From: Mobula hypostoma
Taxonomy: Eukaryota
DNA: 64,000 bases
Direction of reading: 5' to 3'
NCBI RefSeq assembly: GCF_963921235.1
Contig: NC_086108.1
Coordinates: 83,144,001 to 83,208,000 of the forward strand
This document shows, piece by piece, positions 1 through 64,000 of the stretch (its first letter is position 1; every line of letters begins with the position of its first letter). The position numbers and the translations under genes are program-made. The notes beneath the pieces were generated by a model. That model saw only the letters and a program-made list of their open reading frames with translations, was not told the DNA's origin and made no database searches.

Positions 1-612
1 GGAGAAGGCTGGTAGGTTCCAGGTGAAAAAACAGTGAGGGGAAAGATAAAGGGGTGGGGGAGGGGAAGCAGGGAGATGATAGGCAGGAAAGGTGAAGAAG
101 GAATAGGGGAAAACACAATGGGTAGTAGAAGGAGGTGGAACCAAGAGGGAGGTGATAGGCAGCTGGGGGAGGGGGCAGAGTGACATAGGGATAGGGGAAG
201 GGAGGGGGAGGGAATTACCAGAAGTTGGAGAATTCTATGTTCATACCAAGGGGCTGGAGACTACCTAGACGGTATATGAGGTGTTGCTCCTCCAACCTGA
301 GTTTAGCCTCATCATGGCAGTAGAGGAGGCCATGTATGGACATATCTGAATGGGAGTGGGAAGCAGAATTGAAGTGGGTGGCTACTGGGAGATCCTGTCT
401 ATTTTGACGGACGGAGTGGAGGTGCTCGACGACGCGGTCCCCCAACCTGTGTCGGGTTTCACCGATGTAGAGGAGGCCGCACCGGGAGCACTGGATGCAA
501 TAGATGACCCCAACAGACTCAGAAGTGAAGTGTTGCCTCGCTTTGAAGTACTGATTGGGGCCCTGAATGGTGGCAAGAGAGGAGGTGTAGGGACAGGTAT
601 AGCACTTGTAGC
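1..612 (-). mobile_element. Penelope-like element (PLE) 3' fragment: GIY-YIG endonuclease plus pyrimidine-rich terminal repeat
   Basis: ORF 215-616 contains GVIYCIQCSRCGLLYIGET...R..EH...HF...E...GMN, typical of PLE GIY-YIG endonucleases. Confidence 0.85.
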
Positions 613-1537
613 ACATCTCTGTAAGATTATAAACTATAGATTTTCATTGATTCTATTGTATTTTTTGTCCTATTGTGAATGTCTGCAAGAAAATAAATCT
701 TAGTTATGTATATGTTATAGTATATAGTAGCGAATATGTGCTCTGATAATAAAGTTACTGTGAATTTTGAATAACCATCTGCACTAATCCCATTAACCAA
801 CACTTGACCCTTAACCTTCTATGCTTTGGTGATTCAAGGGATCAACTATTCTCACTTTTTTAATATTTTGAGAATACCTGCCTCCCTTATCTCTGGTAAT
901 GCCTTCCAGTTTCCATCAACCCGTCTGGGATAAAAAATTTTCACTGATTCACTCCAAACCTCTTATTCTTTACTATGAACCCATGCGGCCAAGCTTTATA
1001 TAATTCCGCCAAGGGGAGAAGTTTCCAAACAGCGACTTTGTGTATGCTCCTCATAATTTTGTATACTTCATCAGTCTCCCTCAATTTCCTATGTCTTTTT
1101 GAAAGCGTGCTGGTTAGTTTTGTAGACAATATTCCATTTGAGGCTAATCTAGTATTTTATAATGGTCTAGCGTGACTGCTTCACTTTGAATTCCGTTTCT
1201 TTATTGATACAGGATAAAAACAGCATTATTACTTCCTTTATTAACCTCTCTCAGGATTTGTGTACAGGGCACCCAGGTTCTTCATTTATTAACCTCTTCC
1301 AAGTTATATTCTTTGCCATGTTTTATTTAAAGAACATTTCAATATCATATGGGAATTGCCTGTTAATATCAACAAAGATGAGGGTTTCTGCTTACTAGTT
1401 TTGAGATATTTGTATTAGGTGCCTGTCTTCACTTCTTCAGATAGAATATCATCCCAAACTCTACAATAATTGATGCACCACTTAATTATGAATACCATTC
1501 ATTGATAAATTTGTGATTTGTCAATGTGTCGCAAGGT

Positions 1538-1623
1538 CTACATATGGTGAAACAAAATATGATCAAAAATTTCATTAAAATAGTGAAAATAAGAAATCTT
1601 CACTTTATAGATGAAGGATACCA
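1538..1623 (-). CDS. Possible terminal coding exon (V-VSFIYKVKISYFHYFNEIFDHILFHHM*), uncertain
   Basis: Strong acceptor ttcttttgtgttggtttttgcag| after a 107-nt intron, in frame to TAG at 1538-1540. Composition is AT-rich and intron-like, so the gene may instead continue beyond the window. Confidence 0.25.
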
Positions 1624-1730
1624 CTGCAAAAACCAACACAAAAGAATTTTTCATCTTAACTGTAAATTATAGAGCATTGTTAACAGCAGAAACACAGAGT
1701 TAAAAGGCCACATTATGATATTAAAATCAC

Positions 1731-1802
1731 CTTCTCTTGCATAACTGACAGACGCCAGCTCTGGATTATAGTTGGTTTGCTGTGGATGGACTCTCATGTT
1801 TC
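1731..1802 (-). CDS. Putative coding exon 3 (G-NMRVHPQQTNYNPELASVSYARE)
   Basis: Acceptor cctttcttattgtag| and donor AAG|gtgatt. 72 nt, phase 1-1, open in the frame set by exons 1-2. Confidence 0.65.
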
Positions 1803-2289
1803 CTACAATAAGAAAGGAACGTTACAATGTTACAAGTTCCACTCATTGCTTTTCATTACAGAAGAGGTATTTTGAACTTCTTGCATCATGTAACCAAACA
1901 GATAAGACTCCAGAATGTAATTTAAAACTCAGGGATTATATTCTGAAAGTGAACGTGCCTTTTGAAAAGTGATCACAAATCATTCTTGTAGCTATACCCA
2001 CTACCCTCAGAACGTTACAGTTTAGAATCCTGCACATTGCAGTTATCAATGTTTCCAAAAACCCATTGAAAGAATTTAGATGAATCCAGGGTAGTTCATT
2101 AATCAGTAGTACATTTATCCTAGGAGCTGCTAGGCAATCAAACTTCTACTTCTGAGAGCACTGTATCTACTTTGGAGAACTTTAATTACAAAACATTTAT
2201 CCACAGCAATTACGTAATTATAGTTTTAAATCTTCCTCAGGAAAAATGCCAGCTGTGTTCATTACTCATTCTACTGGAAGGATGGATGG

Positions 2290-4716
2290 GTTCAGAAAGA
2301 TTGGGGATAGTATAGTCAGGAGAATAGACAGAGTTCTCTGTCACAAGGTTAGAGTGTCCCAAAGGCTTGTGTTGCCTGCCTGGTGCCCAGGTTCTGTACA
2401 TTCTCATCTGACTTGCAGAGGAATTTGCAGTGGGAGGGGAAAGATCAGTCGTCGTAGTCCATGTGGGTACAAACGACATAGGTAGAATGAGAAAAGAGGT
2501 TCTGCTAAGGGAATTTGAGCAGCTAGGGATTAAATTAAAACACAGAACCAAAAAGGTGGTAATCTCTGGATTACTAGCTGAGCCACGTGCAAATTGGCAT
2601 AGGGTCAAGAAGATTAGAGAGTTAAATACATGGCTCAAGGATTGGTGTGGGAGAAGTAGGTTTGAATTCATGGGAAATTGGCACCAGTATTGGGGAAGGA
2701 GGGAGCTGTATCAATGGAATGGGCTCCACCTGAACCATGATGGGACCTGGATCCTAGCGAATCGCTTTAAACTAAATAGTAGGGTGGTGGGTTCAACAGA
2801 TTGAAGAAATATGGATAAAGTAAAAGAGATAAAGAAAAAGCAAAAGATAGAAAAAGAGAAAAGTAAGAGTGGAGTGAAGAAAAGTCAAGTGCAAAAGAGA
2901 AACAGGTTACAAGATTTTAAAAGCACAATGACTGGAAGGGCACTTTATCTGAATGCCGTAGTATTCGAAATAAGGTCAGTGAACTTGTGGCACAAATCAG
3001 TACAAAGGGGTATGATTTAGTGGCTATTACAGAGACATGGTTACAGGGTGGAGAGGATTGGAAATTAAATATCCAAGGATATCAGGTTATACAGATAGAC
3101 AGGGAGGTGGGGTAGCACTCCTAATTATGGATGAGATCAGGGTGATAGTGAGAGACAATATAAGATCTAAGGAGCAGAATGTTGAATCCATCTAGGTAGA
3201 GATTAGGAATAGTAAAGGGGAAAAAAATCGCAGGTGGGAGTTGTCTATTGGTCACTGAATAATAACATTACGGTGACACTGATAATAAACAGAGAAATAT
3301 GTGAGGCATGTAAGAATGGGACAGCCATTATCCACATAAATTGGGTAAATCAAGTCGGTCAAGGCAGTCTTGAGGAGGGCTTCATAGAATGCATCCATGA
3401 TGGCTTTCTTGAACAGTATGTTACTGAACCTACAAGGCACTATCTTTCACTGTGCTATCTTAAATCTGGTCCTGTGCAATAAGACAGGTAAAATTAGTGA
3501 TCTTGTAGTTAGGGATCCTCTTGGAAAAAGTGATCACAGTATGCTTGAGTTTCTCATACAAATGGAGCGTGCAATAGTTCGATCAAAGACCAGTGTATTA
3601 TGCCTAAACAATGGAGACTACAATGGGATGAAGGAGAATTTGGCTAGTGTAGATTATGAAAAGAAGCTAGTACAAAATATAAAAACAGATAGTAAAAGTT
3701 TTTATAATTATATAAAGAGCAAAAGGGTGACTAAAGTGAATGCAGGTCCCGTGGAGAACGAGAAGGGGGAATTTATATTGGGTAATGAGGAAATAGAAGA
3801 GAGTTTGAATGACTATTTTGTGTTGGTCTTCATGGTGGAGGACATGTCTAACATGCCAAAGAGAGATGTTGTGGATATGATGGGAGGTGAGGACCTTGAC
3901 ACAATAACTACCACTAAAGAGGTACTGCTGAGCAAATTTGTGGGCCTGAAGATAAATAAGTCCCCTGGTCCTGATGGAATGCATCCCAGGGTACTGAAAG
4001 AAATGGCGGAAGTTATACTAGAGGCTTTTGTGATAATTTACCAAAATTCTCTTGACTCTGGGCAGGTCCCAGCAGACTGGAAGATGGCAAAAGTCGTGCC
4101 ACTGTTCAAAAAAAGGATGTAGGCAAAAGGCAGGTAACTATAGGCCAGTTAGTTTAACATCGGTAGTTGGGAAAATACTTGGAACTATCATTAAGGAAGA
4201 AATAGCGAGGCAGTGCAGTGGAGGTTCACCAGGTTGATTCCAGAGATGAGGGAGTTAGACTATGAGGACAGATTGAGTTGCCTGTGAATGTACTTGCTGG
4301 AATTCAGAAGAATAAGAGAAGATCTTATAGAAACATATAAAATTATGAAAGGGATAGATAAGATAGAGGCAGGAAAGTTGTTTCCACAGATAGGTAAGAC
4401 TAGAACTAGGGGATGTAGCCTCAAGATTTGGGGAAGTAGATTTAGGACAGAGATGAGGAGGAACTGCTTTTCCCAGAGAGTGCTAAATCTGTGGAATTCT
4501 CTGCCCAATGAAGCAGTGGAGGCTACCTCAGTAAATATATTTAAGACAATGTTGGATAGATTTTTGCGTAGTAGGGGAATTAAGGGTTATGGGGAAAAGG
4601 CAGGTAGGTGGAGATGAGTCCATGATCAGATCAGCCATGATCTTATTGAATGACAGAGCAGGCTCGACGGGCCAGATGGCCGATTCCTGTTCCTGTTTCT
4701 TATGTTCTTATGTTCT
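2290..4716 (+). mobile_element. Degenerate CR1 LINE with ORF1 SGNH-esterase remnant, endonuclease and partial RT; internally deleted
   Basis: VVVHVGTNDIG...GLHLN (esterase), ITETWL and LGKSDH (APE endonuclease), KSPGPDGMHPRVLKE, YRPVSLTS, CR1 C-terminus RVLNLWNSLP, 3' tail (tatgttct)n. Confidence 0.9.
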
Positions 4717-5316
4717 TAAAGATAATCTAAGCGAATCAGCTCAAACTGGTTAGAAAGTCGCCCAAAAAAGTGTTTTAACCTCATTTACTGCAAGATTTAA
4801 AATTCATGAATTAGTTATCTATTCATGGAGAAACACAAACATGAAGTCTGTTATCTTGTCATGTATTGTTTTGTATCCCATTGGATTAAAAAATCTTTCT
4901 AATTTGTCAGATTTACTACAGCATAATTTTTGATACTATTTTGTTTAGAGTTATAAGTTTATTCTCTTAAACTTGCAACTATAAACAATAGAGTAGCACC
5001 AACAAACAATTGAACAAGTAGTCCCAGTGGATGACAACTTGTTGCCCCAAAACACCATTATCTAATAGTTAGACAAAAATAAAATGCTGTGGATAACAGA
5101 AATCTGAAACAAAGTATGAAAAATTTGCCAGAAATACTGAATGATGATTAACATTGAAAGATAATTATAAGATTAGAAATTCTAATTGACCTGAAATGTC
5201 CTCACTGCTTCTCTCTCTGTGGTTGGTGCCTGTCCACCATGTTCTGCCCTTATTCACAAATGGTATTGATATACTACGTTGGTGAAAGTGAGATCACAAG
5301 ACTATACCTGTTAATC

Positions 5317-5598
5317 ATTCAAGCAACACACATCAAAGTTGCTGGTGAACACAGCAGGCCAGGCAGCATCTCTAGGAAGAGGTACAGTCGACGTTTCAGG
5401 CCGAGACCCTTCGTTAGGACTAACTGAAGGAAGAGTTAGTAAGAGATCTCTTCCTTCAGTTAGTTCTGACGAAGGGTCTCGGCCTGAAACGTCGACTGTA
5501 CCTCTTCCTAGAGATGCTGCCTGGCCTGCTGCGTTCACCAGCAAATTTGATGTGTGTTGCTTGAATTTCCAGCATCTGCAGAATTCCTGTTGTTTGCG
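5317..5598. mobile_element. Palindromic PLE-derived mini-element (inverted terminal-repeat pair)
   Basis: Arms 5317-5435 and 5448-5566 are reverse complements with 4 mismatches. The element is flanked by the direct repeat ctgttaatcattca (5308-5321, 5599-5612). Arms match PLE terminal repeats at ~14240-14362 and ~34341-34480. Confidence 0.85.
5462..5497 (+). ncRNA. Minimal type I hammerhead ribozyme motif (PLE type)
   Basis: agtt-CTGACGA-agg(gtctcgg)cct-GAAA-CG-TC-gact: conserved core, 3-bp stem II, stem I agtt/gact, palindromic ACGT replacing stem III. Confidence 0.7.
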
Positions 5599-6699
5599 CT
5601 GTTAATCATTCAGTTAGTTAGTAAAGAGAACCTTAAGGATAGAGAGGTATTTTGTGACAATCTAAAAGAATTCACATTGTTTATTAACAATAATTTGCTA
5701 TGGTTTGAGTTTGCTAGAATATTTGTGAAGTTAAATGAAGCAGAAATGGGAAATCAGATGAGATGATGTCAACATGGGTCCATAGCTAAGTGTCTTGGAG
5801 AAAAATGAAATCAGACCATGGGTGCTAATTTTAGTTTGTTTAAAAGCACGTACAAGGTACTCAGTTATGTCTGCTGTACAACCATTTAACATCTCATGTG
5901 ACTTTCTTTGCTTAAAAGCAAGATAGCTCTGTATTTTTGATTTGTAATGTTTTGTCCACAAACCTACAAGGAATTTAAGCTTGTATACGAACATCTCTTG
6001 TGCTGAATCTATTTAAACATTTTAACAAATGTCTTTTCTACAAACATTTGTTGTTTTTTGTTTATTTGTACAAATACCACGTGCATTATTTCTGAGTTGA
6101 TTTGAGCTGAATTTTTGGTTTTCATATGACTTAAACTATGAATTTCCTTTGGATTCATGAGAAAATATTGGCACTTTGAAATCAATGCAGGGATTAATCA
6201 TTCTAAGCTGAAGTGTGAAAATGGTTGTTGAGAATGTTCTTTTCGATTAAGATCGTGCATCTAGGAATAAGAAAAAGATTGAACTGAATTTTTAAGTAAC
6301 AGTGGTTTGATTTAACCAAACCTCACTTGTGAAATGATGAAAAGAAGGAAGAGTTTACTTTCTAAACTTTTAGCCTTGAAGTTTTGCTATGGCAACTGAT
6401 GTGCAATTCATTCTAATTAGGTGACTAAATTCAGCATTGCTTTAGCCAGTTAAATTTTTTAATATAATCTTTTTAAATTAATTTGAATGATTATAAAATA
6501 AATACTCCTAATTTGCCAAGATGTAGTCTTACATAATTAACGTAGACAATAATCATTAATCCTTCCCTTATCCAGTAGGTTCAACTAAACAAATCCTGTG
6601 TTCTTCTACAATAGCTTAAGTATAATTTCCATAAGTTCCTATGAACACTGACTAAATCAGGTAAGTACCTCAACCATCCAAGAAAATACTACACTAATT

Positions 6700-8640
6700 C
6701 AAATTCGCCAACAACGCTATCGTTGTTGGATGAATCACAGGCGGCATTGAGTCAATTTACTGGAGCGAGATAGGTCTCCTGGTTGAGCAAAAATAATTGC
6801 TCACTCAATGCCAGCAAAAGGGCTGATTGTTGACTTCAGGAAGGGGAAGGAGGGTGAACATGTGCCCGTCTACACAGGGCAATCAGTGGTCGAGAGAGTC
6901 AGTGGCTGAAAATTCCTGTGTATCAACATATCTGATGACACAGCACATAGATGCAGCCACATGAAAAGTGTGCCTTTGCTTTCTGAGGAGTTTAAGGAGA
7001 TTCAGTTTAATATTGAAAACTAACAAACTTCTACAGATGTACCATTGAAAGTATTCTAATTGGTGGCATCATAGCCTGATATGGCAAATTGAATATGCAG
7101 GAACATAAGAAGCTGCAGAAAGTAGTGCTCAACATTTCATGGACACATCTTCTCCATTATTGTTAGCGTCTACAGGGAACATTCCTCAGGAAGGCAACAT
7201 CTTAAAGGGGCAGGTTATGCCTCACAAGCCTGATTGAATTATTGAGGGAAGTAATAGAATCAATTGATGAAGGTAGAGTAGAGAATGTGGTCTATATGGA
7301 TTTTAGTAAGGTGCTTACCCTTGTTCGGCTCATTAGGAAATTCAGGAGGCATGAGATCTAGGGAAACTAGATTCAGAATTGACAGAATAGTATTGGATGG
7401 AGCATATTCTGCCTGGAGGATGGTGTCCAGTGGTGTTCCACAAGGATCTGGTCTGGGACCCTTGCTCTTTGTGATTTTGTAAATGATTTGGATGAGGAAA
7501 TGGTGGGGTGGGTTAGTAAGATTGCAGATGACACCAAGGTTGGTGGCGTTGTGGATAGTATAGAAGTTTGTTGTTGGTTACAATGGAGCATTGACAGGAC
7601 ACAGAGCTGGGGTGAGAAGTGGCAGACGGCCTTCAATCTAGAAAAGTGTGAAGTGATACACTTTGGAAGGTTGAACTTGAAGTCTGGATATAGGGTTCAT
7701 GGCAGGCCTCTTAGAGGTGAGGATCCTTCAAAGTTGCCATGAAAGTTGAAAGAGTGGTTAAGAAGGTGTATAGTGTGTTGGGAGATTGAGTTAAAGAGCC
7801 ACAAGGTGATTTTGCAGCTCTATAAAAATCTGGTCGTCTCATTGTAGGAAGGTTGTGGAAGGTGAAGAGAAGATTTGCCTGGAAGCTGCGTGGATTAGAG
7901 AGCACGTCTTATGAGGAAAGGGTGGGGAGGATGAGAGGTGACGATAGATCTGTACAAGATGATAAGAGACACAAACAGAGTGAACAGCTTATGCCTTTTT
8001 ATCTGGACAGAAGTAACTAATACAAGAAGGCAGAATAATAAGATGGTTGTAGGAAAGCATTTGGGGGGAATGTCAGAGGTTGTTTGTTTACACAAAGAGT
8101 GGAGGGTGTGTGGAATGCCTTGCCAGTCTGGTGTTAGAGGCAGAAACATCAGACACATTTAACAGGCTCTTAGGCAAATGTACAATAAAGAAAATGGACA
8201 GCTATGTTGGAGAGAAGTATTAGATTGATCTTGGAGTAGGTTAAAAGGTCGGCACAACATCATGGGCATGGGGTCTGTACAATTTTCTATCTACATCACA
8301 GAACCGGGGCTATGCCAGCTTATCACAGTTTCAATCAGGAAGGAGGTACAGAAACCTAAAGTCCCATACTGACAGGTTCAAGAACAGCTACCTCCCCTCA
8401 ACCATCTGTCAAAATCCTATGCACTACAGTGCAACATAGAAACACTATGACCACTTCGCACTAAAATGGATTTCTTTTATTCCAATTATGTTTTCCTGTA
8501 AAAAGTTATGTACAATTTATGCTTTTCTTTTGAATGTTGCTTATATGATGCTCTGCATCTATGATACTGCTGCAAGTAGGTTTTTCACTGCACTTCTGCC
8601 TACATGCATTTGTGCATGTGACAATAAACTGGACTTTGAC
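6700..8640 (+). mobile_element. Degenerate Rex1/Babar-type LINE 3' half, split by a CR1 fragment
   Basis: KFA(DD)..VVG and LIVDFRK motifs at 6700-6850. The SGRRYR...RFKNSY C-terminus resumes at ~8335. Confidence 0.65.
7205..8290 (+). mobile_element. Degenerate CR1 RT/3' fragment nested in Rex1
   Basis: SGVPQGSGLGPLLF, KIADDTKVGG, CEVIHFG motifs and a CR1-type 3' UTR. Confidence 0.85.
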
Positions 8641-9424
8641 TAGAAGGTCAGCATCTGGAACAAAGTGATTGCACAAGTTCATTCTACAAAGAGAAATGAC
8701 CTAGCTCACTCATCATATCCTCATAAGACACGCTCTCTAGTCCAAGAAGCCTCCTGTTAATTTCATTCTAGGACAGAGAGAGGTGCATAGCATTATGGAG
8801 GGTTATAGCAGAGAAATGGGTCCTTTGGCCTACAGGGTCTGTGCTGACCAATAACCACTTTATCACCCCACACCTGATACACAAACCAAACATATTGTTA
8901 AATAAGGTCTGTTTAATGGGAACGCTTTGAAGAATGTGTTACTTATTGCAAAACACCTCTGATGTACATTTGGCCATTATGATAATATGGTTATTTCAGT
9001 TACATTTCTGTTCATGATTTTGCTAATGATGCAAAACTGACCACAGATATTCTTAAACATCAAGGGGAGATGGCCTTTTTCTGATACCTAGATGCCAGTA
9101 ATGACATACCCCACATGTAAACCAAGCTTCTACAGGATCTGGAGCTAACTGTGATGGAAATGTTTAAGGATATCCTCAGCCCAATCCCTCCAATTTATGT
9201 TGGGGGAAGGACATTGAAATAACAGCTCACAAGGGGAACTCTTCCCTGAGAAATTCATGAAGACTTGTGATTGGTTTCCAATAATCACAGCTTCCACGTT
9301 CTGGTGCAACTCAGTTCTTGCCTTCAAATCCCATTGACTTCAACTTTATTCAGTATCAATCACTCGTGACTTGCATCTGTCCATAAACTCTCATTTGATT
9401 CTTTTGCCTCTCACTGACACTCAG

Positions 9425-9610
9425 GAATAACTTACAGTTGCTAAGTTGATGTACTACTTACATCATTTTGGGATGTAGAAGGAAACCTGGCAGAAGTCCA
9501 AACGGACTCATGGGGAGAACATGCAACCCTCAGTCAAACAAACCCCTGAGGTCAGGATTGAATCCAAGACTCTGGAGGTGTGAGGCAGCAACACCAAGTG
9601 CTGTGGAACA
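9425..9610 (-). mobile_element. tRNA-derived V-domain-type SINE (HE1-like), degenerate
   Basis: ggatgtagaaggaaacc...ggggagaacatgcaa...ggattgaatcc pattern shared with the SINEs at 22277 and 37200. Confidence 0.6.
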
Positions 9611-10136
9611 ACCACACTCCCTTCAAAGGTAACTAATCTTACTTCCATTTTCTGAAACTCATCCAAGGCAGGCAGAGTTCAAAAGTAAACCAAACTCTTG
9701 ATATGAACATCAACAAAAAGCAATTTCCTGCAATTCACTTAATAATGAAATTTCTGTATTGTTTAGAGATTTACAATTTTGTGCAAGCTGATATCTCCTA
9801 TCTAAGGTGGCACAGCCATTTACTTTTAGCTAATTCTTTACAATCAAACATATCATTAAGTAAAACTTGTTTTATTTAACTATTTCTCTTTTGGCTCCTC
9901 CCATTTTCTCCAAACTCACAGTGTACCCATGGGCACCTGCATGGACCCTAGCTATGCCTGACTTTTCGTTGTCAACATGGAACAGTCCATATTCCAAGCT
10001 TTCTCTGGTAATACTCCCCAACTTTTTCTGCATGACACTGACAACTGCTTTGGTGCTGTTTCATGCACCCATGCTGAGCTTTGTCAATTTCATCAACATT
10101 GCCTTCAACTTCCACCCTGCTCGTAAATTCACTTGG

Positions 10137-12662
10137 TATCAATCAGAGTCTCCTCGAGATTCTAAATATATGAATGATTTTTTAGATAAGTTAGACTTCC
10201 CTCAGATTTCACAGGATATGTCTTCTTTATTAGATACTTCCATTACAATGGATGAGATTAAGAATGTTATTTTTTCTATGAATCTGGGGAAAGCTCCTGG
10301 CCCTGATGGGTTTACCGTTGAATTTTATAAATGTTTTGCTTCTTTATTGATTCCTTGGCTCTATAAGGTTTTTGAGGCTTCTTTGAAACTTGGTAAACTT
10401 CCGGAATCTTTTAATAGAGCATCAATTTCTTTAATACTAAAGAAGGATAAAGACCCTGCTCAATGTGCATCTTATAGACCAATATCTTTATTAAATGTTG
10501 ATTCTAAAGTTTTTTCTAAGTTATTAGCAAATAGACTAGAAAAAGTACTTCCTTCTATTATTTCGGAAGACCAAACGGGTTTTATTAAAGGTCGTTACTC
10601 TTTTTATAATATTCGTACATTGTTAAATATCGTTTATACTCCCTCACAAAATGTTCCTGAGTGTGTTATTTCTTTAGATGCCGAGAAAGCTTTTGATAGA
10701 GTAGAATGGCCTTATTTATTTAAGGTGCTTGAAATGTTTAATTTTAGCTTGAAATTTATATCCTGGATTAAACTGTTATATCACTCCCCTGTAGCCTCGG
10801 TTCGTACTAACTCCTTAAACTCACCTTTTTTTCCTCTCTTTCGTGGTACTCGACAAGGCTGTCCTCTTAGTCCCCTATTATTTGATATTGCATTAGAACC
10901 TCTTGCAATTGCTATTCGAGAATCTTCAAATATTACTGGGATAACTCGGGGATTAAAGTCCCATAAATTATCACTCTATGCTGATGATTTACTTTTATAT
11001 ATTTCTAATCCTGAGAGATCCATTCCTGCTGTTTTAGAGTTATTAGCACAATTTGGTCTTTTCTCAGGTTATAAATTAAATCTTAGTAAGAGTGAACTTT
11101 TTCCGATTAATAAACATCTTCCCTTATATTATAAATTTCCATTTAAATTGATTAATAATTACCTTTCATATCTTGGGATTAAAATTACTTGTAAACATAA
11201 AGATTTATTTAAGACTAACTTTTTACCATTAATAGACCACATTACTCAACTTTCATCTAAATGGTTTCCCTTATATTTAACTTTGATTGGTCGTATTAAT
11301 GCAGTTAAGATGTTTTTTTTGCCAAAATTTTTATATGTGTTTCAGGCATTACCAATTTTCGTTCCTAAATCTTTTTTTGATAAAGTTGACTCTAAAATTT
11401 CTTCATTTATTTGGCAGAATAAGAATCCGAGACTGGGTAAAATACATTTACAGAAAGCTAAGAGAGATGGAGGTTTAGCATTACCTAACTTTAGATTTTA
11501 TTATTGGGCTATTAATATTCGACATATGAAATTTTGGTTACTTGACCGGGACATACTATCTATTCCTAAATGGGTAGCATTGGAATTACAATCTGTTCAG
11601 GGTTATACACTTGGTTCTATTTTAGGTTCCTCTCTTCCTTTTGATTCGAAACGCCTTAAGCAGGTCTCTAACCCGATAGTTAAATATGCTTTGCGCATTT
11701 GGTTTCAATTCAGAAAATTTTTTGATCTTAATCAATTCGGGTTAGCGATTCCTATTTTAGGTAACATATTTTTCCCTCCCTCTTTTACGGATCGCGCTTT
11801 TCAAACTTGGAAGACTAAGGGTATTTTACGGTTTTTGGATTTATTTTTAGATGGTTCCCTTATGTCTTTTGAACAATTATCTAATAAATATAACTTATCA
11901 AGAATACATTTTTTTAGATATTTACAAGTTAGAAATTTCCTAAGTACTATACTTTCTTCCTTTCCAATACTTCCTCCTATATATATTTTAGATTCGATAA
12001 TTAACCTTAATCCATGTCAGAAAGGTGCATCGGCTATGATTTATAATATTATTATGAAACTTAGGAAAGCTCCATTTGATAAGATTAGGGTAGATTGGGA
12101 ACAGGAATTGGGGCTTACCATTTCTGTGGATGATTGGGGGCAGATTTTACAATTAGTTAATACTTCCTCTATTTGTGCTAAACATTCCCTAATTCAATTT
12201 AAAGTGGTTCATAGAGCACATATGTCCAAAGATAAGTTAGCGCGTTTTTACTCGCATATTAATCCTTTCTGTGATAGATGTTCGGGGCAGATAGCCTCTT
12301 TAACTCATATGTTTTGGTCTTGCCCCACTTTGGAAACTTTTTGGAGAGATATTTTCAATATTATTTCTAAGGTATTAAATATAGATATCTCTCCTCACCC
12401 TATTACTGCTATCTTTGGACTACCTAAAATTTCTAGTAATCTTTCCCCTTCAGCCCGTAGAATGATTGCATTTCTTACTTTAATGGCGAAAAGATGTATT
12501 TTACAATATTGGAAAGAGCTTAATGCTCCAACTACCTTTTTTTGGTTTTCTCAGACGATTTTATGTTTGAATCTGGAGAAAATTAGAAGTAACCTTTATG
12601 ATTCTTCATTTAAATTTGAACAGATTTGGGGACCTTTTATTCGATATTTTCATTTAATGTAA
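10137..12662 (+). CDS. L1 ORF2 fragment (RT + C-terminal CCHC-like region), ~840 aa with no stops, lacking the endonuclease
   Basis: KAPGPDGF, YRPISLLN, LDAEKAFDRV, GTRQGCPLSP, LYADD, YLGI, CDRC..HMFWSC within ORF 9867-12662. Confidence 0.85.
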   Translation, partial: YQSESPRDSKYMNDFLDKLDFPQISQDMSSLLDTSITMDEIKNVIFSMNLGKAPGPDGFTVEFYKCFASLLIPWLYKVFEASLKLGKLPESFNRASISLILKKDKDPAQCASYRPISLLNVDSKVFSKLLANRLEKVLPSIISEDQTGFIKGRYSFYNIRTLLNIVYTPSQNVPECVISLDAEKAFDRVEWPYLFKVLEMFNFSLKFISWIKLLYHSPVASVRTNSLNSPFFPLFRGTRQGCPLSPLLFDIALEPLAIAIRESSNITGITRGLKSHKLSLYADDLLLYISNPERSIPAVLELLAQFGLFSGYKLNLSKSELFPINKHLPLYYKFPFKLINNYLSYLGIKITCKHKDLFKTNFLPLIDHITQLSSKWFPLYLTLIGRINAVKMFFLPKFLYVFQALPIFVPKSFFDKVDSKISSFIWQNKNPRLGKIHLQKAKRDGGLALPNFRFYYWAINIRHMKFWLLDRDILSIPKWVALELQSVQGYTLGSILGSSLPFDSKRLKQVSNPIVKYALRIWFQFRKFFDLNQFGLAIPILGNIFFPPSFTDRAFQTWKTKGILRFLDLFLDGSLMSFEQLSNKYNLSRIHFFRYLQVRNFLSTILSSFPILPPIYILDSIINLNPCQKGASAMIYNIIMKLRKAPFDKIRVDWEQELGLTISVDDWGQILQLVNTSSICAKHSLIQFKVVHRAHMSKDKLARFYSHINPFCDRCSGQIASLTHMFWSCPTLETFWRDIFNIISKVLNIDISPHPITAIFGLPKISSNLSPSARRMIAFLTLMAKRCILQYWKELNAPTTFFWFSQTILCLNLEKIRSNLYDSSFKFEQIWGPFIRYFHLM

Positions 12663-13030
12663 TATTTACCCTTCTTGTTTTTTCTTCACTGTTTTAATGG
12701 AGGTCGGGATTGAGGACGTGATTTTAAGTTTAACTCTGTTTGGTTTCAAGTTAGCCCATTGCTTTGCTTTGCTTTTAGTTAGTTGCACGGTGGGTTTTTT
12801 TTTTGGGGGTTTTTTTTCTTTTTTTTCCATTGATATATATAAAATCTAGTATACTATTATGTTATCTTGGTTTCTTATGCTTAAATTACATTGTTTGTAG
12901 TATTTTCTTTTTGGTATTGTTATCTTTTGGAATTTTATTATACTTTAACATTGTATTAATGTTTATATGGCTTACCTTTTTTGTATACTTACTCAATAAA
13001 AAGATTTAAAAAGAAAGAAAGAAAAGAAAG
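10138..13030 (+). mobile_element. 5'-truncated L1-clade LINE, recent insertion
   Basis: 12-bp TSD aattcacttggt (10126-10137, 13031-13042), AATAAA at ~12996 and an A-rich (GAAA)n tail. Confidence 0.92.
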
Positions 13031-14624
13031 AATTCACTTGGTCCATTTCTGACACTTCTTTCCCCTTTCTGAATCTCCCTGTCTCCAACACAGGAGACAA
13101 ACTGTCTATCGATATCTTTTATAAACCCATCAATTCCCCTGGCTACTTGACCTTACCTCTTTCCACCTTGTCTTCTGTAAAAATGCCATTTTCTTTTCTC
13201 AGTTGTTTTGTCTCCACTGCATCTGTTCCCAGGATGAGGCTTTCATTTCCAGGACATCAGAGATGTCCTCCTTCTTCAAAGAATGGTGTTTCCCTTCTCC
13301 ATCATTGATACTGCCCTCGTCTGCATCTCCTCCATTTCCAGAACATCTGTGCTCACCCCACATTCCTGTCGCCTTAACAAGGATAGTTTTTCTCTTGTCC
13401 TCATCCACCACCCCATGAACATCCAAAACCAGAACATCATTCTCTCAAACTTCTGCCATCTTCAACAAGACCCTACCAGCAAACACATCTTTATCTCCCC
13501 CATCCCCATTGTCCACTTTCCACAAGGATTGATCCCTCCAAGATTCCTTCATCTAGACATCCCTCCCTACTAATCTCCCTCCTGGCACATCTCCCTGCAA
13601 GTGAAAGAAGTGATACACCTGCCCATTCCCCTCCTCCCTGACCTCCATTCAGGGCCCAAACAGTCCTTCCAGGTGAGGCAACACTGCACATGTGAATCTG
13701 TTAGGGTTGTCTACTGTATCTGGTACTTCGAATGCATCTGCTACATTGGTGAGACCAGACATGGATTTGGGGACCTCTTTGTTGAGCTCCTTAACTCCAT
13801 TCACAAAAAGCAGAGTTTCCCAGTGGCCAACCATTTAAATTCCTATCGTTTTCCCATTCTGACAGGCTGATCCATGGCCTCCTCTTCTGCCATGATGAGG
13901 CCTTTCCCAGGTTGGAGGAGCAACACATTATATTCTGTCTTGGTAGCCACCAAACTAATGGCATAAACATTGATTTCTCTGTTTTCCAGGATTTTTCCCC
14001 CACTCTGGCCTCTTACTTCTTCACCTCACTTGTCTATCACCTCCCCTGGTTCCCTTCCTCCTTCCCTTTCTCCCATGATCCACTCTCCTCTCCTATCAGG
14101 TTCCTTCTTCTCCAGCCCTTTGCCTTTTCCATTTATCACCTCCTAGCCTCTTACTTCATCCCCCCTCCCTCATCCACCTACTAGTTAATCCTCCTCCCCT
14201 CCCCCCACCTTCTTATTCTGGCTTCTTCCCTCTCCCTTTCAAGTCTCAACCCAAAATGTCGACTGCTCATTCATTTCCATAGATGCTGCCTGATCTGCTG
14301 TGTTTCTCCAGCATTTTGTGCGTGTTGTTTGGACTTCCAGCCTCTGCAGGGTCTCTGGTGTTTATTATTTCACAATTATAATATTATTATACGAAATGTT
14401 TTGGAGCATTAATGATGATATGAGTGACAAACATGAGCATTTTGTGAGTGTTGCTTTGACATGGACCCTAATACACCACACAAAATACTATAGCATCAAT
14501 AATACAATCTTAGACAAAAATGAACAAGATTTCCCTTCATAGTGCATATACTGTCAGTAGAATTGGGAATGGCAATGAATGAAAACATGAGGATTTGAGG
14601 CTGTAGCTGCTTTACAGGTCTTAC

Positions 14625-14693
14625 CAAGAAACGGTAGAACATGATTGTATTCCATCCACGTCCGGATAAAGGGAAATATGGAAATGGTCAAAC
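14625..14693 (-). CDS. Putative coding exon 2 (G-LTISIFPFIRTWMEYNHVLPFL-G)
   Basis: Acceptor ctttattctccag| and donor TTG|gtaaga. 69 nt, phase 1-1, no stop. It continues the hydrophobic segment begun in exon 1. Confidence 0.78.
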
Positions 14694-15129
14694 CTGGAGA
14701 ATAAAGACATTGACAGATCGAGTTAGCTAATTTAAAAAGTGTGATCTTGTAATTAGCTTTATCAAGCATTGTCAATGTTACACACAGTGTTCCTGAAACA
14801 TTGCCCGTTGCTTGTACTTGTTCTCTGTATCATGGGGATTTTTGAATTTTACTTAACTTGCAACAATATTTATGAATAGAGTTTTCGTGAACTGCAGGAA
14901 CAGGTGAATGTGTTAGGATCCTTTTTCCCTTTCTTGTTCCATCAACCTTTTTCTCCCCACACCGTTCCTGCAATTTTATTTGCCATGATGTAGGTGCTTT
15001 TCTCCCTCCATTAGAATCATGCAGATCGGTAGCTTACTGGAATTGTAGAACAAATTCAATGCCTGTATTTGTCAAGATGTGGCTATAAAATTCAACACTG
15101 CCCTCAATGCATCATCACAGCCTTTGTCT

Positions 15130-16570
15130 CTATTGTGAATAAAAGATACTTGATTAAGACAGTATAGCCAGCCCAAAACTTGTGGTCTTCAGGGGAACAA
15201 TGCTTCCTGTCCTCCTCAGACCTGGCCCGTCTACATTAAGCACCTCAAGGAAGTGGAAAGATACCACGAATGCTGTCTCAGATACATTCTACGAGCTTTT
15301 CACAGGACAACAACCAATGAGAGCAGCTTCAGTATTGAGACCTTAGTTACATACAGTCAATTCTATTGTGCAGACCAGGTCATTCACATGAATTGAATTG
15401 AATTGACTTTATTACTTACACCCTTCACATACATGAGGAGTAATAATTTTACGTTACTTTTCCATCTAAATGTGCAATGTGCAATTTATAGTAATTTGTA
15501 ATAGATTGTATGTACAACAGGACAGTCAATATAGCATAGAAATACAATTGTATCAGCGTGAATTAATCAATCAGATGGCATGGTGGAAGAAGCTGTCCCG
15601 GAGCCTGTTGGTCCTGGCTTTTATGCTGCAGTACTATTTCCTGGATGGTAGCAGCTGGAACAATTTGTGGTCGGGGCGACTTGGTTCCCCAACGATCCTT
15701 CAGGCCCTTTTTATGCACCTGTCTTTGTAAATGTCCTGGATAGTGGGAAGTTCACATCTACAGATGTGCTGGGCTGTCCGCACCACTCTCTGCAGAGTCC
15801 TGCGATTGAGGGAAGTACAGTTCCCATACCAGGCAGTGATGCAGCCAGTCAGGATGCTCTCAATTGTGCCCCTGTAGAAAGTCCTCAGGATTTGGGGACC
15901 CATACCAAACTTCTACAACTGTCTGAGGTGAAAGAGGCGCTGTTATGCTTTTGTCACCACATGGCCGATACGTACAGACCACATGAGATCCTCGGTGAGG
16001 TGTATGCCAAGGGACTTAAAGCTGTTCACCCTCTCAACCCCAGATCCCTTGATGTTAATAGGGGTTAGCCTGTCTCCATTCCTCTTGTAGTCCACAACCA
16101 GCTCCTTTGTTTTTGCGACATTGAGGAAGAGGTTGTTTTCTTGACACCACAGTGTCAGGGTGATGACTTCTTCTCTGTAGGCTGCCTCATTAATATTTGA
16201 GATAAGGTCAATCAATGTAGTATCATCAGCAATTAGCAGATTGGAGCTGTGGGTGGCAACACAGTCATGGGTATACAGAAGAGTAAAGGAGAGGGCTTAA
16301 GACACAGCCCTGAGGGGCAGCTCTGTTGAGAGTCAAAGGGGTGGAGGTGACGAAAAGTCTTAAACGTGAATTTGAATCCATGCATCAGACCACACAGAAA
16401 CCTTGCGCGGAGTGGGAGGAGCATACTGCCTCTCAACACTACCCATCTGGCCACCCTACCAGTCATCTCCTGCCAACCCTGTAGTTCCCATATTTGCCAC
16501 ATCAGTCAGCAATAACCCATAGGTGGTCACGCAAAAGTAGTCCCTCATCCCAGGAGCCTGCTTAAGCAAG
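15130..16570 (+). mobile_element. Very degenerate RTE-like LINE 3' fragments (15130-15390, 16350-16570) split by Rex1
   Basis: HLKEVERYHECCLR at ~15241 resembles the RTE RT C-terminus. Confidence 0.4.
15390..16350 (-). mobile_element. Rex1/Babar-type LINE 3' fragment
   Basis: YREEV..L.LWCQENNL.LNVAKTKELVVD, FYRGTIESILTGCITAWYGNC; (CAATT)n tail at 15390-15405. Confidence 0.85.
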
Positions 16571-17814
16571 TTTTTTAAAAAAACAGGAGCACTGCTGAAT
16601 TTATGGTATTTTGACTGTTTTCACCATTCTTTTGAAATGATGAGGCAGTTAACGGAATCCCTCCTGCTTTTTCAAGTAGCAGTAAAGATCCTACGGCACC
16701 ATGTCCTAAGAAAAGCAGGTGGGGGGTGGTGGTGTGGCATGGTTAATGCAAGAGACCTTGCTAGGTAAAAGTTTATCTACTCATTGTCGTATAACTGTTT
16801 ATAGGGATTTGCCATGGCAACACCAGCTGCCCCGTTTCCTTCTTTTGGACAGTAACTTTGCTTCAAAAAGTAGCTGGACAGCTGTAAAATGCTTTTGGAT
16901 CCCCTGCAGTTGTTAAAAACGCTATAAACTGTAAATAATCTTTTTTTTCCTTTTAAAGTAATTAACTAGAATATTTCCTCCTCCAAGAAACAAATGGAAA
17001 CTGACTGAGTAGGACAAATCAGAGAGCTTGTTAACTAATCACTTCAATATTCTTACAGATAGTAAATTTGGTGCAAACACAGATCCTCTGGAAATGTAAT
17101 CATGTTAAGCATAGCTAATGCAGTGGCATATGTTTATTACATTCAAAAAAATGTCTATGTTGTTTATGGCAGACTTGTCATTCTGTACCTTATAAATAAT
17201 GCAAGCCACTTTTTATCCAAAGGGCGATTCCACTGAACTTTTCACTAGCAATCAACAATACAGCCCTATCCACCCACTGTAGCTTATGGAGCCCCTGACC
17301 TAACGATGTTAATCAGTCATCACACTGCTCCCACACTCAGTCATCCATTCTAATTACAAATCCAGGGCCAGCATATATTATTTAGTGTTTGAGCTTATCT
17401 ATACTAATCAGTAAATGTAGCTCCAGTCTCCACTAATTAGTAGCTCCAGTCCTCTTGTCATTCAAAACAACATCCTTGATCAGCCAAATTCAAGGGAGTT
17501 GTAATTTGAAAACCTGACCTGTCTAATGCCAGTCATAAAATTAATACCATAGAAGTCAGACGCGGGGAGTAGCGATCGGAGGCACCTTGCAGGCTGTCAT
17601 TCTAAATCCGTGCCTGCCTTTGATGGGTCTTAGACCAAAGAAAGATGATGAATACCTTTCATCTTTTCTTTATACCTCCTGAAGGAATCTTCAAATGTAT
17701 TTCTAGCGTAAGGCCTGATACAGAGCCTACGCTTATAAAGCAGGAATTCTAGGGCCCAGCAGACAGTAACAACCATAGTGCAGAGCACCCACACTCTGTC
17801 TGCAACGGCCATCT

Positions 17815-18235
17815 TGTGCTTTCAGTTACATGTCATTTCAGCCCTTCCTCGTTCCCCATTCTCTTGTTGCCCTTAGCCTTCTCCACTGCCACTATGAGCC
17901 CAAGACACAAACTAGAATACCTTATATTCCACATGATTACCTACAATTTAATTACCTATATGAATATTAAATTTCCCAAGGTCAGTAAGCCACTAGTTCC
18001 CTCTTCCTTTGGTCACCTTCTCCATCCTATCCCCATTAACAAAGCCAATTACCCTGCCCCACCCGGTTCCATCTGCTATCCACATAGGTTTCTTTGGCCT
18101 GAGCTCACTTTTCCTGTCCCTTCAAGCATTTGTACCTGGTTCCAGCTGCCCATCATCCCATCTGGTTCCTGCTATCACCCATCCCTGTCATTTTGATATA
18201 CGAGTTATTCACCCTCTGCACTCTCAGTCCTGAAA
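17815..18235 (+). mobile_element. Degenerate PLE 3' fragment
   Basis: Weak similarity to the GIY-YIG C-terminus (KLEYLIF...MNIKF) followed by a pyrimidine-rich repeat. Confidence 0.45.
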
Positions 18236-18469
18236 AATGCTGCCAAGGTAGCACATGTCTCATCCAGAAAACACGCGCTCTAATTGGTGTTCAGGTGTTC
18301 TAAAAGTTCAATCATTTAAATGTAATATCACCGTACTGTTTTACTTATGAATTATATGTTAACACAGAGCACCCCTATACAAACAGAAGTTTTCCTGGGT
18401 CATAATTCCCAATGCATGTCAGCATATTAAAACTTTTCTACGTAATAGATTCTGTGTTTAAAATGCACA

Positions 18470-18655
18470 AGAGATTATGCAAACATTGGAAATCTTGAGC
18501 AACACACACAATTTGCTGGAGAAACTCAGCAAGTCAGGCAGCATCTGTGGACTGTCTCGATGAAGGGTCTCAGCCCGAAACATCGACAGTTTATTTCCCT
18601 CCATGGGTGCTGCCTGACTTGCCAAGTTCCTCCATCATTCTGAGTATGTTGCTGC
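18470..18655. mobile_element. Older palindromic PLE terminal-repeat mini-element with degenerate hammerhead
   Basis: gcaacacacac..tgctgga..aactcagca..caggcagcatc and its reverse complement flank tcgatgaagggtctcagcccgaaacatcgac. Confidence 0.7.
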
Positions 18656-18703
18656 CTTCAAAAGGTACCTCATTGGGCACAATGCTAACTGGTCATTCAG
18701 GGA

Positions 18704-20003
18704 TGTTTCCATCCAGGGGGTCAGTGTGGACATGGTGCAGGATTACAAATACCTGGGGATATGAATTGACAATAAACTGGACTGGTTAAAGAACACTGAG
18801 GCTGTCTGCAAGAAGGGTCAGAGCCGTCTTTATTTCCTGAGGAGATTGAGGTCCTTTAACATCTGTCGGACGATGCTGAAGATGTTCTACGAGTTTGTGG
18901 TGGCCAGTGCGATCATGTTTGCTGTTGTGTGCTGGGGCAGCAGGCTGAGGGTAGCAAACACCAACAGAATTAACAAACTCATTCGTAAGGCCAGTGATGT
19001 TGTGGGGATGGAACTGGACCCTCTGATGGTGGTGTCTGAAAAAAGGATGCTGTCCAAGTTGCATGCCATCTTGGACAATGTCTCCCATCCACTACCTAAT
19101 GGACTGGTTGGGCACAGGAGTACATTCAGCCAGAGACTCATTCCACCGAGATGCAACACTGAGCGTCATAGGAAGTCATTCCTGCCTGTGGCCATCAAAC
19201 TTTACAACTCCTCCCTTGGAGGGTCAGACACCCTGAGCCAATAGGCTGGTCCTGGACTTATTTCCTGGCATAATTTAAATATTACTATTTAATTATTTAT
19301 TGTTTTATTACTATCTAATTATGGCGGGAGGAGAAGATGGCAGTGCACCGCACATGCGCAGCTCTCCGGTGAAAATGATATTGTATCTGTTAAATAGGGG
19401 CCGTGGACAATTCTGATTTGATGGAGAATGGAAGTGAAAGCACAGAGGAACATCTGGAGAAATTTCTGAAATGCCCGTTCGCTGCTGTCATTACTGTGTG
19501 GTCGGGAATCTTTCGGAGGGTAGGCCTCAAAATTCCCGGCCTTGCCTGCTTTTGGCGAACGAGAAGGAGGTCAAATCGTTCGGACAGAGATGGCGCTCAG
19601 TACTCGGTGTCGGAGAGCTGATCAGAGCTCGAAGTTTTCAGATGACTCAGAGTCGGATTGTGGTCGGCAGGGCAGGGAGAGTTTTTCTTCCTTCTCCCAT
19701 CTGCGTGAGATGTGGGACATTTGAGAAACTTTGAACTTTACTGTGCTCACGGACTTCTTCATCAAGTTATGGCATTACACTGTTTGTAACTATATATTAT
19801 AATTATGTAGTTTTGTCGGTTTTTTCAGTCTTGGTTTGTCCACCCGGAGGAAATAATGTATCATTTCTTAATGCATGCATTACTAAATGACAATAAAAGA
19901 GGACTACGTGTCTTCATAATCATCATTTTTATGGTACAACTGTAACGAAAACCAATTTTCCTTGGGATCAATAAAGTATGACTATGACTATGACTATGAC
20001 TAT
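18704..20003 (+). mobile_element. Rex1/Babar-type LINE 3' fragment with (ATGACT)n tail, interrupted at 19324-19926
   Basis: YKYLG..IDNKLDW, KKGQSRLYFLRRLRSF, SFLPVAIKLYN. Confidence 0.85.
19324..19926 (+). mobile_element. Non-autonomous ~600-bp retroposon, copy 1
   Basis: Starts gcgggaggagaagatggc and ends aataaaagaggactacgtgtcttcataatcatcat. Near-identical to 60732-61324. Confidence 0.8.
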
Positions 20004-20104
20004 GGAGCTTTATCCAGAGAACATTTAATCTCTGAAGTTCTCTACCAAAGAGGCTTAATTGTTATAATTAATTTTAATTAGTTAATTAATTATATTTAAT
20101 TGTT

Positions 20105-20985
20105 ATAGTCATAGTCATAGTCATACTTTATTGATCCCGGGGGAAATTGGTTTTCATTACAGTTGCACCATAAATAATAAATAGTAATAGAACCATAAAT
20201 AGTTAAATAGTAATATGTAAATTACACCAGTAAATTATGAAATGTCCAGGACCAGCCTATTGGCTCGGGGTGTCTGACCCTCCAAGGGAGGAGTTGTAAA
20301 GTTTGATAGCCACAGGCAGGAATGACTTCCTATGACACTCTGTGTTGCATCTCGGTGGAATGAGTCTCTGGCTGAATGTACTCCTGTACCCACCCAGTAC
20401 ATTATGTAGTGGATGGGAGACATTGACCAAGATAGCATGCAACTTAGACTGCATCCTCTTTTCAGACACCACTGTGAGAGAGTCCAGTTCCATCCCCACA
20501 ACATCACTGGCCTTACGAATGAGTTTGCTGATTCTATTGGTTTCTGCTACCCTCAGCCTGCTGCCTCAGCACACAACAGCAAACATGATAGCACTGGCCA
20601 CCACAGCATTGTCCGGCAGATGTTAAAGGACCTCAGTCTCCTCAGGAAATAGAGACGGCTCTGTCCCTTCTTGTAGACAGCCTCAGTGTTCTTTGACCTG
20701 TCCAGTTTATTGTCAATTCGTATCCCCAGGTATTTGTAATCCTCCACCATGTCCACACTGACCCCCTGGATGGAAACAGGGGTCACCGGTACCTTAGCTC
20801 TCCTCAGGTCTACCACCAGCTCCTTAGTCTTTTTCACATTAAGCTGCAGATAATTCTGCTCACACCATGTGACAAAATTTCCTACCGTAGCCCTGTACTC
20901 AGCCTCATCTCCTTGCTGATGTATCCAACTATGGCAGAGTCATCCGGAAACTTCTGAGGATGACAAGACTCTGTGCAGTTGTTGA
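20105..20985 (-). mobile_element. Rex1/Babar-type LINE 3' fragment, same subfamily as 18704-20003, tail-to-tail
   Basis: KFPDDSAIVG, KKTKELVVDLRR; (AGTCAT)n at 20105-20125. Confidence 0.88.
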
Positions 20986-21459
20986 GAATATTCAAAACAG
21001 AGATCAATAGGTCTTGGAGTAGTTAGAATAGTTAGAGAATAGGATGGTATGTCTAATATAACAAAACAGGATATTCAGTCCATTGAGATCGGGAATGAGA
21101 TGCCAAAGTAAAATATCAACCTTGACCTTATTAAATGGCAAAGCAGGTACAAAAGCCAAGTGACACCCCCATGTTTCTGTTAATTATGTACTTTAACATA
21201 TCTTGAAAGATCCAGAGGTTGAGGAAGTTCCTATTCAATCAGTTGCTCCTCAAATATCCTAAATGTAGGACAGCTTCTTCACAAAGTATATGTTACAGTT
21301 GGTTTATATATTGGTTCTATTCCTCGTGGACAAAGTTTGACTATCCAGTGTGAAGTGAAAGTGGAGTGAGGTGTTGCCAAGTAGCAAGTCAGACTCCAGC
21401 TCGGAAAGGGTGAACATCGTTTTTGCATTCTGACCCTGGTCTCAGATACTGGACCAATC

Positions 21460-21680
21460 ACAAACAAGACAAGATCTGCAGCTGCTGGAAATCCAAGCAA
21501 CACACACAAAATGCTGGAGGAACTCAGCAGGCCAGGCAGCATCTACAGAAAAGAGTACAGTCGTGCCAAGACCCTTCAACAGACGACCATCAGATGAAGG
21601 GTCTTGGCCTGGAATGTCAACTGTATTCTTCCATAGATGCTGCCTTTCCTGCTGAGTTCCTCCAGCATTTTGTGTGTGCT
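21460..21680. mobile_element. Palindromic PLE terminal-repeat mini-element, degenerate
   Basis: cacacacaaaatgctggaggaactcagcagg...cctgctgagttcctccagcattttgtgtgtg, with a central gatgaagggtcttggcctggaa. Confidence 0.75.
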
Positions 21681-21849
21681 CCTCAGATATTGGGACAAGT
21701 TTAAATACTACTATGATTTTTTTTAACGTACACTGCTGTAGACCTTTCTCCTTATTCCCTGGAATATTGGTCAGAAAATCAGAAATCATGTCCTATATGC
21801 TCCCTAAGGATTTCAGTCCATTCAAACTGAGAGAGAAGTTCTGCTCTCA

Positions 21850-22220
21850 GTTTATTCAAAGTTCAACATGAACCTTGACATTCATTTTCTTGCAGGCAGT
21901 TACAAAGAAAGAAGAAATACAGTAGAATTTTACAAAAAAAAACAGGCAAAGACTGACAAACACCAATGTGCAAAAGAAGATAAAGTGTGGAAATAAAGTT
22001 CATACTGAGAACATGAATTGTCAAGAGTCTCTGAAAGAGAGTCTGTAGATCACAGAATCAGTTCAGAGTAGTGGTGAATAAAGTTATTCACACAGGTTCA
22101 AGAGCCTAATGGTTATTGGATAATAACTGTTCCTGAAGCTGGCGGTGTGGGATCTAAGTCTTCTGTGCTTCCTGACTGATGGTAGTAGCGAGAAGAGGAC
22201 AAGGACTGGAAGGCCTTTGA
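21850..22220 (-). mobile_element. Rex1-type 3' end remnant
   Basis: aactgttcctgaa...cttctgt..ttcctgactgatggtag, similar to the Rex1 ends at ~15600 and ~63630. Confidence 0.5.
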
Positions 22221-22276
22221 CTCAGGAGCTTCGACTATGCAGCAAAATGATGAAGTATTATAAAAAGTTAGAGAGG

Positions 22277-22530
22277 GCACGGTAACGTAACGGTTAGCCT
22301 AGTGTTTTACAGCACCAGAGACCTGGGTTCGATTCCCATCATGGTCTGTCAGGAGCTGGCACATATTCCTTATGACCATGTAACTTTCCTCTGATTGCTC
22401 AGATTTTCTCCCACATTCCAAAGACATATAGGTCAGTAGGTTAGTTGGACACATGCGTGCAGTTGCGGGCACAGGCTCATTGGGCTGGAAGGCCCTGTTG
22501 TCATGCGGAATCCCTAAATAAATAAATATT
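22277..22530 (+). mobile_element. Full-length tRNA-derived V-domain-type SINE (HE1-like)
   Basis: A-box-like ggtaacgtaacgg, B box gggttcgattccc, central ttctcccacattccaaagac, CR1-like tail gggctggaaggccctg and (TAAA)n. Confidence 0.75.
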
Positions 22531-25269
22531 AATCCTTATGATAGAACTTTACAACATAGAAAGAAATCTTTCAAACTAACAGATCTTCAAAAGACAGTCC
22601 AATTTAAGTGACAACATATTCTCCCTTAACTGAAAATTTATATTTTATTTATTAGTTCCGGAGATGCTGACTTTCCTGACATTTATACATCCCTATATTA
22701 AAGAAGCGCATGGCCAAGTGGTTAAGGCGTTGGACTAGCGATCTGAAGAAGCAGTTAGTTAGGTGTTCACCACATTGCTGAGAGAACTTTTTAAGCTAGA
22801 TTTATTTAAATAATTGAGTTTAAATTCCATAAGCATTTGATTGGTGTCTTAGACTATGAGTTCAGTGATCATTCATCATCATTATGTGTTGTATGACATA
22901 GGCACTCATGGTCTCCGTAACCATGATTGTTCTTGTCAAATTTTTCTATGGAAATGGTTTCCCATTGCCTATTGCTGGGTAGCGTCTTTACAAGATGGGT
23001 GACCCCAGCTATTATCAATGCTTTTCAGAGATTGTCTGCCTGGTATCAGTGGTCACATAACCAGGACTTGTGATATGCACCAGTCACTATTATGACCATC
23101 CACAACCTGCTCCTATGGCTTCACAGGACCCTAGGTTGTTGGGGGGGTGGGGGTGAAGCTAAGCAAGCACTAAACCTTGGCCAAGGGTGATCTGCAGGCT
23201 CGTGGAGGGAAGGAGCCTCTCCCAACTCCTTTGGTAAAGATGTATCTGCACCCTGCTACCCAAACCACATTACCAAACCCTAAGTTCACTCTCAAATACA
23301 TGGCCAATTACCTTCTGAGACTTCCTGCATAACTGGACTCAATCAAGATTTCAGATATCGTATATCTGTCATTATCAGTTCTCTGTGCAAAAGATTTCCA
23401 CATTTCATTCTAGTTCTTAATTATTTTAAATCTTTGGCCGGGTTATTGGCCTACATGCCAGAGGAAAGTTACCCATCTACTTATTCTGCAAACTATTAAT
23501 TGGTTTTGAATCCCATTCATATATAGATGATTTAAAGGATAATTGACTATTAAGCAAAATACCTTAGAGGCAATCTTTGAGGCAGTGCTCCCAGAGGAGC
23601 ATTTAACACAGTGAAATCACTTTATATTTGAACATGTAAAATTACTAATGAATGAATCACAATTTTATGCAATTTATTCTTAAGAATGAAAAGCAAACTA
23701 GCTACAAAGTAAATAGGATAACCCAATTCACTGAGGAGCCTTGAAACTGAATAAACATTTATTTATGCAAACAAAAACAGCATTGTTTCCATATTTTAGC
23801 TGACTGGATAGGAAATATAAGTCCTCCGATTCAGGGAATTGGTGTAAGTTACACACATCATTCTTCCCTTTCATGAATAGTTCATAATCAGCATCCAGGA
23901 AGGGGCAAATTGCTCGAAGTTATAAAGGATTGAGAAGCCAGTTATATAGGAAGTCTCAGAGGGTAATTGGACATACTGTATATGTGAGAGTGAGTTCAGG
24001 ATTTGGTGGCATGAATCACTGGATTCATAGTCTAAGACTCAGATCAAATCCCACCAGGCCATAGGGAATTTAAAGTCAAGTATTAAAATAACTCATTTTT
24101 TTAATGGTGGTCTCAGTAATGGTAACTATAAAGCAAATTAAATATAAATAGAAAATACTGAAATGCTTGGTAGGCCAAGCGGAAAAGGACTCACAGCAGA
24201 CTCAGTGGGCCAGATGACCTAATTATGATCCTATGTCGAATGGTCTTATGGTCCTATAAGATGTGAGAGCAGAAACAGAGTTACCAATTGAAGTTAGTAA
24301 TCTTCAGACTGAAATTCCTATTTGGTTTATTCCAGACCGTATTTTATTTCATCCCATTTTATTGTTGCAAGTACTAAATGAATTATAACATAAACCCTCA
24401 ACAAGTCACGACAGATGCCACTTGATAAAGAGAAATTGCAAATATTTCATTAACATTTTCCCTAATTAATTGCCTCTCATTTTTCAACATCTTTTCCATC
24501 ACTGTTTCTCCTGTGATCAAAGTGTATAATCACTTGAAGCATTTAAGACAAGATTACACCACAAATAATGTTCATTATGCCTGATCTCATAGCTATGACT
24601 TAACCCTCAGACTGCAAAGAGCTCCAGGGAACTCTAGGCAAGATTGTTTATGGTTTAAAAAAAGATAAACACTGAAAACATTAAAATAAATCCTAACATG
24701 ACAATTAATACTCAGGTGCTTTACTGCCACAATATTAATCTTGCGAATGTGACAATTCCTCAGGCGAATGCTTATGTGTTTTTCCCTAAAGACCATCGCT
24801 GAGCAGAAGCTCCATAGTTTTCTATATATAACAGAAAATGCTAAAAAGCTCAGACATAATTCTATTTCATTTGTCTATTCTAACTTTATTGTTGTGCATT
24901 GTAGCTAAAATGAGAGATCTGCTCAAATTGACTTTACTTCAAAATGCAAAATTAATGTCAGAAATTGGTGTGTGTGTCATTTTAGTTTGCAAATTTTGTG
25001 TACAAATTGTGAAGCCACAAAAAATATTGGAAAACCTTTCTTTAAAAGATTGTTAGAGCTAACTGCAAATTTTATGCAGACGCTTATAACCTGTAGGAAC
25101 CTGTCTTAGCAGTATTTGAGGTGCTTCCCAGTGATTCTGAAAGGAGATAAGGTAAGAATTATTGCACTTCATATCAAAGCAACATTTGACTGAGCATTGA
25201 ATTAAACAGTGAATCAAGGAGAAAGCATTCCAATGGTTGGAGCCATACCTTGCACAAAGAAATTGGCTG

Positions 25270-25650
25270 TAAACACAGAGATTCTACAGATACTGGAAAT
25301 CCAGAGCACTCAGCAGGTTAGGCAGCATCTATGGAGAGGAATAAAAGATCAACATTTCGGGCAAGACCCTTCACCAGGATTGGAAAGGAAGGGGGAAGAG
25401 GCCGGAGCAAGAAAGGAAGGGAGGGAGAGGAAGGAGTACAAGCTGCAAGATGATAAGTGAAGCTAGGTGAGGGAGATGGTAGGTGGATACAGGAGGAGGA
25501 ATGAAGAGAGAAGCTGGGAGGTGATAGGTGGAAAAGGTAGAAGGCTGAAAAAGATGGAACCTGATAGAAGAGGAGAGTGGACCATTGCGGAAAGGGAAGG
25601 AGGAGGGGCAACAGAGAGAGGTGATAGACAGATGAGAAGAAGAGAAGCGT
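25270..25650 (-). mobile_element. PLE terminal repeat (solo), degenerate hammerhead
   Basis: Similar to 34341-34760; core reads CTGGTGA...GAAA on the minus strand. Confidence 0.7.
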
Positions 25651-26313
25651 AAGATGGTTGTGGTTGTTTAAGATCAATCATCCCATTTCTAGTGAGTGCA
25701 TTAATGCAAGAGTTCCTCAAACTGACATCCTAGTCCTAACCATTAATGAAGCTACTTATTTAATGATCTTCCTTCCATTGTAAGGTCAGAAGTGTGGATG
25801 TTTGCAGATGATTACAGGATGCATCAAGCAAATGAGGATTGAGCAGGAATCAAGGTGGAGTTGAGCCTAAAGCTGAACTGAGGCCAGCACCACTTCTGTG
25901 CTGGAGATGAGATCAGGGCTGGGGTGGGTCCAGGCCAGTAATAAACTTAGTGTTGTGAGAAAAGCCAGTCATGAGTCTGGGTCTTAGAATCAAGCTGGAC
26001 ATGAAAATGAAGCACCTTTAAGCCAAGTTCCATGACTGTGAGCCTGAGGATGTTGTGCTAAGATTGGGCTGGGAGAAAGTGTGAAGCTGCGATTGGCTGG
26101 AGATGAGCCAAGGATTGGAATCAGGCCAGGGGTCAACCTGCGGCCATTGAGTGCTAGGGTCTGCAATTGGGCCATGCAGACCTGGCTCTTGCAAAGGCAC
26201 TCTGTTTATATTATATTTAAAATCAGAGGCAGCAAATGGTTTATAGAAATAAAAATGAAGTGAAGTCACCTTTTGTAATCCTTGTTAAAATGGTTTATTT
26301 GCACAGGATGTAA

Positions 26314-28792
26314 ATAGAAACATAGAAACATAGAAAATAGGTGCAGAAGTAGGCCATTTGGCCCTTCGAGCCTGCACCGCCATTTATTATGATCATGGCT
26401 GATCCTCCAACTCAGAACCCTGCCCCAGCCTTCCCTCCATACCCCCTGACCCCCGTAGCCACAAGGGCCATATCTAACTCCCTCTTAAATATAGCCAATG
26501 AACTGGCCTCAACTGTTTCCTGTGGCAGAGAATTCCACAGATTCACCACTCTCTGTGTGAAGAAGTTTTTCCTAATCTCGGTCCTAAAAGGCTTCCCCTC
26601 TATCCTCAAACTGTGGCCCCTCGTTCTGAACTTCCCCAACATCAGGAACAATCTTCCTGCATCTAGCCTGTCCAATCCCTTTAGGATCTTATACGTTTCA
26701 ATCAGATCCCCCCTCAATCTTCTAAATTCCAACGAGTACAAGCCCAGTTCATCCAGTCTTTCTTCATATGAAAGTCCTGCCATCCCAGGAATCAATCTGG
26801 TGAACCTTCTTTGTACTCCCTCTATGGCAAGGATGCCTTTCCTCAGATTAGGGGACCAAAACTGCACACAATACTCCAGGTGTGGTCTCACCAAGGCCTT
26901 GTACAACTGCAGTAGTACCTCCCTGCTCCTGTACTCGAATCCTCTCGCTATAAATGGCAGCATACCATTCACCTTTTTCACCGCCTGCTGTACCTGCATG
27001 CCCACTTTCAATGACTGGTGTATAATGACACCCAGGTCTCGTTGCACCTCCCCTTTCCCTAATCGGCCACCATTCAGATAATAATCTGTTTTCCTATTTT
27101 TGCCACCAAAGTGGATAACTTCACATTTATCCACATTAAATTGCATCTGCCATGAATTTGCCCACTCACCCAACCTATCCAAGTCACCCTGCATCCTCTT
27201 CGCATCCTCCTCACAGCTAACACTGCCACCCAGCTTCGTGTCATCCGCAAACTTGGAGATGCTGCATTTAATTCCCTCATCCAAGTCATTAATATATATT
27301 GTAAACAACTGGAGTCCCAGCACTGAGCCTTGCGGTACCCCACTAGTCACCGCCTGCCATTCTGAAAAGGTCCCGTTTATTCCCACTCTTTGCTTCCTGT
27401 CTGCTAACCAATTCTCCACCCACACCAATACCTTACCCCCAATACCATGTGCTTTAAGTTTGCACACTAATCTCCTGTGTGGGACCTTGTCAAAAGCCTT
27501 TTGAAAATCCAAATATACCACATCCACTGGTTCTCCCCTATCCACTCTACTAGTTACATCCTCAAAAAATTCTATGAGATTCGTCAGACATGATTTTCCT
27601 TTCACAATTCCGTGCTGACTTTGTCTAATCATTTCACCGCTTTCCAAATGTGCTGTTATCACATCCTTGATAACTGACTCCAGCAGTTTCCCCACCACCG
27701 ACGTTAGGCTAACCGGTCTATAATTCCCCGGTTTCTCTCTCCCTCCTTTTTTAAAAAGTGGAGTTACATTAGTCACTCTCCAATCCTCAGGAATTAGTCC
27801 AGAATCTAACGAGTTTTGAAAAATTATCACTAATGCATCCACTATTTCTTGGGCTACTTCCTTAAGCACTCTAGGATGCAGACCATCTGGCCCTGGGGAT
27901 TTATCTGCCTTTAATCCCTTCAATTTACCTAACACCACTTCCCTACTAACATGTATTTTGCTCAGTTCCTCCATCTCACTGGACCCTCTGTCCCCTACTA
28001 TTTCTGGAAGATTATTTATGTCCTCCTTAGTGAAGACAGAACCAAAGTAATTATTCAATTGGTCTGCCATGTCCTTGCTCCCCATAATCAATTCACCTGT
28101 TTCTGTCTGCAGGGGACCTACATTTGTCTTTACCAGTCTTTTCCTTTTTACATATCTATAAAAGCTTTTATAGTCCGTTTTTATGTTCCCTGCCAGTTTT
28201 CTCTCATAATCTTTTTTCCCCTTCCTAATTAAGCCCTTTGTCCTCCTCTGCTGAACTCTGAATTTCTCCCAGTCCTCAGGTGAGCCACTTTCTCTGGCTA
28301 ACTTGTATGCTTCTTCTTTGGAATTGATACTATCCCTAATTTCTCTTGTCAGCCACGGGTGCACTACCTTCCTTGATTTATTTTTTTGCCAAACTGGGAT
28401 GAACAATTGTTGTAGTTCATCCATGCAACCTTTAAATGCTTGCCATTGCATATCCACCGTCAATCCTTTAAGTGTCATTTGCCAGTCTATCTTAGCTAAT
28501 TCACGTCTCATACCTTCAAAGTTACCCCTCTTTAAGTTCAGAACCTTTGTTTCTGAATTAACTATGTCACTCTCCATTTTAATGAAGAATTCCACCATAT
28601 TATGGTCACTCTTACCCAAGGGGCCTCTCACGACAAGATCGCTAATTAACCCTTCCTCATTGCTCAAAACCCAGTCCAGGATAGCCTGCTCTCTAGTTGG
28701 TTCCTTGACATGTTGGTTCAAAAAACCATCCCGCATACATTCCAAGAAATCCTCTTCCTCAGCACCTTTTCCAATTTGGTTCACCCAATCTA
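26314..28792 (-). mobile_element. Young 5'-truncated CR1 LINE
   Basis: Tail (ctatgttt)n at 26314-26336, CR1 3' UTR, intact ORF2 segment. Confidence 0.93.
26412..28784 (-). CDS. CR1 ORF2 fragment (endonuclease C-half + complete RT), 790 aa uninterrupted
   Basis: [65 protein letters not shown]. Confidence 0.88.
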   Translation of the reverse strand: MNQIGKGAEEEDFLECMRDGFLNQHVKEPTREQAILDWVLSNEEGLISDLVVRGPLGKSDHNMVEFFIKMESDIVNSETKVLNLKRGNFEGMRRELAKIDWQMTLKGLTVDMQWQAFKGCMDELQQLFIPVWQKNKSRKVVHPWLTREIRDSINSKEEAYKLARESGSPEDWEKFRVQQRRTKGLIRKGKKDYERKLAGNIKTDYKSFYRYVKRKRLVKTNVGPLQTETGELIMGSKDMADQLNNYFGSVFTKEDINNLPEIVGDRGSSEMEELSKIHVSREVVLGKLKGLKADKSPGPDGLHPRVLKEVAQEIVDALVIIFQNSLDSGLIPEDWRVTNVTPLFKKGGREKPGNYRPVSLTSVVGKLLESVIKDVITAHLESGEMIRQSQHGIVKGKSCLTNLIEFFEDVTSRVDRGEPVDVVYLDFQKAFDKVPHRRLVCKLKAHGIGGKVLVWVENWLADRKQRVGINGTFSEWQAVTSGVPQGSVLGLQLFTIYINDLDEGIKCSISKFADDTKLGGSVSCEEDAKRMQGDLDRLGEWANSWQMQFNVDKCEVIHFGGKNRKTDYYLNGGRLGKGEVQRDLGVIIHQSLKVGMQVQQAVKKVNGMLPFIARGFEYRSREVLLQLYKALVRPHLEYCVQFWSPNLRKGILAIEGVQRRFTRLIPGMAGLSYEERLDELGLYSLEFRRLRGDLIETYKILKGLDRLDAGRLFLMLGKFRTRGHSLRIEGKPFRTEIRKNFFTQRVVNLWNSLPQETVEASSLAIFKRELDMALVATGVRGYGGKAGAGF

Positions 28793-29979
28793 CAAATCAC
28801 AACCATTGGATCCTGTTTTTGCCAAGTCTAAAAAAATTGTAGCTATAAGGGAGGTTCGGATAGTTTCCAACTATTTGTGTTGGAATAAGGAGGCAAAACT
28901 AAAGCTGATATATATATATATAAAGTATGAGAGCTCAAATTTTGTAAAACAGGAATGCCATCAAAAATCAGGCAGCATAAATTCGAAGCAAAAAGCCATC
29001 TGCTGGGGTAACTCAGCTGGTTGAACAGCACCTCTGGGTGGTGAGGTAGATTAGTTTCAACTTCATTGTCATTGTGCCGAGACCAGATACAAAGCCAATG
29101 AAATGCAATCAGCATCTGACCAGAAGTGCAAAAGAGTAGTATTATTTACAAAACAACTGCGAATAAAAAGTAAGTGCTACACATACAAATATAAAAGTAC
29201 TGAGACAGTCCAATATGGGTGCAATACTGCTTAGTGCTTAGGGGCAAAGGAACAGCTAAGATTTTAGATCAAAACCCTGTATCAATTCAAAACATTGACA
29301 ATTACTGTTCCCCCCACCCCGCCAATACTGCTTGACCTGCAGATTGCTTCAGATTACAACATCTGCTGTCTCTTGTGTCTCTGCATGCATAGTAATTGTG
29401 AGAAAGATTGGAGGTAAAACATTTTCATTGGTAGGGTGGTAGTGACTTGCAGACAGTTTTTAGTTTTGCATCTCTACATCTTGCATCTCTACATGTAAAG
29501 GAATTGTTGGAGGGATCAGAGGAAGATGAGAAAAAACAGATTCACTTGTAGAGTGGTAGACTGGAAGTAGAGTAGAGGCAGAAACCCTCATCATATTAAA
29601 ACTGTGCTTGGCTGTATCCTGATGAGCTGTGCCTGGCAGATCTCCATAAGGTTCGATCAGGTCATTGTGCTTCATTGCAGAGATGCTGGGCTAAATGATT
29701 CCTTCTCTGTTGTAAATTCTGTATCGTTTTACCATTCTGTCCTAAAATATGCTTTGTTCATTGCTGATGTAATTATGTGCACACAGTGTGAGAGCAGATA
29801 ACAATAACAGTAAGGTGAATCACAGCAGAAGGTTTCTGAACCAGTCTCCTGATGAGCTGAACTTCACCAGGAAATGTGCGAGAACACTGCAAAACATGTC
29901 AAGTCTAGATGCTGGGAGTTATTTATGCGTTAAATGACAAGCACAAAATGAGTTATAAGGTAAGAGAAGATGAGTTTAT

Positions 29980-30290
29980 AAGATTAGCTTTATTTGTCAC
30001 ATGAACATCAAAACATCGAAACATACAGTGTAATATGTAGTTTTGTGTCAATGACTGACACAGTCTGAGAATGTGCTAGGGGGCAGCCCACAAGTGTTGT
30101 CACCATTCTGGTGCCAACAAAGCATGCCCACTACTTGCAAACCCCAACCCTAACCTATTCGGCTTTGGAAAGTGGGGTGAAACCCATGTGGTCACAAGCA
30201 GAACATGCAAACTCCTTACAGCCTGCAGTGGGAATTGAACCCCAATCGGTGAGCACTGAGTGTTGTGCTGACTGCTACTCTATCCTGTCA
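29980..30290 (-). mobile_element. tRNA-derived SINE, degenerate
   Basis: agattagctttatttgtcac tail and gggaattgaaccc B box; similar to 37200-37500. Confidence 0.6.
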
Positions 30291-30455
30291 ATAGTGTGAG
30301 AAGATTGAACATTGCCACTGCACATCTCCTCCATTTAAGGGAGGTACATAAACCAAAGTATATTTAACATGAGGTCTAATACTTAAAAAGGGTATAAACA
30401 TTGGTGCCAAGCTGTTAAAAGAACAACAGAACCAGAAAGAAATTATTGTACCTAC

Positions 30456-30603
30456 CTAATGCACCTGCACCGAGAAAGATACCACCCACTGCATCAGCCC
30501 CACAATAACTGGAGACTCCCAAAATAATGCAGCCCGCCACGATTGAAATGGCTGAACACGACACCCGCAGGCAGTAGAACTGGTTGAGACTAACACCGTT
30601 CAT
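30456..30603 (-). CDS. Putative first coding exon of an unidentified small membrane-protein gene (MNGVSLNQFYCLRVSCSAISIVAGCIILGVSSYCGADAVGGIFLGAGAL-G)
   Basis: The ATG at 30603 has an in-frame TGA immediately upstream. The exon is 148 nt (49 codons + 1) and ends at TTAG|GTAGGT. The sequence is non-repetitive, the peptide is hydrophobic, and it joins in frame with the 14625-14693 exon. Confidence 0.75.
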
Positions 30604-31971
30604 TCACTTCTCAGTTCAAATCCATACCAAACCAAATCAAAAACAGAAATTTATTTTAGATGTCTTCAGTGGCATGTTGTACACTTGGTTTGGATCAACA
30701 GCAGTGTGGGAGACTGGGTCCTTATAAAAGTTTTACATTGAATAAGTATTACCTTACCACTCTAGGGTTCATCTAGTTTCCTTCTTACTGGTTACACTTA
30801 TATGTACGCTCAAGTTGAAAATTAATCTATCCCACGCCAAGGTTTGTGTGCACTGTATATTATTTAAAATGTGATCTATCTCTCTTAGAAATTACGAACA
30901 AGTCATGTCTCAATCCTAAACAGACTGATAAACATAAGTTGCAATCATTTAATTACAATTTTTCCTGGTTTTGTTTTCTATGGTTTTCTATTAGTTTTCT
31001 CTTATCTGCCAACATTATTTCCAACATTCTTATGCAACCTTAGATCACATTATACATACACCTGATGCTTTTCAGCCCAGTGTACACTTTTTCATTGTCC
31101 CTGACCATGGAGCTATGATATAATAACCACTACTCAAATGGGACCTCCAGCAAATTTCAGGCAAGATTATTTTCTTAAAATATACATTGACATTGTTGTG
31201 ATAAATGGTAATATTGCGATACCTTTCTATAGACTATTCTATAGATTTGCTGAGTACGCTCGTAGGAAAATGCATCTCACGGTTGTAAATGGTGATATGT
31301 GTGCTTTGATAATAAAGTTTACTTTGACTTTGAGTTTATTCAATGGCTTCATGGCCATAACAATTCTACAATCTCAGGAGTCAGAAAGGAGTCAGAGAGC
31401 AAGTCTGTTTGCATAAAACACCAATATTTGTGGCAAAAGCTACTTCCACAGTACTTCCACTCAGAACAGCTACTTTCCTACAGGTTCTTCAACCAACCTG
31501 CACAGCCCAAATTGTACTTTAGCAATGGAGCACTACAGAACATCTCTTGCACTACCACGGACTTGTCTCTAATTGTGTTTTCATTGTGCACTGATGTCTT
31601 GTTTTGCACAGTCATTTCTTTACTGTCGTGTATAATTTATGTTCTGTTCGTTGTCTTAATCTATATGCCTGTGATGCTGTTACGAGCTTTAATTGTGCAC
31701 ATGACAATAAGCTCAATCTGACTTGTCTTGCAATTTATCATGCCACTCCTAAAACGTTGCACCCAAGACAAGGAAACAAGAGGCATGTCAGAGAGCTCCT
31801 GCACAGTGCTAGGATTTCTGACTATTATACATTACAGTGTAGCATTCATCAGCAGGGCATAGAAGGTCTCAGGAAAAGTTCTAACTGACATTGACACAAA
31901 CGCACCACTGATCCTAGAGTTAATCCTAATCATCCAGGGACTGCAATGACAACTTGCCAGCAGTTTAAATT

Positions 31972-32355
31972 TAGAGTCATAGAGTCAACTTGTCCATGCT
32001 GACTGCATTGCCAGTGAGCTGGTCCCATCTCCCCTTATTTGGCCCCTAGCCCTCTAAACCTCTCCTATCCACGTACTTATCTAGCTGGGTTTTAAATGTT
32101 GCTAATGTACCTCCTTCAACCACTGGCAACTTTTTACAAACACACACACCACTCTTTTCATGAAGAAGTTTACCCCTAATGTCCCTTCTAAATCTCTTGC
32201 CTCTGATCTTAAATCTATGCCCTCTTGATTTTAGCACTCCCTCCCTGAGAAAAATAGACTGTGTGCATTCACCCTGTCTATGGTCTTTATAATCACATAT
32301 ACCTCAATCAGATTACCACTCAATCTTCTACATTCCAGGGAATAATATCCTAATC
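31972..32355 (-). mobile_element. CR1 3' fragment
   Basis: SRGHRFKIRGKRFRRD...FKTQLDKY. Confidence 0.75.
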
Positions 32356-32384
32356 TATGCCCATTGTACCTCAGACCCCCAAAT

Positions 32385-32575
32385 CCAGGAGGAACTCAGC
32401 AGGTCAAGCAGCATTTGAGGGAGGAAAGAAATTGCTGCTGTTTCAGGTAGAAGCTCCTGATCAAGACAAAGCATCAACAATTCCTTTTCTCCAACAGACG
32501 CTGCTCAACCCAGTGAGTTCCTTCAGCAGATTTTGTTCCAAATTCCAGCAAATGTATACACTTGTGTTGCTCTTG
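32385..32575. mobile_element. Degenerate palindromic PLE terminal-repeat remnant
   Basis: ggaggaactcagcaggtcaagcagcat ... cgctgctcaacccagtgagttcc. Confidence 0.55.
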
Positions 32576-33469
32576 ATTAAAGATTAAGTTGCCTTTTAAG
32601 ATCCTCTGAGCTCTCTCTTGCTCCTTCCGCCGGTTAGACAATCTGCTTAAACCTGAATAGTCAGCATTAGTTAGATCTGATATACCAAGAGGGGCTTAGA
32701 GAGACGAAATGCCCAAGCTAGCAAAGACAGAGCATGAGTACCCCATCGACAAAGGTGAATTAGTTTGGTATCCATTCCCTAACCCAGCTACTCTTTTTGT
32801 AATCATCTGTTGTGACATTAGCACATCCCCATCATGTCATAAGTTATGTGCAAGCCCAAACTGTGTCTGCTGATTATGGGGCTTGGATCACTGAAAGATT
32901 TCACAAAGCTGTAAGCACTGTGGTGCTGGGTCTTATTGTTGCAATGGTCTGGAACAAAAATTATCCTGACAGCAGTCATCCTTCACAAGAATAACCTTTA
33001 GAAGTCAAGCAAAGGTGAGCACTGCAATAAGAAAATGAAACTTTTCGAAGTGGATTGCTGCCCAGGAGGGAAATGTTCTATGGTCATAACAATTATTCAT
33101 GAAGCATTTGTTGTAGATGGTGAATGAATATCTATGCTGTTATTCATGTGTCCTATTTGCATTGTGAGGAGGGCTGTGAATTGACATAAATTGGCTTAAT
33201 CACTCTTTCACATAATGCAGGCTCCCACACATTGCCCCATGGACTTTTCACTCATTGTTTGCAATGTTCCGCTTACAATAATATGGGCCCTGTCAGTTTA
33301 TAATCACATTATTAGCCTAATAATGTTTTCATTCAGGCCTGCATTTGCTATTGAACTGAAAGAAAAACGGATTTTTTCTCAAGTACAAGCTGGAATGATG
33401 CTCATCATTACTAATCAAAAAGTATTTGAGCTGCTATCAGTCCCATTGCTCAGGCTAGGTCCACCACAC

Positions 33470-33670
33470 TATTATTATTATTATTAATATTCTTCTTCGC
33501 GCTTGTGGCGCATCGAGCGGCAACTTTGCTGCTGCTTTAGCATTTTCTCTGTTTTTTTTTTACAAGACTAAGTCGCTAGTTCGATGCTCAATCCAGCACG
33601 GCTGCTCAGACTAGAACCCGGATCCACTCACCTCAAAGCCCAGTGCTGATGCCCCTACACCATCGACTGC
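33470..33670 (-). mobile_element. Probable tRNA-derived SINE with (AAT)n tail
   Basis: Minus strand ggtgtaggggcatcagcactgggc...gggttctagtc; (TTA)n at 33471-33486. Confidence 0.45.
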
Positions 33671-34340
33671 CATAAGGCCCGCCACATATTTGCCATTAAA
33701 TCTGAATTGTGGGAAAACGAATTGTCGATGAAGGAATGGGCTGGCCCTTCTGTGGGAGGTGGAGTGAGTTATGCTTCTGATTGGAGCTGGTATTAAAAAA
33801 AAACATGATTTATGTCACCCATGTAAATGTGCGTCAGATGCACACTTGCTCAGTTTAGTCAAAAAAGAATAAAATAGACATGACGCCTGTGAGTTAATAG
33901 TTCTCCATGTCTTTGTGATCATTATAGTTGCAGAATTATGTGGAGTTATCACAAGAACTCACACATGCAAATTGGAGGCAGGGAAGTAAATAAAAGATCA
34001 GTCATAAATAAAAGAGGAGGTTATTGAGTCAGGTAAAACAGCTGCAGTTTGTGGCACTGGCAGATGCCTGACTATACCATTGGTTAACCCTGAGAATTGG
34101 CCAATGTGGACACACAGAGAGCACCAGCCAAAACACAGCCTGTGAGTGACCTTCGGTGTGATGGACGGGGATTAGAGAGCTCCTGATGGGTTCAATGGAA
34201 CATCGAGGAAGGCATGGTGATCAACTGAGACAATCATTGAAATTTAATTGGCACTGAAATGGCAAGAAAATTCATGAATTACCACTTTTGCTGTTAATAG
34301 CATCAGAGAGAAAAGCTCAAAAATTGTATATGATTGGATC

Positions 34341-35418
34341 TCAAACAAGAGAAAATCTGCAGATGCTGGAAATCCAAGCAACACACACAAAATGCTGGAG
34401 GAACTCAGCAGGCCAGGCAGCATCTATAGGAAAAAGGTACAGTTGAAGTTTCAGGCCGAGACCATTTGGCAGGACTGGAAAAAAAATATGAGGAGTAGAT
34501 TTAAAAGGTGGGAGAGGAGAGAGAGAAACACAAGGTGATAGGTGAAACCTGGAGGGGGAGGGATGAAGTAAAGAGCTGGGAAGTTGATTGGGGAAAGGGA
34601 TACAGGGCTGGAGAAGGTGGAGTCCAATAGGGGAGAACAGAAGGCCATGAAGGAAAGAAAAGGGGTAGGAGCACCAGAGGGAGGCGATGGGTAAGCAAGG
34701 AGATAAGGTGAGAGAGGAAAAAGGGGATGGAGAATGGTGAGGTGGGGGTGGGGTAGCATTACCAGAAGTTTGAGAAATCAATGTTCATGCCATCAGGCTG
34801 GAGGCTACCCAAACAGAATATAAGGTTGTTGTATCTCCAGCCTGAGTGTGGCTACATCGGAACAGTAGAGGAGGCCGTTGATTGACATATCGGAATGGGA
34901 ATGGGAAGTGGAATTAAAGTGCGTGGCCACTGGGAGAGACCACTTCTTCTGGCGGACAGTGCTTAAGTGCTTGGCAAAATGATCTCCCAATCTACGTTGG
35001 GTCTCACCAATATATAGGAGGCCACACTGGGAGCACCAGGCACAGTATACGATCCCAACAGACTCACAGGAGAAGTGTTGCCACACCCGGAAGGACTGTT
35101 TGGGGCCCTGAATGGTAGTGAGGGAGGAGGTGTAGGGGCAGATGTAGCACTTGTTCCACTTGCAAGGTTAAGTGCCAGGAGGGAGATCAGTGGGGAGGGA
35201 CGAATGGGCAAAGGAGTTGCATAGGGAGCGATCTCTACAGTAGGCAGAAAATGGTGGTGAGGGGGGAGAAAGTTGTGCTCGGTGGTGGGATCCCATTGAA
35301 GATGGCAGAAATTCCGGAGAGTTATGTGCTGGTCATGGAGGCTGGTGGGATGGTAGGTGAGGATAAGAGCAATCCTACCCCTAGTAGGGTGGCGGGAGGA
35401 TAGGGTAAGAGCAGATGT
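34341..35418 (-). mobile_element. PLE 3' fragment: linker, GIY-YIG endonuclease, terminal repeat
   Basis: LILTYHP, GIVYCAWCSQCGLLYIGET; terminal repeat 34341-34760. Confidence 0.88.
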
Positions 35419-36177
35419 GATTAGATTTGTTGTTTTTGGTTCAATCATAGAATTTACAGCAAGTTTTCTGAAGATAAGAGATAGGAGAAGAATTAGGCCA
35501 TTCACTCCATCGAGCCATTCCATCATTTTCCCTCTCAACCCCATTTTCCTGCCCTTTCCCTGTAACGTTTCACATCCTGACTAATCAAGTGCTGGAGTAG
35601 ATAGCCTGACTTATTTCTAAACAATCTGAAACTGTGTCAACTTTTTACACAGACTGTGAGTTAATAACATTTGGTACGTCTACAGTTTATGGTATAGATA
35701 TCATGAACTTCATTACTTAAAAGAATTTCCAAACCATACACCCTTCTATCAGATGTTGCTTTGAATTTCCACTTTAGTTGTATTGTTTGTCTTTGCCTTG
35801 CATCTCAGGGTGTGGTAAAGTTCTTCTTTCAGCTGAAATAGTTGGCTCTTTTAAATTGACAATTATCTGGTAAATGAAGGCCATTGCAACAATATGGCTG
35901 ACTAAGCTCATCTTTCAGTTTGTTTCACACATATCCATAGCTTTGAACATTGTGCATATTCTATGAGCATGAACTGCAGATTTACCTTTCACTTTGTACA
36001 GAATGAAATACTCCAATATTCTTGAATTCCAGTTCCATCATCCCAGCAAGTTTAAGTGTCAGGTTTTGCATGCCCAATGTCTTTGACTCGATTTTATCAC
36101 CTACTAGTCCATACCAACCCACAATTCAAATATTACCAAATTGCTATATAAGGGTAATTTCTTGAAATAATTAATTA

Positions 36178-36978
36178 TAAGACCATAAAACCATAAGACA
36201 TAGGAGCAGAATTAGGCCATATGACCCATCGAGTCTGCTCCACCATTCAATCATGGCTGATCCTTTTTCTCTCCTCCCCAACCCCAGTTCCTGGCCTTCT
36301 CCCCGTAACCTTTGATGCTATGTCCAATCAAGAACCTGTCAATCTCTGCCTTAAATACACCCATCGACCTGGCCTCCACAGCTGCATGTGGCAACAAATT
36401 CCACAAATACACCACCCTCTGGCTAAAGAAATTTCTCCGCATGTCTGTTTTGAAAGGTAACGCCTCTATCCTGAGGCTGTGCCCTCTTGTCCTAGACTAT
36501 CCCACCATGGGAAACATCCTTTGCACATCTACTCTGTCTGGACCTTTGAACATTCGAAAGGTTTCAATGAGATTCGCCCCCCCCCCCCCCCGCCAGACCC
36601 AGAGCCACCAAATATTCCTCATATGATAACTCTTTCATTCCTGGAATCATCCTTGTGAACTCCTCTGGACCCTCTCCAATGCCAGCACATCTTTTCTAAG
36701 ATGAGGGGCCCAAAACAGTTCACAATACTCAAGGTGAGGCCTCACCAGTGCCTTATAAAGCCTCAGCATCACCTCCTTGCTCTTGTATTCTAGACCTCTT
36801 GAAATGAATGCTTGCATGGCATTTGCCTTCCTCACCACTAACTCAAACTGCAAGTTAACCTTCAGGGTGTTCTGCACAGGAACTCCCAAGTCCCTCTGCA
36901 TCTCAGATTCCTGGATTTTCTCCCCATTTAGAAAATAGTTGGCACATGTATTTCTACTACCAAAGTGCATGACCATTA
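36178..36978 (-). mobile_element. CR1 3' fragment
   Basis: LYKALVRPHLEYC, RNFFSQRVV; tail (cttatggt)-like. Confidence 0.88.
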
Positions 36979-37184
36979 CTCATTAATTCTTTCATACTTC
37001 TTCTGGTTCCTTGCCCCAAACTTGTGGTTTTCATAAGTTTCTGTATAATATCTTTATAAAAGGCATTTTACATTTGATCTTGCATCTCATAAGCTCTGAT
37101 GATATCTACCTTCTCTTGCAACTTCCAGGATTTTGTTCCCTTTAAAGAACATGTGCATTCATTTAACATATTGTAAAGATTTAA

Positions 37185-37500
37185 AGATGTTAAAGATTGA
37201 AAGATTAGCTTTATTTGTCATACGTACATCAAAAGATTGATGCATGCAATGAATATAAGTTGTTTGTGTCAACAGCTAACATTGACAGATGTGCTGGGGG
37301 CTGCCCACAAGGGTCACCATGCCATAGCATGCCCTAACCTACACGTCTTTGGAATGTGGGTAGAAGCCAGAGCACCTGGAGGAAACCCACGTGGTCACAG
37401 GGAGAACATAAAAAGTCATCGCAGAAAATGGCAAGAATTGAACCCAAACTTCTGATTGTTGATGCCATAAAGCTTTTTGCTAACCAGTACTCTACAGTGC
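37185..37500 (-). mobile_element. tRNA-derived V-domain-type SINE
   Basis: tctttggaatgtgggtagaagccagagcacctggaggaaacccacgtggtcacagggagaac. Confidence 0.7.
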
Positions 37501-37977
37501 ATCCCATACAGTCATAAACACCACGCTTCACAGTATAGTCAACAAAGCTTTGTTATGCCCTTCCCAGTTGACAATTACTCTTAGAACAGGCAACAGTCCA
37601 GTGATAAATCAACACTGCTGTCCATCGCTACTGTGTTTTCTCAACAGTTCACACAGAAACCTTACATAAACCTGAGATTCCATAAGAGTAGTTTCAGGAA
37701 AAGACAGAAAAAAATTGGTGCCAAAAAGCCATCCAAAATTTGCAAAGCCAAAATTTCAAACATTTTCAACTATACTGAAGAAAAATAAAATTCTTTTTGC
37801 CTAATTTGTAATGTCTTCATAAAGGCATTAAAGTACAAAAAATTATGCAGATGGTAGTTTCTTTGCAAGGCAGCTCACATAATTTATTTACATGTTAAGG
37901 CTTGAAGCTGGAAACTAAATGTCTACAACTGTGTTATATTGCTGCACATGAGCACACAAGGTGATTTTACTTTCTAC

Positions 37978-40900
37978 ATAGAATATAGAAACATAGAAAC
38001 ATAGAAAACCTACAGCACAATACGGGCCCTTCAGTCCACAATGCTGTGCCAAACACATACTTACTTTAGAGATTACCTAGGGTTACCCATAGCCCTCTAA
38101 TTTTCTAAGCTCCATGTACCTATCCAAAAGTCTCTTAAAAGACCCTATCGTATTTGCCTCCACCACTGTCCCTGGTAGCCCATTCCACACACACTAAACA
38201 CTCCGCGTAAAAAACTTTCCCCTCACATTTCCTCTGCACCTACTTCCAAGCACCTTAAAATTGTGCCCTCTCATGTTAGCCATTTCAGCCCTGGAAAAAA
38301 GCCTCTGACTAACCACATGATCAACGCCTCTCATCATCTTATACACCCTGATCAGGTCACCTCCCATCCTCAGTCACTCCAAGGAGAAAAGGCCGAGTTC
38401 ACTCAACCTATTCTCATAAGGCATGCTCCCCAATCCAGGCAATATCCTTGTAAATCTCTTCTGCAACTTTTCTATAGTTTCCACATCCTTCCTGTAGTGA
38501 GGCAACCAGAACTGAACACAGTACTCCAAGTGGGATCTGATCAGGGTCCTATATAGCTGTAATATTACCTCTCGGCTCTTGAACTCAGTCCCATGGTTGA
38601 TAAAGGCCAATACACCGTATGCCTTCTTAACCACACAGTCAATGTGTGCAGCAGCTTTGAGTGTCCTATGGGCTTGGACCCCCAAGATCCCTCTGATCCT
38701 CCATACTGCCAAGAGTCTTACAATCAATACTATATTCTGTCATCATATTTGACCTACCAAATGAACCACCTCACACTTAGCTGGGTTGAACTCCATCTGC
38801 CACTTCTCAGCCCAGTTTTGCATCCTATCGATATCCCGCTGTGACCTCTGACAGCCCTCCACACTATCCACAACACCCCCAACCTTTGTGTCATCAGCAA
38901 ATTTACTAACCTATCCCTCCACTTCCTCATTCAGATCATTTATAAACATTACAAAGAGAAGGGGTCCCAGAACACATCCCTGAGGCACACCACTGGTCAC
39001 CGATCTCCAAACGGAATATGACCCGTCTACAACCACTCTTTGCCTTCTGTGGGTAAGCCAATTCTGGATCCACAAAGCAAGGTCCCCTTGGATCCCATGC
39101 CTCCTTACTTTCTCAATAAGCCTCGCATGGGGTACCTTATCAAATGCCTTGTTGAAATCCATATACACTACATCTACTGCTCTACCTTCACAAATGTGTT
39201 TAGTCACATCCTCAAAAAATTCAATGAGGTTTGTAAGGCATGATTAGATTAGATTAGATTAGATTATAAGGACACGCAGTCCTCTTTTATTGTCATTTAG
39301 TAATGCATGCCTTAAGAAGTGATACAATGTTTCTCCAGAATGCTATCACAGAAACAAGACAAACCGACTGAAAAACTAACAAAAACCACCTAATTATAAC
39401 ATATAGTTTCAACAGTGCAAAACAATACCGTAGTTTGATAAGAACAGACCATGGGCATGGTAAAAGCCTCAAAGTCTCTCGAAAGTCCCATCATCTCACG
39501 CAGACGGTGAACCTCCAGCACCGCAAACTTGCCGATGCAACATCCTGGAAGCACCCAACCACAGTCCGACTCCGAGTCCATCCGAAAACTCCCAGCCTCC
39601 GACCAGCTCTCTGACACCGAGCATCGAGCACCATCTCTGCCGAGCGCTTCGACCCCGGCCCCGGCAATAGGCAAAGCCGAGGATTTGGGCCCTTCCCCTC
39701 CAGAGGTTCTTGATGGCACAGTAGCAGAGGCAGCGAAGCAGGCATGTCCCTGGTTAACACATACGATATCATTTGGAACGGCTGCGCACGCTGCGTCGCG
39801 CCACCATCTTCTCCTCCCTCCTCTGGCCTTTGACAAAGCCATGCTGACTATTTGTAATTATATTATGCCTCTCCAAATATTCATAAATCCTGCATCTCAA
39901 GATTTTCTCCATCAACTTACCAACCACTGAAGGAAGACTCACTGGTCTATAATTTCTTGGGCTATCTCTACTCCCTTTCTTGAATAAGGGAAGAACATTC
40001 ACAACCCTCCAATCCTCCAGAACCTCTCCCGTCCCCATTGATGATGCAAAGATCATTGCCAGAGGCACAGCAATCTCCTCCCTTGCCTTCCACAGTAGTC
40101 TGAGGTTTATCTCGTTCAGTTCTGGTGACTTATCCAACTTGATGCTTTCCAAAAGCTCCAGCACATCCTCTTTCTTAATTTGTATGTGCTCAAGCTTTTC
40201 AGTCCGCTGTAAGTCATCCCTACAATTACCAAAGTCCTGTTCCATAGTGAGTACTAAAGCCAAGTATTCACTAAGTAACCCTGCTACCTCCTCCGGTTCC
40301 ATACACACTTTTCCACTGTCACATTTGACTGGTCCTACTCTCTCACATCTTATCCTCTAACTCTACACATACTTGTAGAATGCCTTGGGGTTTTCCTTAA
40401 CCCTGCTCATAGCCGCTTCTGGCTCTCCTAATTTCATTCTTAAGCTCCTTCCTGCTAGCCTTATAATTTTCTAGATCTCTATCATTACCTAGTTTTTTGA
40501 ACCTTTTGTAAGCTCTTCTTTTCTTCTTGACTAGATTTTCTATAGCCTTTGTACACCATGGTTCTTGTACCCTACCATCCTTTCCTGGTCTCATTGGAAC
40601 ATACCTATGCAGAACATCACATAAATATCCCCTGAACATTTGCCACATTTCTGCTGTACACTTCCCTGAGAACATCAGCTTCCAATTAATTCTTCCAAGT
40701 TCCTGCCTGATAGCTTCATATTTTCCCTTACTCCAATTAAACATTTTCCTGACTTGTCTGCTCCTATCCATCTCCAATGCTATGGTAAAGGAGAAGAATT
40801 GTGATCACTATCTCCAAAATGCTCTTCCACTGAGAGACCTGACACCTGACCAGGTTCATTTCCCAATACCAGATCAAGGACAGCCTTTCATCTTGTAGGC

Positions 40901-41670
40901 TTATTTACATATTGTGTCAGAAAACCTTGCTGAACACACCTCACAAACTCCTCCCCATCTAAATCCATTGCTCAAGGGAGATGCCAATCAAAATCGGAGA
41001 AATTAAAATCTCCCATCACGACAACCCTGTTATTATTGCACCATTCCAGAACCTGTCTCCATATTTGTTCCTCAATATCCCTGTTACTATTGGGTGGTCT
41101 ATAAAAAACACCCAGTAGAGTTATTGACCCCTTCCTGTTTCTAACTTCCACCCACAGAAACTCAGTAGACAATCCCTCCATGACTTCCTCCTTTTCTGCA
41201 GCCATGACACTATCTCTGATCAGCAGTGCCACACCCCCACCTCTTTTGCCTCCTTCCCTGTCCTTTCTGAAACATCTAAAGCCTTGCTCTCTAAGTAGCC
41301 ATTCCTGCCCCTGAGCTGTCCAAGTCTCTGTAATGGCCACAACATCATAGCTCCAAGTACTGATTCATGCTCTAAACTCATCTGCTTTGTTCATGATGCT
41401 TCCTGTATTAAAATAGACACATCTCAAACCATCTGTCTGAGCGCATCCCTTCTCGATCTCCTGCCTATTCTCCTCCTCACACTGCCTACAAGCTTCCTCT
41501 ATTTGTGAGCCAACCGCCCCTTCCTCCGTCTCTTCAGTTTGGTTCCCATCCCCCAGCAATTCTAGTTTAAACTCTCCTCAACAGCCTTAGCAAACCTCCC
41601 TGCCAGGATAATGGTCCCCCTTGGATTCAAGTGCAACCCATCCTTATTGTGCAGGTCACGCCTGCTCTAA
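37978..41670 (-). mobile_element. Long degenerate CR1 LINE (end of ORF1, endonuclease, RT, 3' UTR), interrupted at 39243-39822
   Basis: [47 protein letters not shown]; tail (ctatgttt)n. Confidence 0.92.
39243..39822 (-). mobile_element. Non-autonomous retroposon, copy 2 (variant), (AATCT)n tail
   Basis: Shares both ends with 19324-19926; sits inside the CR1 RT just after the SQHGFVKG motif. Confidence 0.8.
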
Positions 41671-42962
41671 TCAAGATTCTGGCATAAAATACACATGGAT
41701 ACAGTCAACAAGATGCTCATGCTTATGAATACACTATAAAATGCAATGAACTGTAAAAAGCATTTATGCCTAAACTTCTGCATCTATGTATTCCATTATG
41801 TTTCTGAAACTACACAGACTGGCAATGAGCATATATTGCATTTGGGTTGCTTAAAATAAAACTTCCCCTGAATCAGTTCAGTAACATAACAAACAGAATA
41901 TTTGTTGGCCATTGAATCACAGGGTTCTTTAAAATGATGCTTTCCCCTCAAAAGTAGATTAAGCTGGAGGCCTTTCAGATGAAAAGTCTTTTTCAGGCAG
42001 AAAGTGAATGGTGGAGTCAAGGGAAAGGGAAGGTTCAGAACACAAGGACTCTCAGAGGTGACTGGAGAACAAGGGGATTAGCTGAAGCCCAGATTGTGGG
42101 TGATGGTATTCAGGACAGGGATTTTTGAGCAGGATAGGAAGCTGAGCCAGTAAAGAGAAGGGGTCTCTAATTCCTGGGATTTGGTTTGATAGAATCAGAG
42201 AAGAGGTTAGCGGATGCCGATTGGCTGTTAGCAGATGGTGGTCAGTAGGATTGTAAATGATGGTAGGAAGATCTGGTGGTCAGGAAAGAAAGCAAAGAGA
42301 TTAGAGGACACTGTTTTCCAATAAGTTTGTTGTTCCTTATGGATGACAGGTTCTTATCTCTTGGGCTGAAATCTTGCTAATTTCAAAGGACTGGCAAAAT
42401 CTGTTGGATTTTGGTAAAAACAGACTCATCCTTAAGAGAAGGCGTGCACCATAATTTAAATATTAAGAAATAAGAGAAAATACCAGAAATAATCAACATG
42501 TGAAGCAGTATCTATGGAGAGGGAAAGAGAGTTAATGTTATATTTCAATGACTGATTCTGATAAGAGGCCATTTGTGCAAAAATAATAATTTGGTTGCTC
42601 TGTTCAATACTTCCTGTATTTTTTAATTTTTTAAGTTGGATTCCAGCACCTGTAGTATTTTGCTTATGAAGCCTTAAATTAATCATTTAAATAACAAGCT
42701 CAATTCCTATGAGTGGATTGGATGCCTATCCATCATTCCATTTCCCTTAGAAGCAGAAGTTTTACAAACATTTTGCAGTTTTCTTCGTAACCCAGTGTAT
42801 CCATCTTTAGACATTAATTCTCTCTGGTAAAATGTTCCTTTGTTTAAAAATTACCACTCTCATTCTCTCAAGCACAATCTGTCTATAAAATATTAAAGAG
42901 AAACTTCTATGTTTCACCAGCTGACATTCTATACCAGGAAATGGATGTATGTGTGAGATATA

Positions 42963-43553
42963 CATTCAGTGGCCACTTTATTAGATACACATGTACACCT
43001 GCTCATTAATGCAAATATCTAATCAGCCAATCATGTAGCAGCAACTCAATACACAAAATCATGCAGACATGGTCAAGAGGTTCAGTTGTTGCTCAGACCA
43101 ATCATCAGATTGGGGAAGAAATGTAATCTACAGTAAGTGACTTTGATCATGGAATTATTGGGTGGTTTGAGTATCTGCTGATTTCCTGGGATTTTCATGC
43201 ACAACCGTCTCCAGAGCAGAGTCCCAAACTTTTTTTATGCCATGGACCAAAACCATTAGACAAATGGTTCATGGACCCCAGGTTAGGAACCACTGCTCTA
43301 GAGTTTAGAGAGAAAAACAAAGGAATATCCAGTGAGCAGCAAATCTGCGGGCAAAAACACTTTGTTAATGAAAGAAGTCAGAGGAGAATAGCCAGATTGT
43401 TTCAAGCTGACATGAAGGTGGCAGAAACTCAAATAGTAACACCACTCATTACAACAGTAGTGTACAGAAGAACATCTCTGAATGGACAACACATTGAACC
43501 TTGAAGTGGATGGGCTACAGCAGCAGAAGACCTAATAAACTGGCCAGTGAGTG
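42963..43553 (+). mobile_element. Non-autonomous Tc1/mariner-type DNA transposon
   Basis: TIRs cattcagtggccactttattag / ctaataaactggccagtgagtg, TA at the left end, transposase-like remnant KHFVNERSQRRIARLFQAD. Confidence 0.8.
43217..43295. mobile_element. 79-bp hAT-type MITE
   Basis: CAG...CTG ends and 8-bp TSD ctccagag / ctctagag; second copy at 53464-53543. Confidence 0.7.
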
Positions 43554-44829
43554 AAAGTCAATGGAATAAAACCATTAATATTGTATTGATCCTGCTAATT
43601 CTAAGTTTCACAGGAACAGCTTCCACGGAAACACATTTTCAAAGGATAAAGTTGGCAGTGCACCCTGCAAGTAATGAAATTCAGGGTCAGAAATTCACTA
43701 CGGGTCTACGAAATGCAAGAACAAATTTTCATCTTGAAAGCAATGCTACTTATACAACATGAATGAACTGCAATGTTCTCGCATAATTGTTCAGGACTTG
43801 TTGTTCAGCCATATGTCTTATGGCTTTTTACGACTATTCCATAAGTTAAATTGAAACAGCAGCATTAAAGTTCAGTATTAATACAGGCTCCTGAGCTCAT
43901 GAATTAAAAGTAGATGATTATATTCAGGTACGTGGATTGTAACCAATTAAATATTTATTGATTGTCTGAAGAAACCACAAGGAGATGAAAAGATCATGGT
44001 TAAGCTCACTGATTAGTAAAATTAGGCCGTTGCCTAGTTCAATTAAATCATTATAATTTTTATTAATAATTATAATTACCTTCCTGATTAGAAATACTTC
44101 TTTATTTGCTGTTGTTTCTCTTTGACCTTCAGTTTTTCTATTTTATTGCCAAAGTTTGCAGAAATCTTGGCGGCAGACAATTTGTACTAGGTCAATATTT
44201 TTTTGGTCTTAGGTTTTTTCCAGTATTTTTTGTATCAGTGTATTTTGCCAAAATTCAAGTGAGCACAGATTTTTAGGTATATGCATAACTGCTAAGAGGA
44301 GATTGAATTGAGGTACTTAGTAGATAAAGGGGTTTAATGAGGAAATGGAAGAGATGATGTCGCCAATTATGAAGAATTAAACAAAGTGGAGGGTCAGAGA
44401 GGATGACAAAGGATGAGAATGAAATGAGAGATGGGGTCAGAGAAAAGTATATTTAAGAAGCATCTGCATGCGAGGAGTGTGGTGATGGGTGGTAAACATA
44501 TACATATATACCCTCAACAGTAGGATATCATCTTTGTACAATTGCAAGTTTGCACCTGAAAATAAATGTTATTGGAGTGACTGGTGATGATATGGTATAT
44601 CAGAGACAAAGCTTGTTTTAAGACCATATCCTATAAATCAACTTGGCAAGCACATTAATTGCTACATGCTATGGTATGGAAGAGTGAATAAAGGCAATGA
44701 GTCACGCTATTGTGTTCTAACAAGGAAAGTCATGTCAGGTAATCAGTCACAGTGCTTTAACTGCACTCTTGCCATATTTGCATGCACTTGTGCTGAGCTT
44801 TTCTAAGGTAAATCTTAATGAGTAGATGG

Positions 44830-45085
44830 AACAAGTGTTTAAGGGGAACATGAGGGGGAATTTCTTTACGCAGAGGGTGATGGGTGTGTGAAACGTGCTG
44901 CCAGCACAAGTGGTGGATGCGGGTTCAATTTCAATATTTAGGAGAAGTTTGGATAGGTCCATGGATGGGAGGAGTATGAAGGGCTATGGTCCGAGTACTG
45001 ATCAATGGGACCTGGCAGATCAATAGTACAGCACAGACTAGATGGGCTGAAGGGCCTCTTTCTGTGCTGTTGTGCTCTATGAATG
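44830..45085 (+). mobile_element. CR1 3' end
   Basis: MRGNFFTQRV motif and gatgggctgaagggcct...ctgtgctgt tail. Confidence 0.75.
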
Positions 45086-47029
45086 GACTATGTTGATGTA
45101 CATGCCAGATACAGCCTTCCTGCACAAACAAACATAGGAACACTTGAACCTGAATGTGGTGAAAAGTGAGATTTGTGATTCAAAGCTCTTAGCTACTTCC
45201 ACAAAATAAGAAAGAAATTTTCTTGGTTATGGGGAAAGTTCAGTGAGCTGGGGATTTATCTACATTGCCTGTCAAGTCTAATCCAAACTCTGATGATGGT
45301 TACCTAATCACACAGTTCATGTAGATTTCCAGACTGGTTCTGCATTCTTTATTCCTTTAACTAAATTACTGAACCATAACGTTCAGCACAAATGTAATCA
45401 GTACACAATCCAACAAATACAAATGAATAACTCCTAATTCCAGTCTCAAATCATAACTTTTAATCATCAGCAATGAGATGGAAGATGTCCCCACTTATTC
45501 ACCAATAACTTTGACTTCATCACAGCCTTGGAAAAAAAAGAACTATATTCCAGGCGTGACAAGTGACTGTCCTTGAGATGAAAACAACATTTGCTAAGAG
45601 TGCAGCATCATGGAGTTGTTGTAAAAGTAAAGTCTATAGACATCAAAAAGAAAATATTCCAGAGGCTGGAGTCCTACCTCATAGAAAGAAAGACTTATGG
45701 TTGTTGGAGATTATTTATCATAGCCTCAAGATATCACTACAGAACCAGGAGAACAGTTTCCTCAGTGCAGTCTTCCTAAACTATTTCATCAGACCTTATT
45801 TCCATCTTGACGACACAAGAGGGGATGTTCACTGTTGATTGGACAATGTTGTATTCACAATTTCTCTGCAAATGAAGGGGTCAGTGGGTGAACACAAGAC
45901 CAAAACAACACCCAACATGGGCTGATGTGTAATGTCTGTATCAAAAGCTTGCCAGGCAATGGCCATCTCCAACTAGAAAGCACCAATTCCTGATATTCAA
46001 TGGTACTAACAGTGCTGAGTCTTACACCATCAACGTCCTAGGTGAGAGTATTGATCGGAAGCCTAACTGGGCCAGTGGAGTTTAGATAAGTTATTTCTCC
46101 TGAATATTTGCACATGCCGAAGAAAGACCTTTAACTTCTATGGTTCCAATCTCCACATGGCTTATTCAAAGCCATAGCAGATGCATTTATAATTAAGCTA
46201 TTTTATGAATAATACCACTTAACTCAAATTATTTAATTAATAATTGGCCCTACTCCAGGCTGCTCTGGGGTTTGGATCTGAGGACTCAATTTGGTTCGGA
46301 ATGTTGTTGTTCACTTCAATTGTTTGCCTGATTTGTGTTTTTTTTCTTTGTCTTGCACATCAGGTGTTGTTCTTTTAGTTTTATTCTTTAATTGGGTTCT
46401 TTCAGGTTTCTTGCTCTGTGGCAACCTGGCAACCTGATCAATGGGACCAGGCGGATTAACAGTTCAGCACAGACTGGATTGGCTGAAGTGCCTATTCTTT
46501 GGGTTATATTCTTTGATAATAAATGTACTTTGAATCTTTGAATCTTGGATTTAAATTTTCCAACTATGGGATTTGGCGATTTCTTTATATTATTAGTCCA
46601 TGTCATGAGATTAATAGTCAAGTAACATAACTACATAATACCCGTAGGCCCTATTGTTGAACAGAAATTCTAATTGCTCAGGACTTGAAACTGGCTTAAT
46701 TATGTGAATTGGTCACAATTGACTGGAAACATGACTGAAAAAGCCATATAACACCATGTCTAATCGACTACAGAGATATTCGGCATTTGTAATGAGTGCC
46801 TCCTAAAGACTCTCCACCAGCTACAAGGTAACAATCTGGGAGTGTAATGTAATTATCTTCACTTGTTTGGATCAGTGAGGTAATAAGATATTCAACAAGT
46901 TTGTCATCACTCAGGACAAAACAACATTCTTAGTTAGTATTTGCTGAGTTGCATAAACAAGGAATGTTTTCAGCTCAGCCATTGGCACCCTTGCTGCTGT
47001 GTGAACTAATACTGTCCAGGGTAATTAAG

Positions 47030-47470
47030 GCAGCATCTATGAAAAGGAAGAAAGAATCAACATTTCAGACTGAGACCTTTTATCAGGCCTGGAAAGGAAG
47101 GGGGAAGAAGTCAGAATAAGGTGAGGGTTGAGGAGGAAGGAGAAGGAATACAAACTAGGAGGTGATAGGTGAAAGAACCCAGGTGAAGAGGAAGGTGGGT
47201 GGATGGAGGAGAGTGGGGATGAAGTGAGAAGCTGGGGGGTGATAGGTGAAAAAGGTAGAGGTTTGAAGAAGGTATCTAATAGGAGAAGAGAGTGGACCAT
47301 GGGAGAGAGAGGAGGAGGAGAGGAGAAGAGAAAATGTAAGAGGGGAGCCATATGGGAGAATGGAAAAAGAGTGAAGGGGGGAGGGGAAGAAATTACCAGA
47401 AATAGGAGAAATGGATGTTCATGCAGTGTGTGTTACTCTGGATTCCCAGCATCTGCAGAGTGTTTATGTT
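47030..47470 (-). mobile_element. PLE terminal repeat with short inverted tail
   Basis: Similar to 34341-34790; an inverted ctggattcccagcatctgcagag segment sits at ~47440. Confidence 0.7.
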
Positions 47471-47744
47471 TACTATTAACACCATGTTGTTTTCCCAATC
47501 ACACACCATTTTAATCTCGACTTGCAGCACCATCATCACGTATTGGGAGTGTTTTCATTACCTAGGTGGCGGCCGTCCAAGCAGAGACCTCACCACCTAC
47601 GACTGAAGGGCAGCAAGAGTAGGAAATAAAAGTTTGTGTTTTGGGTAATGCCCACATTCCAAAGAGCAATAAAATAAAAACACTCTTGATTGAGCTAACA
47701 ACGCTCCAGTTGTAAAGTTCTGAACAATCCCATTCATGATTGGT

Positions 47745-50155
47745 TTGCCCACAGGAGGTAACGAATGGTAGCAGATGGAGCATATTTGCCTGGAGGTCAG
47801 TGATCCAGTGGTTATCCACAGGAACCTCTTCTGGACCCCTACTCTTTGTGATTTTTATAAATGGCTTGGATGAGGAAGTAGAAGGGTGGTTTAGTAAATT
47901 TGCAGAAGACACAAAGATTGGTCATATTGCAAATAGTTTAGAAGGTTATTGTAGGTTACTCTATGTTACATAATTGACTCAGTTGATATTCATTGTTGCT
48001 GGTAACGTAACATCTAGGACACTGATAGGATGTAGAGCTGGGCTGAGAAGTGGCAGATGGAATGCAATCTGGAAAAGTATGAAGTGATTCAGTGTGGAAG
48101 GTGGAATTTGAAGCAGTATAGAGTTAATATCAGGAACACAGGGATCTTGAGGTCCACACCCATAGATGCCTCAAAGTTGGTGCCCAAGTGAAGGTATATT
48201 ATGTGTTGGCCTTCTTTAGTTGGGGGATTGAATTAAAGAATGGCAATATAATGTTGCAACTTTATATAACTCTGTTAAGATCACACTTGGTTTATAATGT
48301 ACCGTTCTGGTCCCCTCATTATAGCAAGGATATGGAAGCTTTAGAAAGGTGCAGAGGAGATTTTCCAGGATGCTGTCTAGATTAGAGAGGATGTCTTTTG
48401 AGGAAAGGTTGAGCGAACTAGAGCTTTCCTCTTTGGAACAAAGGATGAGATGTGACTTGATGGAGATGGAGAAGATCCTGAGAGGCAGGACTTATGAACA
48501 TTTGGAGAGGTATAATATGATTCGGGATAGTCAGCATGGCTTTGTCAAGGGCAGGTTGTGCCTTATGAGCCTGAATGAATTTTTTGAGGATGTGACTAAA
48601 CACATTCATGAAGGAAGAGCAATAGATGTAGTGAATATGGATTTCAGTAAGACATTTGATAAGGTACCCATGCAAGGCTTATTGAGAAAGTAAGGAGGCA
48701 TGGGATGCAAGGGGACATTGCATTGTGGATCCAGAACTGGCTTGCCCACAGAAGGCAAAGAGTGGTTGGGTAGACGGGTCATATTCTGCATGGAGGTCGG
48801 TGACCAGTGGTGTGCCTCAGGGATCTGTTCTGGGACCTTTACTCTTTGTGATTTTTATAAATGACCTGGATGAGGAATTGGAGGGATGGGTTGGTAAGTT
48901 TGCTGATGACACAAAGATTGGGGCTGTTGTGGATAATGTGGAGAGCTGTCAGAGGTTGCAGCAGGACATTGATAGATGCAAAACTGGACTGAGAAGTGGC
49001 AGATGGCGTTCAACCCAGATAAGTATGAAGTGGTTAATTTTGGTAGGTCAAATATGATGGCAGAATATAGTATTAATGGTAAGACTCTTGGCAGTGTGGA
49101 GGATCAGAGGGATCTTGGGGTTTGAGTCCATAGGACTCTCAAAGCAGCTGCGCAGGTTGACTCTGTGGTTAGGAAGGCGTATGGTATACTGGCCTTCATC
49201 AATCGTGGAATTGAATTTAGGAGCCGAGAGGTAATATTGCAGCTATATAGGACCCTGGTCAGACCCCAGTTGGAGTACTGTGCTCACTTCTGGTCACCTC
49301 ACTACAGGAAGGATGTGGAAGCTATAGAAAGGGTTCAGAGGAGATTTACAAGGATGTTGCCTGGATTGGGGAGCATGCCTTATGAAAGCAGGTTGAGTGA
49401 ACTCAGCCTTTTCTCCTTGGAGCAACACAGGATGAGAGGTGACCTGAAAGAGGTGTATAAGACGATGAGAGGCATTGATCATGTGGACAGTCAGAGGCTT
49501 TTCCCCAGGGCTGAAATGGTTGCCACAAGAGGGCACAGGTTTAAGGTGCTGGGGAGTAGGTACAGAGAAGATGTCAGGGGTAAGTTTTTTACTCAGAGAG
49601 TGTGTGGAATGGGCTGCTGGCAACAGTGGTGGAGGCGGATACGATAGGGTCTTTTAAGAGACTTTTGGATAGTTACATGAAGCTTAGAAAAATAGAGGCC
49701 TATGTGTAAGCCTAGTAATTTCTAAGGTAGGGACATGTTTGGCACAACTTTGTGGGCCGAAGGGCCTGTATTGTGCTGTAGGTTTTCTATGTTTCTATGA
49801 TAGCGGTGTACAAGATGATAAGAGCCATAGATAGAGTGGACATCCAGAGACCTTATCCCGGGTCAGAAATAGGTAATACAAAATGGTATAATGGTATAAA
49901 GATGTTTAGAGGAAAGTGGGGGCAATGTCAGAGTTAGGTTTTTTACATAGAGAGTGGTGGGTGGAAAGCGCTCACAAGGGGTGGTTGCAGAGGAAGATAC
50001 TTTAGGGACATTTAAGAAACTCATAGATAGGCACAGGGAAGGAAGGAAAATGAAGCACTATGTGGGAGGAGAGGGCTAGATTGATTTTAGAGTAAGTTAA
50101 AGAGTTGTCTGAACATTGTGGGACAAAGGGCTTGTACTGTTTTGTGTTCTATGAG
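47745..50155 (+). mobile_element. Old CR1 fragment (47745-48462, 49799-50155) split by a younger CR1
   Basis: RMRCDL|IAVYKMIR is continuous across the insert. Confidence 0.75.
48463..49798 (+). mobile_element. Younger CR1 RT/3' fragment nested in CR1
   Basis: SQHGFVKG, GVPQGSVLGP, KFADDTK, RPQLEYC; tail ttttctatgtttctatg; same subfamily as 37978-41670. Confidence 0.88.
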
Positions 50156-51309
50156 ATACCAATGGTCTGCATCAGTGCAATCATTGTATTCACTATTTAG
50201 AGCTGATTTGTACTGACACCTGAATAAATACACTTCTTTCCTTTAAAACAGCTGCCATAAATTTGATATTGAAAATAGCACTGATTGGGGTTGGAAGATG
50301 GAATATTTTCTGTTACTATGAATCAACAGTTGCCATCTAAACAACCAACAAACATCATACTCTTCACTGAACACTGGTCTCAGGTTGCAAAATACAGAAG
50401 CCTGGAATGGTGCCAGTGATTTTAGCAGATGAATGCTTAATGTATTTACAAGATGTTTCTCTGTCTGCTTTTAATGGGAGTGTTAACATGTTTATTTTTT
50501 TGAACAGACAGTGCTGTTGTGTCTCATATCTTGACTCTCCAGTGAAGGAAGGACTATTAATCACTGGAATTAGCCACAGCCATTATTCATTCAGGTCTCA
50601 GATGATGCAGATGGAAAACAAGTCTTCATAGAAAGTACAATCTGTCATGGCAATTCATGTGCACTTCTACCATCTCTCCTAAATTATGCAATTGCATGAT
50701 AAACTCTCTGAGGTTTAATTTTATTGAATAAATAAATTAAAAGAAACAAAGTGCTGGAAGCTTATCTGTCAAATTGGTGTCAGGGAGACCTGCGTAGAAG
50801 TGGCTGAGAGCTGGAGAAAGGGAATTTGTTGTTGGACAAGGTTTGGAGTGTCAGGACGTGAGCTATTTCTCCCAGATTCTGATCCAATTTTGTAGCCACA
50901 ATAGTTAGGTGGATTATCCAGATTAGTACTTGATCAACTGTCATATTGCTGATGGAGTCTTAACAATGGTAAAGCTAGTTAAAGTCAAAGGTGGATGATT
51001 GTTGGAAATTTCCATTGGCAGGTATCTGAGTGTTAGAGTTTACTTAATGCCACATAGATGCATACATAAATTGCTTCCTTAACTGAGGAGTTGCAAATAG
51101 ATTTAAACAACAGTGAGCATTTCTCATCTGACTATTTGACAGGAGAAACGTTGTTGATGAAACAGCTGACTTTGGCTGGGTCTAGAACATGGTCTTGAGG
51201 AACTATTGCTGTGACACCTTGGGGCTAATTGACTTACAATGGACTTTTTGTCAGATCTGACTCCAACCAGTGGAAAGTTTTTTCCCTTGAATCTCACTAA
51301 ATACTAATT

Positions 51310-53290
51310 ACTGCAATGCATAACATAGCAAAGGTGAATGGGAAGCCAGAGGGTTGGGAAACTTTTAAAGAGCAACAGAAGGTAATTAAAAAGGCAATAC
51401 GGGGAGAAAAAATGAGGTACGAAGGTAGACTAGCCAAGAATATAAAGGAGGAGAGTAAAAGCTTCTTTAGGTATGTGAAAAGGAAAAAAACAGTTAAGAC
51501 CAAAATTGGGCCCTTGAAGACAGAAGCAGGTGAATTTATTATGGGGAACAAGGAAATGGCAGACGAGTTGAACAGGTACTTTGGATCTATCTTCACTAGG
51601 GACGACACAATCAATCTCCCAGATATAATAGTGGCCAAAGGACCAAGGGTAATGGATGAACTGAAGGAAATTTATATTAGGCAGGAAATGGTGTTGGATA
51701 GGCTGTTGGGTCTGAAGGCTGATAAGTCCCTGGGACCTGATGGTCTGCATCCCAGGGTACTTAAGGAGGTGGCTTTAGAAATCGTGGACGCATTGGTAAT
51801 CATTTTCCAATGTTCTATAGATTCAGGATCAGTTCCTGTGGATTGGAGGGTGGCTAATGTTGTCCCTCTCTTCAAGAAGGGAGGAAGAGAGAAAACAGGG
51901 AATTATAAACTGGTTAGCCTGACGTCAGTGGTGGGAAAGATGCTGGAGTCAATTATAAAAGATGAAATTACAACACATCTGGATAGCAGTAATAGGATCG
52001 GTCCGAGTCAGCATGGATTTACGAAGGGGAAATCGTGCTTGACTAATCTTCTGGAATTTTCTGAGGATGTAACTATGAAAATGGACAAGGGAGAGCCAGT
52101 GGATGTAGTGTACCTGGATTTTCAGAAAGCCTTTGATAAAGTCCCACATAGGAGATTAGTGGGCAAAATTAGGGAATATGGTATTGGGGGCAGAATACTG
52201 ACATGGATTGAAAATTGGCTGGCTGACAGAAAACAAAGAGTAGCAATTAATGGGTCCCTTTCGGAATGGCAGGTGGTGACCAGTGGGGTACCGCAGGGTT
52301 CAGTGCTGGGACCGCAGCTGTTTACAATAGATATTAATGATTTAGATGAGGGAGCTAAAAGTAACATTAGCAAATTTGCCGATGACACAAAGCTGGGTGG
52401 CAGTGTGAAATGTGAAGAGGATGTTATGAGAATGCAGGGTGACTTGGACAGGCTGGGTGAGCGGGCAGATGCAGTTTAATGTGGATAAATGTGAGGTTAC
52501 CCTCTTTGGTGGTAAGAACAGGAAGGCAGATTATTATCTAAATGGAGTCAAGTTAGGAAAAGGGGAAGTACAACGAGATCTAGGTGTTCTTGTACATTAG
52601 TCACTGAAAGCAAGCGTGCAAGTACAGCAGGCAGTGAAGAAAGCTAATAGCATGCTGGCCTTCATAACAAGGGGAATTGAGTATAAGAGCAAAGAGGTCC
52701 TTCTGCAGCTGTACAGGGCCCTGGTGAGACCACACCTGGAGTACTGGGTGCAGTTTTGGTCTCCAAATTTGAGGAAGGACATTCTTGCCATTGAGGGAAT
52801 GCAGCGAAGGTTCACAAGGTTAATTCCCAGGATGGTGGGACTGTCATATGTTGAAATATTGGAGCGACTGGCTTGTATACTCTGGAATTTAGAAGGCTGA
52901 GAGGGGATCTTATTGAAACATATAAGATTATTAAGGGATTGGACACGCTGCAGACAGGAAGCATGTTCCCGCTGATGGGTGAGTCCAGAACCAGAGGCCA
53001 CAGTTTAAGAATAAGGGGTAGGCCATTTAGAATCGAGTTGAGGAAAAACTTCACCCAGAGAGTGGTGGATATATGGAATGCTCTTCCCCAGAAGGCTGTG
53101 GAGGCCAAGTCTCTGGATGCTTTCAAGAAAGAGATGGTTAGAGCTCTTAAAGATAGCAGAATCAAAGGTTATGGGGATAAGGCAGGAACTGGATACTGAT
53201 TGTGGATGATCAGCCATGATCACAGTGAATGGCAGTGCTGGCTCGAAGGGCCGAATGGCCTACTCCTGCACCTATTGTCTATTGCCTATT
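51310..53290 (+). mobile_element. 5'-truncated CR1 LINE, lightly degenerate
   Basis: 387-aa RT ORF 51316-52479, short deletion/frameshift near 52470, tail (ctattg)n. Confidence 0.92.
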
Positions 53291-53463
53291 GCTTTCTCAT
53301 GCTGTGCTGAATCAAGTTCTGCTTTCATGTCAAGGAAGACCAACCACATTCCACTCTGGAATCCTGTTGATTGATCTATATTTGGACAAAGTGTGTGCTC
53401 CTGCCAAAACACATTGATGACCCAGATTCCTGGCGAATAAATCTGCTTTACATCATTCGACAT

Positions 53464-53543
53464 CAAGGGTTCCCAATCTTTTTTATGCCATGGACCCAAA
53501 CCATTAACCAAGAGGTCTGTTGACACCAGCTTGGAAACACCTG
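53464..53543. mobile_element. hAT-type MITE, copy 2
   Basis: Shares tcccaa.cttttttatgccatggacc.aaaccatta with 43217-43295. Confidence 0.6.
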
Positions 53544-53645
53544 TTCAAGATTGAAAGAAAATCAATTGATTAGGCAGTCATTAACACAAAACAATTTCTC
53601 TTGAACATTGCGAACACAATATATCTGGACTATTCTCCCTCACTC

Positions 53646-54130
53646 ATATAAGACCATAAGATATATGAGCAGAAGTAGGACATTCGGCCCATCGAGTCTG
53701 CTCCGCCATTCAATCATGGGTTGATCCAATTCTTTCAGTCATCCCCACTCCCCTGCTTTCACCCCATACCCTTTGATGCCCTGGCTAATCTAGAACCGAT
53801 CTACCTCTGCCTTAAATGCACCCAATGACTTGGCCTCCACAGCTGCTTGTGGCAACAAATTCCTCAGATTTACCACCCTCTGACTAAAGTAATTTCTCCG
53901 CATCTCTGTTCTAAATAGACGTCCTTAAATAGACGTCCTTCGTTACTAAAGTCATGCCCTCTTGTCCTAGACTCCCCTACCATGGGAAGTAACTTTGCCA
54001 TATCTAATCTGTTCAGGCCTTTTAACATTTGGAATGTTTCTATGAGATCCCCCCTCATTCTCCTGAATTCCAGGGAATACAGCCCAAGAGCTGCCAGACC
54101 TTCCTCATACAGTAACCCTTTCACTCCTGG
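53646..54130 (-). mobile_element. CR1 3' fragment
   Basis: LYSLEFRRMRGDLIET; tail (cttatggt)-like. Confidence 0.85.
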
Positions 54131-54439
54131 GTTTATATTTCACTTGCACTGTAGTGGCTTGACTAAAAGCCTAGTTTCTTCTAGAGAATTGAAACAATGC
54201 TGTCTTGTCCCAAAACCAGTGCATTCACATGGAGCAAATTGATATATGCTGGAGTGATTTCTATGATTCTGTGAGAAGCTCAAGAGGAACCCACCATTCA
54301 GCACCAAAAAAAAGATTTCTGAAATCACATCTGTGCATTTGGCATCCATCAGAACAAAAATGGATCAAGGAAAGGGATAATACTGACAATGAATGGGGCA
54401 ACAATTCTGAAACAAAAACAGCAGGCCCCAAGGCCAAAG

Positions 54440-54715
54440 GCCATGTTGCAGTGGCGGTCCTTTTTTAGGATTTGTCAACTACTATAACAGGCTCCTGCCA
54501 AATGTGGCTACTGGGTTCCAGCCTTGAACTCCTTGCTACAGATCAGGAAGAAATAGCAGTGTAAGATGGCTTTCAGGAAAGTAAAGGAAATGGTGATACC
54601 AGACAGTGAACTCAAACATGACCCATATTGCCCAGTGAAGCTTACCTATGACACCTGGCCTTATGGTATAGGTACAATCATGCCACGTGTTTTGAGTGAC
54701 GGAAGTGAGACAGGA
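54440..54715 (+). pseudogene. Ty3/Gypsy pol remnant (RT connection and RNase H start)
   Basis: FLGFVNYYNRLLPNVAT and AFRKVKEM...PVKLTYDTWPYGIGTIM..VLSDGSE resemble the Gypsy FLG..NYY..F.P and L..DAS.YG.GAV....DG.E motifs. Confidence 0.6.
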
Positions 54716-54779
54716 CAGAGTGAAGGGCAGAGGCTATTGCATCGTCAGTGCATTGATTGGAGCAATAAACAAACTGGAA

Positions 54780-55912
54780 AGATGCAAAGGACTTGGCAAT
54801 CCTTGTGCAGGATTCCCTAAAGGTTAACTTGCAGGTTGAGATGGTGGGAAAGAAGGCAAATGCAATGATAGCATTTATTTTGAGAGGACAATAATACAGC
54901 AACAAGGATATAATGTGATGTTTTATAAGGTATTGGTCAGACCATACTTGGAGTATTATGAGCAGTTTCAGGCCCTTTATCTAAGCAAAAATATACTGTG
55001 TTGCAATGTACACTGGCCAATATTGGAAATCAAGTGCAGAGGAATGACAGGCTCTTCATGTAGAAATGGCAATGAGAGTTTATTTATAATAATTCCAAAA
55101 GAAAATCAGTGGCTCGGCCAAACAACACCGCGAGAAGTAATATTCTCAAAACTAGTTTCCTCCAGTTAGCACTAATCAAGCATCCATTTAAATAATACAA
55201 GTAACATGCAATCCCTGAGTCTATCAAAATAAACTTAACAGGCTTAAGCAGAAGGCACTGGGAGACTGCATTACAAAGACCGAGTTTTTTGAGAAAACAC
55301 AAGGAACTCTAAATGATTAATAACTGTTATTAAACAACAATAAACTGATTCAGGTGCTCTAAAAACCTCAGAATCTATTGCTCACCGGTGCTCTGCACAG
55401 GCCCAAAGAACTCATTACAGTGCTGGCATAGGAGAGGGTCCAGTGGAGTTTCACAAGAATGATTATGGGAATGAAAGGGTTAAGGTGTGAGGAGCATTTG
55501 ATGGCTTTGAGCCTGTACTCACTAGAGTTCAGAAGAATGAGGGAGGAAGCCTACGGAATACTGAGAAGCCTAGACAAAGTAGATGTGGAGAGGATGATTT
55601 TCATAATGGATGAGTCTAGGACAAAAGGGCACAGCTTCAGAACAGGGGTACATTCATTTAGAAGAGAGATGAGGAAGGATTTCTTTAACCAGAGGGTAGT
55701 GAATCTGTGGAATTCTTTGCCGCTTGTGGCTGTGGGGGCCAAATCATTGGGTATATTTGAAGTGGAAGTCAATAGACCTTGATTAATCAGGGCCTGAAAG
55801 GTTATGGAGAGCAGAGAATGTGGTTGAAAGGGATAATAAATCAGCCATGATGGAATGGCAAAGCAGACTTGATGAGCTGAATAGCCTAACTCTGCTCTTA
55901 TCTCTTATGGTC
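54780..55912 (+). mobile_element. Degenerate CR1 3' fragment split by a 421-bp insert
   Basis: FYKVLVRPYLEY before the insert; LA.ERVQ and RVVNLWNSLP after it. Confidence 0.8.
54999..55419 (-). mobile_element. Candidate solo LTR
   Basis: Discrete insert in CR1 with TGT...ACA ends (minus: TGTAATG...GCAACA), AATAAA ~80 nt from the minus-strand 3' end, imperfect flanking duplication atactg/gtgctg. Confidence 0.55.
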
Positions 55913-56099
55913 CTTTTTCATATTTAATATACTATATTCAGCTCTCAAGAGGAGGTTTCTCTGCACTGCAGAAACCAAACATTGTTTCAGTGAACACTCT
56001 ACAGAATATTTCTCGTCAGTCTTTTGGTGTATCCTTTACGTCTTCAGTCACCTGACACTATAACTCTCCATTTCCCGCCCATTATGACTTCTCTGCCTT

Positions 56100-57950
56100 G
56101 GTACTGGATAGTGGTTAGCACAATGCTATTACAGCTTAGAGTGTCGGATTTCAGAGTCCATTTCTGGCATCCACTGTATAGAGTTTGTACGTTTTACCCT
56201 GGGTGCTCCGGTTTCCTCCCACAGTCCAAATGCATACCAGTTAATTGGTCATTGTAAATCATCCTGTAATTTACATGTACCAGTATTACAGAGTTAGTAA
56301 AAGGAATCACAGAGGCAAGAGAGAGGAGCTGGCCAGAAATGATTGGAAAAGAACACTGGCAGGGATGATGGCAGATCAGCAAAGGTTGGAATTTCTGGAA
56401 GCAATTTGGAAGGCACAGGATATATACATCCCAAAGAGGAAGAAGTATTCTAAAGGAAAGATAACACAACTGTGGCTAATAAGAGAAGTCAAAGCCAACA
56501 TAAAAGCCATAAAGAGGGCATATAATAGAGCAAAAGATAATGAGAAGTTAGAGGATTGGGAAGCTTTTAAAAAACAACAAAAGGCAACTAAAAAAAGTCA
56601 TTAAGAAAGTAAAGATAGAATATAAAAGTAAGCTAGCCAATAATATTAAGGAGGATACCAAAAGTTTCTTCAGATGCATAAAGTGTAAAAAAGATGTGAG
56701 AGTGGATATCGGACCACTGGAAAATGATGCCGGAGAGTTAGTAATGGGGGACAACAAAATGGCAGATGACCTGAATAAGTATTTTGCATCAGTCTTCACG
56801 GTGGAAGAAACTAGCAGTATGATGAAAGTTCCAGGTGTCAGGGGTTAGAGTTATCATAAGTAGAGAGAAGGTTCTTGGGAAACTGAAAGATTTAAAGGTA
56901 GATACGTCATCTAGACCAGATGGTGTATACCCCAGAGCTCTGAAAGTGGTGGCAGAAGGGTTTGTGGAGGCTTAGTAATGATCTTTCAAGAATCTCTAGA
57001 TTCTGGAATGGTTCCGGAAGTCTGGAAAATTGCAAATGTCACTTAACCCTTTGCGAATGGGGAGAGGCAGAAGAAAGGAAAAGGTAGGTTATTTAGTCTG
57101 GCCTCAGCAGTTGGGAAGATGTTGGAAGCGATTATTAAGGATGATACCTCAGGGTACTTAGAGGCACATGATAAAATAGGCGATAGTCAGCATGGTTTCC
57201 TCAAGGGAAAATCTTGCCTGACAAATCTGCTGGAATTCTTTGAAGAAATAATAAGCAGCATTGATGATGGAGAACCAATTAATGAGGTGTACTTGGATTT
57301 TCAGAAGGCCTTTAACAAGGTGCTACACTTGAGTCTACTTAACAAGCTATGAGCCCACTTTATTACAGGAAAGATTCTAGTATAAATGAAGCAGTGACTG
57401 ATTGGCAGGAGACAAAGAGTGAGAATAATGGGAGCCTTTTCTGGTTATCTGTTGGTAACTAGTGGTGTTCCACAGGGGTCTGTGTTGGGACCGATTCTTC
57501 TTACGTTATATGTCAATGATTTGAATGATGGAATTGATGGCTTTGTTGCAAAGGTTGCAGACAATATGAAGATAAGTGGAGGGGCAGGTAGCTTTGAGGA
57601 AGTAGAGAGGCTACAGAAGGACTTAAGCATATTAGGAGAATGGGCAAAGAAGTGGCAGATGGAATACAGTGTTGGGAAGTGTATGGCCATGAACTTTGGT
57701 AGAAGAAATGAAAGGGTTGGCTATTTTCTACTAAAGGACTAAAGGATTGCTTTAAAGGATTGGGACTGAGAGGAAAATTGGACCAGCCATGATGAAATGA
57801 CTGGGCAGACACAGTCCAAATGGTTTAATTCTGCTCCTATATCTTGAGGTCTTATGGATCAGGCTCGGGGTTAAAAATAGTTTGGTTGCTGGGCTGTGCA
57901 GCTAGTTGAGCTGGAAGGACCTGTTCCATGCTATATCTCTAATTAAAATG
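56100..57950 (+). mobile_element. V-domain-type SINE (56100-56275, tail 57858-57950) split by a CR1
   Basis: gggtgctccggtttcctcccacagtccaaa core; the tail gagctggaaggacctgttccatgct resumes after the CR1. Confidence 0.6.
56280..57857 (+). mobile_element. Degenerate CR1 (linker + RT), internally deleted
   Basis: SQHGFLKGKSCLTNL, YLDFQKAF, GVPQGSVLGP. Confidence 0.85.
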
Positions 57951-58309
57951 AAATTTTAAAAATAATGCTCCCATGATGCTCCAGGAATAGCACCTTATCT
58001 TCTCTCTATGTGCATTACATCCTGGACCTTAATGTTGATCTGAACAGCCTCATGTGACCAGCCTTTCCAGTTCATGACAGAACTAGCAGCTCTGATAAAA
58101 AGTCTGCAATCTGTAATGTTAATGATGTATATTTATCTTTTCACAGCTGCTGCCTGATCTGCTGACTATTAGAGTCATAGAATCATAGAGTCATACAGCA
58201 TGGAAAAAGATTCATTCATTCATGTATTCAGTAGAACTATATTAGAAACCAAAGCGACTCCTTGTGCAAAGATGAAGTTTAAGTTATCAACAATTATTTG
58301 GTGATTTTA

Positions 58310-59420
58310 GCTTTCTAGCTGTTTATTGACTCTCGCTCAGCATTTAGCACAATCATTCCTACAGTTCTGAACAAAAAGCTTCAGAATGTGGGCATCCTTT
58401 ACAACTGGATCCTCAACTTCCTCACTGGAAGATCCCTATCTGTGCCAGTCAGAAATAAAATCTTCACCTCACTGACAATCAACACTGGCGCACCTCAGGA
58501 GTATGTACTTAGCCCATTTTTCTACTCTCTACACTCATGACTGTGTGGCTAGGCACACAATAAATGCCATCTTAAATTTGATGATGATACGACTTTTGCT
58601 GGCAGAATTTTAGATGGTAACAAGAGGGCATTCAGGAGTGAATTATATCAGTTTGTTGAGTAGTGTCACAGCAACAACCTGGCACTCAACATCAGTAAGA
58701 CCAAAGAACTGATTGTGGACTTCCGAAAAGATAAGATGAGGGAGCACACTCCAGTCCTCATGGAGGGATGAAAAGTGGAAAGAGTGAACAATTTCAAGTT
58801 CCTGGGTGTCAATATCTGTGAGGATCTGTCCTGGACTGAACATATCGTTGCAGCTACAAAGAAGGCATGACAGCAGTTACATTTCATTTGGAGTTTGAGG
58901 AGAATTGGTACATCACCAAAGACACTTGCAAATTTCTACAGGTGTACTGTGGAGAGTATTCTACTAGCTCCATCAAAGTCTGGAATAATGCTACTTGGAC
59001 AGGATCGAAGTGAGCTGCAGGGAGTTGTAAAATTAGTCAGCTCCATCATGGACACTCCGTAGTATCCAGGACATCGTCAAGGAGCAATGCCTCAAAAAGG
59101 CGACATCCATCATTAAGGACCAATATTACCCAGGTCATGCCTTGTTCTCATTGCTACCATCAGAAAGCCTGATGGCACATACTTATCAATTCAGGAACAG
59201 CTTCTTCCCCTCTGCCATCCAATTTCTGAAAGGGTACTGAACCCATGAACACTACCTTTTTTTAATTTCTATTTTTGCATGACTTATTTAATTTAATTAT
59301 TTTAGATATATAAATATATACTTACGGTCATTTATTATTATGTATTGTAATGTACTGCTGCCACAAAGACAACGGATTTCACAACATATGCCGGTGATAT
59401 TAAACCTGATTCTGACTCTA
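58310..59420 (+). mobile_element. Rex1/Babar-type LINE, degenerate RT and 3' UTR
   Basis: LFID..SAFSTIIP, WILNFLTGR, NTGAPQ, LYTHDC, LNISKTKELIVDFRK; tail ctgattctga. Confidence 0.85.
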
Positions 59421-59801
59421 ATTCTTCAGTGCTCTAATTAAATTCTGAACATGACTCAGTAACCACAGTCACCCTGTTTGTTATGGTGACTGATATAACC
59501 ATTCACGGTGATAACCAGTTGACTGGTCCAATTAGTTGCCGTCCCTCAGACACAAAATATTGATCTGCGTTGACTGCTGTACTGACCCATCTGTCAGGGT
59601 ATCAGAATTAGGCTAATTGTCAGGTTTATGTCATGAAATTTGTTGTCTTGTGACAGCAGAATAGTGCAATACATAAAAGCTATAAATTACGGTAAGAAAT
59701 ATTATAGATAAATAAACAAATAGATATATAGTTAAGTAACTAAATAGTGCAAAAAAGAGGGCAAAATGTTGGAGGGTAACAAGCTGTTCCTAAATTTTCC
59801 T

Positions 59802-59928
59802 GCAACACACATCAAAGTTGCTGGTGAACGCAGCAGGCCAGGCAGCATCTCTAGGAAGAGGTACAGTCGACGTTTCAGGCCAAGACCCTTCGTCAGGACT
59901 AACTGAAGGAAGAGCTAGTAAGAGATTT
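59802..59928 (-). mobile_element. PLE terminal-repeat fragment, same subfamily as 5317-5598, inside a Rex1 remnant
   Basis: Near-identical to 5323-5447. Confidence 0.8.
59865..59900 (-). ncRNA. Minimal type I hammerhead ribozyme motif (PLE type), intact core
   Basis: Reverse complement reads agtc-CTGACGA-agg(gtcttgg)cct-GAAA-CG-TC-gact, with a perfect 4-bp stem I. Confidence 0.7.
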
Positions 59929-60731
59929 GGTATTAATGAAAAAAGGGCATGTCCCAGACAGTGAGTATCCTTAATGATGGATACCACCTTCTTAATGCAC
60001 TGCCATTTGAAGATGTCCTCAATGGTGGGGAGGCCAGTGCCCTTGATGGAGCTGATGGAGTCTACAACCATCGGCAGCTTTTTTGGATCGGGTGCATTAG
60101 AGATTCCACACCAGACAGTGATGCAACCAGTCAGACCCCGATTCACAATACCGCTGTAGAAATTTTCTAGAATCTTTGGTGACAGAACAAATCTCTTCAA
60201 ACTCTTAATGACATATAGCTGCTTCTGCCATCTGTGGGGCTGCAAAGTGATTCTCTATTGGAATCTTACATAGTTTCTTTCCCAGATGCTGACCCCAGTC
60301 AGAACTAATCACAGAGACTTAAGCCTTCAGAGTTTGAATTGTACATTCTTCAAGGGAGTTTTGACCTTAATGGAAGTTTGGCTCCCCTTCAAATAACCAA
60401 GTAAATTTCTAAACATCAATCCACAGGGGCTGGAAAGCAGTATTGTGTTAGCTAACAGATTGTAGAATTTCTTATACATTCTCAGAAGACCGTTTAAAAT
60501 GAAGATGCTCATGAATGTGTCTCAGAGTCTACAAGCTTCTGATTTGCCTCAGTCCTATGGGACTCTGGAGACACTCCTAATAATACTTTTCAGAAGGTTT
60601 ATACAGTCTCTGATGCCTTTTAAGAGAATGTCTGCCGAGTGTAAATCAAGTTTATTAGCAGATGTTAAAGTAATAAGAATAGTCAAAGTTACTGTATAAT
60701 CAAGTTTTCTATCATACACACAAGTACATAT

Positions 60732-61324
60732 ATGATTATGAAGACACATAGTCCTCTTTTATTGTCATTTAGTAATGCATGCATTAAGAAATGATACATT
60801 ATTTCCTCCGGTGTGATATCACAAAACACAGGACAAACCAAGAATGAAAAAACTGACAAAACTACATAATTATAACATATAGTTGATGAAGAAGTCCGTG
60901 AGCACAGTAAAGTTCAAAGTTTCTCAAATGTCCCACATATCACGCAGACGGGAGAAGGAAGAAAAACTCTCCCTGCCCTGCCGACCACAATCCGACTCCG
61001 AGTCATCTGAAAACTTCGAGCTCTGATCAGCTCTCCGACACTAAGTACTGAGCGCCATCTCTGTCCGAACGATTCGACCTCCTTCTCGGTCACCAAAAGC
61101 AGGCAAGGCTGGGGATTTTGAGGCCTACCCTCGGAAAGATTCACGACCACACAGTAACGACAGCAGCAAACGGGCATTTCAGAAATTTCTCCTGATGTTC
61201 CTCTGTGCTTTTACGTCCATTCTCCATCAAATCAGAATTGCCCATGGCCCCTATTTAATGGATACAATATCATTTTCACCGGAGAGTTGCGCACGCGCAA
61301 TGCGCTGCCATCTTCTCCTCCCGC
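60732..61324 (-). mobile_element. Non-autonomous retroposon, copy 3
   Basis: Reverse complement nearly identical to 19324-19926. Confidence 0.82.
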
Positions 61325-62189
61325 AAAAGGAGAAATGAAAAACTTACTCAAAGCAGTATCACAGCCACATAGCAACATTCACAAGAAAATCATAAATTGA
61401 ACATAAAATAATCCACAGTTGTTTGTCTGCAGTCCCCACTTCAATTGACCCTACCTAGTGCTAACACACCACATGGAGAGTTAACTCCTGCAGCTGCAGT
61501 ACCTTCAGGCGTTTAGTTTGGGTGTACGTCTAAAGCTCTCCTGCAGTTATGAAGAATAGTCTTCTTTGCCCATTTAACCTCACCATGTTCTGTTATTAAA
61601 TTTTGTTACAGCTTGCAAATAGGCTTTGGAGAACCTTTGAATGTCCTACGTTTTACCACTTAGCAGTTTCTCGGAGGATAAAGTGTGTGCCGTGTCTTAT
61701 TCTCATGCTAAATATCCATATTAAAAAAATAAAGAAGCCTTTGCATTTGCTTGATTTGAATGAGTCTGGTAACATTGATAAAAGTTCCTGGCGTACTGAA
61801 TTTTTTATTTGTTTATGTTACTCTGTCTGGCAGCAACTTGAGATGCTTCGGGTAAGAGGTGTCACGACTATGAGGAGTAAGTCTCTCTGAAGCAAAAATG
61901 TTAAATTGCCTTGTATATCTCTCTCAGAGTAACAATTCATGCTCTATCGAAAACAAAGCCATTGTACCTCCTCGCTATCTACATAAGGGATAATCTGTCA
62001 GCAGAATTGGTTTCTTTGATTCCTGGGTTAAATGGCGACACTCTAGAAATTCAGCTGGTTGTTTCCACTAGCAAATTGAGGTCAGGAAGATATAATTGCC
62101 ATGCAGCATATTGTAAACATAAGAGGAAAGGCAGATTCTTGAGCTAAGGGAGTGGTGGTAGGGGCAACAGGTGTGTGGAAGGTGGAGCC

Positions 62190-63020
62190 GTTTATCACTA
62201 CTCTGTCCTTACCAACTAACCTGCTATAGAGATGGTCAACAGTTCTTAAAAATCCATATTACTAGCAACCTCACCAGATCTCTCCATACCAATTCTGTGA
62301 TCAAGATCTCCTATCGGCACATGTACATTCTTAAGCATATGAGAAAGTTTGGCTTTCCCACAGGACCGTCTTGAACTTCTACACATGTGCCTGATAGGGT
62401 GCATTTTGGCCTGGTATAGCAACTGCTCTGCTTGGGAGCAATGCGAACTGCAGAGAGTGATGAACAGTGCCCTCTCCATCACAGGCTCACCACTTCCCTT
62501 CATTCAGTCCATCTTCACACTGCAATGCTTCAGGAAGGGTAATAACACCAATTCCTTTTCTTCTGACAGAGATGGTGCTCGGTACTCGGTGTCGGAGGGC
62601 TGGTCGGAGGCTCAAAGTTTTCAGACAACTCGGAGTCAGACTGTGGTTGGGCATGGCAGGGAGAGTTTTCTTCCTTCTCCCGTCTGCGTGAGATGTGAGA
62701 TTTTTGAGAGACTTTGAACTTTTTTTACTGTGCCTATGGCCTGTTCTTCATCAAGTTATGGTATTGCTTGCACTGTTGTAACTATATGTTATAATTATGT
62801 GTTTTTTGTTAGTTTTTCAGTCTTGGTCTGTCCTGTGTTTCTGTGATATCACACCAGAGGAATATTGTATCATTTCTTAATGCATGCATTACTAAATGAC
62901 AATAAAAGAGGACTGCGTGTCCTTGTAATCTAATAATCTAATCCAATCCTTCTGGGAGAAGGTATATGATCTTGCAAGCCTGAACAACCAGACTCAGGAA
63001 CAGCTTTTTCCTACTGTTGT
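62190..63020 (+). mobile_element. Degenerate Rex1-type fragment, interrupted at 62565-62946
   Basis: IGCILAWYSNC...LQRVMNSA; RLRNSFF after the insert. Confidence 0.65.
62565..62946 (+). mobile_element. Non-autonomous retroposon, copy 4 (5'-truncated), (AATCT)n tail
   Basis: Matches the 3' two-thirds of 19324-19926. Confidence 0.8.
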
Positions 63021-63404
63021 TAGATGTTGACCCACTTTGTCCATGGTCACTAATGCCAATGAATCTCTCTGCATTCATGCTATTTTAACCATCTGCCTTA
63101 GATTTCCTTGTACCTGGCCCAGGCCAGATTTAGAAGGCACATTATTTTATAACAATGGGCCATTTAAATATCCATATATCTAAATGCTGCCCTGTGCAAC
63201 CAGAGGTGTCACTTTATGTAAGTTATAGCATCATTTAAAAGTTTGGGAGCTTCCTGCCCACCCTGTAATATGGGTTGTACATACAGATTCCCAGCTTGTG
63301 CTCTTCCTTCTCTCCAGTGCATTAACATCCTTGCTACTTGTCCCTGTATGTTTTCACTTAAATTTAATTGATCACATCATTTTGAATTTAACCTGTAATC
63401 CACA

Positions 63405-63920
63405 ATCAGAATCAGGTTTAATTTCATCAGCATCTGTCATGAAATTTGTTAACTTTAGAGGCAGCGGTACAATGCAAGACATGATAAATATGGAAATAAA
63501 TAAATAAATAACAGTAAATATATATCAGATGGTTAAATTGAAAATAGTGCAAAAACAGGAAAAAAAAAGTGAGGCATTGCTCATGGGTTCAATGTCCATG
63601 TTGGAATCGGATGGCAGAGGGAAAGAAGCTGTTCCTGAATCACTGAGTGTGTGCCTTCAGGCTTCTGTACCTCCTACCTGATGGTAGCAATGAGAAGAGG
63701 GCATGTCCTGGGTGATGAGGGTCCTTAATAATGGACGCCGCCTTTCTGAGGCACTGCTCCTTGACGATATCTTGTACACTACAGAGTTAGCACCCATGAT
63801 GGAGCTGACTAATTTTACAACTTTCTGTAGCTTCTTTCGATCCTGTGCACTAGCGCCCCCCCCACCCCTCCCCTCCATACCAGACGGTGATGCAGCCTGT
63901 CAGAATGCTCTCTACGGTAC
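63405..63920 (-). mobile_element. Rex1-type 3' fragment
   Basis: QDRKKLQKVVKLVSSIMG; (ATCAGA) tail at ~63405. Confidence 0.75.
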
Positions 63921-64000
63921 AGCTATAATTGTAGATGTAGATCCAGATGTTTCATATACCCTTATGAGGCTTGCTCCTAGAGCAAACATCTATGAATAAT

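Follow-up and report, generated by a model that had tools for sequence, protein, structure and literature searches.

Structure of the locus

The analysed stretch of DNA, referred to below as the window, comprises 64,000 nucleotides of the Mobula hypostoma genome (NC_086108.1, positions 83,144,001 to 83,208,000). Its minus strand carries the first three of the five coding exons of a kinocilin gene (KNCN), separated by two long introns with reverse-transcriptase open reading frames (ORFs). The features are listed in window positions, except for exons 4 and 5, which are given in genome coordinates.

30456..30603, minus strand: KNCN coding exon 1 (148 nt), beginning with ATG; residues 1-49 with predicted helix 1, the loop and the first half of predicted helix 2
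14694..30455, minus strand: intron 1 (15,762 nt), GT-AG, phase 1
26412-28796, minus strand: reverse-transcriptase ORF of 794 aa inside intron 1, with Pfam match
14625..14693, minus strand: KNCN coding exon 2 (69 nt); residues 50-72 with the end of helix 2 and the amphipathic stretch
1803..14624, minus strand: intron 2 (12,822 nt), GT-AG, phase 1
9864-12662, plus strand: reverse-transcriptase ORF of 932 aa inside intron 2, with Pfam match
1731..1802, minus strand: KNCN coding exon 3 (72 nt); residues 73-96, RVHP at 76-79, GT donor at its end
1..1730, minus strand: first part of intron 3 (8,271 nt as a whole), which runs out of the window
G000:C50:83137396-83137459, minus strand: KNCN coding exon 4 (64 nt), outside the window, AG acceptor and GT donor
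Between exons 4 and 5, outside the window, minus strand: intron 4 (4,687 nt)
G000:C50:83132639-83132708, minus strand: KNCN coding exon 5 (70 nt), outside the window, AG acceptor, ending in TAG

A preliminary description, made from the letters of the window, had proposed exons 1-3 as a complete three-exon gene. The sizes, coordinates and strand of these exons were re-derived exactly, and the introns (given there as ~15.8 and ~12.8 kb, GT-AG, phase 1) and the polypyrimidine acceptors were found as described, exons 2 and 3 each being preceded by a pyrimidine-rich AG. A TGA stands immediately before the ATG of exon 1. When exons 1-3 were spliced, one frame was open and gave the proposed 96-residue peptide, and stops were present in the other two frames. 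No stop is present in exon 3, which terminates at a GT donor; the gene was extended from three to five coding exons.

The genome was searched with the 140-aa kinocilin of Mobula birostris, and eight matches were obtained. Five lay in order on the minus strand of the KNCN contig (E 2.4e-23 to 3.1e-4; exon 2, E 4.8e-8; exon 3, E 2.4e-6), and the remaining three lay elsewhere with E of ~2 or more. To the left of the window, exon 4 lies at a distance of 6.5 kb and exon 5 at 11.3 kb. The five joined exons form a coding sequence of 423 nt (140 aa), which has no internal stop and closes at the TAG. Exon 1 with its flank gave a single match in the 3.48-Gb genome. The ray kinocilin gene is single-copy and has five coding exons, three of them within the window; support for its predicted splicing and presumed tissue of expression comes from homology.

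The introns had been described as filled with transposable elements and the exons as unique sequence. Of the 112 stop-to-stop ORFs in the window with at least 90 aa, 30 were scanned against Pfam, and nine of these matched: five reverse transcriptases, one endonuclease, one GIY-YIG (weak) and two ALKBH8_N. The longest matching ORFs were the reverse transcriptases of intron 2 (932 aa) and intron 1 (794 aa). When the window was compared with itself, 31% of intron 1 and 24% of intron 2 were repeated elsewhere in it, as was 0% of exons 1-3.

Identification of the gene family

Of the 172 candidates obtained in a protein search with the 49 aa of exon 1, 161 had E<=1; PF15033 was present in all of the best 120 of these 161, which upheld the earlier argument that the peptide is not due to chance. 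The top match was the kinocilin of Hypanus sabinus (100% identity). Against Pfam, exon 1 alone matched Kinocilin (PF15033) with 39.7 bits (E 4.5e-10; gathering cut-off 27 bits), and the family, previously reported as unrecognised, was thereby named. The 97-aa Hypanus sabinus kinocilin scored 87.7 bits against PF15033. Exons 2 and 3, searched singly against Pfam (23 aa each), were too short and gave no match. The ESM Atlas search with exon 1 alone gave no usable match, and the PDB sequence search with a 30-sequence profile gave four matches, all with E>=1, so that no solved relative was found there.

The 140-aa Mobula birostris kinocilin was found in the same protein cluster as the exon 1 matches. 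The identities of the ray protein to six full-length named kinocilins were 138/140, 83/140, 76/138, 71/137, 73/138 and 66/133, the compared XP_ records being predicted models themselves. The highest of these values belongs to the M. birostris protein (XP_072130724.1), which has the same length and differs at residue 90 (S in M. hypostoma, P in M. birostris) and residue 108 (K and E, respectively); per exon, 49/49, 23/23 and 23/24 residues were identical in exons 1, 2 and 3. The Hypanus sabinus record (XP_059841217.1) was identical at 94 of 97 positions over exons 1-3 (exon 1, 49/49) and ends one residue past exon 3; truncation of the model or a different isoform is the likely explanation. The value of 83/140 was obtained with the Callorhinchus kinocilin.

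It is virtually certain that the gene is kinocilin (KNCN, Pfam PF15033). The gene is already known, since annotations under this name exist for two other rays and a chimaera, and the present result provides a complete five-exon kinocilin model for the Mobula hypostoma genome.

That exons 1-3 supply a larger gene with an alternative N-terminus for membrane anchoring had also been considered, as the end of exon 3 at a donor and not at a stop would allow. This was not upheld, and we regard it as extremely improbable: the frame closes at the TAG of exon 5 after 140 residues, and the best 120 of the 161 exon 1 matches are at most 326 residues long, although the search range was 87-2000 residues. 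The 326-residue protein matches exon 1 only. When 1.84 billion representatives were searched with a profile, all 92 matches at E<=0.001 were likewise <=326 residues. That the open frames arose by chance or belong to a dead copy of the gene has next to no probability, given the five intact exons, the canonical splice sites, the open frame and the single copy; compared with Callorhinchus, moreover, the hairpin exons are far better conserved (37/49 and 17/23 for exons 1 and 2) than the tail exons (7/24 and 8/21).

Orthology and genomic neighbourhood

Names were looked up for 10 of the 92 profile matches. Eight were kinocilin or kinocilin-like (teleosts, axolotl, bullfrog, marsupial, otter and pig), one was a hypothetical frog protein and one was unnamed; no invertebrate or jawless-fish kinocilin was among these ten. 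A tree of 14 sequences joined the kinocilins of M. birostris and Callorhinchus as a pair (support 0.999) and the tetrapod kinocilins as one group (support 0.958).

Many profile matches begin or stop at profile positions 50, 74-75 or 97, and the breaks in fish and mammalian read-through gene models fall at residues 50, ~74 and ~97, the ray exon junctions. It is therefore likely that the ray and mammals have the first three intron positions in common; the models from otter, pig and marsupial, as well as unnamed read-through proteins, agree with the ray at these junctions. The mouse gene has four exons (PMC6141681), in contrast to the five coding exons of the ray.

The neighbourhood was probed with a pattern for the DFD motif of MNK kinases. 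The pattern occurred at three places in the genome, one of them on the KNCN contig, 120 kb upstream of KNCN and on the same strand. The exon at this place scored 48.2 bits as MNK1 and 45.4 bits as MNK2, so that MKNK1 appears to be the slightly better assignment on the basis of one exon. More kinase and C-terminal exons reach down to ~83,265,080, 90 kb upstream of the KNCN ATG. The MKNK1-like exons are thus located 90-120 kb upstream of KNCN on the same strand, 57-87 kb past the right end of the window, and no convincing MKNK1 motifs were found within the window. PMC12887771 places human KNCN ~6 kb downstream of MKNK1, with both genes on the minus strand. In the ray, KNCN and the MKNK1-like kinase gene also share a strand, with KNCN downstream, which matches the human order, and other genes may intervene. 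Human KNCN spans ~6 kb, whereas the coding span in the ray is 42 kb. A synteny probe with ATP11 gave no match and was uninformative, as its control was empty too.

Protein anatomy

Hydropathy peaked at residues 12-30 (2.06) and 38-60 (1.93), and no peak was found after residue 60. Two peaks of 1.9-2.35 were present in all six vertebrates tested. As had been pointed out, the second hydrophobic stretch (residues 38-60) straddles the exon 1/2 junction. The preliminary description had called for a prediction of transmembrane helices. AlphaFold2, run on a 30-sequence alignment with the M. birostris kinocilin first, predicted two hydrophobic helices (residues 3-30 and 38-65) and a low-confidence tail; the model is weak (mean pLDDT 57.5, pTM 0.31). 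Residues 54-65 form an amphipathic stretch, and the glycine-rich helix 2 is followed by a tail that is predicted to be unstructured. The earlier picture, in which a small protein has two hydrophobic helices followed by an amphipathic segment and a polar tail, was retained. Kinocilin is predicted to be membrane-embedded via the two helices. Its loop carries no K/R and its C-terminal flank carries two, which weakly suggests that both ends likely face the cytoplasm.

Twenty positions were invariant in 14 vertebrates, mainly Gly/Ala/Pro of the hairpin (G40, G41, G45, A46 and P57 among them), plus P70, G73 and P79. A Cys-containing loop had been proposed, and C34 does lie in the loop; C25 lies outside it. 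Both cysteines are invariant in 30 fish sequences and absent from all six tetrapods of the 14-sequence alignment, and therefore they do not define the kinocilin family. Tetrapod kinocilins in general are without C25 and mostly without C34, and the tail of mouse and human KNCN has diverged from that of the ray. One frog outside the 14-sequence set has kept C34.

Instead of two full spans, the helices could form a shallow, membrane-shaping hairpin that curves the ciliary or vesicle membrane. A loop of ~7 residues, the glycine-rich helix 2 with the amphipathic stretch directly after it, and the invariant residues G40, G41, G45, A46 and P57 would suit such a hairpin. Each hydrophobic stretch, however, has 19 residues or more with a hydropathy of ~2, which is enough for a full span, and the fish loop carries Asp/Glu and Lys/Arg. 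We consider the shallow hairpin quite unlikely.

Barttin is an accessory subunit of an ion channel, and kinocilin might similarly be a two-helix accessory subunit of a hair-cell ion channel or transporter, like barttin (PF15462) or hairpins of the TMEM238 type (PF15125). The overall layout of two helices plus a tail is alike in these proteins, and the nearest ESM Atlas clusters without PF15033 were those of TMEM238 (0.80-0.81) and barttin (0.77). This language-model likeness is weak, since the scores are below 0.9, a level that shuffled proteins often reach. In the profile-profile comparison, which was done for TMEM238 only, no homology to kinocilin was detectable (probability 0.5%, E 0.12, 10 columns), and 11 of 60 within-helix shuffles matched the TMEM238 score; kinship with TMEM238 was rejected on these grounds. 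In addition, transduction currents are normal in outer hair cells from mice with a Kncn knockout (PMC6141681). A channel or transporter subunit is accordingly held to be decidedly improbable.

Known biology

The original kinocilin paper is reportedly that of Leibovici (2005). In the mouse, the KNCN protein is found in hair-cell kinocilia and later in the cuticular plate, and it has also been localised to microtubule-rich apical regions (PMC6141681). In knockout mice, bundles and transduction currents were normal, as was hearing up to 7 months, and there was no cochlear phenotype; the authors took this to speak against kinocilin having a key part in vesicle traffic or in the stability of microtubules (PMC6141681). 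The main text of that paper reports no test of vestibular function in the knockouts. According to a preprint (bioRxiv 10.1101/2025.06.01.657251), zebrafish ear hair cells show strong kncn RNA, which normal lateral-line hair cells do not. PMC13337082 uses kncn as a vestibular hair-cell marker that declines with age, and PMC6174830 has kinocilin also appearing in pillar cells.

Conserved RVHP word and proposed role

RVHP occupies residues 76-79 of the ray protein, in exon 3 and after helix 2. For counting, 233 proteins were fetched and 123 were dropped (30 without exon 1, 58 without exon 2 and 35 without the exon-3 end), leaving 110. Within this set, which is mostly teleost and not independent, [RKQ][VI]xP was found at the site in 108 of 110 relatives (92 RVHP, 12 RIHP and 4 other), and both misses were read-through models. 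Ile replaced Val in 13 relatives, mammals among them. The background rate of the word was 6/199 tail windows. In the 14-vertebrate set, R-[V/I]-H-P was present in 13 of 14, with Ile for Val in mammals, axolotl and chimaera, and QVQP in bullfrog. Mouse and human KNCN are like the ray protein in their two hydrophobic helices, glycine-rich helix 2 and R-[V/I]-H-P.

As a pattern of letters, R-[V/I]-H-P resembles a disputed ciliary sorting motif, (K/R/Q)VxP. PMC3172256 reports (K/R/Q)VxPx as a ciliary signal for polycystin-1. In PMC3930517, Arf4 was not absolutely required for the ciliary delivery of another cargo, and a quantitative study (PMC5305262) found that VxPx gave no ciliary enrichment of cargo and cited a report in which it was without effect on polycystin-1. 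A literature search for kinocilin or KNCN with a VxP signal, with subscription papers outside its scope, found none among the papers listed, which is weak evidence of novelty.

Kinocilin, as a predicted two-helix hairpin, would sit in the membranes of apical vesicles and of the kinocilium, and it is likely carried on such vesicles to the hair-cell kinocilium. There it may act as a small non-essential adaptor or cargo that is dispensable in the cochlea, and R-[V/I]-H-P could serve as its sorting or binding site for delivery to the cilium. This mechanism, in which membrane insertion is predicted and the trafficking role is inferred, is put forward tentatively, and we hold the chances to be somewhat against it. 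Taken as a whole, the reading of the locus as a single-copy ray kinocilin gene, whose product is predicted to be a two-helix membrane hairpin, is very probable, and the adaptor role on vesicles bound for the kinocilium is its tentative part.

A further suggestion is that R-[V/I]-H-P is an unreported ciliary sorting signal and that the real job of kinocilin lies in animals and organs with a lifelong kinocilium, where a cochlea-focused mouse knockout would have missed it. Vestibular hair cells would be the case in point, and ciliated electroreceptors, as found in sharks and rays, perhaps another. We regard this suggestion as unlikely. The conserved four-residue word offers a cheap and direct way of testing what kinocilin does, and R-[V/I]-H-P has been kept from rays to mammals although the tail around it diverges.

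Probable transposable-element ORFs in and around the kinocilin introns

Intron 2 of the kinocilin gene (KNCN) contained an open reading frame (ORF) with a reverse transcriptase (RVT_1) domain, antisense to KNCN, which is likely a recent LINE insertion. Two ORFs on mutually opposite strands inside intron 1 matched ALKBH8_N; these are probably repeat-derived and not ALKBH8 exons. The GIY-YIG match within intron 3 is possibly the remnant of a Penelope-like element.

Pfam matches (window coordinates)
215–643, minus strand: GIY-YIG, weak (E 6.7e-4, below the cut-off)
9864–12662, plus strand: uninterrupted 932-aa ORF, matching RVT_1 (E 1.4e-38) and, weakly, zf-RVT
18765–19244, plus strand: ORF, ALKBH8_N (PF09004), above the cut-off
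20553–20939, minus strand: ORF, ALKBH8_N (PF09004), above the cut-off
26412–28796, minus strand; 38911–41364, minus strand; 51301–52479, plus strand: further LINE-type reverse transcriptase and endonuclease ORFs and fragments

Genomic neighborhood and related loci

The upstream neighbor of KNCN was an MKNK1-like kinase gene, with exons (loci L011, L018, L020, and L021) at 83265050–83295190 on the minus strand of the same contig (G000:C50), and two further MNK-type exons were found elsewhere in the genome (contigs C12 and C73). A barttin (PF15462) exon (L027; 82095902–82095997, minus strand) was located on the KNCN contig, approximately 1.04 Mb away. The TMEM238 family had three loci in the genome (L024, L025, and L026), two of them approximately 52 kb apart on contig C68.

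Public kinocilin gene models

The Hypanus sabinus model XP_059841217.1 ended one residue past KNCN exon 3 and lacked the 43-residue tail encoded by exons 4–5. Many other public kinocilin models likewise read through into introns.
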